Shown here: positions 1-55,091 of the stretch, piece by piece
How the letters are laid out: every line of letters begins with the position of its first letter
Position numbering within the stretch: the first letter of the stretch is position 1
Assembly: GCA_947589435.1 (NCBI GenBank)
Contig: CANQBI010000004.1
Coordinates: 1-55,091 of the forward strand
Origin: an uncultured Bacilli bacterium
GTDB lineage: Bacteria > Bacillota_I > Bacilli_A > RF39 > UBA660
Length of the DNA: 55,091 nt
Reading direction: 5' to 3'
Notes under the pieces: model-generated
Database searches by the model: none
Told to the model about the DNA's origin: nothing
What the model saw: the letters and a program-made list of their open reading frames with translations, nothing else
Position numbers and translations under genes: made by a program

Positions 1-231
1 TTAATTTTTATTTTCTTTTTATCGATTTTATTTGCCTGTCAATTCTTTTTTTATATTTTTTTCATGTCTTTGTCCTGTTTGAGAAATATTAGTTATTGAC
101 TAAATAAAATAAATATTATATTATTTAAATGTAAGGTAAAGAGTATTTTTTATTTTGTAATTAATATTCGGTATTTACAACATTTGTATAAAATTAATTT
201 AAATTATAAATAATATAAAAGAGGTAAGAGT

Positions 232-1057
232 ATGAAGAAAGAGAATAAAAATTTAGTACTATATGTAGGATTAACTATATTAGTAGTTCTAATAAGTAGC
301 ATCGGGGGGGGGTTATTGTAACACCCTAATATCTTTAGTATTCATACCATTTAATAACTTAAAAGATAAACTTTATAATATAAAAGAAAAATATAAAAAT
401 TTAAAATATAAACGAGAAATAACCTATATCATTCTCGGTCTTTTTGTTATGACTTTATTTAGAGTAATAAGTTCTACTCATGCTTACTATAATTATGAAA
501 TGGCTCCAGTCCCTATATTTACATCCAAAGTAGGAAACTTTGCTGGAGAAGGGGAAAGTGTTAAAACAGGACCACTTACTGATAAAAACACAGATATAAA
601 TGTTATATTCTATATGCAACTGCCTGATAATGCTGACAAATATAAGGAAAGTAAATATGTACCAGCAAGTGGATATAAAATAAATGTAGATAAATCTAAT
701 TGTTATCCTGCAGCCGGAGGAGATGCAACTTATAATAACTACACAATCAAAGAAGATGGCACAGTCCATATTGAATATACTGAGACAAAACCAACCCAAG
801 TAACTTGTAGATTATATTATGATAGAGATAAATTATCTGATGTTATTATATATGCCTATATAGAAGATGAAAATGGAGATAGAAAATATAATGACAAAAC
901 TTATAAATTAAACAATTCAGTACCAAGTGGATATAATATGACAGCCCATGAATGTAAAAGTAAAACAGCTGAAACTACATTTACATATGATACCAATGGC
1001 TTTCATATAGATACTGCCGGACCAGATACATGTTATGCATACTTTAGTAAAAGTTAG
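232..1057 (+). CDS. Cassette 1 gene A: secreted/membrane-anchored Cys-containing protein, frameshifted at a G9 tract (phase-variable or pseudogene)
   Basis: ATG 232 after GAGGT gives MKKENKNLVLYVGLTILVVLISSIGGGLL* (stop 319-321). Removing one G from G9 (304-312) reads open into ORF 449-1057. Shares THAYY..PIFT.KVGNF and C-terminal C.AYF with 13506-14207 and 28338-29039. Confidence 0.8.
304..312 (+). repeat. G9 homopolymer, candidate slipped-strand phase-variation tract
   Basis: ATC-GGGGGGGGG-TTATTG inside the 5' coding region in a very AT-rich context. Confidence 0.8.
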
Positions 1058-1068
1058 GAGTGGAAATA

Positions 1069-2238
1069 ATGAAAAAGAAAATAATATTAAAATTAATAGT
1101 GGTATTAGTAACAATAGGAATAATATATGAAGGTTATGGAATGATAAAAGAATTTACTGTATCAAGTAGAAATTTAGAAGAAATAAATACTAAAGACTTA
1201 TCAAGCAATGATAAATCAATAGCTATAGTTTTACAAAATGAAGATGATAGTTGGGAAGAAGCAACTGATAGAAGCAAATGGCCGAGTAAAGAAGATTATG
1301 GCTATATGGGAGCAGAATGTACTGACAGTGATGGAGCAAAGATAGATGTATCCACTATTTTAAAATTTGATTTAATGACCTATCATGCCACAATAGATAC
1401 TAAAAATAGTATTTATTGTACATTATATTTTGCAAAAGGAGAACCAGCGTTACAAAAATTACAAGAAACAGGAGGAGAAGTATTTGCTGGAGGTGGAGAC
1501 CACACAACAGCAGTAGATGGGATGTATAGATATAAAGGGACAACAACAGCCGTAAATAATAATTATATATGCTTTGGAACAAGTAATAAAGATGAATGTC
1601 TTGCAAATCCAGATACCTATATGTTTAGAATAATAGGAATAACAAGTGCAGATGATAATACAGTAGGATTAAAAAAAGGTCAATTAAAGATAATCAAAGC
1701 TACCCCATCAAATACAAGTCAAAAATGGGGAAATAGAGAAGATGATAGTTCACCATGGGACTCATCACAAGCAAAAAACCACGTAACATCATGGTATAAT
1801 ACAAACATCAGTGGCAAACAACCAAACGGAACATATTGGGATAGTATAGTAACAAGTCAAAAATGGTATAATGCAGACCAAACAAGTACACCAGGAACAG
1901 TAGAACCAAAAACAAGTCAAAGTGCAGCAAGTAAAGTTGCTTTAATGTATGGAACAGACTTTACAAATGCTAGTACTGGAACAAGTAGTTGGTTGTTTAT
2001 AAAAAACGGAATGACCGGTAGTCCTAGTTCAAATGAATGGACCATGACTAGGTATGGCCTCAACGACAGACGTTATTGGGCGTGGTATGTGCTTACAGAC
2101 GGCCGCTTGACCTACTGGTATGTGGACGGTACGTATGCGGTTCGCCCAGTCTTGTATCTTCAATCTGCAATAAATTTAACAGGTACAGGAAAATCAGATG
2201 ACCCATTTAGAATAAGAAGTATGAATAATGTCCAATAA
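1069..2238 (+). CDS. Cassette 1 gene B: N-terminally anchored surface protein with C-terminal DGR-target-like (C-type-lectin-like) domain
   Basis: N-terminal Lys-rich plus hydrophobic helix; motifs YRYKG..NNYICFG, FRIIG, EWTMTR..AWYV..G.L..YAVRPVLYL; paralogous to 14218-15468 and 29052-30200. Confidence 0.8.
   Translation: MKKKIILKLIVVLVTIGIIYEGYGMIKEFTVSSRNLEEINTKDLSSNDKSIAIVLQNEDDSWEEATDRSKWPSKEDYGYMGAECTDSDGAKIDVSTILKFDLMTYHATIDTKNSIYCTLYFAKGEPALQKLQETGGEVFAGGGDHTTAVDGMYRYKGTTTAVNNNYICFGTSNKDECLANPDTYMFRIIGITSADDNTVGLKKGQLKIIKATPSNTSQKWGNREDDSSPWDSSQAKNHVTSWYNTNISGKQPNGTYWDSIVTSQKWYNADQTSTPGTVEPKTSQSAASKVALMYGTDFTNASTGTSSWLFIKNGMTGSPSSNEWTMTRYGLNDRRYWAWYVLTDGRLTYWYVDGTYAVRPVLYLQSAINLTGTGKSDDPFRIRSMNNVQ
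2050..2145 (+). repeat. Variable repeat (VR1) matching template-like sequence 53216-53311
   Basis: 69/96 nt identical without gaps by manual alignment; GC-rich with only 2 of 32 third codon positions A, unlike the A-ending codons upstream. Confidence 0.8.
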
Positions 2239-2258
2239 AAAAGACTATTGCTAGTCTT
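2237..2258. terminator. Small hairpin between convergent genes
   Basis: AAAAAGACTA-TTGC-TAGTCTT. Confidence 0.5.
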
Positions 2259-2748
2259 AAGAATTAAATTTAACAGTTATATATTTTTCATCGTTATATA
2301 ACTCTTGAACACTTCTGATAATATCATTAGCTTTCTTATTATCGTGTTCTTTAGAAGATACTACAATACTTATTGAAGTATCTTTTATTTTGACAAAAGA
2401 ATTTAAATTAAATTTCTCTTTGATTAAGTTTTTAATTTTTTCTTCTTCACCTTTAGAATTGTTTAATTTTTGCATATTTTCATAAGCGACATTCTTTTCT
2501 TCAATTGTGGAATCACTATCAAGTAAAATGTCTTGGTATTCTTCCATTAAGGCTTGTTTTTCTTCATCATTTTCGACTTCTAAAGCCACTAAAACATCAG
2601 ATTCCGTTATTTCTAAAGTAGTGTTTTGATTATCATTTTCACTTTTTAAAACACTAGCTACTTCATCATCAATGGAAACATAATAAATACCTAAAATTAA
2701 AATTAAAGAAAATAGGGTAATGAACCATAAATTTTGTTTATTAATCAT
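2257..2748 (-). CDS. spoIIIAH: SpoIIIAH-like family sporulation protein
   Basis: KQNLWFITLFSLILILGIYY N-terminal anchor, acidic coiled region, E..I.NLIK...FV.I C-terminal domain; AGGAGG RBS. Confidence 0.75.
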   Translation of the reverse strand: MINKQNLWFITLFSLILILGIYYVSIDDEVASVLKSENDNQNTTLEITESDVLVALEVENDEEKQALMEEYQDILLDSDSTIEEKNVAYENMQKLNNSKGEEEKIKNLIKEKFNLNSFVKIKDTSISIVVSSKEHDNKKANDIIRSVQELYNDEKYITVKFNS

Positions 2749-2851
2749 ATTGCCTCCTTAAATTTATCACTAAATTTTATGTTGTAGATAAAAATAAATG
2801 ACAAATAATTTAATTTTTTTAAATAAGAATAATTGTTTGAAAAAATGAGAA

Positions 2852-2940
2852 TTTTACAACAAATATGTTCATTTTTTAAAGAAATTTCGCGAAAAAAAAG
2901 GAAATCCGAGATTTTTTTACAATAATATAAGTGAAGGGAG
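2852..2940 (+). promoter_or_regulatory. 89-bp upstream element, copy 1 (copy 2 at 52327-52415)
   Basis: 85/89 identity by manual comparison; ends at the RBS of the ABC transporter. Confidence 0.8.
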
Positions 2941-2947
2941 GAAAAAT

Positions 2948-4987
2948 ATGCAACATTTTAAACCTATATTGCAAAATGATTTTAAGGACTGTGGAATATG
3001 TTGTATGCAGTGGCTTATTATCTATTATGGTGGCTATATTCCTTTAGAAAAATTAAGAGAAGATACTCTTACAGATAGTAAAGGAACAAATGCTTTCCAA
3101 ATTGTAAATACGTTTATTAAATGGGGATTTGATGCCATTGGGGTTTTGGTTTCAAATATAGATGAAGATTTAGTCTTACCTGTAATAGCCCATTTAAAGT
3201 TAGATAATGGTCTTGAGCATTTTGTGGTTATTAAATCTATTATTAACAATAATGTTTATTTAATGGACCCCGGAATGGGTAATCGGAAAATGACGATGGA
3301 TAAGTTTAGAAATGTATTTACGGGACATTTAATAATTGCTAAGCCAAGAGATAGTTTAGTAAAAATGGAAAAAGGTTTAACTATTAAAAAATTATTCTTT
3401 AAAATATTAAAGACCGAAAAGTTTTTAATAGGCAGAATTATTTTAATGAGTTTAATCTTTACCATTCTTACAATATTATTAAGTTTTTATCTCAAAGTCG
3501 GTAGTAGTATAATAACTTATAATAAAAACTATTTAAAAATGGTAATTATTATCTTTGGAATTATGACTTTTTTAAAAGTCTTGTGCCTTTACTTAAAAGA
3601 ATATTACGAAAACCATTTAAGTAATAAGATTGATGTATCCATGTATCCTGCGTTTTTAAAACATTTAATAAGCCTCCCTTTAAAAAATATAAAGAGTAGA
3701 ACAACGGGGGAAATAATATCGAGAATAAATGATTTAGGTAGTTTAAAAAGTTTATTCACAAGTATTTTTATTGATGTATTATTAAATACTCTTTTGATTA
3801 CTTCATCAGTGATTATCTTAATATTTATTAATTATAAATTAACTATTATTTTAGGAATATTAATGTTTATATATCTTATTATAGGTATATTTATCGGGAA
3901 AAGTATTTATCAAAAAGTAATTGAGAATATTGTCTATGGAACCAACTTTAATAGTGAGATAGTGGAAGATATTACAAATTTAGAAAGTATTAAAAATCTA
4001 GATATTAAAAATATTATTTTAACCAAAAATGAAAAAGTCTTAAGTAAGTACTTTTGGAATAGTTATAAATTTAATAATTTTTTAAACATAACAAATTATG
4101 TTAAAGATTTACTTTTAGAGGCATCTTTGTTTGTTATTAATTCTTATGGCTTTTATTTAGTTTTAAATAGTAAGTTTTTAATTATCGATTTATTTACTTA
4201 TAATTTAGTTTTATCTTATGCGACATCTTCCATAAAGGGGATTATCGATAGTATTCCGAGGTATTATTATTTGAAAGCAACATTTAGTAAACTCGAAGAA
4301 TTTATTAATATTGAAGAAGAAAAGGAAGAGAATAATAAACTTATGTTAGAAGGTAATATTACTTTTAACAATGTGAGTTTTTCTTATAATCACTTGGATA
4401 ATATTTTAGATAAAGTGAATTTAAATATTAATAAAGGGTCGCATGTTTTATTAAATGGTGCATCTGGTACCGGAAAAAGTACTATCTGCCATTTAATCTA
4501 TAAAGATATGGAGACAACAAACGGGGAAATATTATTAGATGGGCAAAATATTAAAGATTTAAATATGGAGACAATTCGAAATAATATTTTATATGTTTCA
4601 CAAAATGAAGAATTATTTACAGGAACCATTAAAGAAAATATATTAATAGAAAGGAATGTTGAGGAAAAGTTCTTTTTAGATATCTGTAAAATATGTGAAA
4701 TTGAAAGTATCGTTTCTAAGAAAAGTTTACGTTATAACTCTTTAATTGAGCCTTCATCGAAAAATATTTCCGGTGGGGAAAAACAAAGAATAATTTTAGC
4801 TCGTGGTTTACTAAAACGCGCCAATATTATAATTTTAGATGAAGCTTTAAGCGAAGTAGATAAATACTTAGAAAGTAAAATTATTAGAAATATCTTAAGA
4901 TACTTTAAAGATAAAACAATTATTTATATATCTCATAAAAATCAAGCTAAACTTTTTAAAAATATTATTGAAGTAGGTAATTTATAA
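2948..4987 (+). CDS. Peptidase C39-containing ABC transporter (bacteriocin exporter)
   Basis: Q....DCG and HFVV C39 motifs, TM domain, Walker A GASGTGKS, ISGGEKQR signature, ILDE Walker B. Confidence 0.95.
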   Translation: MQHFKPILQNDFKDCGICCMQWLIIYYGGYIPLEKLREDTLTDSKGTNAFQIVNTFIKWGFDAIGVLVSNIDEDLVLPVIAHLKLDNGLEHFVVIKSIINNNVYLMDPGMGNRKMTMDKFRNVFTGHLIIAKPRDSLVKMEKGLTIKKLFFKILKTEKFLIGRIILMSLIFTILTILLSFYLKVGSSIITYNKNYLKMVIIIFGIMTFLKVLCLYLKEYYENHLSNKIDVSMYPAFLKHLISLPLKNIKSRTTGEIISRINDLGSLKSLFTSIFIDVLLNTLLITSSVIILIFINYKLTIILGILMFIYLIIGIFIGKSIYQKVIENIVYGTNFNSEIVEDITNLESIKNLDIKNIILTKNEKVLSKYFWNSYKFNNFLNITNYVKDLLLEASLFVINSYGFYLVLNSKFLIIDLFTYNLVLSYATSSIKGIIDSIPRYYYLKATFSKLEEFINIEEEKEENNKLMLEGNITFNNVSFSYNHLDNILDKVNLNINKGSHVLLNGASGTGKSTICHLIYKDMETTNGEILLDGQNIKDLNMETIRNNILYVSQNEELFTGTIKENILIERNVEEKFFLDICKICEIESIVSKKSLRYNSLIEPSSKNISGGEKQRIILARGLLKRANIIILDEALSEVDKYLESKIIRNILRYFKDKTIIYISHKNQAKLFKNIIEVGNL

Positions 4988-5400
4988 TGGATTATTTAAA
5001 AGTTAATTATTATAAGTTATTACACTTAAAAGTTAAAAAACATAGTTTATTAATTCTCTTACTCTTAACTATTTTAATCTTTAGTATATGGTATTTAAAT
5101 ACGCATTATATTACGAAGCGAATAGAAAGTTATGGTGTTTATGATGGTTTAGTTTTAAAGTTAGTTGCAGATAAAACGCTCTCTGAGGCAATAACTAAAG
5201 GAAGTAAACTTTCATTTAAAGATAAAGTAGTAAATTATGAAGTAAGCGAATATGGACCTTATGAGATGGTTAATAATACTTTATATCAAGAAATAGATTT
5301 AATTTTAGATGATGATTATGTAGATAATGAAGCGGGTGAAGTAGTTGTCTATTATGGCAAAATTAAAATAATAACTTTTATTTTAGAATTGTTTAAGTAA
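4987..5400 (+). CDS. Membrane-anchored secretion accessory protein (putative)
   Basis: Single TM helix; overlaps transporter stop; lies between transporter and peptide genes. Confidence 0.55.
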   Translation: MDYLKVNYYKLLHLKVKKHSLLILLLLTILIFSIWYLNTHYITKRIESYGVYDGLVLKLVADKTLSEAITKGSKLSFKDKVVNYEVSEYGPYEMVNNTLYQEIDLILDDDYVDNEAGEVVVYYGKIKIITFILELFK

Positions 5401-5413
5401 GGAGGAATTAGTA

Positions 5414-5566
5414 ATGGTTTTAAATAAGGAAGAAATGATGGAAGTAAAAGGAGGGGCCGCCATTAGTACGGCTTTGGTAACGACAATCGCAGCAATAGTC
5501 GGAGGTGTCGTGGTATTCATTAGTGGTATTTTAAATGGAGTGGTAAACTCTAAAGGTTGTAAGTAG
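5414..5566 (+). CDS. Double-glycine-leader bacteriocin-like peptide 1 (50 aa, not in ORF track)
   Basis: AAGGAGG RBS; MVLNKEEMMEVKGG/AAISTALVTTIAAIVGGVVVFISGILNGVVNSKGCK. Confidence 0.9.
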   Translation: MVLNKEEMMEVKGGAAISTALVTTIAAIVGGVVVFISGILNGVVNSKGCK

Positions 5567-5575
5567 GAGGAATTT

Positions 5576-5746
5576 ATGTTAAGTAACGAAGAACTTATGG
5601 AAGTTAAGGGAGGAGCCCTATCCGGAGCGGTCCTTGATAGTATTATCAAAATCATGGATAAAATCTTTGAAATAGGAGCTTCCCTTGGAGATTCTTTAAC
5701 AAGACTTTTTTCGAAAAAAAGTTGTGTGCATGTTACGCGTAGTTAG
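5576..5746 (+). CDS. Double-glycine-leader bacteriocin-like peptide 2 (56 aa, not in ORF track)
   Basis: AGGAGG RBS; MLSNEELMEVKGG/ALSGAVLDSIIKIMDKIFEIGASLGDSLTRLFSKKSCVHVTRS. Confidence 0.9.
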   Translation: MLSNEELMEVKGGALSGAVLDSIIKIMDKIFEIGASLGDSLTRLFSKKSCVHVTRS

Positions 5747-5820
5747 ATATATTTTCTAGTTGTAAAAATTCATCTTAAGTGTTATAATAACTTCAAGTAA
5801 AAAGGAAGGGAGGGCGATTT

Positions 5821-6006
5821 ATGACAAAGGTAGTAGTACAAAATGGTAATATTGACAGTGCTTTAAAGAAATTTAAAGTTAAAGTAGCAAGAAGCGGTGT
5901 CCCTTCAGAACTTAAGAAGAAAAAATTCCATGTTAAACCTGGAGTTGAAAGAAGAATTAAGAAAGAAGAAGGCATTAAAAACTCTCATAAGAGAAATCAT
6001 AATTAA
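5821..6006 (+). CDS. rpsU: 30S ribosomal protein S21
   Basis: IDSALKKFK..V..SG...E.KK..F..KPGV.R pattern; precedes yqeY. Confidence 0.92.
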   Translation: MTKVVVQNGNIDSALKKFKVKVARSGVPSELKKKKFHVKPGVERRIKKEEGIKNSHKRNHN

Positions 6007-6017
6007 GGAGGATATAA

Positions 6018-6452
6018 ATGATTGAACAAATTAATAATGATTTAAAAGATGCTTTAAAAAATGGGGACAAGTTTAGATTATCTGTCTTAAGAATGCTTAA
6101 AAGTGCTTTACAACTTGAAGCTATTAAAGAAAAATCGGAAGCTACTGATGAAATTGTCCTAAATGTTTTAAAAAGACAAGTAAAACAAAGAAACGATTCC
6201 ATTAAAGAATATACTGATTTAGGTAAATTGGAAGTTGCTGAAGATTTACAAAAAGAAATAGACATATTAAAAGAATATCTTCCTGAAGAAGCTAGTGATG
6301 AAGATATTAGAAAAACAGTTGAAGATGCTTTTTCGGAACTTAGTCCTAGTAGTATGAAAGATATGGGAAGAATAATGAAATATGTTTCTGAACACTTAAG
6401 TAATGCGGAAATGTCTAAAGTAAGTGCTTTAGTTAAAGAAAAATTAAATTAG
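6018..6452 (+). CDS. yqeY: GatB/YqeY domain protein
   Basis: DLKDALK.GDK.RLSVLRMLKS, KQR.DSI, YLP, KDMGRIM. Confidence 0.92.
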   Translation: MIEQINNDLKDALKNGDKFRLSVLRMLKSALQLEAIKEKSEATDEIVLNVLKRQVKQRNDSIKEYTDLGKLEVAEDLQKEIDILKEYLPEEASDEDIRKTVEDAFSELSPSSMKDMGRIMKYVSEHLSNAEMSKVSALVKEKLN

Positions 6453-6516
6453 AGGTAAGTATTTAAACTTATCTCTTTTTGTTTATAATAAAAAATATCA
6501 AGAATATAATTAAGTG

Positions 6517-6771
6517 ATGAAAAATTTGCATTTTAAAAGTTATATGGAAAATTTTTTGTATGATTTAAATAACTTCATAACCATTTATGATGATACTTTG
6601 CATGTTTTTAATTTTAATAAATTAAATAAATTAAGTGATACCGAAATTATTTTAAAAATAGGGTTTAAATTAGTTTTAATTGAAGGGGAAAATTTAAGAG
6701 TAAGTAAAATGACCAAACAAGAACTTCTTATTAATGGGGATATTTTTAAAGTGGAGTTTAAAAATGAATAA
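6517..6771 (+). CDS. yqfC: YabP/YqfC family sporulation protein
   Basis: I.GENL.V.......LLI.G.I..VEF motif; position before yqfD. Confidence 0.75.
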   Translation: MKNLHFKSYMENFLYDLNNFITIYDDTLHVFNFNKLNKLSDTEIILKIGFKLVLIEGENLRVSKMTKQELLINGDIFKVEFKNE

Positions 6772-7936
6772 GATAGTTTGGGTTAAAATTAAAAATAAAA
6801 GATATTATAATACTTTAATTAAATTAAATGAAATAGGCACTACTTTATATGAAACTAAAAAAGATAAAGATTATCTTTTAATTAAAACAAGTTTAAAAGA
6901 CTATAAAAGAATCAAAAAATATTTAGTTAGTTATGAAGTAGAGATATATGATGTAAGTGGTTTTTTAAAAGTAAAGGAACTTGCCCAAAAATATCTTGTT
7001 TTTATTTTAAGTAGTATTTTAAGTATTGGTATTTTAATGCTGGCTAATTTAATGGTTTTTAAAATAGATATTAAAAGTAATAAAGAAAGTATTAGAGAAT
7101 TATTAAAAGAAGAACTAAAAAAATATGGTTTAAAAGTGGGAACTTTAAAACATAATCATAAAGATATTGAAGTAATTGTCCAAAATATTTTAGAGGATAA
7201 TAAAGAAACACTTGAATGGTTAGAAATAAAATATGATGGTTTAATTATGGTAGTTAATGTGACTGAAAAAACCATTTTTAATAATGAGGAAGAAAAAGAC
7301 GAATGCGATATTGTAAGTAAAAAAGATGCGAAGATAATCAGTATGAATTTATATCGAGGAGTTGCTTTAAAAGAGGTAAATGATTATGTCTTAAAGGGTG
7401 AAACTTTAATAAGTGGAGCTATCACCCATAATGAAGAAGTTAAAAATACGACTTGTGCGAGTGGAGAGGTTTATGGGGAAGTTTGGTATAAAGCGAAAGT
7501 TGAAGTACCTTTTTTAGAAAATTATATTGAATATACGAATAAAAATAGGTATAATTTAAGTATCAATATAAATGATAAAGAGTATGCGATTTTTAAAAGT
7601 AGATTAGAGCATAAAAAAATTAGCAAAACAGTTTTGTATAAGTTAAATGATTTTCAAATTAATTTTCTTAAAGAAAAAGAATATAAGGAAAGTACCAAAG
7701 TCTTAACCCAAAATGAAGCGATGAATAAAGGAATAAATTTAGCGATTGAGAAAGTTGATTTAAGACTTGGGGAAAATGAAGAGATATTAACTAAAAAGGT
7801 TTTGAAAAAAGAAGTAAATGATAGTACAATATATTTAGAAATATTTATTGTAGCCAAAGAAAATATTGGTGTCGTTAAAGAAGGAATAGGAGGACTAAAT
7901 AATGATGAGATTGCTAGCCGGAAAAATAGTGAATAA
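6764..7936 (+). CDS. yqfD: Sporulation protein YqfD (stage IV)
   Basis: TM helix, LEWLEIK..G, DIVSKKDA.I, V.KGE.LISG, A.GEVYGEVWY. Confidence 0.85.
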   Translation: MNKIVWVKIKNKRYYNTLIKLNEIGTTLYETKKDKDYLLIKTSLKDYKRIKKYLVSYEVEIYDVSGFLKVKELAQKYLVFILSSILSIGILMLANLMVFKIDIKSNKESIRELLKEELKKYGLKVGTLKHNHKDIEVIVQNILEDNKETLEWLEIKYDGLIMVVNVTEKTIFNNEEEKDECDIVSKKDAKIISMNLYRGVALKEVNDYVLKGETLISGAITHNEEVKNTTCASGEVYGEVWYKAKVEVPFLENYIEYTNKNRYNLSININDKEYAIFKSRLEHKKISKTVLYKLNDFQINFLKEKEYKESTKVLTQNEAMNKGINLAIEKVDLRLGENEEILTKKVLKKEVNDSTIYLEIFIVAKENIGVVKEGIGGLNNDEIASRKNSE

Positions 7937-8519
7937 TGTTTGGCCTATGTTAGTAGTCTTTATCGTGGCTATTTCTTTAATTCGTTTTTTCTATTTACGA
8001 AATCATCGAGAGAGATTTTGTTTACATAAAGAATTAAGTTATTTATTTGCCATTATTTATATTTGGCTTTTATTTGAAATCTTAACCATGACGGAACTTA
8101 ATAGTAGTGGAGGCATTAATTTAATTCCTTTTTCGGAAATAATGCGTTATGAATTTGGAACGAAAATGTTTAATTATAGTGTCTTTGGGAATATTTTAAT
8201 TTTTATTCCATTTGGTTTTCTAATTGGCGAATATGTCAATCCCAAAAAAGTGTGGCCCATTTTAATTACCACGCTTCTTACCAGTTTAACAATTGAATTT
8301 GTCCAACTGGAAATAGGCAGAAGTTTTGATATTGATGATGTTTTATTAAATGTGGTGGGAGGTCTTTTAGGATATTTATTATATATAGGATTGTCGGCGA
8401 TTAGTAAGAGATTACCAGACTTTATGCGGAGTGATGCCTTTTATAATATTTTATGGATTGTTGTAATAGTTTTAGCAGGTATATATTTGCTAGGTTATTG
8501 GGGAGTTATATTTAAATGA
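7902..8519 (+). CDS. VanZ family membrane protein
   Basis: NLIPF, GNILIFIPFG, IEFVQ...GRSFDIDDVLLN..GG. Confidence 0.9.
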   Translation: MMRLLAGKIVNNVWPMLVVFIVAISLIRFFYLRNHRERFCLHKELSYLFAIIYIWLLFEILTMTELNSSGGINLIPFSEIMRYEFGTKMFNYSVFGNILIFIPFGFLIGEYVNPKKVWPILITTLLTSLTIEFVQLEIGRSFDIDDVLLNVVGGLLGYLLYIGLSAISKRLPDFMRSDAFYNILWIVVIVLAGIYLLGYWGVIFK

Positions 8520-8971
8520 TAGATTATAAGATTACAAATGAATATGGTTATAAAAAAGATTACAGTTACTTAGATAGTTTAATTAAAAGAATATTTAAAC
8601 ATGAGCATATTAAAAATGCGACTTTAAGTATTGTTTTGGTTGGTAATGAAAAAATTCAAGAATTAAATAAAAATTATCGGGGAATTGACCACATTACCGA
8701 TGTTATATCTTTTGCATTTGAAGAAACGGATGGTTTAGTGTATAATAATATGCGGGCTTTGGGAGAAATTTATATTTGCATTCCCAGAATGATTGAGCAA
8801 GCCCAAGATTATGGTCATAGTGAGGTAAGGGAACTGGCATTTTTAACTTGTCACGGAATCCTCCATTTGCTCGGATATGACCATATGAATAAAGAAGATG
8901 AAGAAGTAATGTTTGCTTTACAGGAGAAGATGTTAGATGAAGACGAAAAAACAAGAAAAGAAAGAAATTAA
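8516..8971 (+). CDS. ybeY: rRNA maturation RNase YbeY
   Basis: LN..YRG.D..TDVISF, HGILHLLGYDH. Confidence 0.97.
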   Translation: MIDYKITNEYGYKKDYSYLDSLIKRIFKHEHIKNATLSIVLVGNEKIQELNKNYRGIDHITDVISFAFEETDGLVYNNMRALGEIYICIPRMIEQAQDYGHSEVRELAFLTCHGILHLLGYDHMNKEDEEVMFALQEKMLDEDEKTRKERN

Positions 8972-9344
8972 TTTAATAAGAAATATTTTTAATAAGTGTA
9001 AATATACATGCCAAGGGTTATCATATTGCATTAAAAATGAATCCTCATTTGTCCTTGAGGCCATTTGTGCTTGTTTAATTATCATTATGGGAATTGCCTT
9101 TGATATTAGTTTTTTAGACTGGGTTATCGCTTTTGGTAGTTTATGTTTAATAAGTATTGTGGAACTTATTAATACAGCGATTGAGGCCACCGTGGATATG
9201 TTTACCCAAGAATATAATGAGTATGCCAAAATTGCTAAGGATTGTGGTTCAGCCGCAACGGGTATAATGACAGTCCTTGCTATAATTGTTAATTTAATAA
9301 TTTTTGTGCCTCATTTCATCAAGTTGTTTGTCACTATTTTTTAG
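8937..9344 (+). CDS. dgkA: Diacylglycerol/undecaprenol kinase
   Basis: ELINTAIE..VD, AKIAKD.GSAA; ybeY-dgkA-era synteny; exact start uncertain. Confidence 0.92.
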   Translation: MKTKKQEKKEINLIRNIFNKCKYTCQGLSYCIKNESSFVLEAICACLIIIMGIAFDISFLDWVIAFGSLCLISIVELINTAIEATVDMFTQEYNEYAKIAKDCGSAATGIMTVLAIIVNLIIFVPHFIKLFVTIF

Positions 9345-9353
9345 GGGGATATT

Positions 9354-10235
9354 ATGAGAAGCGGATTTGTAAGTATAGTAGGTAGACCCAACGTGGGAAA
9401 AAGTACTCTATTAAATGCTATTTTAGAAAGAAAAATCGCGATTACCTCGAATGTGGCTGGAACAACTAGAAATATAATTGAGGGTATCTATCATGAAAAA
9501 GATTTTCAAATTATTTTTGTGGATACTCCCGGAATATCTAAACCTTTAAATAAATTAGGAAAAGTTTTGAATAAACAAGCCTTATCTTTAACGAAAGATG
9601 TCGATTTAGTTTTACTTGTAGTGGATATTGAAGCGGGGATTGGTAAAGGCGATAAATTCTTAATGGATGCATTACTTTCCAATAAAATACCGGTTATTTT
9701 AGTTATTAATAAAATTGATAAAGTCTCTAATGAAACTTTAATTTTAGCAATAAATGAATATAAAGATTATGACTTTTCCGAAATTGTTCCCGTGTCCGCC
9801 AGAGAAAATGATAATGTTACCCATTTAATTGAGGTTATCAAAAAATATTTAAAAGATGATGTTAAATATTATTCGGATGATATTGTAACAAGCAGTTCTC
9901 TAAGTTTTATGGCAGGAGAAATTGTAAGAGAAAAACTTTTACAAAACACCCAAGATGAAATACCGCATTCTATTACTTGTCATGCGCATCATATTGAAGA
10001 GAAAAAAGATTTAATGAGCATCAGTGTCGATATAATTGTGGATAAACCAAGTGTTAAAAAAATAGTGATTGGCTCAGGTGGCGAAATGATTAAAAAAGTC
10101 GGAATGAGCGCCCGGAAAGACTTAGAAGAAATGCTTGGTAAAAAAGTTTATTTAGACTTATATGTTAAAGTTATTGAAAACTGGAAAGATAAGGATCGTT
10201 ATTTAAAAGAACTAGGTTTCTTTGATTATGAATAA
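9354..10235 (+). CDS. era: GTPase Era
   Basis: GRPNVGKSTL, TTRN, DTPG, NKID, KH domain. Confidence 0.97.
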   Translation: MRSGFVSIVGRPNVGKSTLLNAILERKIAITSNVAGTTRNIIEGIYHEKDFQIIFVDTPGISKPLNKLGKVLNKQALSLTKDVDLVLLVVDIEAGIGKGDKFLMDALLSNKIPVILVINKIDKVSNETLILAINEYKDYDFSEIVPVSARENDNVTHLIEVIKKYLKDDVKYYSDDIVTSSSLSFMAGEIVREKLLQNTQDEIPHSITCHAHHIEEKKDLMSISVDIIVDKPSVKKIVIGSGGEMIKKVGMSARKDLEEMLGKKVYLDLYVKVIENWKDKDRYLKELGFFDYE

Positions 10236-10279
10236 AAAAATTAAAAGTTCACCAATATAGTATTAGGAAGGTGAATAAA

Positions 10280-10360
10280 GTGAATAAAAAAGAAGCTTGG
10301 GAAAAATTTAAAAAAAGTGGCAAAATAGAAGATTATTTAAATTATAAAAAATGTAAGTAA
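10280..10360 (+). CDS. YqzL-like small protein (26 aa, not in ORF track)
   Basis: GTG after AGGAAGGTG; MNKKEAWEKFKKSGKIEDYLNYKKCK resembles the W..F..TG.I..YL.YK motif; era-yqzL-recO position. Confidence 0.7.
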   Translation: MNKKEAWEKFKKSGKIEDYLNYKKCK

Positions 10361-10372
10361 GAAGTGATATAA

Positions 10373-11104
10373 GTGTTAGAAAAAGTAGAAGGTATTGTCT
10401 TAAAAGAAACTCCTTATGGAGATACTTCCAAGATAATTAATGTTTTAACTAAGGAATATGGCATCATTGGTCTTATGTGTAAGGGGGCTAAAAGTGTTAA
10501 AAGTCCTCTTCGGAGTGTTACTTTAAAACTTAGTTATGGTGTATTCAATATTTATTATAAAAAAGATAAACTTTCTACACTTGTATCTGTCGATATCATT
10601 AATGAATTTAAAAATATTCGAAGTGATATTTATAAAGTTAGTTATGCTTCTTACATTACCGATTTAGTAAGTCAAGTTTTAAAAGGTGTTAAAGAAGATA
10701 ATATTTATAATGATTATATTAATACTCTTTTAAAAATGGAAGAAGGCTTAGATCCCTTAATTTTAACCAATATTTTAGAAGTTAAACTATTAGATTACCT
10801 AGGAGTAGGTATCAATGTTACAAGTTGTATCTCTTGTGGTAATAAAAAAGAAATTGTTACGTTATCTAGTGAACGAGGAGGACTTCTTTGTAAGAATTGT
10901 TATAAGGGTGAAAGAATTATGCCTTTATCTATTATTAAAGTTATTAATATGTATTATCTAGTTGATATTAAAAGTATAAGTAAATTAGATATCAAAGATA
11001 ATATTAAGAAAGAAATAAATAATTTCTTAACTAATTATTATGATGATTATACTGGTTTATATTTAAAAAGTAAGGATTTTTTGAAAACAATAGAAAAGTT
11101 ATAA
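10373..11104 (+). CDS. recO: DNA repair protein RecO
   Basis: GIVLK...YGD..KII..LT.EYG, CxxC...CxxC zinc site. Confidence 0.95.
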   Translation: MLEKVEGIVLKETPYGDTSKIINVLTKEYGIIGLMCKGAKSVKSPLRSVTLKLSYGVFNIYYKKDKLSTLVSVDIINEFKNIRSDIYKVSYASYITDLVSQVLKGVKEDNIYNDYINTLLKMEEGLDPLILTNILEVKLLDYLGVGINVTSCISCGNKKEIVTLSSERGGLLCKNCYKGERIMPLSIIKVINMYYLVDIKSISKLDIKDNIKKEINNFLTNYYDDYTGLYLKSKDFLKTIEKL

Positions 11105-11319
11105 ATCTATTGTTTTTTTATGGGTGGAATAAATTTTAATAAAACTTTCAAGGTTCCATTTTGGAACCTTGAAGATAACTTAAAACATAGAATGAAACTT
11201 GAAGTTCCAATTTGGGACTTCAAGTTGGAAATTAAAAATAATATGATAAATTGCGGTTCCATTTTGGAACCGCAAATAACAAATAAAAGTGCAATTCACA
11301 AAAATGTTACAAAAAGTTG

Positions 11320-11348
11320 TTGACAAATATTAGTTCGTGTAATATACT
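11320..11348 (+). promoter_or_regulatory. Sigma-A-type promoter of ORF6N gene
   Basis: TTGACA-N17-TATACT. Confidence 0.75.
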
Positions 11349-11470
11349 TGATATATCGGTAACAATTAAGTGTTAAATATTAATACTTATATTTTATTAA
11401 ATTATTAATGTTTAAATTTGAAGTTCCATTTTGGAACTTCAAGTTAACAAAAAAAGGAGGAGGAAAGATA

Positions 11471-12346
11471 ATGAATAATTTAATGGTAAAAGAAAATGAA
11501 ATAACAAATAAAATTTACAATATAAGGGGAGTTCAAGTAATGCTTGATAGCGATTTAGCTAAACTTTATGGTTGTACAAATGGAACTAAAGAAATAAATC
11601 AAGCTGTAAAAAGAAATATTGATAAATTTCCAGAAGATTTTTATTTTCAATTAACTGAAAATGAATATAATTATTTGCGGTCACAATTTGTGACCGCAAA
11701 TAGAAATATGAGTAGAACCTTACCATATGTTTTTACTGAACAAGGAGTAGCTATGCTTGCTACAGTATTAAAAACTGAGGTCGCTTCTAAAGTTAGTGTA
11801 GCAATAATGAAAGCCTTTGTTATTATGCATAAATATATTTCTAATGATTTAATTGAGCAAAAACATATTAATAATATGGTAATTCAACATGATGAAGATA
11901 TCAAAGTATTAAAAGAATCTTTTGATAGTTTTAAAGAAACCAAAAAAGTAAATGAAATATATTTTAATGGTCAAATATATGATGCATATTCTAAAATAGT
12001 AGATATTTTAAAAGAAGCTAAAAAAAGTATAGTTATAATAGATAATTATGCTGATAAAAGTATTTTAGATATGATAAGAGATATAAAAGTAAAAGTACTA
12101 TTAATATGTAAAAGTAATGGGTTATTAAAAAATATTGATATTGAAAAATATAATAAACAATATAATAATTTAGAAGTTAAATATAATGATACTTTTCATG
12201 ATAGATATATAATACTAGATAATAAAACAATCTATCATTGTGGATCTTCCTTAAATCATTTAGGAAATAAAACTTTTAGTATTAATAAGTTAGAAGATGA
12301 AGATATTATTGATTTATTAATTAATAAAATAAAAAGTTTTAATTAA
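11471..12346 (+). CDS. ORF6N-domain DNA-binding protein with C-terminal PLD-like domain
   Basis: IRG.QVMLDSDLA.LY, NQAVKRN...FP.DF.FQL, PYVFTEQGVAML; IIDNY..FHDRYIILD..YH.G.S.N; start after GGAGGAGG RBS. Confidence 0.88.
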   Translation: MNNLMVKENEITNKIYNIRGVQVMLDSDLAKLYGCTNGTKEINQAVKRNIDKFPEDFYFQLTENEYNYLRSQFVTANRNMSRTLPYVFTEQGVAMLATVLKTEVASKVSVAIMKAFVIMHKYISNDLIEQKHINNMVIQHDEDIKVLKESFDSFKETKKVNEIYFNGQIYDAYSKIVDILKEAKKSIVIIDNYADKSILDMIRDIKVKVLLICKSNGLLKNIDIEKYNKQYNNLEVKYNDTFHDRYIILDNKTIYHCGSSLNHLGNKTFSINKLEDEDIIDLLINKIKSFN

Positions 12347-12474
12347 TTCTAAGGTTCCATTTTGGAACCTTAGAATTAAAATAAGATAAATTTAATCTTA
12401 TGTATCTAAATTAATTATTGTTTAAATAATAAAAATAAATTATACTAATAGATAAGAAGTGGTAGGTGTTAAAA

Positions 12475-13113
12475 ATGGCTAATATGGTTTTTAAGTATAG
12501 TGCAATGAATGGTGGAAAAACAATTAATATTTTACAAACTGCTTATAGTTATGAAAGTAATGGTTTTAAGGTAGTTGTAATTAAATCAAAAAAAGATACT
12601 AAAGGTAAAAATACTATTGTTTCAAGAAATGGAATGAATAGAGAAGTAGATGTATTACTTAGAGAAACAGAGTCATTGTTAACTCCGAAAAATTATAAAA
12701 TATATTATACTGCTAAAGTTATTTTAGTAGATGAAGTAGAATTATTAAACGAAAGTCAAATTAAAGAATTGTGGACAATTGCTCATTTAATAAATATTCC
12801 TGTTATTTGCTATGGCTTAAAGAGTAATTTTAAAGGAGATATCTTTGGTGAAGGAGTATCCCAAATATTTGCTATTGCCGATATAGTAGAAGAAATTGGT
12901 AGTAGTAGTTTATGTCTATGTGGAAAGAAGGCTACCTTTAATGCTCGTAAAATAAATGACAAGTTTACAGATGAAGGGGAGATAGTGGTTATTGATGGAT
13001 CAAATGATTCGGTTGAGTATGTTCCTTTATGTTCTGACTGTTATTTAAAATATGTAAAAATCAGTAGTAAAGAAAGTAAAAAACTTGCCGAATTAGTTGA
13101 AAAAATAAGATAA
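12475..13113 (+). CDS. tdk: Thymidine kinase
   Basis: YSAMNGGKT, SRNG, ILVDE, VICYGL...F.G, CG.KA.FNAR, Y..LC..C. Confidence 0.92.
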   Translation: MANMVFKYSAMNGGKTINILQTAYSYESNGFKVVVIKSKKDTKGKNTIVSRNGMNREVDVLLRETESLLTPKNYKIYYTAKVILVDEVELLNESQIKELWTIAHLINIPVICYGLKSNFKGDIFGEGVSQIFAIADIVEEIGSSSLCLCGKKATFNARKINDKFTDEGEIVVIDGSNDSVEYVPLCSDCYLKYVKISSKESKKLAELVEKIR

Positions 13114-13141
13114 TAAAAACGCTACTTTAAATAGTAGCATT

Positions 13142-13375
13142 TTATTTGTCTTCGTTGAATAATTCTTTTATATCTATTTCTAAAGCATCAGCAATTCTAG
13201 TTAAAGAAGGAATAGTAAATCCTCTTTGCATTTTTAGACTTTCTATTTTAGATATATAATTCATAGTTAATCCCGCTTTGTCCGCTAACTCTTGTTGAGT
13301 TAGATTTTTTAACTTGCGATATTTTTTAATATTCTTTCTAATAACATCAAAATAATAAGTATCCACATGTTTCAT
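13142..13375 (-). CDS. XRE-family HTH regulator, divergent from cassette 2
   Basis: NIKKYR....LTQQELA..AG....YIS.IE; start chosen from AGGTGG RBS. Confidence 0.9.
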   Translation of the reverse strand: MKHVDTYYFDVIRKNIKKYRKLKNLTQQELADKAGLTMNYISKIESLKMQRGFTIPSLTRIADALEIDIKELFNEDK

Positions 13376-13387
13376 AATGCACCACCT

Positions 13388-13450
13388 GTCCATATTATTA
13401 CAAAAAAATTTATTTTTACATATGGACACATTGTCCATAAAATGGTATAA
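13388..13450. promoter_or_regulatory. Candidate XRE operator and cassette 2 promoter
   Basis: Palindrome TATGGACA-CAT-TGTCCATA (~13421-13439), extra half-site TGTCCATA at 13388, then TGGTATAAT. Confidence 0.6.
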
Positions 13451-13505
13451 TCAAAATAGATAAAAATAGATTGCTGTTTCGGTATTTCAAACAAAGAGGT
13501 GAAAT

Positions 13506-14207
13506 ATGATAAAAGAAAGAATAAAAAAATTATTAGATATAAGAATAATATATATAGTTATAGGCTTTTTTGTTATTGTTTTATTTATATGTTTAAAAGG
13601 AACTCACGCTTATTATAATTATTCAACGGGACCAGTTCCAATATTTACTGGTAAAGTAGGAAATTTTGCTGGTAAAGGAGATACCAGCACTTTAGATACA
13701 AATACCGATGTTAACTTACTTTTTTATGTTCAAGATATCACTAATCCTAAAAATTATACTATTATGGAAGGTACACCGGTTTTAGTATCAGGTTATGTAT
13801 TAAGTGAAAAGAAAAGTAATTGTATTCCAATTGATGCCACATATGAAAAATATTCTGATAAAGATTATTCAATAAGTGATGATGGAACAGTAACAGTAAA
13901 AGTAAGTCAAAGTAAACCTAATCAAGTAGTATGTCGAATATATTATGATTATGGTAAAGACTTAACTAAAGATGATGTTATAGTGTTTGCGTTAATTGAA
14001 GATCCATTAGGTATGGTTGTTTATAATAAAAATAGCAAACATTATACAATGACAGAAACAATACCAACAAGTGGATATACTTATGATAGTTCAAACTGTA
14101 ATGATATAAATAATATAAAAACAGAAATAAATTATGATACAACAAAAGGCATTACATTTAAAACGGATGGTCCAAATATATGTTATGCATATTTTAATAA
14201 AAATTAG
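13506..14207 (+). CDS. Cassette 2 gene A, secreted/membrane-anchored Cys-containing protein
   Basis: TM then GTHAYY..PIFTGKVGNFAG; SNC, VCRIYY, CYAYF shared with paralogs. Confidence 0.85.
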   Translation: MIKERIKKLLDIRIIYIVIGFFVIVLFICLKGTHAYYNYSTGPVPIFTGKVGNFAGKGDTSTLDTNTDVNLLFYVQDITNPKNYTIMEGTPVLVSGYVLSEKKSNCIPIDATYEKYSDKDYSISDDGTVTVKVSQSKPNQVVCRIYYDYGKDLTKDDVIVFALIEDPLGMVVYNKNSKHYTMTETIPTSGYTYDSSNCNDINNIKTEINYDTTKGITFKTDGPNICYAYFNKN

Positions 14208-14217
14208 GAGGTAAGAA

Positions 14218-15468
14218 ATGAAAAAGAGAGTATTAAATATAATAGTGGTTATAATAACAATTGGAATAATATATGAAGCATACAGCTATTTTAATATGAA
14301 ACCAAATAATAAAGTTTTAGAGAATATTAAGATAGTAGATAAATTTGATAAAAACGATAAATCACTATCTATAATGATTCAAAATGATGGAATATCAGAT
14401 GGCGAAACGGAATATGGCTGGCATGAAGCAGAAGATAAAAGTAAATGGCCAGATTTAACAAAATACAGTTATGCAGGGACAGAATGTACAGATGCTAGTG
14501 GAGCAAAGGTTGATAATCCAAGACAATATTTACAATTTGATGAAGTAAACAAAGAAGCTACAATTACAACAAAGAAAACCATATATTGTACATTATACTT
14601 TGGAAAAGGAAGACCAGCATTAGAAACATTAGATGCTCAAGGAGGAGCATATTATGCTGGAGGTCAAACAGGAGATTCAAAAGTAGCAGTAGAAGGATTA
14701 TATAGATTTAAAGGAACATATGAAGAAGTAACAAACAACTTTATATGTATAGGAGGCCCAAAAAATCCTGAAACTTGTGGAAGTGCCGAAAACAATAAAT
14801 ACTTGTATCGCATAATAGGAGTAACAGATGGAACAGAATCAGATGAAAGTAATTCCTTAGGATTAGATAAAGGAATGCTAAAAGTAATCAAAGTAATACC
14901 ATCAAGCACAAGCCAAGCATGGGCGAGTTATGACATTATTAGTTACTTTACATGGGATTATAAGGATAGTACAGAAAGTTTAGGAGCAGTAGCGAGATGG
15001 ACATTGAATAACACATTCTATAATGGATTAGGAGGAGTAAAAGGCTTAATAAAAGATGTATATTGGTGGAAAGGTGATAATACCAGTGAAACTTATGCAT
15101 CTGAATCAAAAACAAGAACAAGCGAAAAATACCCAGTAGGTTTAATGTACAAAAGTGATTATTATAATTCATGGACATATAAAGGTTATCCTAGTTATAC
15201 AAATAGTTGGTTACATATAATTTACACAATGAGCGGAAAAACAGGAACATATGGAAGTACATATGAATGGACCATGACTAGGGGTTCTGCCAACAACACT
15301 GGCGCTTACGAGGCGTGGTATTTGGATTACCGTGGAGATTTGGCCCGTCGTAGTGTAGAGATGAAATATGCAATCCGGCCGGTTTTCTATCTAAAACCCG
15401 ATGTAAGTATAATAGGGACAGGAACTGAATCGAGTCCATATATAATAACGACATTAACTGATAATTAA
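14218..15468 (+). CDS. Cassette 2 gene B, surface protein with DGR-target-like C-terminus
   Basis: EWTMTR..AWY....G.L....V...YAIRPVFYL; segment 15280-15390 is GC-rich. Confidence 0.85.
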   Translation: MKKRVLNIIVVIITIGIIYEAYSYFNMKPNNKVLENIKIVDKFDKNDKSLSIMIQNDGISDGETEYGWHEAEDKSKWPDLTKYSYAGTECTDASGAKVDNPRQYLQFDEVNKEATITTKKTIYCTLYFGKGRPALETLDAQGGAYYAGGQTGDSKVAVEGLYRFKGTYEEVTNNFICIGGPKNPETCGSAENNKYLYRIIGVTDGTESDESNSLGLDKGMLKVIKVIPSSTSQAWASYDIISYFTWDYKDSTESLGAVARWTLNNTFYNGLGGVKGLIKDVYWWKGDNTSETYASESKTRTSEKYPVGLMYKSDYYNSWTYKGYPSYTNSWLHIIYTMSGKTGTYGSTYEWTMTRGSANNTGAYEAWYLDYRGDLARRSVEMKYAIRPVFYLKPDVSIIGTGTESSPYIITTLTDN

Positions 15469-15480
15469 AATTAATATAAT

Positions 15481-15588
15481 TACTTGACAAAGTTCGACAG
15501 ATTCGTCGAATTTTGTCATAATATTAGAAGTTTTGACAACATTTGTCGAACGACTTGACTTAGTAAAAAATATCTATAAAATATAGTC
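15481..15588 (+). repeat. 108-bp palindrome plus promoter element, copy 1 (copy 2 at 30213-30320)
   Basis: About 101/108 identical; TGACAAAGTTCGAC..GTCGAATTTTGTCA inverted repeat; TTGACT-N16-TAAAAT. Confidence 0.9.
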
Positions 15589-15592
15589 CTCG

Positions 15593-15627
15593 AAACGAGA
15601 AGTATTAGAAAATATTTCTCGTTTTTT
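15593..15627 (+). terminator. Terminator-like attenuator in the leader of the PemK-like gene
   Basis: AAACGAGAAGTATT-AGAA-AATATTTCTCGTTT followed by further T. Confidence 0.7.
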
Positions 15628-15644
15628 AAAGAGAGGAAAATATT

Positions 15645-16160
15645 ATGAAAACAAAAATTGAAAAAGAAAATCAAATTCAAAAAATTGAAAAAAGTACGGA
15701 AAATTACAAAAAAGCTTATAAATCAAAAAATCCTAAATTCTTTAAATTAGGTAGTTGGTTAAAAAAAGAGTCAACAGTTTTTAAAAACGAAAAATATTTT
15801 AATGATGAATTAAAGCCGAGTTTTGAAAGAGGAGAAATAATTAAAGTTGATTTTGGAGTTAATATGGGATCAGAATTATCTAATGTTCATTTTGCTATTG
15901 TTTTAAATAGTGATGATAACGAAGTTGTCGATAATATAACTGTTTTGCCTTTATCTTCTAAAGAAGGATATAAAAGATTATGTTTAGGAAAATTAAAAGT
16001 ATCTAATTATCCAAGATATGATAAAACTTCTTATGCATTAATTACTCAAATAACTACAATAAGTAAAAGTAAAATTATATTAGAAAAAAATAAATATTAT
16101 TGTAGTGCAGAAATAATGGACTTAATAGATTTAGAAATTATTGATTATTTAACAAAATAA
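15645..16160 (+). CDS. PemK/MazF-family endoribonuclease-like protein with N-terminal extension; no adjacent antitoxin ORF
   Basis: RGEII.VDFG.N.GSE....HFAIVL..D......ITV.PLSSK and A.I.QITTISK.KI. Confidence 0.85.
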   Translation: MKTKIEKENQIQKIEKSTENYKKAYKSKNPKFFKLGSWLKKESTVFKNEKYFNDELKPSFERGEIIKVDFGVNMGSELSNVHFAIVLNSDDNEVVDNITVLPLSSKEGYKRLCLGKLKVSNYPRYDKTSYALITQITTISKSKIILEKNKYYCSAEIMDLIDLEIIDYLTK

Positions 16161-16188
16161 AAATGACTATTATTTTATATAATAGTCA
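16159..16188 (-). terminator. Intrinsic terminator of the minus-strand RNA
   Basis: Perfect 10-bp stem TGACTATTAT/ATAATAGTCA with A-run on the left, a U-tail on the minus strand. Confidence 0.8.
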
Positions 16189-16716
16189 AATGGTTCAGAT
16201 AGAACCCAGTCCGTATGGATTATATTATCCATGCACGCAACATCAATGCTTAAGCATAATGTTGATACGTCCGCAAAGGGACACAGTAGCCGTAGATTAA
16301 CTACGACGGCAGCATAATTGTAATAACAATTTGCCACACGCAGCATTAATACAAAAGTATAATGCCGATACGCCCGCTAGGGGCACAGTTTGGAGTTACA
16401 ATACCGTAACTCTTTTTGATTCTCACGAATCCAGTCCGTATAGACTATTAAGTCTATACCCGCGGTAAAATGCTAAGCATAATACCGATACGCTCTAAGG
16501 CACAGTCTAAGTTACAATATAGTAACTCACTAATTGGTTCAGATAGAACCCAGTCCATATAGATTAAATCTATATGCGTAGTAATATGTATTTACATATT
16601 ACTGAAATGCCCGCTAAAGGGGCCAGTCACGTGTAGAATAAATCCACACCCAACGACTTAATGTCGTATGTCCATAAATTATGGACCAGTTGAGAGTTAC
16701 TTTTTCGTAACTTCTA
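16159..16716 (-). ncRNA. ~550-nt structured non-coding RNA of degenerate hairpin modules separated by ACUG
   Basis: No ORF in the track; GC above background; back-to-back inverted repeats; eight CAGT on plus strand; exact 22-bp repeat 16191-16212 / 16535-16556; bounded by promoter and terminator. Confidence 0.8.
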
Positions 16717-16721
16717 AACCA

Positions 16722-16750
16722 ATTATACAATATATTTTAAGATAATGCAA
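16722..16750 (-). promoter_or_regulatory. Sigma-A-type promoter for the hairpin-array RNA
   Basis: Minus strand TTGCAT-N17-TATAAT. Confidence 0.8.
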
Positions 16751-16809
16751 CAGAATTGTTACAAAAAATAATAAATTGTTGCTAAATTTTGCTAAATAAT
16801 ATATAATTT

Positions 16810-16940
16810 AAGACATACAAGTGATGACGGTGTGGAAAGCCCGAGCTATATAGTTAAGAGAGATTCTTCTTTAGAATAAGTAAGGTGGAACCGCGGAAAA
16901 AATTTTCGTCCTTACAAATTTTAAAGAAGTTTTTTATTTT
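16810..16940 (+). promoter_or_regulatory. T-box leader of glyS (short or atypical stem I)
   Basis: AAGGTGGAACCGCG T-box at ~16882-16895, CGTCCTT antiterminator arm, T-rich end; upstream of an aaRS gene. Confidence 0.8.
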
Positions 16941-16953
16941 GAAGGAGGAAATT

Positions 16954-18345
16954 ATGGAAGAAGAAAAGAAAAAAGTAACAATGGAAGATTTAGTTAATTA
17001 TTCCAAACAATATGGTTTTATTTTTGCGGGTAGTGAAATATATGGAGGTTTAGCTAATTCTTGGGATTACGGACCTTTAGGAGCCCTTTTAAAACAAAAT
17101 ATTAAGAATGCTTGGTGGCAAAAGTTTATTAGAGAATGTCCTTATAATTATGGCCTTGATAGTGCCATTTTAATGAACCCTAAAGTTTGGGTTGCATCAG
17201 GACACGTGGCTAATTTTGCGGACCCTTTAATTGATTGTAAACATTGTAAAACTCGTCATAGAGCCGATAAACTAGTAGAAGATTTTACGCATGGAGAAAT
17301 TACTGGAGATGGAATGAGTAATGAAGAATTAGTTAAATTAATTAAAGAAAAAGGTATTACTTGTCCTAAATGTGGTAGTAGTGAATTTACCGATATTCGG
17401 AAATTTAATTTATTATTTGAAACTAGTCAAGGTGTTACGGAAGATACGAAAAGTACTATCTATTTAAGAGGAGAAACTGCCCAAGGTATATTTGTTAACT
17501 TTAAAAATGTGGAAAGAAGTATGCGTGCCAAAATTCCTTTTGGGATTGGGCAATATGGTAAGAGTTTCCGTAATGAAATTACACCAGGAAACTTTATCTT
17601 TAGAGTAAGAGAATTTGAACAAATGGAATTAGAGTTCTTCTGTAAACCAGGTACGGATTTAGAATGGTTTGGTTTTTGGAAAAATTATTGTATAGATTTC
17701 TTAAAACTATTAGGTTTAAAAGAAGAAAACTTAAGATATCGGGATCATTCTAAAGAAGAATTATCATTCTATAGTAAAGCCACTACCGATATTGAATATA
17801 AATTCCCATTTGGTTGGGGTGAACTTTGGGGAATTGCTGATAGAACCGATTACGACTTAGGAGTTCATGAAAAGCATTCCGGTGCTGACCTTAAATATTT
17901 AGATCCCGAAACTCACGAAAAATATTTGCCTTATGTAATTGAGCCATCTGTTGGAGTTGAAAGATTAATTTTAACCTTACTTTGTGATAGTTATACGGAA
18001 GAGTTAGTTGAAAATGGGGATACGCGTTTAGTTTTAAAAATTCATCCTGCACTTGCTCCGATTAAAGCAACCGTTTTACCTTTAGTTAAAAAACTTCATA
18101 GTGAAAAAGCAAGTGATATTTATACTAAACTTTGTGAACATTTCACTTGTAGTTATGATGATGCGGGAAGTATTGGAAAAAGATATAGAAGATGTGATGC
18201 CGTTGGTACCCCATTTACCATTACTGTTGATGATAATACTTTAAATGATGATACAGTAACCATTAGAAATAGAGATACTATGGAACAAATTACTTTAAAA
18301 GTTTCGGAAGTAAAAGATTATATTGAGAGTAAAATAGTATTGTAA
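16954..18345 (+). CDS. glyS: Glycine--tRNA ligase, homodimeric type
   Basis: SEIYGG....[46 protein letters not shown]; ATG after AAGGAGG. Confidence 0.97.
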
Positions 18346-18398
18346 AAATTTTATTTATTTGATAAAATAAAATAGAAATAGGATAATGGAGGATAGGT

Positions 18399-18809
18399 AT
18401 GGCATTTAATAAAATTAAAAATTGGTTAAAAGATGATGAAGACAAAGAAGAATTTGAAGGCGAAGAAGAATATTATGCCATTTCAGAAGCTGATGCCTTG
18501 AAAGATGCGGATAAAGCAGGTAATAAAATGATTCTTTTAGAACCTCGTTCATTTTCGGAAGCTCAAGCCATTGCGGATCATTTAAAAAATCGCAATAGTG
18601 TCGTTGTTAATTTAAAAAGAGTAACATCTGCCCAAGCCAAAAGAATAATTGATTTTTTAAGCGGATGTATTTATGCCATAGGGGGAAATATGCAAAAGAT
18701 TGGTGTAGGAATTTACTTATGCACACCAAAAAATGTAAATGTTCAAGGCAAAATAACTGATGATAGTGAGAAAGTTAAAAATGCCAGTGAAGAAGAACTA
18801 GAGTGGTAA
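18399..18809 (+). CDS. sepF: Cell division protein SepF
   Basis: [14 protein letters not shown]....[22 protein letters not shown]. Confidence 0.95.
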
Positions 18810-18826
18810 AAGAGTTGATATAAAAT

Positions 18827-19252
18827 ATGAAAAAATTCACTAGTAGTATACCGGGCTATAATAAAAGTGAAGTTAATTCTTTTGTAGGGCAAGTAACACA
18901 AGAATATGAAAGCATGTTAAATAATTTAAAACAAAAAGATTTAGATATCGAAGCCTTAAAAAAAGAATTAGCCCACTATAAAGAATTAGAAAGCACTTTA
19001 AATAGGGCTATTTTAATCGCGGAAGAATCTTCCCATAATATTAAGAAAAATGCATTTGAAGAAGCTAAACTAGTGGTGGAAAATGCGAGGAAGAATGCCT
19101 CAAGAATTGTGAATAATGCTTTAATTAAAGCTGAAAAAGTTGACCAAGAAGCCCAAGATTTAAAAAGATATATCGAAAGATATAAAGGAAAATATAAAAG
19201 ACTACTAGAAGAAGAATTAGATGCTGTTGAAAAGTTAGATATATTTGATTAA
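18827..19252 (+). CDS. divIVA: DivIVA domain protein
   Basis: F.....GY...EV..F, coiled coil, follows sepF. Confidence 0.85.
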   Translation: MKKFTSSIPGYNKSEVNSFVGQVTQEYESMLNNLKQKDLDIEALKKELAHYKELESTLNRAILIAEESSHNIKKNAFEEAKLVVENARKNASRIVNNALIKAEKVDQEAQDLKRYIERYKGKYKRLLEEELDAVEKLDIFD

Positions 19253-19335
19253 GTATAGAAAATCTATACTTTTTTCTTTACTAAAAGGTTAATTAATAGT
19301 ATACTTTTATTAGAATATAATTGTATGGAGGTTAT

Positions 19336-20127
19336 ATGAAGACAAGAATTATAAGTGCCATTATTGCCCTATTAATCTTTATTCCTTTAATTTGGCTAGG
19401 AAGTTATCCATTTGCGATTGCGATGGGTGTTTTAAGTATTTTAGCTTATAAGGAAATGATGGATTTAAAAGAAAGTAAAGAGTTTATTCCTGATGCCATT
19501 AAAATATTAGGACTTTTATGTGTTTTATATTTAGTTTTAGGTAATTATGGAAATTATTCTTTAGAGTATTCGGTAAGTTTACCAAGACTTTTACTTCCTT
19601 TTGTTTTATTATTAATTCCCGTTGTGTTTTATAAAAAGGATGAATATTTAACTAGAAATGCTTTTACAACTTTAGGAATTGTTTATTTAATTGGGATATT
19701 TTTTAATTTATTAATTGCAATCAGGAGTGTTAATATTAGCCTACTTATCTATTTATTAAGTGTTACTATTTTAACTGATACATTCGCTTATGCAATTGGT
19801 AAATTAATTGGCAAACATAAAATGTGTCCTAAAATTAGTCCGCATAAGACTTGGGAAGGATTCTATGGAGGACTTATTGGGGGATCTCTTGGCGGTTTAA
19901 TTGTTTATGGTAACTTACTTGGACCAATTTCTTTTAAAGTTGTGTTTGTAACGATAGTTTTATCTTTAATTGGTCAAGTTGGCGATTTATTCTATAGTAA
20001 AATTAAAAGAGAAAATAAGATTAAAGATTTTTCGAATATTATGCCAGGACATGGTGGTGTTCTTGATCGAGTAGATAGTTTATCATTTGTGGTATTTGCT
20101 TATATTATATTATATTGGTTAATCTAA
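19336..20127 (+). CDS. cdsA: Phosphatidate cytidylyltransferase
   Basis: DTFAY..G...GKHK..P.ISP.KTWEG, GDL..S.IKR...IKD...IMPGHGG.LDR.DS. Confidence 0.96.
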   Translation: MKTRIISAIIALLIFIPLIWLGSYPFAIAMGVLSILAYKEMMDLKESKEFIPDAIKILGLLCVLYLVLGNYGNYSLEYSVSLPRLLLPFVLLLIPVVFYKKDEYLTRNAFTTLGIVYLIGIFFNLLIAIRSVNISLLIYLLSVTILTDTFAYAIGKLIGKHKMCPKISPHKTWEGFYGGLIGGSLGGLIVYGNLLGPISFKVVFVTIVLSLIGQVGDLFYSKIKRENKIKDFSNIMPGHGGVLDRVDSLSFVVFAYIILYWLI

Positions 20128-20141
20128 AAGGAGGATAATTT

Positions 20142-21194
20142 ATGTGGTTTTTAACATTAATATTATTTATATTTATTTTAGGAGTTATCGTTTTAGTTCA
20201 TGAATTAGGGCACTTCCTATGGGCTAAGGCTTTTGGCGTTCATATTTATGAATTTTCGATTGGAATGGGTCCAGTTATTCATTCTTGGAAAGGTAAAAAA
20301 GATAAGGTAACTTATAACTTAAGAGCGCTTCCAATTGGCGGATTTGTATCTATGGCGGGAGAAGTTTATGAAGATGATAAAAAAATTCCTAAGAGTAAAA
20401 GTTTATGTAACAAACCAATTTGGCAAAGAGTAATTGTTATGCTTGCCGGAGTTACCAATAACTTTATTATGGCTTTACTTTTATTATTTGTGATTTCTCT
20501 TGTTTGGGGAAGTACTTCCTTAAAACCTAAAATTTTAGATGTTGTTGATAATTATCCGGTTAAAGAAGCGGGGATTGTTCCAGGGGATACCATTGTATCT
20601 ATTAACAATCATAAAGTAAATACTTGGGATGAAGCCCAAATAATCTTATATTATAAAAATAAAAATGATTATACGGATTTTCAAATAAAACATGAAGATG
20701 GTAAAGTTGAAAATTATCGGATTACCCCTGTAGAGGAAAAAGATGAAGATGGTAATGAAAGACTTGTCTACGGAATGACTGTTAACCAAGAAGAAACACA
20801 TGGTTTTCTTGCTAAAGTTAAATATACTTTTGAAAAATTTTGGTCTATTGTTGTATCCATGTGGTTAACGATAGTGGGACTTGTTACGGGTAAGATTTCC
20901 ATCGGAGCCTTAAGTGGACCTGTAGGTATTTATTCAGTTGTTGGCGAAAGTGCCAAAGCAGGATTATATTCAATTGTCTATCTAGTGGCTTATCTAAGTA
21001 TTAATGTTGGGGTAATTAATATTATTCCAATCCCAGCCTTTGATGGTGGAAGAGTTTTATTCTTAATTATTGAAAAGATTAAAGGTAGTCCAATCAATGA
21101 AAAAATAGAGAGTTGGTTCATTAATATAACATTTATATTATTAATGCTTTTAATTGTCGTTGTTACGATTAATGATATAATTAGATTATTTTAA
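20142..21194 (+). CDS. rseP: RIP metalloprotease RseP
   Basis: HELGH, FSIGMGP, PDZ region, NIIPIPAFDGG. Confidence 0.95.
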   Translation: MWFLTLILFIFILGVIVLVHELGHFLWAKAFGVHIYEFSIGMGPVIHSWKGKKDKVTYNLRALPIGGFVSMAGEVYEDDKKIPKSKSLCNKPIWQRVIVMLAGVTNNFIMALLLLFVISLVWGSTSLKPKILDVVDNYPVKEAGIVPGDTIVSINNHKVNTWDEAQIILYYKNKNDYTDFQIKHEDGKVENYRITPVEEKDEDGNERLVYGMTVNQEETHGFLAKVKYTFEKFWSIVVSMWLTIVGLVTGKISIGALSGPVGIYSVVGESAKAGLYSIVYLVAYLSINVGVINIIPIPAFDGGRVLFLIIEKIKGSPINEKIESWFINITFILLMLLIVVVTINDIIRLF

Positions 21195-21228
21195 GTAAGC
21201 ATTTGCTTACTTTTTATGTAGGTTGGTT

Positions 21229-21750
21229 ATGAAAGAAGTTTTAAGAAAAAAATATTTAAGTATTCGGAAAGGAATAGATAATAAAGAGTTAAAAGATAAA
21301 GAAATATTTAATAAAGTTATTCATAATTCAAAAGTTAATAAATCTCATAAAGTATTAATTTATGTATCTTTAGAAGATGAAGTAGATACTCTTAATTTAA
21401 TTAAATATTTTTTAGATAATTCTTATGTTGTGGGTGTACCTAAAGTAAATAAAGATATAATGGAATTTCATTATCTAAATAGTTTAGAAGAATTAAGAGA
21501 AGGTTATAAAGGAATTTTGGAACCCCAAAATGCTGATGTAATAAAGGATTTTCAAGATTTTGTTTGTCTTACTCCGGGAATTTGCTTTGATAAAATGGGT
21601 TATCGCATTGGCTATGGTAAAGGTTATTATGATAAGTTTTTTAGAAAAAATCAAGTTTATAAAATAGGCCTTAGTTATAAAGAATTAGTAATTGATAATG
21701 TATACCATAATAATTTAGATATAAATGTTGATGAAATTATTACTGATTAA
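21229..21750 (+). CDS. 5-formyltetrahydrofolate cyclo-ligase
   Basis: GILEP, PG..FD..GYRIGYGKGYYD. Confidence 0.93.
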   Translation: MKEVLRKKYLSIRKGIDNKELKDKEIFNKVIHNSKVNKSHKVLIYVSLEDEVDTLNLIKYFLDNSYVVGVPKVNKDIMEFHYLNSLEELREGYKGILEPQNADVIKDFQDFVCLTPGICFDKMGYRIGYGKGYYDKFFRKNQVYKIGLSYKELVIDNVYHNNLDINVDEIITD

Positions 21751-21798
21751 ATTACAAATATAATAGTCTAATTTAAAAAATAATGTTATAATAAGGTT

Positions 21799-21875
21799 GT
21801 TCTTGTAGCTCAGTTGGATAGAGCGTATGCCTCCGACGCATAAGGCCGAGGGTTCGAATCCCTCCAAGAACACCA
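21799..21875 (+). tRNA. tRNA-Arg(CCG)
   Basis: Acceptor GTTCTTG/CAAGAAC, D-loop AGTTGGATA with A20, anticodon arm TATGC-CTCCGAC-GCATA, GGTTCGAATCC, encoded CCA. Confidence 0.95.
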
Positions 21876-21893
21876 TTTTTGTGAGGTGAAAGA

Positions 21894-22778
21894 ATGAAAA
21901 TTTTAAAAAACATAGCCTTAGTAATTTTAGTCATTGTTTTATTTTTAGGAAGTTTTAGTTTAATAACTTTATTTACGGTTAAACATACAGTTTCTAAAGA
22001 TAGTATTAAAGATATGATTGTAAGCACGGATGTGGAAAAGATAATCAAAGAAAATCCAGAACTAGAAAGTTCCCTAAAGGATTCTTTAAAAGAAGTATAT
22101 GATACTTTAGAAGAACTTAATATTAATGAAGACATTGTATTAAAAGTTTTAAATTCTTCCGAAGTAAAAGGTTTAGTAGGAGATGTTACAGGTAAAGTAG
22201 CCGAATATTTCTTAGAAGGTAAAAATCAAAAGTTAATTGATGCGGACAATATAACTTCTATTATTGGGGGAGTAATGGATGATATCAATGAAACTAAATT
22301 ATATAATTTTACCGAAAAAGAAAAGAATGATATTTTAGATAGTATTAAAAAAGGTATTGAAGATAATGAAGAATTATTACCAGATACTAGTATTTTAGAA
22401 GATACTTTAACGGAAGAAGAACAACAAGACTTAGAAGTAGTAAGATTTATCTTTAGTGGAGAATTATTTACTTATATTTTAATTGGTAGTTTAATTGCCT
22501 TTGGTTTAATTGTTGTCTTATCATTAAAGAAAGCGAAATGGATAAAGATAACTTCATCTACTATTTTAGCTTCAGGTACTCTTATGGCAATTTTGATGCT
22601 TGTCTTACTTGTAGGTACCAAACTATTAGGAACTGAATATAGTTATGTTGTTGATATTATTAAAATGATGCCAATATTTGGTTTAAAAGTAGCCGTTGTA
22701 ATCATCATTTTAATGATTGCTATCCTTATTGCTTATCATTTAATTAATAAACATAAAAATATTCCTAATAATAATTAA
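21894..22778 (+). CDS. Hypothetical membrane protein
   Basis: N-terminal TM, acidic domain, three C-terminal TM helices; GAGGTG RBS. Confidence 0.75.
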   Translation: MKILKNIALVILVIVLFLGSFSLITLFTVKHTVSKDSIKDMIVSTDVEKIIKENPELESSLKDSLKEVYDTLEELNINEDIVLKVLNSSEVKGLVGDVTGKVAEYFLEGKNQKLIDADNITSIIGGVMDDINETKLYNFTEKEKNDILDSIKKGIEDNEELLPDTSILEDTLTEEEQQDLEVVRFIFSGELFTYILIGSLIAFGLIVVLSLKKAKWIKITSSTILASGTLMAILMLVLLVGTKLLGTEYSYVVDIIKMMPIFGLKVAVVIIILMIAILIAYHLINKHKNIPNNN

Positions 22779-22829
22779 AATAACTTCAATAGTTATTTTT
22801 TTTTTGGTATAATTATTATGAGGTTAGAT

Positions 22830-24908
22830 ATGGAATATTTAGACAGTTTAAATAAAGAACAAAAAGAAGCAGTTATGCATATTGATGGCCCATGTCTAGT
22901 AGTAGCGGGGGCTGGTTCAGGTAAGACTAAAGTTCTTACAACTAGAATTGCTTATCTTATTGATAAAGGTATTTATAGTAGTCATATTTTAGCGATTACT
23001 TTTACAAATAAAGCTGCGAAGGAAATGAAAGAAAGAGTTGGAAGGCTTACTTCAAATAGTTATGCTTTTGTAGGAACCTTCCATTCTTTTGGGTTAAGAA
23101 TAATTAAAGAAAATTATGAAGTAATGGGCTTAAAGAAAAATTTTACTATCATCGATTCGGATGATGTTTTAACCATTATTAAAAAAGTTATGAAAGAAAA
23201 AGGGATGGATGTAAGGGAAATATCGCCATCTTATGTAAGAAATAGAATTAGCTTTATTAAAAATGAAATGTTAAGTGTAAGTGATATTGCTAAATATTTT
23301 TTAAGTGATATTGAAAAGAAGGCTGCCGAAGTTTATTTTGAATATGAAAAAACTTTAAGAAAAAATAATGTTATTGATTTTGATGATTTATTAAAATTAC
23401 CGGTAGAATTATTTGAAAGTCACGAAGATATTTTAGATTTATATCAAGAAAAATATCAATATATTTTGGTAGATGAATATCAAGATACCAATGAAGTGCA
23501 ATATAAAATGATTAAACTTTTAGCCAGTAAATATCGGAATATCTTTGTTGTTGGAGATCAAAATCAAGCTATTTATGGTTTTAGACAAGCGAATTATAAA
23601 AATATTTTAAATTTTGAAAAAGATTATCCGGATGCGGAAGTTTATGTTTTAAATCAAAATTATCGGAGTACAACCACCATTTTAAATGCGGCCAATTCGG
23701 TTATTAAAAATAATGTGGAAAGAAAAGAAGTTAATTTATTTAGTGAACTAGGGGAAGGTGTCAAGGTTAAATATTTAAAATGCAAAACAGGTTTAGATGA
23801 AGCAAATTTAATTATTAAAGAAATTGAAAATTTACTTTCTATAGGTTATCAAAAGAAAGATATTGCGATTTTTTATAGAACTAATGCCCAATCCCGGATT
23901 TATGAAGAAGCCTTAATTAAGAATGGTTTACCTTATAAAGTAGTAGGTAGTTTTTACTTCTATAAAAGAAAAGAAATTAAAGATTTAATATGTTATTTAA
24001 AATTAATTGCGAATACCGATGACGATGTTTCTCTTTTAAGAGTTATTAATGAACCAAAAAGAGGCATTGGGGCTAAATCAATTGAAGGTTTAACAGGAAA
24101 AGCGAGAAGAGAAGGCACTTCTATTTTTGAGACCATTGATGGTGGTAAAGAACAAGATTTTAAAAATATGATTTTAGATATCCAAAAGGAAAGTGAGAAT
24201 TTATCTTTAACGGAATTAATTGATTTAGTGTTAGAAAAAAGTAAAATGAAAGAAGAGTTAGAGAAAGTTCATACTTTAGAAGCTGACATTAGACTGGAAA
24301 ACTTAATGGAATTTAGAAGTATAACGGAAAATTATCAAAATGTTACTGGTAGTGTTAATTTACAAGACTTTTTAGAGGAAGTAAGTTTAATTGCGGACAT
24401 TACCGAACATAAAGAAGAAAATGATGAAATAACTTTAATGACTTTTCATTCCGCTAAAGGGTTAGAGTTTAAAGTGGTCTTTATGGTAGGCATGGAAGAT
24501 GGTCTTATGCCTCATATGAATGCTTTTGATGAAAAAAATGGCATTGAAGAAGAAAGAAGACTTTGCTATGTGGGGATAACGAGAGCCAAAGAAAGATTAT
24601 ATTTAACTAATGCGAAGATGAGAATGCTTTATGGTAAAGAAATGTTTAATGTTCCATCACGCTTTATTGCGGAAATTGATCCTAAATATTTAGAAGTAAG
24701 TGGTGAAGAAGAAAAAATAAATAAAGAAAGTTATTATACCGAAAATAGTGAAGAATGTGATTATAAAAGTGGAGATGTTGTTACGCATTTAACCTATGGC
24801 AGAGGGGTTGTTATATCCGTTGATGACCGGTTTGTCAGTGTGGCCTTTAGTAAACAATACGGTATTAGAAAATTCTTAAAAAACTATAAAGGACTAAAGA
24901 AAGGATAA
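22830..24908 (+). CDS. pcrA: ATP-dependent DNA helicase PcrA/UvrD
   Basis: AGAGSGKT, TFTNKAA, VDEYQDTN, NYRST, EEERRL.YVGITRA; near ligA. Confidence 0.96.
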   Translation: MEYLDSLNKEQKEAVMHIDGPCLVVAGAGSGKTKVLTTRIAYLIDKGIYSSHILAITFTNKAAKEMKERVGRLTSNSYAFVGTFHSFGLRIIKENYEVMGLKKNFTIIDSDDVLTIIKKVMKEKGMDVREISPSYVRNRISFIKNEMLSVSDIAKYFLSDIEKKAAEVYFEYEKTLRKNNVIDFDDLLKLPVELFESHEDILDLYQEKYQYILVDEYQDTNEVQYKMIKLLASKYRNIFVVGDQNQAIYGFRQANYKNILNFEKDYPDAEVYVLNQNYRSTTTILNAANSVIKNNVERKEVNLFSELGEGVKVKYLKCKTGLDEANLIIKEIENLLSIGYQKKDIAIFYRTNAQSRIYEEALIKNGLPYKVVGSFYFYKRKEIKDLICYLKLIANTDDDVSLLRVINEPKRGIGAKSIEGLTGKARREGTSIFETIDGGKEQDFKNMILDIQKESENLSLTELIDLVLEKSKMKEELEKVHTLEADIRLENLMEFRSITENYQNVTGSVNLQDFLEEVSLIADITEHKEENDEITLMTFHSAKGLEFKVVFMVGMEDGLMPHMNAFDEKNGIEEERRLCYVGITRAKERLYLTNAKMRMLYGKEMFNVPSRFIAEIDPKYLEVSGEEEKINKESYYTENSEECDYKSGDVVTHLTYGRGVVISVDDRFVSVAFSKQYGIRKFLKNYKGLKKG

Positions 24909-24912
24909 AAAG

Positions 24913-27812
<2,900 letters not shown>

Positions 27813-27947
27813 CCTTCTTTTGTCATTTTAAAAGGTTAGAGTAAGTTCTCTAACCATCTTTTTTAGTTGCCATATGTAGGGCTGGCTTCACCCACTTTTT
27901 TTAACAATTTAATAATATCACATTTTTTCCAAAAAGTATAACAATTT

Positions 27948-28145
27948 TTAATAAATTTCTTTTATATATTTAACAATATCTTCATCACTTATGTTAAGAA
28001 TTAATATAAGTTTTCTTAATGTTTCAAATGAAGGCCTACTTTTTTCTTTTTCAATTCTTTGCATTTGCCTCCAAGTAATGTCAAGTTTTTCCGCCAGTTG
28101 TTCTTGGGTTAATCCAGCCTTTAACCTATATTCTTTAAATAACAA
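27948..28145 (-). CDS. XRE-family HTH regulator, divergent from cassette 3
   Basis: YR...GLTQEQLAE.L.......IE....RPS; GAGGTG RBS, TTG start. Confidence 0.9.
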   Translation of the reverse strand: MLFKEYRLKAGLTQEQLAEKLDITWRQMQRIEKEKSRPSFETLRKLILILNISDEDIVKYIKEIY

Positions 28146-28337
28146 TATATCACCTCGTATTTATTATGTCATTTTGTGTCTTGCTTTGTTATGGTATTTA
28201 ATATCATATTTTGCCTTGCTTTTTATTTAAATATAATTTATAATAAATATGACATATAATATCATAAAAGAATAACAAAATGTTATTTTTATATGTATAC
28301 AATAATCGGTATTAGCAACACACAAAAAGGAGGTAAA

Positions 28338-29039
28338 ATGTTAATAAATTTAGAAAATAAAAAAATATATATTGTGATAATAATTCTTTCTATTGTTGTA
28401 TTTGTAACTTTATTTAAATTAGTATTGAAAGATACTCATGCTTATTATAGTTATGACAGTGGTTGGACTCCAATATTTACCGGTAAGGTTGGAAACTTTG
28501 TTGGAGGGGGAGAAAGTGTTAAACAAGGTCCAGTAGATGTAGAAAGTGATGTAAATGTTATATTTTATACTCAAGTATCAAGTGATACTAAAAAATATAA
28601 AGAAAGAAAATTTATGCCAATCGGAGATTATGTTTTAAATAGTGAGGCATCTAATTGCTATCCAGCAAAGGGTAATGAAGTAACTTATGATGGTAATAAT
28701 TATTATAAAGTAAATGAAGATGGAAGTATAAGTATAAAATACACTGAAGCCAAACCAACTCAAGTAACTTGTCGATTATATTATGATATAGATACTTCAA
28801 ATAACAATAATATAGAAGGAGACATATCGGTATACGCTTTTATTAAAGATACTAACGGAAACAAAGAATATAATGGAGATAAATATAAATTTACAAGTAT
28901 TGTAGATAAAACATGGAATTTAGATGGACACGAATGTGATTTTGAAAATAACATAACTAGGTTTGATTATACAAGTGAAACAGGGTTTAGTATTTCATCA
29001 GTTGGATCAAATGTCTGCTTTGCGTATTTTAGTAAATAG
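28338..29039 (+). CDS. Cassette 3 gene A, secreted/membrane-anchored Cys-containing protein
   Basis: DTHAYY..PIFTGKVGNF, SNCYPA, KPTQVTCRLYYD, CFAYFSK; ATG after AGGAGG. Confidence 0.85.
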   Translation: MLINLENKKIYIVIIILSIVVFVTLFKLVLKDTHAYYSYDSGWTPIFTGKVGNFVGGGESVKQGPVDVESDVNVIFYTQVSSDTKKYKERKFMPIGDYVLNSEASNCYPAKGNEVTYDGNNYYKVNEDGSISIKYTEAKPTQVTCRLYYDIDTSNNNNIEGDISVYAFIKDTNGNKEYNGDKYKFTSIVDKTWNLDGHECDFENNITRFDYTSETGFSISSVGSNVCFAYFSK

Positions 29040-29051
29040 AAGGGAATAGAA

Positions 29052-30200
29052 ATGAAAAAGAAAATAATGTTAAAAGGTATTGTTATAATATTAATAGTGG
29101 TAGAAGTTATATCATTATACTTATTGTATAACACAGGCAATAAAAATGTATTAGATGAGGTGGTAGCAACATCATTAAAAAATAAGAAACAATCCATAGC
29201 GATAATGGTCCAACAGGATGATAACACATGGAGGGCTGCTGAAAATAGAAATGCTTGGCCAAGTTCGGCAACTCATGGTTTTGTTGGTTCTAAATGTTAT
29301 GATGGAAATGGAGCATTAGTAGAAAGTTTGGATGTACTTAAATTTGATTTAAATACATATACAGCCATAATAAACACAACAAACAGTGTTTATTGTACAT
29401 TATACTTCGCTAAAGGAAAAAATGCTTTAGAACTATTGCAAGAAAAAGGTAAAACAACTTTTGCTAGTGGAAACTTAATCGCAGTAGATGGACTATACCG
29501 TTTTAAAGGAACATATAGTCAAGTATTAAATAATTACATATGTTTTGGAACAACAGTAGAAAGTACATGTACAGGTACTCCAGCAACATATATGTATAGA
29601 ATAATAGGAATATCAAGTGAAGCAGATAATACAATAGGATTATATTCAAGTCAATTAAAAATAATAAAAGCGGTACCATCACTAACAAACCAAGAGTGGG
29701 GTGGCTTCATGTATAACTATCCTGTATGGGAAGAATCGAAATTAAAAGAATATTTAAACACAACATTTCTAAATACGATAAAAAATGGAACTGATGGAAC
29801 ATACTGGAATGGCATAATAAGTCAACATGGATGGTATGTAACAGTTCAAGAAAGTCTGCCAGGAACAGTAGAACCAAAAGATACAACACTTGCAGGAGAC
29901 TCAAATAATATAATAGGGTTAATGTATGCAACAGATTTTAATAATGCTGGAAATTGGTTATTATTAAGTAATGGTTGGACAAATAATTCTCCAGATGGAG
30001 AGTGGACCATGAGTAAATTCGATGATGATGTGGGTTCTGGTGCTTGGTACATTGATCAAAGTGGTTATGTGACGAACGCATATATTGAACGTGAATTATC
30101 AGTTCGGCCTGTCTTCTATCTTAATACAGGAACTAATTTAACAGGAGAAGGAACCAAAGACCATCCATTTATAATATCAGGGGTAATGCCTCAAGATTAA
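29052..30200 (+). CDS. Cassette 3 gene B, surface protein with DGR-target-like C-terminus
   Basis: EWTMSK..AWYI...G.V.....LSVRPVFYL; paralog of the other two B genes. Confidence 0.85.
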   Translation: MKKKIMLKGIVIILIVVEVISLYLLYNTGNKNVLDEVVATSLKNKKQSIAIMVQQDDNTWRAAENRNAWPSSATHGFVGSKCYDGNGALVESLDVLKFDLNTYTAIINTTNSVYCTLYFAKGKNALELLQEKGKTTFASGNLIAVDGLYRFKGTYSQVLNNYICFGTTVESTCTGTPATYMYRIIGISSEADNTIGLYSSQLKIIKAVPSLTNQEWGGFMYNYPVWEESKLKEYLNTTFLNTIKNGTDGTYWNGIISQHGWYVTVQESLPGTVEPKDTTLAGDSNNIIGLMYATDFNNAGNWLLLSNGWTNNSPDGEWTMSKFDDDVGSGAWYIDQSGYVTNAYIERELSVRPVFYLNTGTNLTGEGTKDHPFIISGVMPQD

Positions 30201-30212
30201 AATTAGTATAAA

Positions 30213-30320
30213 TACTTGACAAAGTTCGACAGAAATGTCGAATTTTGTCATAATATTAGAAGTTTTGACATGTTTTGTCGAACGACTTGACTTAGAAAAA
30301 AATATCTATAAAATATAGTC
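30213..30320 (+). repeat. 108-bp palindrome plus promoter element, copy 2
   Basis: About 101/108 identical to 15481-15588; 12 bp after the gene B stop in both cases. Confidence 0.9.
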
Positions 30321-30395
30321 TTTGAGATGGGAAATCTCGCCTGCTTTTCAAGGGGGTTTTGAAAAAAATCTTTATTGGAAAGGACGGTGGTGTTT

Positions 30396-30509
30396 ATGGA
30401 TGTGATAATAGGAATATTATTTAAGTTCATATCTTTGATTATAGACAACTTGTTTAAACGCAATAAAAAAGACACTACTTCAGTTCGAATTGATATTCGA
30501 ATAAAGTAG
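30396..30509 (+). CDS. Putative type I toxin peptide (37 aa, not in ORF track)
   Basis: GAAAGGACGGTGG RBS region; MDVIIGILFKFISLIIDNLFKRNKKDTTSVRIDIRIK, hydrophobic helix plus basic tail. Confidence 0.72.
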   Translation: MDVIIGILFKFISLIIDNLFKRNKKDTTSVRIDIRIK

Positions 30510-30548
30510 TGAAATAACCACATTGGCGATGGTAACCCATCTCCATTA
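30464..30548 (-). ncRNA. Putative antisense antitoxin RNA
   Basis: Minus-strand TTGAAT-N17-TATAAT at 30554-30582; hairpin CACTACTT..AAGTAGTG with U-tail on minus; overlaps the 3' end of the peptide gene. Confidence 0.7.
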
Positions 30549-30697
30549 ATTAGATTATACCAAAATGTTGAATAATATTCAATAAGTAGGTAATTTTGTA
30601 AAATAAAATATTTAATGCCAATTATGTCCAAATGTGTCTATTGTTATTTACTTTAAAATAAAATAGTTATATATTTATTTTTGGTAGGAGTTATATT

Positions 30698-31027
30698 ATG
30701 GCTGATAAAAAATTAGAAGAAGTATTTGATAACTATGATGTTATTTTATTAAATTTTAAAAGTTGTTTTGAAAAATTAGAAGAATATATGTTAAATAATG
30801 AAATGGATTATGATATTTTATTATCTTTTTGTAGTGATATGTTAAAAGAATTAGAGGATGCAGCTTACAATAATGTGGAGTTAGCCGAAACTCTAAACAC
30901 TTCCAATAAAACTGCTTTAATTGAGGGTGCAAATCAAAGATATGAAAAGATAAGAGAACTTCACAATATGTTTATGATGAAAACTGCTAAATTAATAAGT
31001 AGAGAAGAACTAAGTATTCATAGATAA
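30698..31027 (+). CDS. Hypothetical protein
   Basis: 109 aa ORF with AGGAG RBS; no motif recognised. Confidence 0.65.
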   Translation: MADKKLEEVFDNYDVILLNFKSCFEKLEEYMLNNEMDYDILLSFCSDMLKELEDAAYNNVELAETLNTSNKTALIEGANQRYEKIRELHNMFMMKTAKLISREELSIHR

Positions 31028-31056
31028 AAAAATAACCCGAAATATAAATTTCTAGG

Positions 31057-31215
31057 TTATTTTAATTTTTTTGCTTCTCTTGCACTAATAATTACTTTTT
31101 CCCCATTAATTGTCTTTTTTTGTAAATTAGGTTTTTGTTTCATTTTTGTAGCATTTAAAGCATGGCTTCTTAAATTACCTGTTAAAGGTTTTTTATTTGT
31201 TATTTTCTTAGCCAT
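31057..31215 (-). CDS. rpmB: 50S ribosomal protein L28
   Basis: KKP..GN.RSHALNATK....PNLQ; AAGGAGG RBS. Confidence 0.92.
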   Translation of the reverse strand: MAKKITNKKPLTGNLRSHALNATKMKQKPNLQKKTINGEKVIISAREAKKLK

Positions 31216-31311
31216 AAGAATGCCTCCTTTTTCCTTTAAAAACTTTATCATATATTAAAAGATATGTCAAATGTTTTCAAGTAATGTTATAATATATTTA
31301 GAGGAGTTTTT

Positions 31312-34176
31312 ATGTATATACCACTTAAAGTTACAACTGATTATAGTTTACTGAAGAGTTTAATTAAAATTGAAGATTTAATTAAATTTTGTGTGCAAAA
31401 AAATATAACTAGTTGTGGAATTTGTGATACTAATCTCTTTGGCTCAGTGGAATTTTATGATAAATGTATGGAATTTAATATTAAGCCCATAATTGGTTTA
31501 GAAGTAACTTTAAATGAAAATAATATTTACTTATATGCCAAAAATGAGAAGGGGTATAAAAACTTACTTAAAATAAATAGTATTATTACAGAAAGAAATG
31601 CAAGTATCCGAGAATTACAAGAGTATTCCTCTGATATTTTAGTTATTGTTCCTTATCAAAGTTTAGCCCTATATGATGATGTTAATTTTTATGAAGATAG
31701 ATTTATTGGCTATAAAGATGAGGTAGAACTTAAAAATGCTTTAATAAGAAATTCAAATGTCGTTTATGTAAATGATATTAAATGTTTTTTAAAAGAAGAT
31801 TTAGAATACTTAAAGTATTTAGATATTTTAAATGAAGAAAAGATAAAAACTTATTATGATAATTATTTTAATTTTAATATAAGTGAATTTGATCAAAAAA
31901 CTATTGAAAAAGTAAATAGTATGATTAATATAGAGTTTACGAAGAATAAAAGTTATATTCCGAAATATAATAAAGATATTGATTCTTTAGAATTTTTAAA
32001 AAATTTATGTTTAAAGGGCTTACAAAAAAGATTGAATGGCAAAGTTCCAAGTAATTATTTGGAAAGATTAAAATATGAATTAAGTGTTATTAACAAAATG
32101 GGGTTTGTTGATTACTTTTTGATTGTTTATGATTATGTTTTATATGCCAAAAAACATGATATTTTAGTAGGCCCAGGAAGAGGTAGTGCGGCCGGTTCTT
32201 TAGTAAGTTATGTAATTGGAATTACCGATATTGATCCCATTAAATATAATTTATTATTTGAAAGATTTTTAAATCCGGAAAGAGTATCGATGCCTGATAT
32301 TGATATTGATTTTGATAACACCAAAAGAGATGAAGTAATTAATTATGTTAAAAGTAAATATGGCGAAGAAAATGTTTCGGGAGGTCTTACTTTTGCCACT
32401 TTAAAAACCAGATTAGTTTTAAGAGATGTGGCTAAGATTTTTAAAATTGAAGAAAGACTTTTAAATAAATTTTTAAAAGTTATTGAAGGTAACCTAACTC
32501 TGAAAGATAACTTAAAAATTAAAGAAGTTAATGATTATTTAAAAACTTATCCTGATTTAAAAAATGTTTATAAAATAAGTTTAAAACTAGAAGGTTTAAA
32601 GAAAAATATTAGTACCCATGCGGCAGGAATTGTTATTGCAAATAGACCTTTAGACGAAATTATTCCAATGTACAAAAATAAAGATATTTATTTAAGTGGT
32701 ATTCCCATGAAAAGTTTAGAAAACTTAGGTCTTTTAAAAATGGACTTTTTAGCTTTAAGAAATTTAAGTACAATCAGTAATATTATTAAAAATATTGAGG
32801 GTTTTAATTTGAAAGATATTCCTTTAGATGATAAAGAGGTTTATGATTTATTTAGCAGGGCCGATACCGATGGCATCTTTCAATTTGAAACTAAGGCTTT
32901 TAAAAATATGTTAATTAAATATAAACCGCAAAACTTCAGTGAACTAGTGGCATCGATTGCTTTGGTAAGACCAGGACCAAGCAGGGAATTAGAAACTTAT
33001 ATTAAAAGAAAAATGAAACTCGAAAAAGTCACCTATTATCACGAATCTTTAAAAGACATTTTAGAGGAAACTTATGGGGTAATTGTCTATCAAGAGCAAG
33101 TTATGAGTATTTTAGTTAGGATGGCCTCATTTACTTATGCGGAAGCGGATAATGTAAGGAAAGCCATGGCTGGCAAAAACAGTGAAAGTATTGCGAAAAT
33201 AAAAGATAAATTTATTAGGAAAAGTAGAGAAAATGGTTATGATGAAGCTCTTTCCCATCAAATATTCGAGGCCATCTCCGCCTTTGCTTCTTATGGCTTT
33301 AATAAAGCCCATAGTGTTTCGTATGCCTATGTTTCTTATGAAATGGCTTATTTAAAAGTCCATTATCGGGCCTTATTTACTTTTGAACTTTTAGAAAGTG
33401 TGGTAAGTCCTAATAAAATAAAATTATATTTAAATGAACTTAAAAAATATAATTATGAAATTAAACATGTAAATATTAATATATCCGATTCTAAATATGT
33501 TTTAAAAGAAAATAAGGTGTATTTGCCTTTTACAAGAATTAATAGTTTAAGAAAAGAAAGTATCGGAAGTATTTTAGAAGAAAGAAAGAATAATGGTCTT
33601 TATAAAGATGTCTTTGATTTTTTTGAAAGAACTTATAGTATCTTAAGTAAAAATGACTATAGTATTTTAATTAAAGCCGGAGCCTTAAATGATTTAGGAT
33701 TTAATACCAAAACTTTAATGAATAATTTAGATGCTTTAATAAATTATGGAACTTTATCTAAAGATTTAGGAGAGTATGCTTTAGTTCCCGAAATTAAAGT
33801 TGAGGAAGAATACCCAGAAGATGAGTTAAGAATTAATGAAATAAATGCTTATGATTTTTATATTAGTAATCATCCAGCCTCTAAATATAGTAAAGATGAA
33901 GTAATGAAATTAGAAGATATTAAAGAAAATGTTTTTAAAAATGTTGTGTGTTATGTGATGATTGAAGATATAAGTTTTATTAAGACCAAAACTAAGGAAG
34001 ATATGGGATTTATTAGTGGAAGTGATGAAACAAATTGTTGTGATTTTACCATTTTTCCGAATAAATTTTCCTATATGCAAAATATCCAAAAAAATGATAT
34101 GATAAAAATATGGGGAAAAGTCTCAAAAAGATATGATAAATATAGTATAATAGTAAATAGATTAGTTAAGGAGTAA
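31312..34176 (+). CDS. dnaE: DNA polymerase III alpha subunit, DnaE type
   Basis: PHP domain, GPGRGSAAGSLV, FERFLNPER..MPDIDIDF, STHAAG, YGFNKAH. Confidence 0.96.
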   Translation: MYIPLKVTTDYSLLKSLIKIEDLIKFCVQKNITSCGICDTNLFGSVEFYDKCMEFNIKPIIGLEVTLNENNIYLYAKNEKGYKNLLKINSIITERNASIRELQEYSSDILVIVPYQSLALYDDVNFYEDRFIGYKDEVELKNALIRNSNVVYVNDIKCFLKEDLEYLKYLDILNEEKIKTYYDNYFNFNISEFDQKTIEKVNSMINIEFTKNKSYIPKYNKDIDSLEFLKNLCLKGLQKRLNGKVPSNYLERLKYELSVINKMGFVDYFLIVYDYVLYAKKHDILVGPGRGSAAGSLVSYVIGITDIDPIKYNLLFERFLNPERVSMPDIDIDFDNTKRDEVINYVKSKYGEENVSGGLTFATLKTRLVLRDVAKIFKIEERLLNKFLKVIEGNLTLKDNLKIKEVNDYLKTYPDLKNVYKISLKLEGLKKNISTHAAGIVIANRPLDEIIPMYKNKDIYLSGIPMKSLENLGLLKMDFLALRNLSTISNIIKNIEGFNLKDIPLDDKEVYDLFSRADTDGIFQFETKAFKNMLIKYKPQNFSELVASIALVRPGPSRELETYIKRKMKLEKVTYYHESLKDILEETYGVIVYQEQVMSILVRMASFTYAEADNVRKAMAGKNSESIAKIKDKFIRKSRENGYDEALSHQIFEAISAFASYGFNKAHSVSYAYVSYEMAYLKVHYRALFTFELLESVVSPNKIKLYLNELKKYNYEIKHVNINISDSKYVLKENKVYLPFTRINSLRKESIGSILEERKNNGLYKDVFDFFERTYSILSKNDYSILIKAGALNDLGFNTKTLMNNLDALINYGTLSKDLGEYALVPEIKVEEEYPEDELRINEINAYDFYISNHPASKYSKDEVMKLEDIKENVFKNVVCYVMIEDISFIKTKTKEDMGFISGSDETNCCDFTIFPNKFSYMQNIQKNDMIKIWGKVSKRYDKYSIIVNRLVKE

Positions 34177-34181
34177 CAACG

Positions 34182-37100
34182 ATGGAAGAATTAGTAAGAT
34201 TTTTAAAAAGTATTAAGGTAGAATATAATGATGGTTATAAGGATGTCGTAATTAACAAAGTTATTTATAATAGGGAGACTAAAGTATATACTGTTTATTT
34301 AGAAAGTCCTAAAGTATTAAGTTATGATTTAGTAACTAATCTTTTTAATGCCGCTAAAAAAGGAATAAATGGGACAGATAAATGTTATATTGAACTTCTT
34401 TATAATAGTGTTTTAGATGAAGATATAAAAAATTATACGGATATTTTATTAGAAAATATTATTTTTGAACATCCTTCCATTTCGGGTATCATCAAAGGTT
34501 TTAAAGAAGTTAAAGATAAAGTAATTTATATAGAAGTTATGAGTGAAGTAACTTATCAAGATGAATTATTTAATAAATTAATTACCAATTTAAAAAATTA
34601 TGGTTTAGGAGAATATTCTCTTGAATTCGTCCTAAATAAAGAAGAAAAAGAAGAGATAAAAAAAGAAATTGAGGAAAGCAAAGAAGTAGTTATTCCTAAA
34701 AAGGAAGATAATCCGGTTTTATTTGGGTTTCATAAAGATGGCGAAGTAACGGCCTTAAAAAATATTGTGGGAGAACAAAAAAATGTTATTGTTGAGGGAT
34801 TCATTTTTGGAATTGATGCGAGTGAAAGAAAAGGCCAAAAAGGAACAGCATATATTATCAATTTAAAAGTAAGTGATAAAACGGATAGTTTTTTAGTTAA
34901 ATTTGTTAGATTTAAAAGCGAAGAATACAATCAAATTAAAAAAGGTTTAAAAGTTGGTAATTGGTATCGGATTTATGGTAATGTCGAAATGGATAACTAT
35001 TTAAGACAAATGATTTTAAATGGTAAAGCGATTGAAAAGATTAAAAGTAAAGATGAACTTATTGCGGATAATTCCGAAGAAAAAAGAATTGAACTTCATG
35101 CGCATACCAAAATGAGTGCCATGGATGGGGTGATTGAAGCTAAAGACTTAGTAAAATTTGCTCATAAATTAGGCCATAAAGCGGTCGCCGTAACTGACCA
35201 TGATTGTCTGCAATCCTATCCTGATTTATATCATGCTGTTTGTGATATTAATAAAGGAGTAGAAAAAGAAGAAGATAAATTTAAAGTTATTTACGGGGCT
35301 GAAATGAGTATTGTGAATAACGAAAATGATTTAATCTTTAATTTAAGAGATTATGATTTATTAGAGACTGAGTTTGTCGTATTCGATACGGAAACAACTG
35401 GATTTACGCCTTTTGTTGACCAAATGATTGAAATTGGAGCCGTTAAAATTAAAAATGGGGAAGTAACGGAACATTTTGATGAACTTATAAATCCGGGAAG
35501 ACTTTTACCTAATAAGATTGTGGAACTTACCAACATTACTGATGAAATGTTAAAAGATAAAGATACGGAAGAAAATGTTACTAAACGCTTTCTTGAATTT
35601 GTAGGTGATAGTCCTTTAGTTGCCCACAATGCTAAATTTGATATTGGTTTTATAAGTGCCGCGATGAGTAAATATAACTTAGGAGAATTTAAAAGTACAG
35701 TTATAGATACCATGGGTATGGCGAGAATGTTATATCCCGAATGGAAAAATCATAAACTTTCCACTTTAGTGAAAAATTTAGATGTTCCTTGGGATGAAGA
35801 ATCGCACCACAGAGGAGATTACGATAGTGAAGGAACGGCCATTGCTTTTTATAAAATGAGTAAGGTTTTAAGTAATCGTAATATTGAAACAACGCAAAAA
35901 TTATATGACTCTGTTGACCAAGAAGCTCTTTTAAGATTTTCGCGTCCTTTTCATATGTCCGTTTTAGTCCAAAATAAAGTCGGACTTAAAAATCTCTTTA
36001 AATTAATTAGTTATGCCAACACGAAATATTTATATAAAGGTGACCAAGCCAAACTGCCAAGAAATGAGTTAAATAAACATAGAGAAGGACTTCTTTTTGG
36101 AAGTGGTTGTGTTAATGGGGAAATCTTTAATGCCTCATTTAATAAAGAAGATGAAGAACTTGCCAAAATGATGCAATATTATGATTATATTGAAGTGCAA
36201 CCGCCAGAAGTTTATTCCCATTTAACCCAAATGGACTCTAGTTTAATTAAAAGTATTTCCGATATTTATACCCAAATTAAAAAAATAGTAAGAGTAGCGG
36301 AAGAAGCTGGGGTAATGGTTTGTGCCACTAGTGATGCGCATCATTTAACAAGAGAAGATAAAATATATCGGGATATTATTGTGGCTCAAAGATTCAATGG
36401 TAAACTTCATCCTTTAAATAAAAGAGGGATAACGGTACCAGATATGCATTTTTATACAACAGATGAAATGCTTGAAGCGTTCTCCTTCTTAGGAAGTGAA
36501 AAGGCTAAAGAAATCGTTGTAACTAATCCAAATAAGATTGCTGAAAAGTGCGAAATAGTCGAAGTTATCATTGAAACTGGAGGTGTTCCTTTCTCTCCTA
36601 AAATTGAAAATTCCAAAGAAATTGTGGAAGATATGGTATATACTAAAGCCAAAGAATGGTATGGAGATCCTCTTCCCGATAATATTAAAGACCGTATTGA
36701 ACAAGAATTAAAAGGTATCATCGGTGGTGGTTTTGACGTTATTTATTTAATTGCCCAAAAGTTAGTTAAGAAAAGTAATGATGATGGCTTTTTAGTAGGG
36801 TCAAGAGGTTCCGTTGGTTCTTCTTTTGTGGCGACGATGATGGGCATAACCGAAGTTAATCCTTTGCCTAGTCATTATCGTTGTCCAAAGTGTAAACATT
36901 CTATTTTTAAAGATGATGAGGGTAATGACCTAGCCATTACTTATAGTATTGGTTTTGACCTTCCTGATAAAGATTGTCCAAAATGTGGCACTAAGATGAT
37001 TAAAGATGGAGAAGATATGCCATTTGCGACTTTCCTTGGCTTTAATGCCGATAAAGTACCAGATATCGATTTAAACTTCTCCGATTTAAACCAAGCTGCT

Positions 37101-38501
37101 GCCCATGAATATACTAAAGTATTATTCGGAGAAGATAATGTTTATCGAGCCGGAACAATTGGAACAGTGGCTGATAAAACCGCTTATGGCTTTGTTAAAG
37201 GTTATTGTGAAGATAAAAACATTGTTATGCGAAGTATTGAAGTTGAAAGACTTGCCCAAGGATGTGTCGGTGTAAAAAGAACAACGGGCCAACACCCAGG
37301 AGGAATTGTTGTTATCCCTGGTTACATGGATGTCTTTGATTTTACCCCTTATCAATATCCCGCTGAAGATGTTGATGCTGCTTGGCGAACAACCCATTTT
37401 GATTATCATGCCATTGACCAAGATGTTTTAAAACTAGATATTTTAGGACATACTGACCCAACTCAATTAAGAATGTTACAAGATTTAACCGGTATTGATG
37501 TAAGAACAGTGCCTTTTGATGATAAAGAAACGATGAGTTTATTCTTATCGCCTGACGTTTTAGGAGTTACCAAAGAACAAATTATGAATGATACCGGTAC
37601 TCTAGGAGTTCCGGAATTTGGAACGAACTTTACAATAGGGATGCTTAAAGATACTAAACCAACAACATTTGCCGAACTTATTAAACTATCTGGACTTTCT
37701 CATGGTACCGATGTTTGGCTTGGCAATGCTCAAGAGTTAATCAGAAAAAATGTCGTTCCTTTTAAAGAAGTTATTGGTTGTCGGGATGACATTATGGTTT
37801 ATTTAATTCAAAATGGTATGGACCCTTTAAAAGCCTTCAAAATTATGGAATTTGTAAGAAAAGGTAAGGCCTCTAAAGATCCCGAAGGATGGGCTAAACA
37901 TAAAGAGACTATGAAAGAGGCGGGTATACCAGATTGGTACATCGAGTCTTGTGGAAAAATTAAGTACATGTTCCCAAAGGCTCATGCTGCTGCTTATGTT
38001 ATGAGTGCTTTTCGAATTGCTTATTTTAAAGTGCATTATCCAGCGGAGTATTATGCTTCTTATTTCTCAACTCGTTTTGATGATTTCGAAATTGAAACAA
38101 TGATTAAAGGCTATGATGCCATAAGAGCAAGAATTAATGAAATAATTGGTAAAGGTTATGAGGCAACTTCTAAAGAAGTGTCTTTACTCGAAACATTAAA
38201 ACTCGCTTTAGAGGCAACCGCTAGAGGTTTCAAATTTGGCAACATTGATATCAAAAGAAGTGAAGCCAAAAATTACATAATTGATGATGACCATATAACT
38301 TTAATTTCGCCATTTAGAACGATTGATGGTTTGGGAGATGCCGTGGCTAATCAAATAATCGAAGAAAGAAATAAAAAAGAATTCTTCTGTGTCGAAGATT
38401 TTCAAAATAGAGGCAAAGTAAATGTTTCCACCATGGAAAAATTAAGAAGTTTAAATGTTTTTGAAGGTATGCCTGAATCAGCTCAACTTAGTTTATTTTA
38501 A
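34182..38501 (+). CDS. polC: DNA polymerase III PolC
   Basis: ELH.HT.MS.MDG, FD.ETTG exonuclease, GSRGSVGSS, VPDIDLNF, YMFPKAHA. Confidence 0.97.
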   Translation: MEELVRFLKSIKVEYNDGYKDVVINKVIYNRETKVYTVYLESPKVLSYDLVTNLFNAAKKGINGTDKCYIELLYNSVLDEDIKNYTDILLENIIFEHPSISGIIKGFKEVKDKVIYIEVMSEVTYQDELFNKLITNLKNYGLGEYSLEFVLNKEEKEEIKKEIEESKEVVIPKKEDNPVLFGFHKDGEVTALKNIVGEQKNVIVEGFIFGIDASERKGQKGTAYIINLKVSDKTDSFLVKFVRFKSEEYNQIKKGLKVGNWYRIYGNVEMDNYLRQMILNGKAIEKIKSKDELIADNSEEKRIELHAHTKMSAMDGVIEAKDLVKFAHKLGHKAVAVTDHDCLQSYPDLYHAVCDINKGVEKEEDKFKVIYGAEMSIVNNENDLIFNLRDYDLLETEFVVFDTETTGFTPFVDQMIEIGAVKIKNGEVTEHFDELINPGRLLPNKIVELTNITDEMLKDKDTEENVTKRFLEFVGDSPLVAHNAKFDIGFISAAMSKYNLGEFKSTVIDTMGMARMLYPEWKNHKLSTLVKNLDVPWDEESHHRGDYDSEGTAIAFYKMSKVLSNRNIETTQKLYDSVDQEALLRFSRPFHMSVLVQNKVGLKNLFKLISYANTKYLYKGDQAKLPRNELNKHREGLLFGSGCVNGEIFNASFNKEDEELAKMMQYYDYIEVQPPEVYSHLTQMDSSLIKSISDIYTQIKKIVRVAEEAGVMVCATSDAHHLTREDKIYRDIIVAQRFNGKLHPLNKRGITVPDMHFYTTDEMLEAFSFLGSEKAKEIVVTNPNKIAEKCEIVEVIIETGGVPFSPKIENSKEIVEDMVYTKAKEWYGDPLPDNIKDRIEQELKGIIGGGFDVIYLIAQKLVKKSNDDGFLVGSRGSVGSSFVATMMGITEVNPLPSHYRCPKCKHSIFKDDEGNDLAITYSIGFDLPDKDCPKCGTKMIKDGEDMPFATFLGFNADKVPDIDLNFSDLNQAAAHEYTKVLFGEDNVYRAGTIGTVADKTAYGFVKGYCEDKNIVMRSIEVERLAQGCVGVKRTTGQHPGGIVVIPGYMDVFDFTPYQYPAEDVDAAWRTTHFDYHAIDQDVLKLDILGHTDPTQLRMLQDLTGIDVRTVPFDDKETMSLFLSPDVLGVTKEQIMNDTGTLGVPEFGTNFTIGMLKDTKPTTFAELIKLSGLSHGTDVWLGNAQELIRKNVVPFKEVIGCRDDIMVYLIQNGMDPLKAFKIMEFVRKGKASKDPEGWAKHKETMKEAGIPDWYIESCGKIKYMFPKAHAAAYVMSAFRIAYFKVHYPAEYYASYFSTRFDDFEIETMIKGYDAIRARINEIIGKGYEATSKEVSLLETLKLALEATARGFKFGNIDIKRSEAKNYIIDDDHITLISPFRTIDGLGDAVANQIIEERNKKEFFCVEDFQNRGKVNVSTMEKLRSLNVFEGMPESAQLSLF

Positions 38502-38520
38502 ATAAAAAGGAGGATAAAAT

Positions 38521-39039
38521 ATGGATGGATTTGTTCCGGATATGTATAATCAAAGTATTTATACAATTAATTATCAAAAACTTAAAAAAAGAGGAATTAA
38601 ATGTTTATTATTTGATTTAAATAATACGTTAGTTAGTTATACTACGAACTTTCCTGATACATCTTTAGAAGAATTAGTTTTTGAACTATCAAAAGACTTT
38701 AAAATAATTATTGTTTCGAATAGTAATAAAAACAGAATTAGACCTTTTAAAGAAAAATTAAATTTAGATTCTTCTTTTAAGTCCCATAAACCTCTTACAA
38801 CTAAGTTAAAAAAAATTATGAAACTTTATAATTATAAAGATACCGAAATAGCCATGATTGGCGATAATCTCATTACCGATATTTGGAGTGGTAACAAGAT
38901 GAATTTTACGACTATCTTAGTTAATAGTATTAGTGAAGATGAACCATTTATCATGGACATTTTAAGAAAATTAGAAAGAAAAATAATCAAAAAATTAAAT
39001 AAAAAAGGTATTTTGTATAAAGGAAAATATTATGAGTAA
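38521..39039 (+). CDS. yqeG: YqeG-like HAD IIIA phosphatase
   Basis: GIK.LLFDL.NTL, VSN, KP, MIGD.L.TDI..GN; precedes yqeH. Confidence 0.88.
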   Translation: MDGFVPDMYNQSIYTINYQKLKKRGIKCLLFDLNNTLVSYTTNFPDTSLEELVFELSKDFKIIIVSNSNKNRIRPFKEKLNLDSSFKSHKPLTTKLKKIMKLYNYKDTEIAMIGDNLITDIWSGNKMNFTTILVNSISEDEPFIMDILRKLERKIIKKLNKKGILYKGKYYE

Positions 39040-39910
39040 GTGTAAGGGATGTGGGATAACTTTACAGAACATTGATAAAACTAAATTAGGTTATACCCCC
39101 AAATTAGAAAATATATACTGTGAAAGATGTTTTAAAACTATTAATTATAATAAAGAAGTTAAGATAGATGATTTAGATAATGCAAAAATTATTAATAAAA
39201 TTAATAAGCATTCAGCCTATGTTTTCTTTATTACGGATTTATTTAGTCTTAATAAAAAAGTAATAGAAACATTTAAACAAATAAAGGGCAAAAAACTATT
39301 AATTATTAATAAGATGGATTTAATTCCCAGTAATTTAAAACTAGAACATTTAAAAGAAAATATCCAAAGAGTTTATGAGATAGAAGAAGATATTTATTTT
39401 ATCAGTGTGAAAAAAAGAGTTAATCTGAGTTTAATTCATAATCTTATCTTAGAAAATAAAACTATTTTACTAGCAGGGGAAACTTCTTCCGGAAAGTCTA
39501 GTTTAATAAATGAAATACTAGGTATTAATTTAACTACTAGTAAATATAGTAATACAACTTTAGATTTTATTAAGTTAAATTATATGGAGACTACCATTTA
39601 TGATAGTCCTGGTTTATCTTTAAATAAAGAAAAAAAGAATATTGATAATATTAATGTTATAGTTAAAAATTTAAATAAAGATTTTGTTTATACCATTAAT
39701 GATTTAAAAATAAAAGGGGAAGGTAGTCTTACAATGTATTTACCTAATAAAGAAACTGTTTTAAGTAAAAAGGAAGATACTCCATTAGATAAAGAATATA
39801 TTTTAGATAAAAATGATTTAATTTTACCTGAAGGGGGCTTTATTTACGTAAGTAAGGCCAAAATAAAATGTAATAAAGATTTAGAAATAAGAAATTCAAT
39901 AATTAAATAA
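39032..39910 (+). CDS. yqeH: YqeH-like ribosome biogenesis GTPase (short, divergent)
   Basis: C.GCG..LQ......GY..C.RCF; circularly permuted NK.D, G....GKSS, T, D.PG. Confidence 0.85.
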   Translation: MSKCKGCGITLQNIDKTKLGYTPKLENIYCERCFKTINYNKEVKIDDLDNAKIINKINKHSAYVFFITDLFSLNKKVIETFKQIKGKKLLIINKMDLIPSNLKLEHLKENIQRVYEIEEDIYFISVKKRVNLSLIHNLILENKTILLAGETSSGKSSLINEILGINLTTSKYSNTTLDFIKLNYMETTIYDSPGLSLNKEKKNIDNINVIVKNLNKDFVYTINDLKIKGEGSLTMYLPNKETVLSKKEDTPLDKEYILDKNDLILPEGGFIYVSKAKIKCNKDLEIRNSIIK

Positions 39911-39919
39911 GAGGTATTT

Positions 39920-41653
39920 ATGAGTGTTATAAAAGTAATGAGTGAAAATTTAGCCAATAAAATAGCAGCCGGAGAAGTTGTCGAAAAGTGTGCATCGGTT
40001 GTTAAAGAACTAGTCGAAAATAGTATTGATGCTGGTAGTACCAGGATTTTAGTCCATCTTTTAAAAGGAGGACTTGAAAGTATCGAAGTTATTGATGATG
40101 GTATGGGTATGGATAGTACTGATATTGAGAATGCTTTTTTAAGACACGCTACTAGTAAGATATATAAAGATGATGATTTATTCTTTATTAATACTTTAGG
40201 TTTTAGAGGTGAGGCACTCCCTTCAATTGCGAGTGTCTCCGAAGTTGTTATGGAAAGTTGTAGGGAAGACATTGGAACCCTTATTCATATTAAAGGGGGC
40301 ACTATTTTAGAGAAAAAACCGAGCCAAGCCAAAAAAGGGACGAAAGTTACGATTACTAATTTATTTTATAATACCCCAGCGCGTCTTAAATACTTAAAAA
40401 GTGAAACGACAGAACTTGCAAATACTACTTCTTTTATTGAAAAACTAGCTTTAGCTAAACCGGATATTTCTTTTACATTAACTAATAATGATAATATTAT
40501 TGTTAAAACTAGTGGCAGTAATAACTTACTTAAAACTATTCATGAAATATATGGTCTAGCGGTGTCTTCCAAAATGTTAGAGGTTAAAGGTTTAAATGAT
40601 GACTTTGAAATTAAAGGGTATATTTGTAAACCCGAAATTCTAAAGAGTAGCAGGAGTCACTTAAATACTTTTATTAATGGAAGAGTAGTTAAAAATAATG
40701 AAATTAATAAAGCGATTAATGATGCTTATTATACTTATAAACCTGATGGTAAATATCCAATTGTGGTTTTAAATATTGAAGTAGACCCAACTTTAGTGGA
40801 TGTCAATATTCATCCCACTAAACAAGATGTTAAATTAAGTAAAATGAATTCTTTATATGATTTAATTTATAATACTTTAAAAGATGCTTTATATGAAAAC
40901 TTACTTATTCCTGATGCCATAAAAAAAGAAGATATAAGTAATTTAAAAGATGCTTTTGTTCCCTTAGAGGAATTAGAAGAAATAAAAGAAGAAAAAGTAT
41001 CTGAAGAAAAACAAATGACAATGGACTTTGGGGATACCAAAGAAAATGTTAAAAATGAAGAATTTAAAAGTTTAGTTTTATATCCTGTAGGTTTATGTTT
41101 AGGTACTTATATTGTTTGTGAAAATGATGAGGGTATTTATTTAATTGACCAACATGCGGCGCAAGAGCGGGTTAACTATGAACATTATTTAGAAAACTTA
41201 AAAAAAGATAAAGTGATGGTTACAGATATGTTAGTTCCAATAAGTATTGAAATGCAAGGTAGTGAATATATTGAGTTTAATAATCATAAACAAATATTTT
41301 TAGATATGGGATTTAGTTATGAAGAATTTGGAATTAATACCATTATGGTTAAAAGTCATCCTACTTGGTTAAGGCAAGGAATAGAGGAAGAAAGTATTAG
41401 AAAGATAATTGATTTAATTATTAATTTAAAAGGGGAGTTTGACCCGATTAAATTTAGAGAAAATGTGGCCATTACTTTGGCTTGTAAAATGGCTATTAAA
41501 GCTAATGAACATATCTCAATGTTAGAAATAGAAGGACTCCTTAATAATCTAGTTAAATGTGATAATCCTTATAATTGTCCCCATGGAAGACCAACAATTA
41601 TTAAATTTAGTATTTATGATTTAGAAAAAATGTTTAAAAGAGCTATGAATTAG
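39920..41653 (+). CDS. mutL: DNA mismatch repair endonuclease MutL
   Basis: IAAGEVVE, KELVENSIDAG, LGFRGEAL.SI, DQHAAQER, CPHGRP. Confidence 0.97.
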   Translation: MSVIKVMSENLANKIAAGEVVEKCASVVKELVENSIDAGSTRILVHLLKGGLESIEVIDDGMGMDSTDIENAFLRHATSKIYKDDDLFFINTLGFRGEALPSIASVSEVVMESCREDIGTLIHIKGGTILEKKPSQAKKGTKVTITNLFYNTPARLKYLKSETTELANTTSFIEKLALAKPDISFTLTNNDNIIVKTSGSNNLLKTIHEIYGLAVSSKMLEVKGLNDDFEIKGYICKPEILKSSRSHLNTFINGRVVKNNEINKAINDAYYTYKPDGKYPIVVLNIEVDPTLVDVNIHPTKQDVKLSKMNSLYDLIYNTLKDALYENLLIPDAIKKEDISNLKDAFVPLEELEEIKEEKVSEEKQMTMDFGDTKENVKNEEFKSLVLYPVGLCLGTYIVCENDEGIYLIDQHAAQERVNYEHYLENLKKDKVMVTDMLVPISIEMQGSEYIEFNNHKQIFLDMGFSYEEFGINTIMVKSHPTWLRQGIEEESIRKIIDLIINLKGEFDPIKFRENVAITLACKMAIKANEHISMLEIEGLLNNLVKCDNPYNCPHGRPTIIKFSIYDLEKMFKRAMN

Positions 41654-41719
41654 TTCTTTTTTACTGGTTTTTCTTGCAAAAAAAGGTAATCTATAATAAA
41701 ATTAATTTAGGTGATTTAA

Positions 41720-42145
41720 GTGTTACAAGAATTTAAAAAATTTATTGCAAGAGGCAATGTCGTTGATCTTGCTGTCGGTGTTATCATCGGAGCAGCATTT
41801 GGAAATATTGTAACTAGTTTAGTTAATAATATTTTTACGCCATTATTAGGAATCATTTTTGGCGGCGTTGATTTTTCGGGATTATCCTTAACTCTTGGAG
41901 ATGCCAAGATTATGTATGGAGCCTTTATTCAATCCGTATTTGATTTTCTAATTACGGCAATATGTTTATTTATTGTTGTTAAAATAATGAATAAATTTAA
42001 TAGTGATTTACACAAAATAGGTAAGAAAGGTAAAAAAGAGGAAGAAGAAAAAGAAATATTACCTCCTAAACCTGCTGATATCGTTCTTTTAGAAGAAATT
42101 AGAGATTTACTAAAGAAAGAACCAAAGAAAGGATCTAAAAAATAA
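41720..42145 (+). CDS. mscL: Large-conductance mechanosensitive channel
   Basis: [28 protein letters not shown]. Confidence 0.96.
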
Positions 42146-42354
42146 TGTTCCAAAATATTTTATATTTAGTTATTGGTCTTGTTGTAGGAGTTATTCTTGG
42201 CTTTTTAATATCCCGCTTAGTCATGAAAAAGTATTTAACTAAAAATCCTCCAATTAATGAAAAAATGATTGAAGTGATGATGAGTAGTATGGGCAGAAAA
42301 CCAAGTCAAAAACAAGTAAGACAAGTAATGAATCAAATGAATAGAATGAAATAA
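42145..42354 (+). CDS. YneF family protein
   Basis: TM then KYL..NPPINE.MI..MM..MGRKPS. Confidence 0.9.
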
Positions 42355-42547
42355 ATCGTTGATGAAGACTAGTAGTTATATAAGTCCTTATAGAGAGTTA
42401 GTGATTGGTGGAAACTAATGGATGAATATAGATGAATCTCCTTCGGATGAGTATTTAAAAAATACCGGATAAAAACCGTTAAAAAAATAAGTTAAAGAAA
42501 GGATGGTACCGTCAAATTGACTCCTTAGTATCATTCTTTTTATTTTT
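42355..42547 (+). promoter_or_regulatory. T-box leader of serS
   Basis: AGTA, AGAGAG..GGTGGAA stem I motifs, GAATCTCC with a Ser codon, AGGATGGTACCG T-box, T-run. Confidence 0.8.
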
Positions 42548-42565
42548 AGAAAAGAGGAAAAAATT

Positions 42566-43861
42566 ATGATAGATATTAAACTTATAAGAGAACAAAGAGA
42601 TTTAGTAAAAGAAAATATTAAAAAGAAATTTCAAGACGAAAAATTACCTTTAGTAGATGAAGTGTACGAACTTGATATTAAATATCGGGAATGTAAAACA
42701 AAAGCCGATAATTTAAAAAGTGAAAAAAATAAATTAAGTGCCCAAATTGGGGCTTTAATGCGAGATAAAAAAATTGAGGAAGCTAATAAAATAAAAGAAG
42801 AAATAGCCAAGATTAATGAAGACATTCCAGCTTTAGAAAAAGAAGAACAAGAATTAGAAGCAAGTGTTAAAAAAATAATGATGGTTATTCCTAATATTAT
42901 TGATGAAAGTGTTCCAATAGGTAAAGATGATAGTGAGAATGTCGAAATTGAAAAATTTGGTGAACCAATAGTGCCTAGTTATGAAATACCATATCATGCT
43001 GATATTTGTGATTTATATAATGGTTTAGATAAAGAAGCAGCCGGAAGAACTAGTGGGGAAGGTTTTTATTTCTTAAAAGGTGATATTGCGCGTCTTCACA
43101 GTGCTCTTTTAACTTATGCGAGAGACTTTATGATTAGTAAAGGCTTTACTTATTGTGTTCCGCCATTTATGATTAGAAGTGATGTTGTTACGGGTGTTAT
43201 GTCTTTTAAAGAAATGGAAGCCATGATGTATAAAATTGAAGGCGAAGATTTATACTTAATTGGCACTAGTGAACACTCAATGATGGGAAGATTCATCGGT
43301 CAAATGTTAAGTGAAGAAGAACTTCCTTTAACGCTAACTAGTTATTCACCATGCTTCCGAAAAGAAGGCGGATCTCATGGTCTAGAAGAAAGAGGATTAT
43401 ATAGAGTTCACCAATTTGAAAAACAAGAAATGGTTGTTTTATGTAAAATGGAAGAAGGAATGGATTGGTATAACAAGATGTGGAGTTATACCGTTGAGTT
43501 CTTTAGAAGTTTAGATATTCCAGTTCGAACTTTAGAATGTTGTAGTGGCGACCTTGCTGATTTAAAAGTTAAATCTTGTGATGTGGAAGCTTGGAGTCCA
43601 AGACAACAAAAATATTTTGAAGTTGGTTCTTGTTCAATTCTAGGAGATGCTCAAACGAGAAGATTAGGTATTCGTTATAAGGGTAGTGAAGGAACCAAAT
43701 ATTTGTGTTCTTTAAACAATACTGTTGTCGCAACCCCAAGAGGTTTAATTGCTCTTTTAGAAAATAACTATCAAGAAGATAGTAGTGTGTTAATTCCTAA
43801 AGTATTACAACCTTATATGGGAGGACTAACTAAATTAGAAAAGATAAAGAAGGAAAAATAA
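42566..43861 (+). CDS. serS: Serine--tRNA ligase
   Basis: N-terminal coiled coil, LIGTSE, CFRKE.G, YRVHQF.K.E, LNNT..A.PR. Confidence 0.97.
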   Translation: MIDIKLIREQRDLVKENIKKKFQDEKLPLVDEVYELDIKYRECKTKADNLKSEKNKLSAQIGALMRDKKIEEANKIKEEIAKINEDIPALEKEEQELEASVKKIMMVIPNIIDESVPIGKDDSENVEIEKFGEPIVPSYEIPYHADICDLYNGLDKEAAGRTSGEGFYFLKGDIARLHSALLTYARDFMISKGFTYCVPPFMIRSDVVTGVMSFKEMEAMMYKIEGEDLYLIGTSEHSMMGRFIGQMLSEEELPLTLTSYSPCFRKEGGSHGLEERGLYRVHQFEKQEMVVLCKMEEGMDWYNKMWSYTVEFFRSLDIPVRTLECCSGDLADLKVKSCDVEAWSPRQQKYFEVGSCSILGDAQTRRLGIRYKGSEGTKYLCSLNNTVVATPRGLIALLENNYQEDSSVLIPKVLQPYMGGLTKLEKIKKEK

Positions 43862-43896
43862 TTTTCTTTCTTTTTTCTATTGTAGAAAAGTGGCAA
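43718..43896 (+). repeat. Direct repeat copy 1: serS 3' end plus downstream sequence
   Basis: Near-identical to 44677-44851. Confidence 0.92.
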
Positions 43897-44005
43897 AAGT
43901 GGCAAAAATCTTCAACAAAAAGTTTTTCCAATTCAACCAAAAAAAGCGTAAAATTAAAAAGTTTTTCCAATTCAACAAAAAAACTTTATATTTGAGCAAT
44001 TTTAT

Positions 44006-44647
44006 TATATAAGAGATGTTTATGATTCAATACTTCTTAAAGATGTTGTAGAAAGACTTGGAATATCAGATGTTACTTCATTTAATAAAATACTTCAGTA
44101 TATTTTAGAAATTGAAACAAGAGAATTTTCTGCAACAAATGTGTTAGATTATTTAGCTAAAAGTGGCAATAAAGTTGCTACAGATACATTGTATAAGTAT
44201 TTAGAAGCGCTTTGCTCAACTTTTATTATTAACAGAGTTTATAGATATGATGTAAATGGAAAAGCCGTATTGAAAACATTAAACAAATTTTATGCTACAG
44301 ATTTGGGTATAAAAAGAATAAAAACTAATAGTAAAGAAATTAACTACTCACGAGCTTTTGAAAATTTAATATACAATGAATTAATAAAAAAGGGATATGA
44401 TGTTTATGTTGGAAAGACTAAAGATGGTGAGATAGACTTTATAGCATCTAAAAATAAAAATATTAAATATATTCAAGCATGTTATGATTTATCCAATGAA
44501 GAAACTAGAATTAGGGAATTTAAAGCTTTTAATAGTATAAGTGATAATTATCCTAAATATGTAATTTCGATTAATAAAGAAGATTATTCTCAAGATGGTA
44601 TTAAACATCTTAATATATTTGACTTTTTGATGAATGATCAATTTTAA
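44006..44647 (+). pseudogene. 5'-truncated AAA+ ATPase (DUF4143-type C-terminal half only)
   Basis: Frame YIRDVYDSILLKDVVER..KFY.TDLG..EN..YNEL..EIDF aligns with the C-half of 44960-46201; no Walker A and no start/RBS. Confidence 0.8.
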
Positions 44648-44676
44648 ATTTTATTGGGCATATTGAAACTTCAAGA

Positions 44677-44851
44677 AATACAGTTGTCGCAACCCCAAGA
44701 GGTTTAATTGCTCTTTTAGAAAATAACTATCAAGAAGATGGTAGTGTGTTAATTCCTAAAGTATTACAACCTTATATAGGAGGTATTACTAAATTAGAAA
44801 AGCTAAAGAAGGAAAAATAATTTCTTTTTTTCTATTGTAGAAAAGTGGCAA
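44677..44851 (+). repeat. Direct repeat copy 2: duplicated serS 3' fragment
   Basis: Encodes [47 protein letters not shown]. Confidence 0.92.
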
Positions 44852-44959
44852 TTCTTCCAAAAATCCTCAATAGAATATTGATATCTATAAAATAGTATGG
44901 TATAATTGTCATTGTAGAAAAGTGGCAATTCTGCCAAAAAAATACAATGGAGGTTAAAT

Positions 44960-46201
44960 ATGAAAAAGATAAATAGAGATTTATATTTAAATAAATTAAT
45001 CAGCCGAAGAGAAAACGGAATGATTAAAATTGTAACTGGAATAAGAAGATGTGGAAAGTCTTATTTATTAGATCCCATCTTCAAAGATTATTTAATGCAA
45101 AGTGGAATAGATGAAAATCATATAATAAAATTAGATTTAGAAGAAAGAAAGAATAAAAAATATTTAAATCCCGATGTTTTAGATGAGTACATTAGAAGTT
45201 TAATTGTGGATAAAAAAATGTATTATATAATTTTAGATGAAGTTCAAAAAGTTGAGGATTTTGAGTCGGTTTTAAATGGCTTTTTGCATATTAAAAATGT
45301 GGATGTATATGTAACTGGAAGTAATTCTAAATTTTTATCTTCAGATATTATAACTGAGTTTAGAGGCAGGGGAGATGAGGTTCGGATCTATCCTTTGACT
45401 TTTAAAGAATTTTGTGAGGCTTTTAAAGGAGATAAATATGAGGCTTGGAATGAATATATATTATATGGGGGAATGCCTTTAATTTTATCTAAAAAAACGG
45501 ATGAAGAAAAAAGTGCCTATTTAAGTAATTTATTTGAAACTACTTATTTAAAAGATATAATTGAAAGAAATAACATTAAAAGAATTGATGTTTTAAATGT
45601 CCTTGTAAACATTTTATCATCTTCTGTAGGTTCATTAACTAACCCAGCAAAACTAGCCAATACCTTTTTAAGTAATTCTATAAAAGATGTGAATGAACAA
45701 ACTATAAATACTTATATTAACTATTTATTGGAGGCTTTTTTACTTAAAAAAGTAGAAAGATATGATATCAAAGGGAAAAAATATATTTCTACTCCCAGTA
45801 AATATTATTTTACTGATATAGGGCTCCGTAATGCGAGAATAAATTTTCGTCAATTAGAAGAAAATCATATAATGGAAAATATTATATATAATGAATTATT
45901 AGTGCGTGGTTATAATGTTGATGTAGGAATAGTAGAATTAAGAGATAATAATAAAAGGAAACAATTAGAAATTGATTTTGTATGTAATTTAGGAACTAAA
46001 AAGTATTATATTCAATCAGCTTTAAATTTAGATACCAGAGAAAAAACAATTCAAGAAGAAAGACCATTAATGAATATAAATGATAATTTTAAAAAGATTA
46101 TTGTCGTAAAAGATAATATGAAACATTGGTATACTGAAGAAGGAATACTCGTTATTGGTATTCAAGAATTTTTATTAAATGAAAATAGTTTAGATTTTTA
46201 A
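44960..46201 (+). CDS. AAA+ ATPase (AAA_14 plus DUF4143 type) with C-terminal PD-(D/E)xK-like motif
   Basis: TGIRRCGKS, ILDEVQ, VTGSNS, YGGMP, KYYF.D.G, EIDFV......YYIQ. Confidence 0.9.
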   Translation: MKKINRDLYLNKLISRRENGMIKIVTGIRRCGKSYLLDPIFKDYLMQSGIDENHIIKLDLEERKNKKYLNPDVLDEYIRSLIVDKKMYYIILDEVQKVEDFESVLNGFLHIKNVDVYVTGSNSKFLSSDIITEFRGRGDEVRIYPLTFKEFCEAFKGDKYEAWNEYILYGGMPLILSKKTDEEKSAYLSNLFETTYLKDIIERNNIKRIDVLNVLVNILSSSVGSLTNPAKLANTFLSNSIKDVNEQTINTYINYLLEAFLLKKVERYDIKGKKYISTPSKYYFTDIGLRNARINFRQLEENHIMENIIYNELLVRGYNVDVGIVELRDNNKRKQLEIDFVCNLGTKKYYIQSALNLDTREKTIQEERPLMNINDNFKKIIVVKDNMKHWYTEEGILVIGIQEFLLNENSLDF

Positions 46202-46266
46202 ATTAAATACCTTCTGATTTAATATGTGTACTTTTTTTGGGTATTAGCATAGATTAAATTAGGAGA

Positions 46267-46815
46267 GTGATAAATTTGACTAATTTTAGAGAAATAGTAA
46301 CTAAAGCGGTAATTGGGAAAGCGAAAAAAACTAGTGGTAATAAATTTATGATGGAAACAAGTGAAAAACCGAATACCATTTTAGGTTGTTGGATTATTAA
46401 TCATGCTTTTAAAGGTTCCAATAATATGGGTAGTGTTTTAGTAGATGGGGCTTTTGATGTCAACGTTTGGTATTCTTATGATAATGATACGAAAACCTCA
46501 GTTAGTACCAAAAGATTTAACTATACCGACAAAATGAATATTCCTTTAAAAAATGATATGGTTTTAAATGATAATTCCGAAATTATAGTGAGAAGTCTAA
46601 AACAACCAACAGTTACAAATGTCGAAATTAAAGATGGTCTAGTCGAACTTAATATTGAAAAAGAATTAGGAGTGGAAGTTGTCGGTAATACGATGGTTAA
46701 AGTTCCTGTTGAAGATGATGAAGATGACTATATCGAATTACTTGATGACGACTTAGAAAAAGAAATTGATGATGTCAATGAAAACTATTTAGAAACTGAA
46801 GAAGTTGAAAAATAA
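46267..46815 (+). CDS. cotE: Outer spore coat protein CotE
   Basis: REIVTKAVIGK, P.TILGCWIINH, DVNVWYSY...TKT. Confidence 0.92.
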   Translation: MINLTNFREIVTKAVIGKAKKTSGNKFMMETSEKPNTILGCWIINHAFKGSNNMGSVLVDGAFDVNVWYSYDNDTKTSVSTKRFNYTDKMNIPLKNDMVLNDNSEIIVRSLKQPTVTNVEIKDGLVELNIEKELGVEVVGNTMVKVPVEDDEDDYIELLDDDLEKEIDDVNENYLETEEVEK

Positions 46816-46892
46816 CTTTGTCAACGAAAAAGTGTTGACATAAAACATAAGTAAATGTTATACTATTGGTAGTAAGAAAGGAAGGACTTTAT

Positions 46893-47168
46893 ATGGCAGT
46901 TAAATTAAGACTTAAAAGAATGGGTTCAAAACAAAAACCATTTTATAGAATCGTTGCTGCTGATTCACGTTCACCAAGAGATGGTCGTTTTATTGAAACA
47001 GTAGGAACTTATAATCCAATTAAAGGTGCTTCAGTTGTTACAATTGATGAAGAAAAAGCATTAAATTGGTTAAAGAATGGAGCAGAGCCAACCACAACTG
47101 TACGTAATATTTTATCTAAACAAGGTATTATGGCTAAGTATGCTGCATCAAAAACTAAAAAGAAATAG
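46893..47168 (+). CDS. rpsP: 30S ribosomal protein S16
   Basis: [31 protein letters not shown]; upstream TTGACA-N17-TATACT. Confidence 0.98.
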
Positions 47169-47178
47169 GTAGGCATTT

Positions 47179-47424
47179 ATGAGTGTTGTTGAATTTGCGG
47201 AATATTTAGTAAAAAGTATAACTAAAGAGCCAGACCTTGTTAAAGTTTCTTTATTTCCAGCTGATGATGATATTACTATTTTAGAAATTTTAGTTCCGGA
47301 AAGTGATATGGGACGAGTAATTGGAAAAAATGGTAAAACATCAACATCAATTAGAACTTTAATTCAAGCTTTTGCAGCAATTAATAAAATGCCCAAAGTA
47401 AAAATCAATATTGATTCATTTTAA
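47179..47424 (+). CDS. khpA: KH-domain RNA-binding protein KhpA/YlqC
   Basis: DMGRVIGKNG....IRT; follows rpsP. Confidence 0.92.
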   Translation: MSVVEFAEYLVKSITKEPDLVKVSLFPADDDITILEILVPESDMGRVIGKNGKTSTSIRTLIQAFAAINKMPKVKINIDSF

Positions 47425-47468
47425 GAAATAGGGTTCTATTTCTTTTTTAATATGAAAGGGTGGTTTAG

Positions 47469-49094
47469 ATGGTCAAGATTACCAGTATCTGTGGGACTAA
47501 TGAAGATGTTAATAATATTTTAGATAAAATATATGAAATATACGAAAGAGAAATCCAAAATGATAGTGATAGACAAATTTATATTTATCAAGATTTTATT
47601 GATAATTCTTTAGTAATGCAAGAATTAAATGATTTAGGTATTTATGTTATTTATGATTTAAAACAAATAAATAGTAATGATATTGTTATTTTAAGTTCTT
47701 ATAATGAAAAAGATTTAGATTATTTAAATAACAATCATATTGAATATTATCCGGTAGTAAAAGATAATCATAATAAAAGTTATTTAGAAGATATTGAAAA
47801 AAGTATTGAAAAAGAAATTAAAAATGCTTCTTTATTACTCGTTATTGGGGATGGTAAAGATACCCATGAATTAACTGAGAAATATCAAAGTATCATTCCC
47901 ACTTATGAATTTAATGATTTAAATAGTTTTAGTACTTTCTTTTTAAAAAGTGATTATACTTCATTCGATAATATCGTTATAACGGGTGGACCATCAACAC
48001 CTCTTAAAGAAATATATAATTATAAATACTTAACAATGTTTTTATTATTTTATAAAGATAGACTCAAAGAATTTAAAACTTATGAACCGACCTTTAATCA
48101 AGAATTTAAATCTTTAGAAGACTCAGAAGAAGTAAATAAAATTGTCGATTATTTTATTGATTTAAATAAAGATGGTAAATACTTAAGAGGAACTCTTATA
48201 TCTTTAGCATCCTTACTTGCTGGTTATGATAATTATTTAGATTTAGCCTTAACTTATGAAACTTTAGAAACGAGTATTTTAGTACATGATGATATAATTG
48301 ATAATGCGCGTACCAGAAGAGGTAAAGATACTATTCCGAGAAGAATATGTAAGGAATATAGACCATATTCCGATAATCATATTTATTTTAATGATGTTTT
48401 AAAACTAGCTAACTCTCTAGCTATTTGTGCCGGTGATTTATTCTTTTATGAGGCCCAAAACTATTTAGTTAAAAAGTATGGAACTCATCCAAACTTCCCT
48501 GATATCTTAAAATTATATAATGATATTGTTATTAAAACGATTAAGGGAGAAGTTATTGATGTAACTTTACCATTCTATGGTAAATATGATTTAAAAGAAA
48601 TTAATAATGAAGATATTTTAAATATTTATCATTTAAAAACTAGTACTTATACTATTATTGGTCCTTTTGCTTTAGGATATTTACTTGGTGGTAAAAAAAT
48701 AGACCAAAAGATGGAAGATATTTTAAATAAAATAGGACTTTCTTTCCAAATCAAAGATGATATCTTAGGTATCTTTGGTGAAACCCAAACTATTGGTAAA
48801 CCAAATACTTCGGATATTTGTGAATTTAAACAAACATTACTTTATTCATATGTTATAAATACCAGTTATAAAGAAGAATTTTTAAAGATTTATGGCAATA
48901 AAGAAGTTAGTAATAAAGATTTACTTAATATAAGAGGAATCTTAAAGGAAAGTGGCGCTTTAGAATATACATATAATTATTTAAATGATTTATATACGGA
49001 TATTACGGAGAGTATTGATACCCTTGATATTAAAGAAGATGGTAAAAATATCTTGAAAGGTTTAATAATCTATATTAATATAAGAAGTAAGTAG
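47469..49094 (+). CDS. Polyprenyl diphosphate synthase with N-terminal degenerate IspH/LytB-like region
   Basis: HDDIID....RRG and FQIKDDILG motifs; N-terminal LLVIG and ITGGPSTP resemble IspH VVG and ITAGASTP. Confidence 0.8.
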   Translation: MVKITSICGTNEDVNNILDKIYEIYEREIQNDSDRQIYIYQDFIDNSLVMQELNDLGIYVIYDLKQINSNDIVILSSYNEKDLDYLNNNHIEYYPVVKDNHNKSYLEDIEKSIEKEIKNASLLLVIGDGKDTHELTEKYQSIIPTYEFNDLNSFSTFFLKSDYTSFDNIVITGGPSTPLKEIYNYKYLTMFLLFYKDRLKEFKTYEPTFNQEFKSLEDSEEVNKIVDYFIDLNKDGKYLRGTLISLASLLAGYDNYLDLALTYETLETSILVHDDIIDNARTRRGKDTIPRRICKEYRPYSDNHIYFNDVLKLANSLAICAGDLFFYEAQNYLVKKYGTHPNFPDILKLYNDIVIKTIKGEVIDVTLPFYGKYDLKEINNEDILNIYHLKTSTYTIIGPFALGYLLGGKKIDQKMEDILNKIGLSFQIKDDILGIFGETQTIGKPNTSDICEFKQTLLYSYVINTSYKEEFLKIYGNKEVSNKDLLNIRGILKESGALEYTYNYLNDLYTDITESIDTLDIKEDGKNILKGLIIYINIRSK

Positions 49095-49103
49095 GAGTAC
49101 ATT

Positions 49104-49940
49104 ATGAAAAAGAAAAAAAGAAGAAGTAAAAAGAAGAATTATAATAAATTAAATAAAGTAATTATTAATATCTTTACTTTGTTAATTATTGCTTTAATTA
49201 TTATCTTACTAATTAGTATTATTAGTAAATTTAAAAATGAAAGAGAAGATGTCGATAGTTATAGTAAAGATAATACTGTAAGTGAATATATGGTCTTAGA
49301 TAATTCTCATATCTATTTATATAATTTAGATAAATTAACTATTAAAGATAATGAAGATTATCTTGATTTAAGAGAATATATTGCTAAATATGAAAGTGTT
49401 GCTGATTTATTTACTTCTTTAGAAAACAATTTAAGTGTTAAAACTACTTTAAAAGATGGGGGAACCACCATATATAAAACGAAAAATAAAGATTTATTTA
49501 AAGATGATTTAACCATTATTAGATGTCATACGGAAGAGGGTAATAGAGATATCTATTTTGGGAAGAATATGAATACGACTACGGCTTTTAAAAATGGAGC
49601 TTGTGGTAAAGATTTCTTTGAAGATAAAAGTTTTACCAAAATATATACTTTAGATAATGTTAAAGATTTAGGAATAAGAGAAGTTGAAAATGTTATTGAT
49701 AAAGAAGGCCATACCGAAAAAGTTAAAAAGCATTTCTATGAACTTACTATTATTAAAGATAATGAGGATACCATTAAAATTGAAAGAGTTATGGATGATG
49801 AAAGTGTAAAAGCTTTAATCAAAGGTAAAAAATATACTTTTTATTTTAAAAATAAATATGGGGAATTAATTCAAAATAATTTAACAGATATCTTTAATAA
49901 ATGTAGTTTAGAACAAATAGTCTTATATGAAGAAAAGTAA
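49104..49940 (+). CDS. Hypothetical membrane-anchored protein
   Basis: Basic N-terminus, one TM helix, extracellular domain with three Cys. Confidence 0.7.
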   Translation: MKKKKRRSKKKNYNKLNKVIINIFTLLIIALIIILLISIISKFKNEREDVDSYSKDNTVSEYMVLDNSHIYLYNLDKLTIKDNEDYLDLREYIAKYESVADLFTSLENNLSVKTTLKDGGTTIYKTKNKDLFKDDLTIIRCHTEEGNRDIYFGKNMNTTTAFKNGACGKDFFEDKSFTKIYTLDNVKDLGIREVENVIDKEGHTEKVKKHFYELTIIKDNEDTIKIERVMDDESVKALIKGKKYTFYFKNKYGELIQNNLTDIFNKCSLEQIVLYEEK

Positions 49941-50023
49941 TATTTTCTTCTTTTTTGTCAAATAAAGGTACAAAAATATTTAACAATTTAGAAGAATATT
50001 GTTATAATAAAGATGTGATAAGT

Positions 50024-51976
50024 ATGAAAAAAATAAATTTGAGTTTAGTTTTTTTAGTCAGTTTTCTTTTTATGGAAATTGTTTATAAATTATTATTAGG
50101 TATAAACATATTTAAATTATCTTTCTTAAATATGTTTATCTTCTTAGTTTCATTGAGTTTTATTTTAGGAGTTCTATGTACTTTAAGTAATAATAAAAAG
50201 GTTAATAAAATAGTTTTTATAGTTTTATTAAGTCTTATTACAATTTGGTTTAGTGCCCAATATGTCGTTAAATCATACTTTGACTTTTATATTTCTTTGT
50301 CTACTTTTGTCGTAGCGGATCAAGTAACCGACTTTATGGGAAAAGCCGTTATTGAGACTTTAAGAAGAATACCAGGTATTATTTTATTCTTTGTTCCTTT
50401 AGTAGTTAGTTTAATTTTTAGTAAAAGAATTTGTTTTAAACAAAATAATATTAAACAGGTATTAGTCTTACTTGCTATTGGGGTTGGTTTTTATGGAGTT
50501 TATATAGCGAGTTTATTTATTGGAAAAGATGCTACATATTCACCTTATGTTTTAAATTATAAAGTCAATGATATTTCTTTAAGTATGGAAAACTTAGGAG
50601 TTTTAAATACATTCATCTTAGATACTAAAAGAGCTATCTTTGGTTTTGAAGAAAAATTAGTGCATGTTGATAATCCTTTATCTAATGATAAGGATAAAGA
50701 TAATGACACCCCAAAAGTCTATGATTATAATAATTTAGATATTGATTTTGATAGTTTAATTGCAAATGAAAGTAATAGTACCATTAAAAGTATGCATGAA
50801 TATTTTAAAAATGATCCTGGTACTTTACAAAACGATTATACAGGATTCTTTAAAGATAAAAATTTAATTTTGTTTATGGCGGAATCCTTTAATGAAGTGG
50901 CGGTTAAAAAAGAAATTACCCCAACTTTATATAAACTTTCGCATAGTGGTTTTGTTTTTGAAGATTTTTATACGCCAACTATTTATAGTACCATTGGAGG
51001 AGAGTTCCAAGAACTAACAGGTCTTTATGCCTCAGGCACCGATATTTTAGGAAGATTTAGAACTGGTAATGTAGCATTCCCTCAAGGAGTGGCAACTAAA
51101 TTTAAAGAAGCTGGTTATAATACTTATGCATACCATAACAATAGTGCCTCCTTCCAAAGTCGGAATAAATATTTACCAAGTTTAGGTTTTGATAATTTTA
51201 AAGCTTGTAATACGGGCTTAGAAAAAGTTATTAATTGTAATTTATGGCCAAGAAGTGATTTAGAGATGATTAATGCTACCGTGGATGAATACGCAACGGA
51301 AGGCAATAAATTTATGGTCTTCTATGCTTCTAACTCTGGACATTCTAGTTATGACGGCTTTAATTCTAACCAAATGGCTAAGAAAAATAAAGAAGAGTAT
51401 TTAGCATCTGGTCTTAATTATTCCGAAAGAGCCGCCACATATCTAGCGGCCCAAATGGAACTTGATAAAGCCTTAGATTCTTTAATTAAAAAATTAGATG
51501 AAAAAGGAATCCTTGATAATACCGTTATTGCTCTAGTGGGAGATCATTATCCATATGATTTAAATCCATCAGAAGTATATGAAATGGCAGACTACCAAAA
51601 AGATGATGTTGTCGAAATTAACCATAGTAAATTTATATTCTGGAATAATAAAATGGATACGGTAAATGTTAGTAAAGTAGGAAGTCAATTAGATGTTATT
51701 CCAACTATTTATAACGCCTTCGGTATTAATTACGATTCTAGATTATTCATTGGTAAAGATATTTTAAGTACTGAAGGTGGACTTGCCATGTTTGCCAATA
51801 AATCTTGGGTATCTGATAAAGGAACATATTTTTCCTCAAGTGGTAAGTTTGTTCCTAAGGATGGAGTTGAAGTAGATGACACTTATGTTAAAACAATGAA
51901 CCAAATTGTTTTAAATAAAATAAATATGAGTACTAAAATAATTATGAATAATTACTATAGTAAAGTATTTAAATAA
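50024..51976 (+). CDS. LTA synthase family / sulfatase-like membrane protein
   Basis: About five TM helices; NLI...AES, TP.LY, T..GEF, GDH.PY, D..PT. Confidence 0.88.
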   Translation: MKKINLSLVFLVSFLFMEIVYKLLLGINIFKLSFLNMFIFLVSLSFILGVLCTLSNNKKVNKIVFIVLLSLITIWFSAQYVVKSYFDFYISLSTFVVADQVTDFMGKAVIETLRRIPGIILFFVPLVVSLIFSKRICFKQNNIKQVLVLLAIGVGFYGVYIASLFIGKDATYSPYVLNYKVNDISLSMENLGVLNTFILDTKRAIFGFEEKLVHVDNPLSNDKDKDNDTPKVYDYNNLDIDFDSLIANESNSTIKSMHEYFKNDPGTLQNDYTGFFKDKNLILFMAESFNEVAVKKEITPTLYKLSHSGFVFEDFYTPTIYSTIGGEFQELTGLYASGTDILGRFRTGNVAFPQGVATKFKEAGYNTYAYHNNSASFQSRNKYLPSLGFDNFKACNTGLEKVINCNLWPRSDLEMINATVDEYATEGNKFMVFYASNSGHSSYDGFNSNQMAKKNKEEYLASGLNYSERAATYLAAQMELDKALDSLIKKLDEKGILDNTVIALVGDHYPYDLNPSEVYEMADYQKDDVVEINHSKFIFWNNKMDTVNVSKVGSQLDVIPTIYNAFGINYDSRLFIGKDILSTEGGLAMFANKSWVSDKGTYFSSSGKFVPKDGVEVDDTYVKTMNQIVLNKINMSTKIIMNNYYSKVFK

Positions 51977-52102
51977 TAAAGTTAAGGGTGAGAGAAATCT
52001 CATCTTTTGTATTGTCTAAATCACATATTACTTATATGATACAAAGAATATTCCTTTTTAAATTGTTTTGATGTATAATCTTATTTAGAAAGAGGGATTA
52101 GT

Positions 52103-52285
52103 TTGAAAAATGATAAGAAAAAAATTACTAAATTTCCTAAAGGATTTTTTACTAGTATCAAGCCTTGTAGAATCAATCATAGTAAAAACTCTGAAGAAGA
52201 CTTACCATTTGAATGGAGTGAAAATGTTTTAAATGGAAAAAGTAAAGTAAAATTAGTATCGGCAAAAAGAAAAACTAATAAGTAA
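52103..52285 (+). CDS. Small basic protein, paralog of 52955-53128 (candidate antitoxin)
   Basis: KFPKGFF...PFEWSE..LNGKSKVK.VSAKRKTNK; own TGTATAAT and RBS. Confidence 0.7.
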   Translation: MKNDKKKITKFPKGFFTSIKPCRINHSKNSEEDLPFEWSENVLNGKSKVKLVSAKRKTNK

Positions 52286-52326
52286 TAATAAAAAACTAAG
52301 TGAAAGTCTTCTCACTTTTTTTATGT

Positions 52327-52415
52327 TTTTACAACAAATGTGTTCTTTTTTTTAAGAAATTTCGCGAAAAAAAAGGAAATCAGAGATTTTTTTACAATAA
52401 TATAAGTGAAGGGAG
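52327..52415 (+). promoter_or_regulatory. 89-bp upstream element, copy 2
   Basis: 85/89 identical to 2852-2940. Confidence 0.8.
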
Positions 52416-52471
52416 CAAAAGCATCACTAAAAATATAATAGTAAAAAATTAATAGAAAGGAGGAAATTTTT

Positions 52472-52888
52472 ATGTGTAAACTTGGAGATATAATAGTTAT
52501 AGATAAGTTTAAAAATGAAGATGGAGAAATCATTTCTAAACATTCCTTTGTTGTTGTTTCTGATAGCAAAGGATGTATTAGTGGAATTAAATATGATTTT
52601 GTAGCAAGCATACTTTGTAGTTTTCATAACAAAGAACATTTGAATAAAAAGTTAAGATATAAAGAAAACTTCTTAATTAAAGAAGATTTAATATCTGGAA
52701 AAAATTTAAACAATAAATCTGGTTATATTAAAGCAGATCAATTATATTATTTTGATAAAAAACAAATAAATTATAAAGTTATTGCCCATATGGAAGATGA
52801 ACTATTTGATGAATTAATACAATTAATAATAGATTTAAGTAAAAAAGACAAATTGAAAAATATTGAAACAAATTTAGAAAAAGCCTAA
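52472..52888 (+). CDS. Divergent PemK/MazF-like protein
   Basis: GDII.I....G....H.FVVVS and GYIKADQLY.F resemble the MazF pattern; AAGGAGG RBS. Confidence 0.6.
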   Translation: MCKLGDIIVIDKFKNEDGEIISKHSFVVVSDSKGCISGIKYDFVASILCSFHNKEHLNKKLRYKENFLIKEDLISGKNLNNKSGYIKADQLYYFDKKQINYKVIAHMEDELFDELIQLIIDLSKKDKLKNIETNLEKA

Positions 52889-52954
52889 TTTATTACAAAT
52901 GTTTAGACATTTATGTTTGTTTTGTGTATAATAAGGTTAGAAAGAGGTGGTTAT

Positions 52955-53128
52955 ATGGTCAAAAAAAATCGTCCTAAATTTCCTAAAGGCTTTTTTTCTC
53001 AACCAAGACCCACTATTAGTTTAAAAGAAGCTTTAAAAGATGTTACTCCCTTCGAATGGAGTGAGGATGCTTTAAATGGAAAAAGTAAAGTTAAAATAGT
53101 ATCGGCAAAAAGAAAGACTAATAAATAA
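52955..53128 (+). CDS. Small basic protein, paralog of 52103-52285 (candidate antitoxin)
   Basis: KFPKGFF..PFEWSEDALNGKSKVKIVSAKRKTNK; GAGGTGG RBS; own TGTATAAT. Confidence 0.72.
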   Translation: MVKKNRPKFPKGFFSQPRPTISLKEALKDVTPFEWSEDALNGKSKVKIVSAKRKTNK

Positions 53129-53192
53129 CAAGAAGATAGTTATATTTAAATAATTATCTTTTTTAAATCAGTAGTTTTACGATATAATATAA

Positions 53193-53455
53193 ATAGGTAA
53201 TCTTGATATAGAGTTAGGTATGGCCGAGATGGCAGCAATTACAATGCGTGGGTTGTGACTACGGACGGCAACTTGAACAACCCGAATGTGAACAATACGT
53301 ATGCGGTTCGCCAGACTTCTATAACTTGAATGATTATATGATTAAGGTTATATACTAGGGAAGATAGAAGACAAAGATTATCTAGGACTTTATCCAAAAC
53401 AAAAACGAAGATGGTTTATTTTACGAAATAACCTGTATACTTCGTTATTTTTTTG
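53193..53455 (+). ncRNA. Stand-alone DGR template-repeat-like RNA (TR core 53216-53311)
   Basis: Eight AAY triplets in the VR1 frame; no start or RBS; TATAAT 53183-53188; flanks TAGGTAATCTT (53194-53204) and AAGATTATCTA (53374-53384) can pair; terminal stem AACGAAG/CTTCGTT plus T-run. Confidence 0.78.
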
Positions 53456-53563
53456 CTTCTTTTTCTTTAAAGTAATCATTTTAAATAATAGTAATATAAT
53501 ATAGAGAAATTATATCTTTTTTGTAAATAAGCGATATTTGTCAAAAATTAGTAAAAATATATC

Positions 53564-53594
53564 TTGACAAATAGAATACGGGGGGGGGTATAAT
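53564..53594 (+). promoter_or_regulatory. Promoter with G9 tract in the -35/-10 spacer (phase-variable)
   Basis: TTGACA-AATAGAATAC-GGGGGGGGG-TATAAT, 19-bp spacer. Confidence 0.85.
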
Positions 53595-53622
53595 TATGGC
53601 ATAGAAAGGAAAGAGGAAAAAA

Positions 53623-55091
53623 ATGAAAAATTTAAAAATGTTTGCAATTGCTGTTATGGCATTCGCTGTAATGGCTACTGGTGTTCGTGCTGCTGTTACA
53701 TGTACAAATGCAAGTTATTCGAACACAGTTGATGGTGAGCTTAAGTGTTATACTAGTTTTTCTACAGCTTTAACTGAAGCGAAAATTGGTGACACAATAA
53801 AACTAGAAGGTGATTCTGAAGGTGTTGTTACAGAAACTACAGCCATAGTAATCAATAAAAATGTTAATATTGATTTAAATGGTAAAACTCTTAAATTAGA
53901 TGGTGCTATTGGAATTACAGTAAATTCTGGTTATAAGCTTACTTTAAAAGGAACAGGAAAAGTTGAAAATACAACTTCTGCTAATACATCTTTAATTACT
54001 GTTCAAGCTGGAGCTACATTAAAAGTAGATGATTCAGTTAATCTAGTTAATAATGAGGATAATGCAGGAAATACTGCTATTGATGCTTCTGCTGTAAGAG
54101 TTGAAAGTAATAATACAGCTAATAAAACTACTGTAGTATTTGGAAAGGACGTTGTTGTTACTTCAAAATTACATGGTTTAGTTGTTGGTGGCGGAAGTAC
54201 TCTAGCAACTGCTAAAAATATTGACATCACTATGAGAGGTACTTGGACTGCAGATGTTTATGTAGTAAAAGTTAATGGATATATTACATATCAAAGTAGT
54301 AATCCTGTAAAAATTGCTATACCTGAAGGTACTTATACTTCAAATGGAGCAAGCGCATTATATGCGTCAGGATATGCTGAATGGGATATCGATAATCCTA
54401 CTGTAAAGGGTTCTCAAGCAGTTACAGTTAGAAGTGGTAAAGTAGATATTAGTGGTGGTACTTTTGAAGCTACTACTTCAACAAATGGTGCTGGTACTCA
54501 TGATGGTTCATCAAATCATGCTATTGCTATCTTAGGAAACGAAGCTGTTGCTGGAAATAGTTCTTATAATGATCCAAAATATATTGATGTAAAAATTTCA
54601 GGAGGTGCATTCACTGCTAAAACTGATGATTCATATGCAATATATATTGGAGAAATAAATGATGATACTAAATTAGCTATTAGTAATGGTACATTTACAA
54701 GTGGTAAGGATTCTGTTGAAGAAACACAATTACCTGCTATGTTTATCAATACAAATAGTCTTCAAACAATGCTTGAAAAACATGATGATATAATTACTGG
54801 CGGAACATTTACTGGTGGTTTAGTTGATGAAATTGAATATGATGGTAAAAAATATGAACCTGCTGATGTTCAAGCTAAATTAGTTAAAGGTGAAGTTAAT
54901 ACTGAAGGTGGAAATACTACAGTTGGAACTCCTTCTGATGAAGGACAACAACCAGGAAGTACAGAACCAGGAACAACTGGTGATGGAAATCAAGGCTCTA
55001 CAGAAAACGTTAAAAACCCAGAAACTAATGATAATATCTTAGTATATGCTGGTCTAGGACTAGTAAGTCTTGCCTCTGTTGCTTTTACAGC
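53623..55091 (+). CDS. Cell-surface protein with signal peptide and sortase-type anchor; runs off the window (not in ORF track)
   Basis: MKNLKMFAIAVMAFAVMATGVRA signal; I.GGTF repeats; same-frame C-terminal KNPETNDNILVYAGLGLVSLASVAFT. Confidence 0.88.
   Translation, partial: MKNLKMFAIAVMAFAVMATGVRAAVTCTNASYSNTVDGELKCYTSFSTALTEAKIGDTIKLEGDSEGVVTETTAIVINKNVNIDLNGKTLKLDGAIGITVNSGYKLTLKGTGKVENTTSANTSLITVQAGATLKVDDSVNLVNNEDNAGNTAIDASAVRVESNNTANKTTVVFGKDVVVTSKLHGLVVGGGSTLATAKNIDITMRGTWTADVYVVKVNGYITYQSSNPVKIAIPEGTYTSNGASALYASGYAEWDIDNPTVKGSQAVTVRSGKVDISGGTFEATTSTNGAGTHDGSSNHAIAILGNEAVAGNSSYNDPKYIDVKISGGAFTAKTDDSYAIYIGEINDDTKLAISNGTFTSGKDSVEETQLPAMFINTNSLQTMLEKHDDIITGGTFTGGLVDEIEYDGKKYEPADVQAKLVKGEVNTEGGNTTVGTPSDEGQQPGSTEPGTTGDGNQGSTENVKNPETNDNILVYAGLGLVSLASVAFT

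Follow-up and report, generated by a model that had tools for sequence, protein, structure and literature searches.

DGRs reported in surveys usually have a TR that adjoins the RT, and at most eight targets are named in the accessible part of one such survey (PMC5758913). Remote targets were screened there against the TR of the DGR, and the largest number named in that part, eight, belongs to Stenotrophomonas (PMC5758913). DGRs with more than one TR are a minority, and Stenotrophomonas has two, as stated in the available text of another study (PMC6642488). The DGR of Treponema denticola is chromosomal and, in the excerpted description, combines one RT with several dispersed surface proteins of the C-type lectin fold (PMC5758913). 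For Bordetella phage BPP-1, the portion of the report at hand describes a template that requires RNA segments both up- and downstream (10.1101/2023.10.23.563531). DUF6273 is presented in the accessible part of PMC10743442 as a C-lectin-like domain, a DGR target in gut phages, and part of the phage "tentaclin". The structure 9qa6, matched by one of the proteins described below, is the N-terminal domain of the Thomasclavelia ramosa IgA peptidase, according to the available section of PMC12402451.

The window analyzed here is a stretch of 55,091 nucleotides from an uncultured Bacilli bacterium (GCA_947589435.1, CANQBI010000004.1:1-55091). It contains three pairs of genes, A and B, and a TR unit. 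The system resembles that of BPP-1 (Mtd, bRT, and Avd) in the combination of a putative Avd with RT and in the position of the VR at the C-terminus of a CLec-fold protein. However, BPP-1 has a phage cassette with a single TR adjoining the RT and a single target, whereas the system here is cellular and apparently trans-acting, with many templates and targets. Compared with T. denticola, whose TvpA (2y3c) aligns with the head of B1 (Z 5.7), the system here has TR units in larger number, 13 spread over 9 contigs, and a partner protein, A; of its 49 B-like ORFs, 26 keep the 3′ anchor with at most one mismatch. The parts of the DGR of Stenotrophomonas sp. SKA14 lie in one locus, whereas the templates here are dispersed, each with a TATAAT box, a hairpin, and a T-run. 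Unlike the phage tentaclins and the DUF6273 domain of the IgA peptidase, the B proteins are cellular and predicted to be membrane-anchored, and B1, B2, and B3 fall below the Pfam cut-off. Mycoplasma families of the Vlp type combine a small genome with a large phase-variable surface-gene family and homopolymer-run switches. The bacterium studied here has a small genome, a large surface family, and candidate homopolymer switches as well, but its cassettes are two-gene units with lectin heads, combined with putative retroelement hypermutation. No paper was found that combines the exact wording "multiple template repeats" with DGR, and DGRs with multiple TRs may be included in the supplementary tables of PMC5758913 and PMC6642488.

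A Family of Two-Gene Cassettes

The source assembly of this gut bacterium is a MAG of 62 contigs and 1.44 Mb, 93% complete. Among the 2866 ORFs of the whole assembly, 37 are A-like and 49 are B-like, and a B gene lies directly downstream in 34 of 34 A-only ORFs. About 45 A+B cassettes are present in total, three of which are the pairs in the window, and they occupy 81,065 of 1,440,375 bases (5.6% of the genome). Matches to the cassette family were found in all 24 other species searched in the same genus, against none of 16 genomes from other families.

An earlier note on this DNA had proposed dispersed paralogous A+B pairs; three are present in the window, all on the plus strand. The C-terminal motif that it described, EWTM..AWY..G..(V/I)RPV.YL, was recognized in B1, B2, and B3, and the 20-mer ATGAATGGACCATGACTAGG, reported as shared, is exact at 2033 and 15263 (two matches in 0 of 100 shuffles). 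The genome-wide repertoire that it anticipated is borne out by the cassette count above, and the several templates by 13 TR units accompanied by one Avd+RT locus.

Template Units and the RT-Avd Locus

Thirteen stand-alone TR units with AAY-rich cores were found on the 9 contigs; the assembly is a 62-contig MAG with 93% completeness, and TRs may be missing from this number. One layout is common to the units: a TATAAT box and a conserved leader, the TR itself, and about 150 nt of structured 3′ RNA with a hairpin and a T-run. The TR ends AGGTATGGC and GCGGTTCGCC are common to 13 of 13 TRs. The TR unit of the window (53182..53453, plus strand) includes the TATAAT box, the leader, a non-coding TR core at 53216-53312, and a structured 3′ RNA at 53303-53453 that terminates in the hairpin and T-run. 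A simple sigma-70 promoter/terminator scan of this unit, which disallows the long inner stem of the hairpin, reported nothing at the TATAAT or the terminal hairpin, and an Rfam search of 52900-53650 gave no family at E ≤ 1. The 3′ parts of the 13 units show a mean identity of 91%, and 9 of the 40 predicted pairs keep pairing despite changes on both sides. In every unit, both the leader and the 3′ part are conserved, which fits the flanking-RNA requirement of BPP-1, as far as it is described in the text available for that phage. Judged by sequence, the 13 units are non-coding, adenine-rich TRs with flanking RNA that may serve in cDNA synthesis.

The 3′ ends of VRs and TRs differ. There the VR reads GCGGTTCGCCCAGTCTTCTAT, and the TRs carry GCGGTTCGCC, 0-3 extra bases, and then AGCCTTCTAT (AGACTTCTAT in the TR of the window). 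This difference is a candidate IMH versus IMH* contrast, with a putative role in homing.

The RT is a 374-aa ORF on contig C13, not on the contig of the window (Pfam RVT_1, E 3.6 × 10−18; best solved relative 8ub7_A, E 3.6 × 10−22). The relative 8ub7 is presumably the Bordetella bRT; the next match has an E-value of 3.3 × 10−9, and the RTs of group II introns and retrons are far behind. The RT contains IGNMTSQ, a hallmark of DGRs. A bAvd-like ORF of 128 aa overlaps the start of the RT (PF22296, E 2.3 × 10−6, 28.5 bits against a Pfam cut-off of 40), and the sequence search found no solved (PDB) relative of it. Neither the RT frame nor the Avd frame is interrupted in this genome, which appears to encode a DGR-type RT.

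When each VR was compared with its best TR, an adenine bias at p < 1 × 10−3 was observed in 22 of 43 VRs, against 0 of 43 for each of C, G, and T in the same test; these p-values are rough, because the best of 13 TRs was picked post hoc and the sites are non-independent. Both anchors are exact in B1 and absent in B2 and B3. Non-adenine mismatches are present in every VR/TR pair, with a minimum of 3 in this genome and 2 in sister genomes, and they weaken the case for recent DGR activity.

Cassette 1

The first cassette begins with a leader ORF of 29 codons (232..321, plus strand; from the ORF list and the sequence), whose stop is just past a G9 run (304..312, plus strand). The body of A1 follows at 449..1057 on the same strand; the first ATG/GTG/TTG is at 449 in a frame open from 302, and the THAYYNYE..PVPIFT motif is present. 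The region 232-1057 is therefore not a single ORF: the leader stops, and the A1 body is in the next frame from 302. The G9 run separates leader and A1 body, and with one G fewer both would be read in a single frame, which makes the run a candidate for slipped-strand switching. Overlapping G8 matches occur 4 times in the window, against 0.21 expected.

B1 (1060..2238, plus strand) has an N-terminal TM helix, an Ig-like domain, and a predicted DUF6273/CLec-like head. VR1 (2050..2146, plus strand, 97 nt) carries the exact 5′ anchor AGGTATGGC and the exact 3′ anchor GCGGTTCGCC(C). Its best TR is on another contig (C6:31039) and not at 53216; against it, 16 of 31 A sites and 6 of 66 non-A sites are changed (p = 8.6 × 10−6). 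With these 6 non-A mismatches, the differences are not adenine-only. In a mosaic model, where several TRs write one VR, the cost of B1 falls from 6 to 5 (dynamic programming with switch cost 2, without a null model). P0004 is 99% identical to B1 and covers residues 4-253 only, with the VR outside. It is likely that VR1 is a live DGR variable region and that B1, by its differences at TR adenines, is a DGR target.

Cassettes 2 and 3

Each of the other two cassettes has a divergent gene for an XRE-type HTH regulator on the minus strand, at 13142..13438 for cassette 2 (Pfam HTH_3, E 5.6 × 10−13) and at 27948..28145 for cassette 3 (HTH_3, E 4.8 × 10−13). The remaining features of both are on the plus strand. 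A2 (13506..14207) has a TM helix, the THAYYNY motif, and two small beta domains, and it is followed by B2 (14218..15468), identified as a B1 paralogue by its ORF and the family search. A3 (28338..29039) lies in an ORF open from 28293, and a AAAGGAGG-like stretch, read from the translation, precedes 28338. B3 (29052..30200) is a further paralogue with a DUF6273 match below threshold.

The VR2-like segment (15280..15379) has lost both anchors and ends in GCAATCCGGCC at its 3′ side, while its 5′ two thirds are G+C-rich and NNY-rich. Relative to the best TR, 16 of its 31 A sites are changed, as are 26 of the 66 sites other than A (p = 0.18). The VR3-like segment (30015..30108) lacks the anchors as well as a G+C rise and an adenine bias; 18 of its 28 A sites are changed, and 33 of the 64 others (p = 0.18). 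No non-coding look-alike that could be a template of VR2 or VR3 was found across the whole assembly. As anchors and adenine bias are both absent, VR2 and VR3 are read as relics: VR2 is probably a decayed and frozen VR that is no longer addressable, and VR3 is either a relic or was perhaps never a target.

These results divide what the earlier note had put together. It expected three hypervariable tips, which agrees with VR1, having both anchors and the adenine bias, and disagrees with VR2 and VR3, having neither (p = 0.18 each). The G+C rise that it assigned to every VR was observed in B1 (0.57 in the 60-nt bin covering the VR) and B2 (0.53), and is not clear in B3, where the bins are 0.38-0.40 and an earlier bin of the gene reaches 0.45. 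Its statement that the template at 53216 is closer to VR1 than to VR2 and VR3 was correct: VR1 matches at 72% over 109 nt, and VR2 and VR3 show no match.

Predicted Structures of A and B

The AF2 model of B1 has a pLDDT of 86.6. Its residues 128-392 superimpose on the DUF6273 domain 9qa6_A with Z 15.7 and rmsd 3.2 over 202 aligned residues, and 9qa6 was also the sole match in a Foldseek search of pdb (E 1.1 × 10−3). Many C-type lectin domains align with the model at Z 5.5-7.5, such as Lcl (Z 7.4) and TvpA (2y3c). The proposal that the C-terminus of B is CLec-like thus agrees with the predicted structure. In the Pfam search for DUF6273 (PF19789), B3 reached 20 bits at residues 221-244 against a cut-off of 23.5, and B1 and B2 gave no match; PF19789 is annotated in 22 of the 120 homologues listed. 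In the models, B appears as a protein that is anchored in the membrane and bears a DUF6273/C-type-lectin-like head.

A and B, for which the earlier note suggested a possible fibre with a variable tip, were modelled to bind. The scores were 0.78, 0.80, and 0.76, with A2 modelled on B2 and the best control at 0.00. Among 80 solved complexes, 58 attained the score mark, and among 110 mismatched pairs, 2 did. Agreement between runs covers at least 77% of contacts, and the pLDDT of the partner is at least 72. In these models, A docks on the membrane-proximal Ig-like stalk domain of B through edge-strand pairing. The model of A2 itself, which was compared with known structures in view of a TasA-like fold as in TasA/camelysin fibre subunits, has a pLDDT of 75.7; its best structural matches are SraP and MucBP-like adhesin modules, none above Z 3.8. 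Foldseek against pdb returned nothing for A2 below E 0.016, and the best score in ESM Atlas was 0.84, under the level of a lead.

Distribution and Turnover in the Genus

Of 42 genomes, 22 were found to carry the RT and 18 the TR 3′ element; apart from the genome studied here, 17 have a TR element, 16 of them together with the RT. In several species of this genus, the RT is interrupted by internal stops. In one orthologue pair with 90.5% identity (G000 C44 and G054 C68), 38 of 112 differences are inside the 120 VR columns, including length changes of 9 nt and 3 nt. No orthologues of B1, B2, or B3 above about 75% identity were found in the two closest genomes. In genomes that share RTs at 97-100% identity, B genes diverge strongly as a whole, beyond their VRs.

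Proposed Mechanism and Alternatives

The pairs of the window probably belong to a family of about 45 lectin-tipped cassettes that is served by one RT and 13 TRs, and in which cassette 1 is the only one of the three that still looks like a live target; a probability of roughly 68% is assigned to this reading. B would be held by its N-terminal helix and present, on an Ig-like stalk, the DUF6273/C-type-lectin-like head, whose last ~97 nt are the VR, while A would pair edge strands with the stalk domain, as in the model. The single Avd+RT locus on another contig would act in trans. The 13 TR RNAs may be transcribed separately, each as leader, TR, and structured 3′ part, and, by analogy with known DGRs, mutagenised cDNA would swap into the VR of any anchor-bearing B gene. 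B1 would have kept its anchors together with an adenine-specific scar, and B2 and B3, their anchors gone, would be frozen. The XRE regulators and the G9 frameshift switch of cassette 1 could add variation in expression.

There are three other explanations. As in the full claim of the earlier note, all three VRs could be live, and templates distinct from the one at 53216 would then serve VR2 and VR3; the 13 TRs are different from each other, more may be unassembled (93% complete, 62 contigs), and the 5′ part of VR2 is still G+C-rich and NNY-rich. This is nevertheless unlikely, as VR2 and VR3 lack both anchors that are common to the 13 TRs, are not adenine-biased relative to any TR (p = 0.18 each), and have no non-coding look-alike in the assembly. 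The TR-like units could instead be silent donors for RecA-type gene conversion, as in antigenic variation of the pilS type, and not templates of an RT. In favor of this, the units are numerous, dispersed, and non-coding, have shared ends, and partly copy the 3′ end of an expressed family. Against it, the units are AAY-rich, VR differences are specific to adenine (none of 43 VRs for each of C, G, and T), a structured RNA with a hairpin and U-run is conserved in every unit, and a DGR-type RT with Avd is present and accompanies the units across the genus. Silent donors are very improbable.

The DGR could also be a fossil here, with present variation generated by paralogue divergence, cassette swapping, and recombination alone. 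The three or more non-adenine mismatches to the best TR in each VR, the strong differences of whole B genes, beyond the VRs, where RTs are 97-100% identical, and the internal stops in RTs of several species of the genus all point in this direction. On the other hand, the RT and Avd frames of this genome are intact, the 3′ parts of the 13 TRs combine 91% identity with compensatory pair changes, differences between close orthologues concentrate in the VR and include length changes, and RT and TR elements occur together in 16 of 17 genomes. Taken together, these observations make a fossil DGR rather improbable, and the reading with one live-looking target in the window is preferred.

If this preferred reading is true, the picture of DGRs would be extended by a lineage with one RT, a dozen template RNAs that are transcribed independently, and dozens of lectin-tipped paralogous targets, and template RNAs would prove able to act in trans as modular genes. 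An explanation would also follow for the way in which bacteria of 0.9-1.5 Mb give about 6% of their genome to surface variation. The 13 templates, the anchored and decayed VRs, and the species with and without RT would offer a natural test of the RNA and DNA features of homing, and engineers of DGR-based mutagenesis would have a natural multi-template design. A more tentative extension, possible although doubtful, is a combinatorial and self-renewing DGR. With a single RT-Avd, any of at least 13 same-ended template RNAs would rewrite any anchored tip among dozens of cassettes, including its length; the templates would be diversified at adenines by occasional homing into template loci, and the library would co-evolve with its targets. 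Added to poly-G switches and local repressors, such a DGR would provide this gut bacterium, with its reduced genome, with surface variation in three stacked layers.

A Possible Signal Motif of Protein A

The THAYY of protein A resembles the GT(F/W)A(Y/A)F of SipW-type signals. The NCBIfam model of the SipW signal (TIGR04088) matched none of A1, A2, and A3 at E ≤ 1. The SipW-type peptidase (TIGR02228) has two matches in the genome, one of them 1 kb from another cassette.

Distribution of A+B Cassettes

The earlier note described three paralogous A+B surface-protein cassettes in the window, and all three were found on the + strand. By ORF reading, A1 and B1 are located at 449-1057 and 1060-2238, A2 and B2 at 13506-14207 and 14218-15468, and A3 and B3 at 28338-29039 and 29052-30200. 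In the first cassette, 232-1057 is not a single ORF: a 29-codon leader ends just past a G9 run at 304-312, and from 302 onwards the A1 body is open in the next frame relative to the leader. A divergent XRE-type HTH gene is present upstream of cassettes 2 and 3. The proposed C-terminal motif, EWTM..AWY..G..(V/I)RPV.YL, is present in B1, B2, and B3. The 20-mer reported as identical at 2033 and 15263 is exact at these two positions only in the entire genome, and is found at 25 places with up to 2 mismatches; it simply corresponds to the conserved 5' edge of the variable region. A switch to a GC-rich segment, described for all three B ends, was seen in B1 (0.57) and B2 (0.53) and not in B3 (0.38-0.40, no rise), in a window of ~27% G+C.

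The source genome is 1.44 Mb in 62 contigs and 93% complete, and the window is the entire 55,091-b contig C4. Using phmmer against our own set of 2866 ORFs (>=50 aa) from this genome, 37 A-like and 49 B-like ORFs were revealed, in accordance with the suggested genome-wide repertoire; a separate genome search gave 46 B matches. Three ORFs matched both A and B queries and are A-B fusions, and all 34 A-only ORFs have a same-strand B gene directly downstream. The 83 family ORFs occupy 81,065 of 1,440,375 bases (5.63%). B homologues were found in all 24 other species of the genus searched, with 1 to 74 matches each, and in none of the 16 genomes searched from other families. Convergent with another A+B cassette is a locus on contig C3 (L003, G000:C3:26742-30092) encoding a membrane protein of 352 aa whose C-terminus carries a SipW-type signal-peptidase domain; a secreted protein of 163 aa and another protein of 287 aa are encoded on either side of it.

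Predicted Structures of A and B Proteins

Pfam and NCBIfam searches with the A and B proteins returned nothing above the cut-off, and the sole match was a sub-threshold DUF6273 on B3. The AF2 model of B1 (pLDDT 86.6) consists of an N-terminal helix, a disordered linker, a beta domain (54-125), and a large head (128-392). The head is similar to 9qa6_A, which is the N-terminal DUF6273 domain of an IgA peptidase from Thomasclavelia ramosa (Z 15.7, rmsd 3.2, 202 residues aligned), and to many C-type lectin domains (Z 5.5-7.5), among them Lcl of Legionella (Z 7.4) and TvpA, a DGR target (2y3c, Z 5.7). These fold matches support the inference of a CLec-like C-terminus. In gut phages, DUF6273 is already known as a C-lectin-like target of DGRs (PMC10743442).

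The AF2 model of A2 (pLDDT 75.7) contains a helix, a low-confidence segment including the motif THAYYNY..PVPIFT.KVGNF, and two small beta domains; fold searches with this model gave no clear match (best Z 3.8). The suggested pairing of A and B was examined with a complex model of B2 residues 40-416 and A2 residues 33-233. The scores were 0.78, 0.80, and 0.76, against 0.00 for the best control; of solved complexes, 58 of 80 attain this mark, as do 2 of 110 mismatched pairs. At least 77% of contacts agreed between the runs, and the partner pLDDT was at least 72. The modelled interface involves A2 62-73, 86-90, and 126-143 against B2 48-126, with strand pairing between A2 128-134 and B2 113-118. 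The model supports the binding of A to B and would place A at the membrane-proximal stalk of B, far from the variable tip.

Template Repeats and Reverse Transcriptases

The segment at 53216, proposed as a template, is non-coding and AAY-rich, and has AGGTATGGC and GCGGTTCGCC in common with VR1. By these sequence features it is a real template repeat. The existence of several templates was also predicted, and exactly 13 TR units were found, on 9 contigs. In every unit, a conserved TATAAT box is accompanied by a leader (TAGGTAATCTTGA..), a core of 85-109 nt with ends identical across units, and a 3' part of ~150 nt with a hairpin and a T-run at its end. The 3' parts show a mean identity of 91%, and their common fold has 40 predicted pairs, 9 of which are kept paired through two-sided changes. 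This structured 3' part agrees with the requirement of a known DGR template for surrounding RNA in cDNA synthesis by RT-Avd (10.1101/2023.10.23.563531). An Rfam search with the TR unit returned no family, and a simple promoter/terminator scan did not flag it. Among the TRs, 31 of 36 consensus-adenine columns are variable, versus 19 of the 61 remaining columns; either adenine mutagenesis acts on the templates too, or these codons alone can drift freely. Six of the 13 units (on C6, C7, C13, and C18) are followed by a further conserved stretch, CTTTTTTTAAA..GAAGGGAG.., resembling a promoter and gene start that they have in common.

Two RTs are encoded in the source genome, on C13 and C17. The C17 RT (323 aa; locus L001, G000:C17:110-3685) looks retron-like by sequence reading and has no relation to the DGR. 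The start of the C13 RT (374 aa) overlaps a 128-aa bAvd-like ORF (E 2.3e-6, below the cut-off), and a TR unit is located ~1 kb upstream. The best solved relative of this RT is 8ub7_A (E 3.6e-22), which we take to be the Bordetella bRT, and the next is a group II intron maturase (E 3.3e-9). The RT was found in 22 of 42 genomes of the genus, with internal stops in some, and the TR 3' element in 18 of 42, the richest having 12, 12, 7, 6, 6, 4, 4, and 4 copies. The RT is also present in 16 of the 17 other genomes having a TR element, and in two species four tandem TR units adjoin it.

In the cited sections of the survey by Wu et al., TRs adjoin the RT, eight is the largest number of targets named, and remote targets are limited to one lineage (PMC5758913); here, in contrast, 13 TR units are scattered over 9 contigs. 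Yan et al. describe one TR in most multi-VR DGRs and two in Stenotrophomonas (PMC6642488), compared with 13 units in the source genome. The method of Roux et al. is stated to be blind to remote targets (PMC8144416). In the article texts searched, no system was found in which one RT is combined with a dozen template units that stand alone.

Candidate Targets of Diversification

To identify targets, 43 VRs were aligned with all 13 TRs. The other 6 of 49 B-like ORFs, which are fragments, fusions, or divergent ends, lack the EWTM...RPVFYL motif pair and were left out. Adenine enrichment at p<1e-3 was observed in 22 of 43 VRs, and 0 of 43 were enriched when C, G, or T was each tested in this way. 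When the TR was chosen by total differences instead, 21 of 43 VRs were enriched. The anchors, the end sequences common to all TRs, are also seen in B-like ORFs: the 3' anchor GCGGTTCGCCC is exact in 12 of 49 and has one mismatch in 14 more, and the 5' anchor is exact in 17 of 49.

The earlier note regarded all three cassettes as remote targets, and this is supported for VR1 and not for VR2 or VR3. VR1 (2050-2146) differs from its best TR, C6:31039, at 16/31 adenine and 6/66 non-adenine sites (Fisher p 8.6e-6), and from the window TR at 53216 at 14/27 and 13/70 (p 0.0016). The corresponding values are 16/31 and 26/66 for VR2 with C13:40270, and 18/28 and 33/64 for VR3 with C45:9220 (p 0.18 each). 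Both anchors are exact in B1 and neither is present in B2 or B3, and no non-coding look-alikes of VR2 and VR3 were found anywhere in the assembly. Based on the adenine test, the anchors, and the look-alike search, we take VR1 to be addressable as a target. VR2 has the look of a target in decay, with 5' two thirds that are still TR-derived in appearance and a 3' end that has drifted, and VR3 looks like an older relic or a sequence that was never a target.

Activity and Turnover

No adenine-only pair was found among the 43 VRs and 13 TRs, the minimum being 3 non-adenine mismatches. Nor was one found among 29 VR candidates and 15 TR cores of the sister genomes G054 and G051, where the minimum was 2 non-adenine versus 15 adenine changes. 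These results speak against a live system. It is possible that some TRs are missing from the assembly or that two or more TRs contribute to a single VR. Ordinary mutation between rare homing events may equally have produced these mismatches, as may a less strict adenine specificity of the RT.

The sole close orthologue pair found, C44:7859-9034 of the source genome and C68 of G054, is 90.5% identical. Of its 112 differences, 38 fall within 120 alignment columns over the VR and include 9-nt and 3-nt length changes, a pattern as expected from replacement by templates of different length. The flank 3' of B1 (2238-2400) is 99% identical to G051:C34:11323-11486 and the adjoining B gene only ~71%, which indicates a cassette swapped at a conserved locus.

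Other Features of the Window

A SpoIIIAH-like protein (Pfam E 5.3e-11) is encoded at 2257-2748 on the - strand, in a genome of 1.44 Mb. PemK/MazF-like toxin ORFs follow cassette 2 (15645-16160, Pfam E 5e-11) and precede the TR unit (52472-52888, E 4.8e-4), the latter with small paralogous ORFs on either side (52103-52285 and 52913-53128). Directly 3' of B2 (15469-15601) and B3 (30201-30333) there is a conserved element, 133-220 bp in length, which recurs 3' of B genes at no fewer than 10 further genomic sites. Promoter-like TTGACA/TATAAT boxes are found in it, along with TGTCGAA/TTCGACA half-sites in repeated copies, and it may act as an operator for the next gene. The gene at 53623 encodes a product of at least 489 aa with a signal-peptide-like start and without a match in a Pfam search. 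Just upstream, a second G9 run (53580-53588, within 53565-53595) is located between TTGACA and TATAAT, and looks like a promoter-spacer phase switch.

Follow-up and report, generated by a model that had tools for sequence, protein, structure and literature searches.

A free-standing DGR template RNA gene in an uncultured Bacilli bacterium, very probably one of a dispersed family served in trans by a single reverse transcriptase

The locus at 53183-53455 (+) of the window, as we call the whole 55,091-nt stretch of DNA analysed here, is, as judged from its sequence, a real and complete free-standing DGR RNA gene with a predicted transcript of ~260 nt. Very probably it is one of at least 13 dispersed template genes that are served in trans by the single pair of a putative Avd and a reverse transcriptase (RT) encoded on another contig of the same genome, C13. 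DGRs are usually described as consisting of one RT, one invariant template repeat (TR) and one or a few variable repeats (VRs). The locus departs from the usual cassette in that its TR does not adjoin the RT. A preliminary description of the window had already proposed a DGR template RNA gene with no neighbouring RT, and this proposal stood: the RT is on C13, and within the 55-kb window we found neither an RT nor the usual arrangement of a TR beside one. With at least 13 such genes for one RT, the TR set is unusually large for a DGR.

Anatomy and comparative fold of the locus

As read from the sequence, the locus carries, in this order, a predicted -10 box, an 11-nt leader, a TR with eight AAY codons, a structured 3' part and a terminal stem. 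The individual features are the following:

53183-53188, + strand: -10 box TATAAT, read from the sequence, with predicted promoter function
53194-53204, + strand: 5' leader and 5' strand of the closing helix P1, pairing with 53374-53384
53217-53312, + strand: TR of 96 nt, GGTATGGC...GCGGTTCGCC, aligning to the VR family of ~26 target genes
53313-53315, + strand: variable linker from the TR end to the 3' scaffold, the shortest among the 13 copies in the alignments
53316-53370, + strand: composite stem-loop right after the TR, P2 enclosing hairpin P3 (comparative fold)
53316-53327 with 53361-53370, + strand: P2 (comparative fold)
53335-53342 with 53347-53354, + strand: P3, tetraloop TAAG (comparative fold)
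53374-53384, + strand: 3' strand of P1 (comparative fold)
53385-53403, + strand: P4, a short hairpin (GGA...ATCC), then the A-rich single strand AAAACAAA (comparative fold)
53385-53387 with 53392-53395, + strand: strands of P4, followed by AAAACAAA (comparative fold)
53404-53455, + strand: long terminal stem with interior loops (helices 7 and 8), then a U run (terminator-like)
53404-53410 with 53440-53446 and 53413-53421 with 53426-53434, + strand: the two parts of the terminal stem, followed by the U run

The TR reads YGRDGSNYNAWVVTTDGNLNNPNVNNTYAVR in the frame of the target and has a G+C content of 52%, compared with 28% for the window. It holds 26 adenines, and the eight AAY triplets that had been pointed out in it all (8/8) fall in the reading frame of the target. 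In the linker the ortholog of a sister species (genome G041) has three extra bases. The structured 3' part measures ~140 nt in the locus, besides the terminator stem. Both the upstream TATAAT and the terminator-like end of the preliminary description were borne out. The former lies at 53183-53188, and a -10-like box (TATAAT, GATAAT or TAATAT) is found at a fixed distance from the leader in 13/13 copies of this genome and in 50/50 rows of the alignment described below; the latter is a two-part stem with a U run, in which 13 of the 15 pairs show compensatory change. A generic sigma-70 promoter and terminator scan of the locus listed neither the -10 box nor the terminal stem; the box was missed because its -35 element is weak. 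The locus gave no Rfam match at E values up to 1, and three sister loci gave only sub-threshold matches to ALIL; at gathering scores, the whole window yielded only a tRNA and the sRNA n00280.

The fold was obtained with RNAalifold and pair counting on an alignment of 50 copies from 11 genomes, namely 31 usable regions out of 36 fetched from relatives, six copies from G041 and the 13 copies of the genome itself; the five regions left out (L071, L084, L089, L096 and L099) did not match both the leader and the module patterns. The resulting structure comprises 52 pairs in 8 helices. In it 98.5% of the cells are paired, as against 44-51% when the partners were slid, and compensatory change occurs at 23 pairs, as against 3-8 with slid partners and 0 of 500 shuffles. 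A predicted DGR RNA fold is therefore supported by covariation in 50 copies of 11 genomes. The closing helix P1 consists of 11 pairs, 10 of them Watson-Crick and one G-U, between TAGGTAATCTT (53194-53204) and AAGATTATCTA (53374-53384); it is kept in 50/50 copies from the 11 genomes, with 98.7% of the cells paired, and an A-U pair in it is changed to G-U in 10 copies and to G-C in one. In P2, 37 copies have UA and 13 have CG at the pair 165/218. P3 has three pairs with compensatory change and 100% of its cells paired, and two of the four pairs of P4 also show such change. Every helix is intact in the window copy. The single-sequence fold energy of the locus was no better than that of shuffles (z -0.41).

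Two sets of complementary flanks had been said to enclose the template. The first one, 53194-53204 with 53374-53384, is P1 itself, whereas the second one, TATAGA (53207-53212) with TCTATA (53318-53323), was discarded: the two strings are indeed complementary, but the comparative fold pairs 53316-53327 with 53361-53370, and the stretch of the leader that bears TATAGA is not conserved across the other genomes.

The template family, its reverse transcriptase and its targets

A BLAST search of the 273-nt stretch against its own genome returned 13 full-length copies with 78-88% identity, in agreement with the earlier suggestion that the locus is one of a family of templates, and ~15 further shorter matches that cover the TR part only. 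Contig C6 has four of the copies, and C7 and C13 have two each; since several share one contig, they are true paralogs and not assembly duplicates. The assembly comprises 1.44 Mb in 62 contigs and is 93% complete, so copy counts and absent partners carry some uncertainty. The 13 copies have in common the TATAAT-like box, the leader AGGTAATCTTGATAT, the TR ends, the 3' part and the terminator. Their variable core, bounded by GGTATGGC and GCGGTTCGCC, is 84-108 nt long and differs by codon-sized blocks; it is followed by a nearly invariant ~100-nt 3' part, and then by covarying stem arms and the U run. The window TR has fixed codons of its own, with RDG near its 5' end.

The genome contains two matches to RVT_1, on C13 and C17. 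The first one, at C13:36700-37824 (-), is a 374-aa protein (RVT_1 E 3.6e-18) that we class as a DGR-type RT; all of its NCBIfam matches lie far under the cut-offs. Its closest solved relative is 8ub7_A ('Reverse transcriptase', 328 aa; E 3.6e-22), which presumably has the same length as the Bordetella phage bRT (328 aa). On C13 the RT is preceded, on the same strand, first by two TR copies, then by an ORF of 103 aa that belongs to no known family, and finally by a 128-aa Avd-like ORF. The assignment of the 128-aa ORF, directly upstream of the RT, is based on matches that are under the cut-offs (PF22296 bAvd, E 2.3e-6, 28.5 bits with a cut-off of 40; NCBIfam DivGenRetAVD, E 2.2e-8, 34.4 bits with a cut-off of 80), and its comparison with solved structures gave no match. 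The genome search for a DGR RT, one of the checks suggested beforehand, led in this way to the C13 gene behind its Avd-like neighbour. The RT of C17 scores as a member of the retron St85 family (215.5 bits, cut-off 235). There is, then, one DGR-type RT for 13 TR genes, 11 of which, including the window copy, are away from the RT locus.

The association of the RNA with this RT extends to relatives. Among 24 genomes of the same genus, the RNA module was detected in 12 (1-12 matches each, some of them partial) and the RT in 13, and 11 of the 12 module holders had an RT match, usually a single one; the RT was found in none of 16 genomes of other genera. In five genomes of the genus (G001, G004, G008, G014 and G023) TR genes are located directly upstream of the DGR-type RT, and three of them (G008, G014 and G023) have additional TR copies on other contigs.

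In G004, where one TR gene was detected, a VR located ~200 nt upstream of the TR shows 0 non-A and ~15 A mismatches inside the TR, and the ortholog of the C13 RT adjoins this A-only TR/VR pair. This result implies that, as far as the data reach, the system is a canonical DGR. Targets differing from their template only at A, anticipated in the preliminary description, are thus represented by the adjacent pair of G004, but none was found for the window TR.

In the genome of the window, the VR-boundary pattern matched at 49 sites, 44 of which lie in frames of more than 200 aa (mostly ~380-420 aa); the remaining five, in frames under 200 aa and including one TR copy itself, were dropped. Of the 44 target-type frames, 37 contain the conserved VR core, 26 of them with at most one mismatch. 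These frames carry AVRPVFYL 24-30 codons before the stop and end 24-30 codons after the VR, and two double-domain frames have an extra internal VR-type site. The 3' boundary of the VRs reads GCGGTTCGCC+CAGTCTTCTATCT, and that of the TRs reads GCGGTTCGCC, 0-3 nt and AG(C/A)CTTCTATAACT. A G+C-rich 3' boundary that is common to VR and TR, with differing downstream flanks, corresponds to a putative IMH / IMH* arrangement.

Mismatches between each VR and its best TR were concentrated at the TR adenines, and the TRs are A-rich where the VRs are not, although no TR/VR pair of this genome was purely A-only over its full length. In the two best pairs, the VR at C44:7936 differs from the TR of C11 by 3 non-A and 18 A mismatches, and the VR at C8:9030 differs from the TR of C45 by 4 non-A and 20 A mismatches, the latter two having in common an unusual length of 93 nt and the GATTGG codons; the best single VR segments gave 0/7, 0/5 and 0/5 non-A/A mismatches. 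Both the C11 and the C45 TRs sit on contigs other than that of the RT. Similarly, the VR that adjoins the RT locus in the sister genome G041 best fits a TR on another contig (2 non-A, 15 A). Together, these fits provide indirect evidence that RT-distant template genes, here the sister copies of our locus, may be used in trans.

One target-type gene is present in the window itself:

1069-2238, + strand: target-type gene, 389 aa, with an N-terminal hydrophobic helix and AVRPV(L/F)YL 30 codons before the stop
2051-2146, + strand: VR of this gene, belonging to the same DGR system and not the target of the window TR

The gene had no Pfam match; DUF6273 was recognized in 5 of 12 paralogs. Searching the PDB sequences with a profile of the target yielded nothing. 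Its AlphaFold model had a mean pLDDT of 65.8, low in the C-terminal part, and a Foldseek comparison of the target with the PDB gave no match at E <=0.001; the C-type lectin or Ig-like fold expected of the variable region of a DGR target was not recovered in these comparisons. Contigs from four DNA runs covered positions 900-2900 of the window in pieces of ~90-700 nt, many of them derived from paralogs, and in all four runs contigs skip from 2058 to 2132-2138, across the interior of the VR; these may represent other VR alleles, paralogs or TRs, and A-specific variation was not apparent from the pieces.

Templates of the window VR and standing of the window copy

The preliminary description rested on an ungapped alignment of 53216-53311 to 2050-2145, and its counts were reproduced exactly: 69 of 96 positions are identical, mismatches affect 14 of 27 template adenines and 13 of 69 other bases (Fisher p 0.002), and adenines account for 8 of the 10 mismatches of the 3' half. 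The corresponding match in the own-genome BLAST (C4:2049-2157; E 6.8e-10) is far beyond chance. The counterpart chosen at that time does belong to the same DGR system, but it is not the target of the window TR itself, from which it differs by 13 non-A and 14 A mismatches. In its fit to this VR, the window TR comes third among the TRs, and it was rejected as the donor, other members of the family fitting better. The best single TR is C6:31007 (6 non-A, 16 A). By segments, the 5' 21 nt of the VR are fitted by the TR of C18 (1 non-A, 3 A), the middle 29 nt by C6:31007 (0 non-A, 5 A) and the 3' 38 nt by C13:40144 (0/25 non-A, 7/13 A; p 1.4e-4), fits that have to be read knowing that to choose, segment by segment, whichever of the 13 TRs fits best lowers the number of mismatches by itself. 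More than one template may have contributed successively to the VR at 2051-2146; alternatively, its source may be a recombinant TR absent from the assembly.

The family also accounts for the odd codons noticed in this alignment (CCG/TGG, GTT/TAT and ACT/CTT), because the sister TRs carry TGG where the window TR has CCG, and AAT where it has GTT (13/19 copies) and ACT (16/19 copies); the VR codons TAT and CTT are A-only derivatives of AAT. We did not adopt a mosaic reading of the VRs. In G004, in which a single TR gene was detected, 11 remote VRs likewise carry 3-13 non-A mismatches, and decay of old VRs or unassembled recombinant TRs would therefore explain the data equally well. The TRs of the sister genome are themselves module-shuffled.

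As for the window copy, no site in the genome fits its TR with 8 or fewer non-A mismatches over the full length. The closest partial link is the 5' 21 nt of the VR at C8:11517 (2 non-A, 4 A), the only VR that has in common with the window TR the string following GGTATGGC. The genome G041 belongs to a sister species whose RT is 97% identical, and the ortholog of the window TR present there fits none of the 12 VR-type sites of that genome that were compared (best 11 non-A). The syntenic target gene of G041 is only ~71% identical and others 75-79%, and no orthologous VR pair was comparable.

On the other hand, the comparison of the window locus with its G041 ortholog revealed a marked difference between the scaffold and its surroundings. 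Identity was 133/152 in the 5' flank, 32/34 in the box plus leader, 91/96 in the TR, 108/109 in the 3' part and 170/184 in the 3' flank; the 3' part thus differs at 1/109 positions and the flanks at 33/336 (p 0.0013), a pattern indicating that the window copy is under constraint. On the basis of this conservation of the scaffold, the intact helices and the eight AAY codons, we take the window copy as a functional template gene, whose recipient VR would be unassembled or rarely rewritten. Whether it is in current use is a more even question, and we judge the chances to be about equal.

The main rival for the window locus is that it represents a retired template, that is, a formerly working TR gene that now feeds no VR and is losing its AAY codons. 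The lack of a VR partner, both in its own genome and, for the ortholog, among the 12 G041 sites compared, agrees with such a state, and so do its adenine count (26, near the low end of the range of 24-34 in the 13 copies), the presence of GTT, ACT, CCG and TAT at positions where most of the sister copies have AAT or AAC, and its post-TR linker, the shortest of all. However, a retired gene would not be expected to show a single scaffold difference from the sister species amid 33 in the flanks, nor to keep its promoter box, all its helices and eight in-frame AAY codons, and in an assembly that is 93% complete the partner may simply be unassembled. We consider retirement unlikely, and retain the reading of a functional template gene.

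It is far less probable that the locus encodes the RNA of another retroelement, such as the msr/msd of the retron-type RT of C17, or an unrelated regulatory RNA. The genome does have a retron-type RT, and the locus matches no Rfam family; nevertheless, in the relatives mentioned above (G001, G004, G008, G014 and G023) the gene immediately precedes the DGR-type RT, the variable core of the gene shows homology to VRs whose mismatches are A-specific, and 0/13 copies are on C17. Least probable of all, to the point of being negligible, is a decayed fragment of a target-gene paralog that resembles a VR by chance, a possibility that the preliminary description had itself raised: the similarity to coding VRs is in frame and 5 of the 13 TR genes directly follow target-type genes, but the similarity ends exactly at the TR ends, the 13 copies have a box, a leader, a covarying 3' structure and a terminator that are absent from target genes, TRs are A-rich and VRs are not, and upstream of the locus the window contains no remnant of a target gene (a 57-aa ORF and a MazF-like gene are there instead), the own-genome BLAST likewise giving no upstream homology to the target-gene body.

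Divergence among templates and proposed mechanism

The templates themselves diverge mainly at adenines. Across the 19 TRs from the two sister genomes, variation is seen in 33 of the 35 columns whose consensus is A, compared with 17 of 61 others (p 8e-11), and differences from the consensus affect 136/657 A cells and 83/1149 other cells. The window TR differs from the consensus at 10/35 consensus-A positions and 4/61 others, a proportion that also fits the alternative proposed earlier, in which the copy arose from a master template by partial diversification. At the last AAT codon, 9/9 non-AAT variants keep the third T (TAT, CCT, TTT, CGT, ATT and CTT), and at the AAT that follows GCGTGG 6/6 variants do so; the variants across the two codons are TAT, TTT, CGT, CCT, ATT, CTT and GTT. 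Among them, CGT and CTT are codons that would not be expected in so A+T-rich a genome. In two clear orthologous TR pairs, the TRs differ at 5/96 and 8/102 positions, whereas the 3' parts differ at 1/109 and 3/111. The C11 ortholog pair also shows more differences in the TR than in the 3' flank (2/179; p 0.005); for the window pair alone the contrast between the TR and the 3' part was not significant (p 0.10).

This divergence fits an occasional rewriting of templates by adenine-mutagenized cDNA, or a conversion from VR to TR. Selection on binding-site codons could give part of the A bias, and the TGG and CCG variants of the TR need ordinary substitutions. As the A-biased divergence of the TRs is accompanied by an unchanged scaffold, new templates may arise by copy-back of mutagenized cDNA or of a VR. 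Furthermore, the TRs and the ~26 VRs have the same 3' boundary and internal conserved blocks, so the cDNA of any template could home into any VR, and partial conversions would give mosaic VRs, of which the segmental fits of the VR at 2051-2146 (1/3, 0/5 and 0/7 non-A/A with three TRs, the best single TR having 6 non-A) could be an instance. We tentatively propose that a single Avd-RT pair draws on at least 13 portable template RNA genes as a library, and that the chemistry of the retroelement itself rewrites this library; we regard this as possible although rather less likely than not.

The organization of the RNA invites a comparison with that of the Bordetella phage BPP-1. In the available part of the cryo-EM study of its DGR RNP (bioRxiv 10.1101/2023.10.23.563531), the upstream segment and the spacer form an 11-bp duplex, termed 'cPRT Stop', after which a short stem-loop is found together with adenosines; Avd is bound by the tetraloop stem-loop with which the spacer begins, the 'Thumb Ring' is single-stranded, RT is bound by a long stem with interior loops, and putative equivalents of these elements are reported in 207 of 278 DGRs. 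As far as that portion of the study allows the comparison, in both RNAs the TR is flanked by an upstream segment that pairs downstream over 11 bp, the elements follow the same order (here P2/P3 after the TR, P1, P4 plus an A run, and the terminal stem), there is a single-stranded stretch, and an RT gene and an Avd gene, the latter putative in our genome, are present. By this analogy we infer that P1, P2/P3, P4, the A-rich strand and the terminal stem are probably equivalent to the elements of the BPP-1 RNA, a likeness of position and shape only, for the BPP-1 RNAs and that of our locus have no sequence similarity. In BPP-1, according to the same portion, one TR lies between avd and brt with the upstream segment within the avd coding region; in contrast, here we found a predicted promoter box belonging to the RNA gene, a non-coding leader and 13 occurrences, 11 of which are not beside the RT.

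Following the phage model, the RNA would be made from its own promoter, P1, formed by the leader and the 3' part, would close the TR into a loop, and the post-TR stem-loop and the long terminal stem would bind Avd and RT. The cDNA would be primed inside the 3' part, near the invariant GACAAAG ahead of the P1 strand; its synthesis would proceed through the TR with misincorporation opposite A and stop at P1, and the product would replace a VR ending in GCGGTTCGCC+CAGTCTTCTATCT. It is the stretch next to the TR, namely the 5' strand of P2, that resembles the downstream flank of the VR, and therefore the priming nucleotide may sit in the GACAAAG between P2 and P1. The window copy would write a distinct pattern of residues through its own fixed codons.

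Partial precedents exist. The accessible text on Trichodesmium erythraeum IMS101 (PMC4143802) describes a TR expressed from its own promoter as a ~265-nt RNA that serves at least 12 dispersed target genes. On that account, both systems have an own-promoter TR RNA of similar kind and many dispersed targets; the cyanobacterium, however, has one TR beside the RT gene, whereas our genome has 13 distinct TR genes, the majority of which are distant from the RT. In Treponema denticola and in Thiohalocapsa PB-PSB1, the sections available report that RT and TR act on far-off VRs and that incomplete DGR loci appear to borrow RT and/or TR from elsewhere (PMC5758913, PMC10907252). As presented there, these are cases of remote VRs or of several separate, partly broken DGR loci, and, unlike here, no family of paralogous free-standing template RNA genes around one RT. 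Stenotrophomonas sp. SKA14 is listed, in the excerpt of a survey, with two TRs and six VRs, mostly in DUF1566 proteins (PMC6642488). In what the surveys' main texts offer, multi-TR DGRs are noted as cassette variants and a second survey set some of them aside, with nothing on TRs as separate structured RNA genes, on their dispersal or on numbers near 13. In the literature searched we found no account of structured template RNA genes that stand alone and are dispersed, as a family, around a single RT, although supplementary tables may list more; those pairing TRs with VRs in PMC8144416, PMC6642488 and PMC11661182 could be relevant to multi-TR precedents.

In summary, our analysis describes a 1.44-Mb gut bacterium with ~44 target-type frames, ~26 of them with DGR-type VRs, at least 13 template RNA genes and one RT. 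Should all of the scattered templates be in use, a choice among them, possibly in mosaic form, would define the sequence space of each receptor, and each choice of template would mean different fixed and variable codons. The A-biased divergence of the templates questions their assumed invariance; copy-back into the TR genes, if true, would allow useful residues to become fixed and the template set to evolve. Furthermore, a free-standing gene of this kind would provide a compact natural trans-acting DGR RNA, which may be of practical interest for DGR-based mutagenesis tools.

Neighbours of the template RNA genes

Upstream of the template RNA (TR) gene in the window (53183-53455, + strand), the following open reading frames were found:
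52103-52285, 60-aa ORF, paralog of the 57-aa ORF
52472-52888, PemK/MazF-like ORF (weak match, E 4.8e-4, below the cut-off)
52955-53128, 57-aa ORF, paralog of the 60-aa ORF

The two paralogs, whose C-termini are alike (...FEWSE..LNGKSKVK.VSAKRKTNK), bracket the PemK/MazF-like ORF, and the whole set lies directly 5' of the TR gene. This trio (52103-53128) is possibly a toxin-antitoxin-like module.

Elsewhere in the window's own genome (G000), TR genes are interleaved with DUF3800 genes:
Contig C6:27868-31283 (loci L009 and L005), array in the order TR, DUF3800, TR, DUF3800, TR

The DUF3800 assignment in this array relies on PF12686 (26.8 bits against a cut-off of 21). Located 3' of the TR copy at C7:44850, a 229-aa gene has an N-terminus near-identical to those of the DUF3800 genes on C6. 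Unexplained RNA motifs associated with DUF3800 genes are described in one published account (PMC5737381); the Rfam DUF3800 motifs gave no match at these loci.

An intergenic element of about 70 nt recurs in the window:
About 2860-2930 and about 52330-52400, repeat of the form ACAACAAATGTGTTC ... TTTCGCGAAAAAAAAGGAAATC ... TTTTTACAATAATAT

The same repeat is also present 3' of five TR copies (C6:4241, C6:28189, C6:29838, C13:40106 and C7:44813). The genes downstream of it are unrelated, comprising a C39 peptidase ABC exporter, a MazF-like gene and DUF3800 genes, and the element looks like a common promoter or operator.

Target-type paralogs and further features

Besides the target-type gene at 1069-2238, the window contains two paralogs:
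14218-15468, target-type paralog
29052-30200, target-type paralog

No well-fitting TR was found for the stretches equivalent to the variable repeat (VR) in these genes: non-A mismatches numbered 6 (middle segment) and 10 (3' segment) for the first gene, and 10 and 12 for the second; the G+C contents of the two stretches were 52% and 40%. Apparently, the two paralogs are not, or are no longer, rewritten by the DGR.

Three further features were recorded:
G000 contig C17:1370-2341 (L021:1261-2232), - strand, retron-type RT scoring 215.5 bits for the NCBIfam retron St85 family
G000 contig C13:38172-38483 (L022:2739-3050), - strand, 103-aa ORF with the RT-proximal TR gene on one side and the Avd-like gene on the other
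Window 24522-24619, Rfam n00280 match (69 bits; gathering score 65.2)

The retron-type RT, which small ORFs adjoin, is a retroelement separate from the DGR in the same genome. The 103-aa ORF, without a match in Pfam and NCBIfam scans, may be an additional accessory gene of this DGR. Rfam n00280 is a Clostridioides difficile sRNA located within a helicase gene.

Homopolymeric G tracts

Two runs of nine G were identified:
53580-53588, spacer between TTGACA (53564-53569) and TATAAT (53589-53594)
304-312, within gene 232..1057, interrupting its reading frame

The first run, which fills its spacer, precedes a surface-protein gene (53623-55089, + strand) just downstream of the TR gene and counts 9 G in the window versus 8 in the sister genome. 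It is a candidate for promoter-spacer phase variation. At the second run, the frame opened by ATG 232 ends at a stop at 319-321; as read from the sequence, removal of one G would fuse it with ORF 449-1057, which ends in GPDTCYAYFSKS and is of the partner gene type found ahead of target-type genes at several loci. This tract, a short distance 5' of the DGR target gene, is a candidate for a phase-variable switch.
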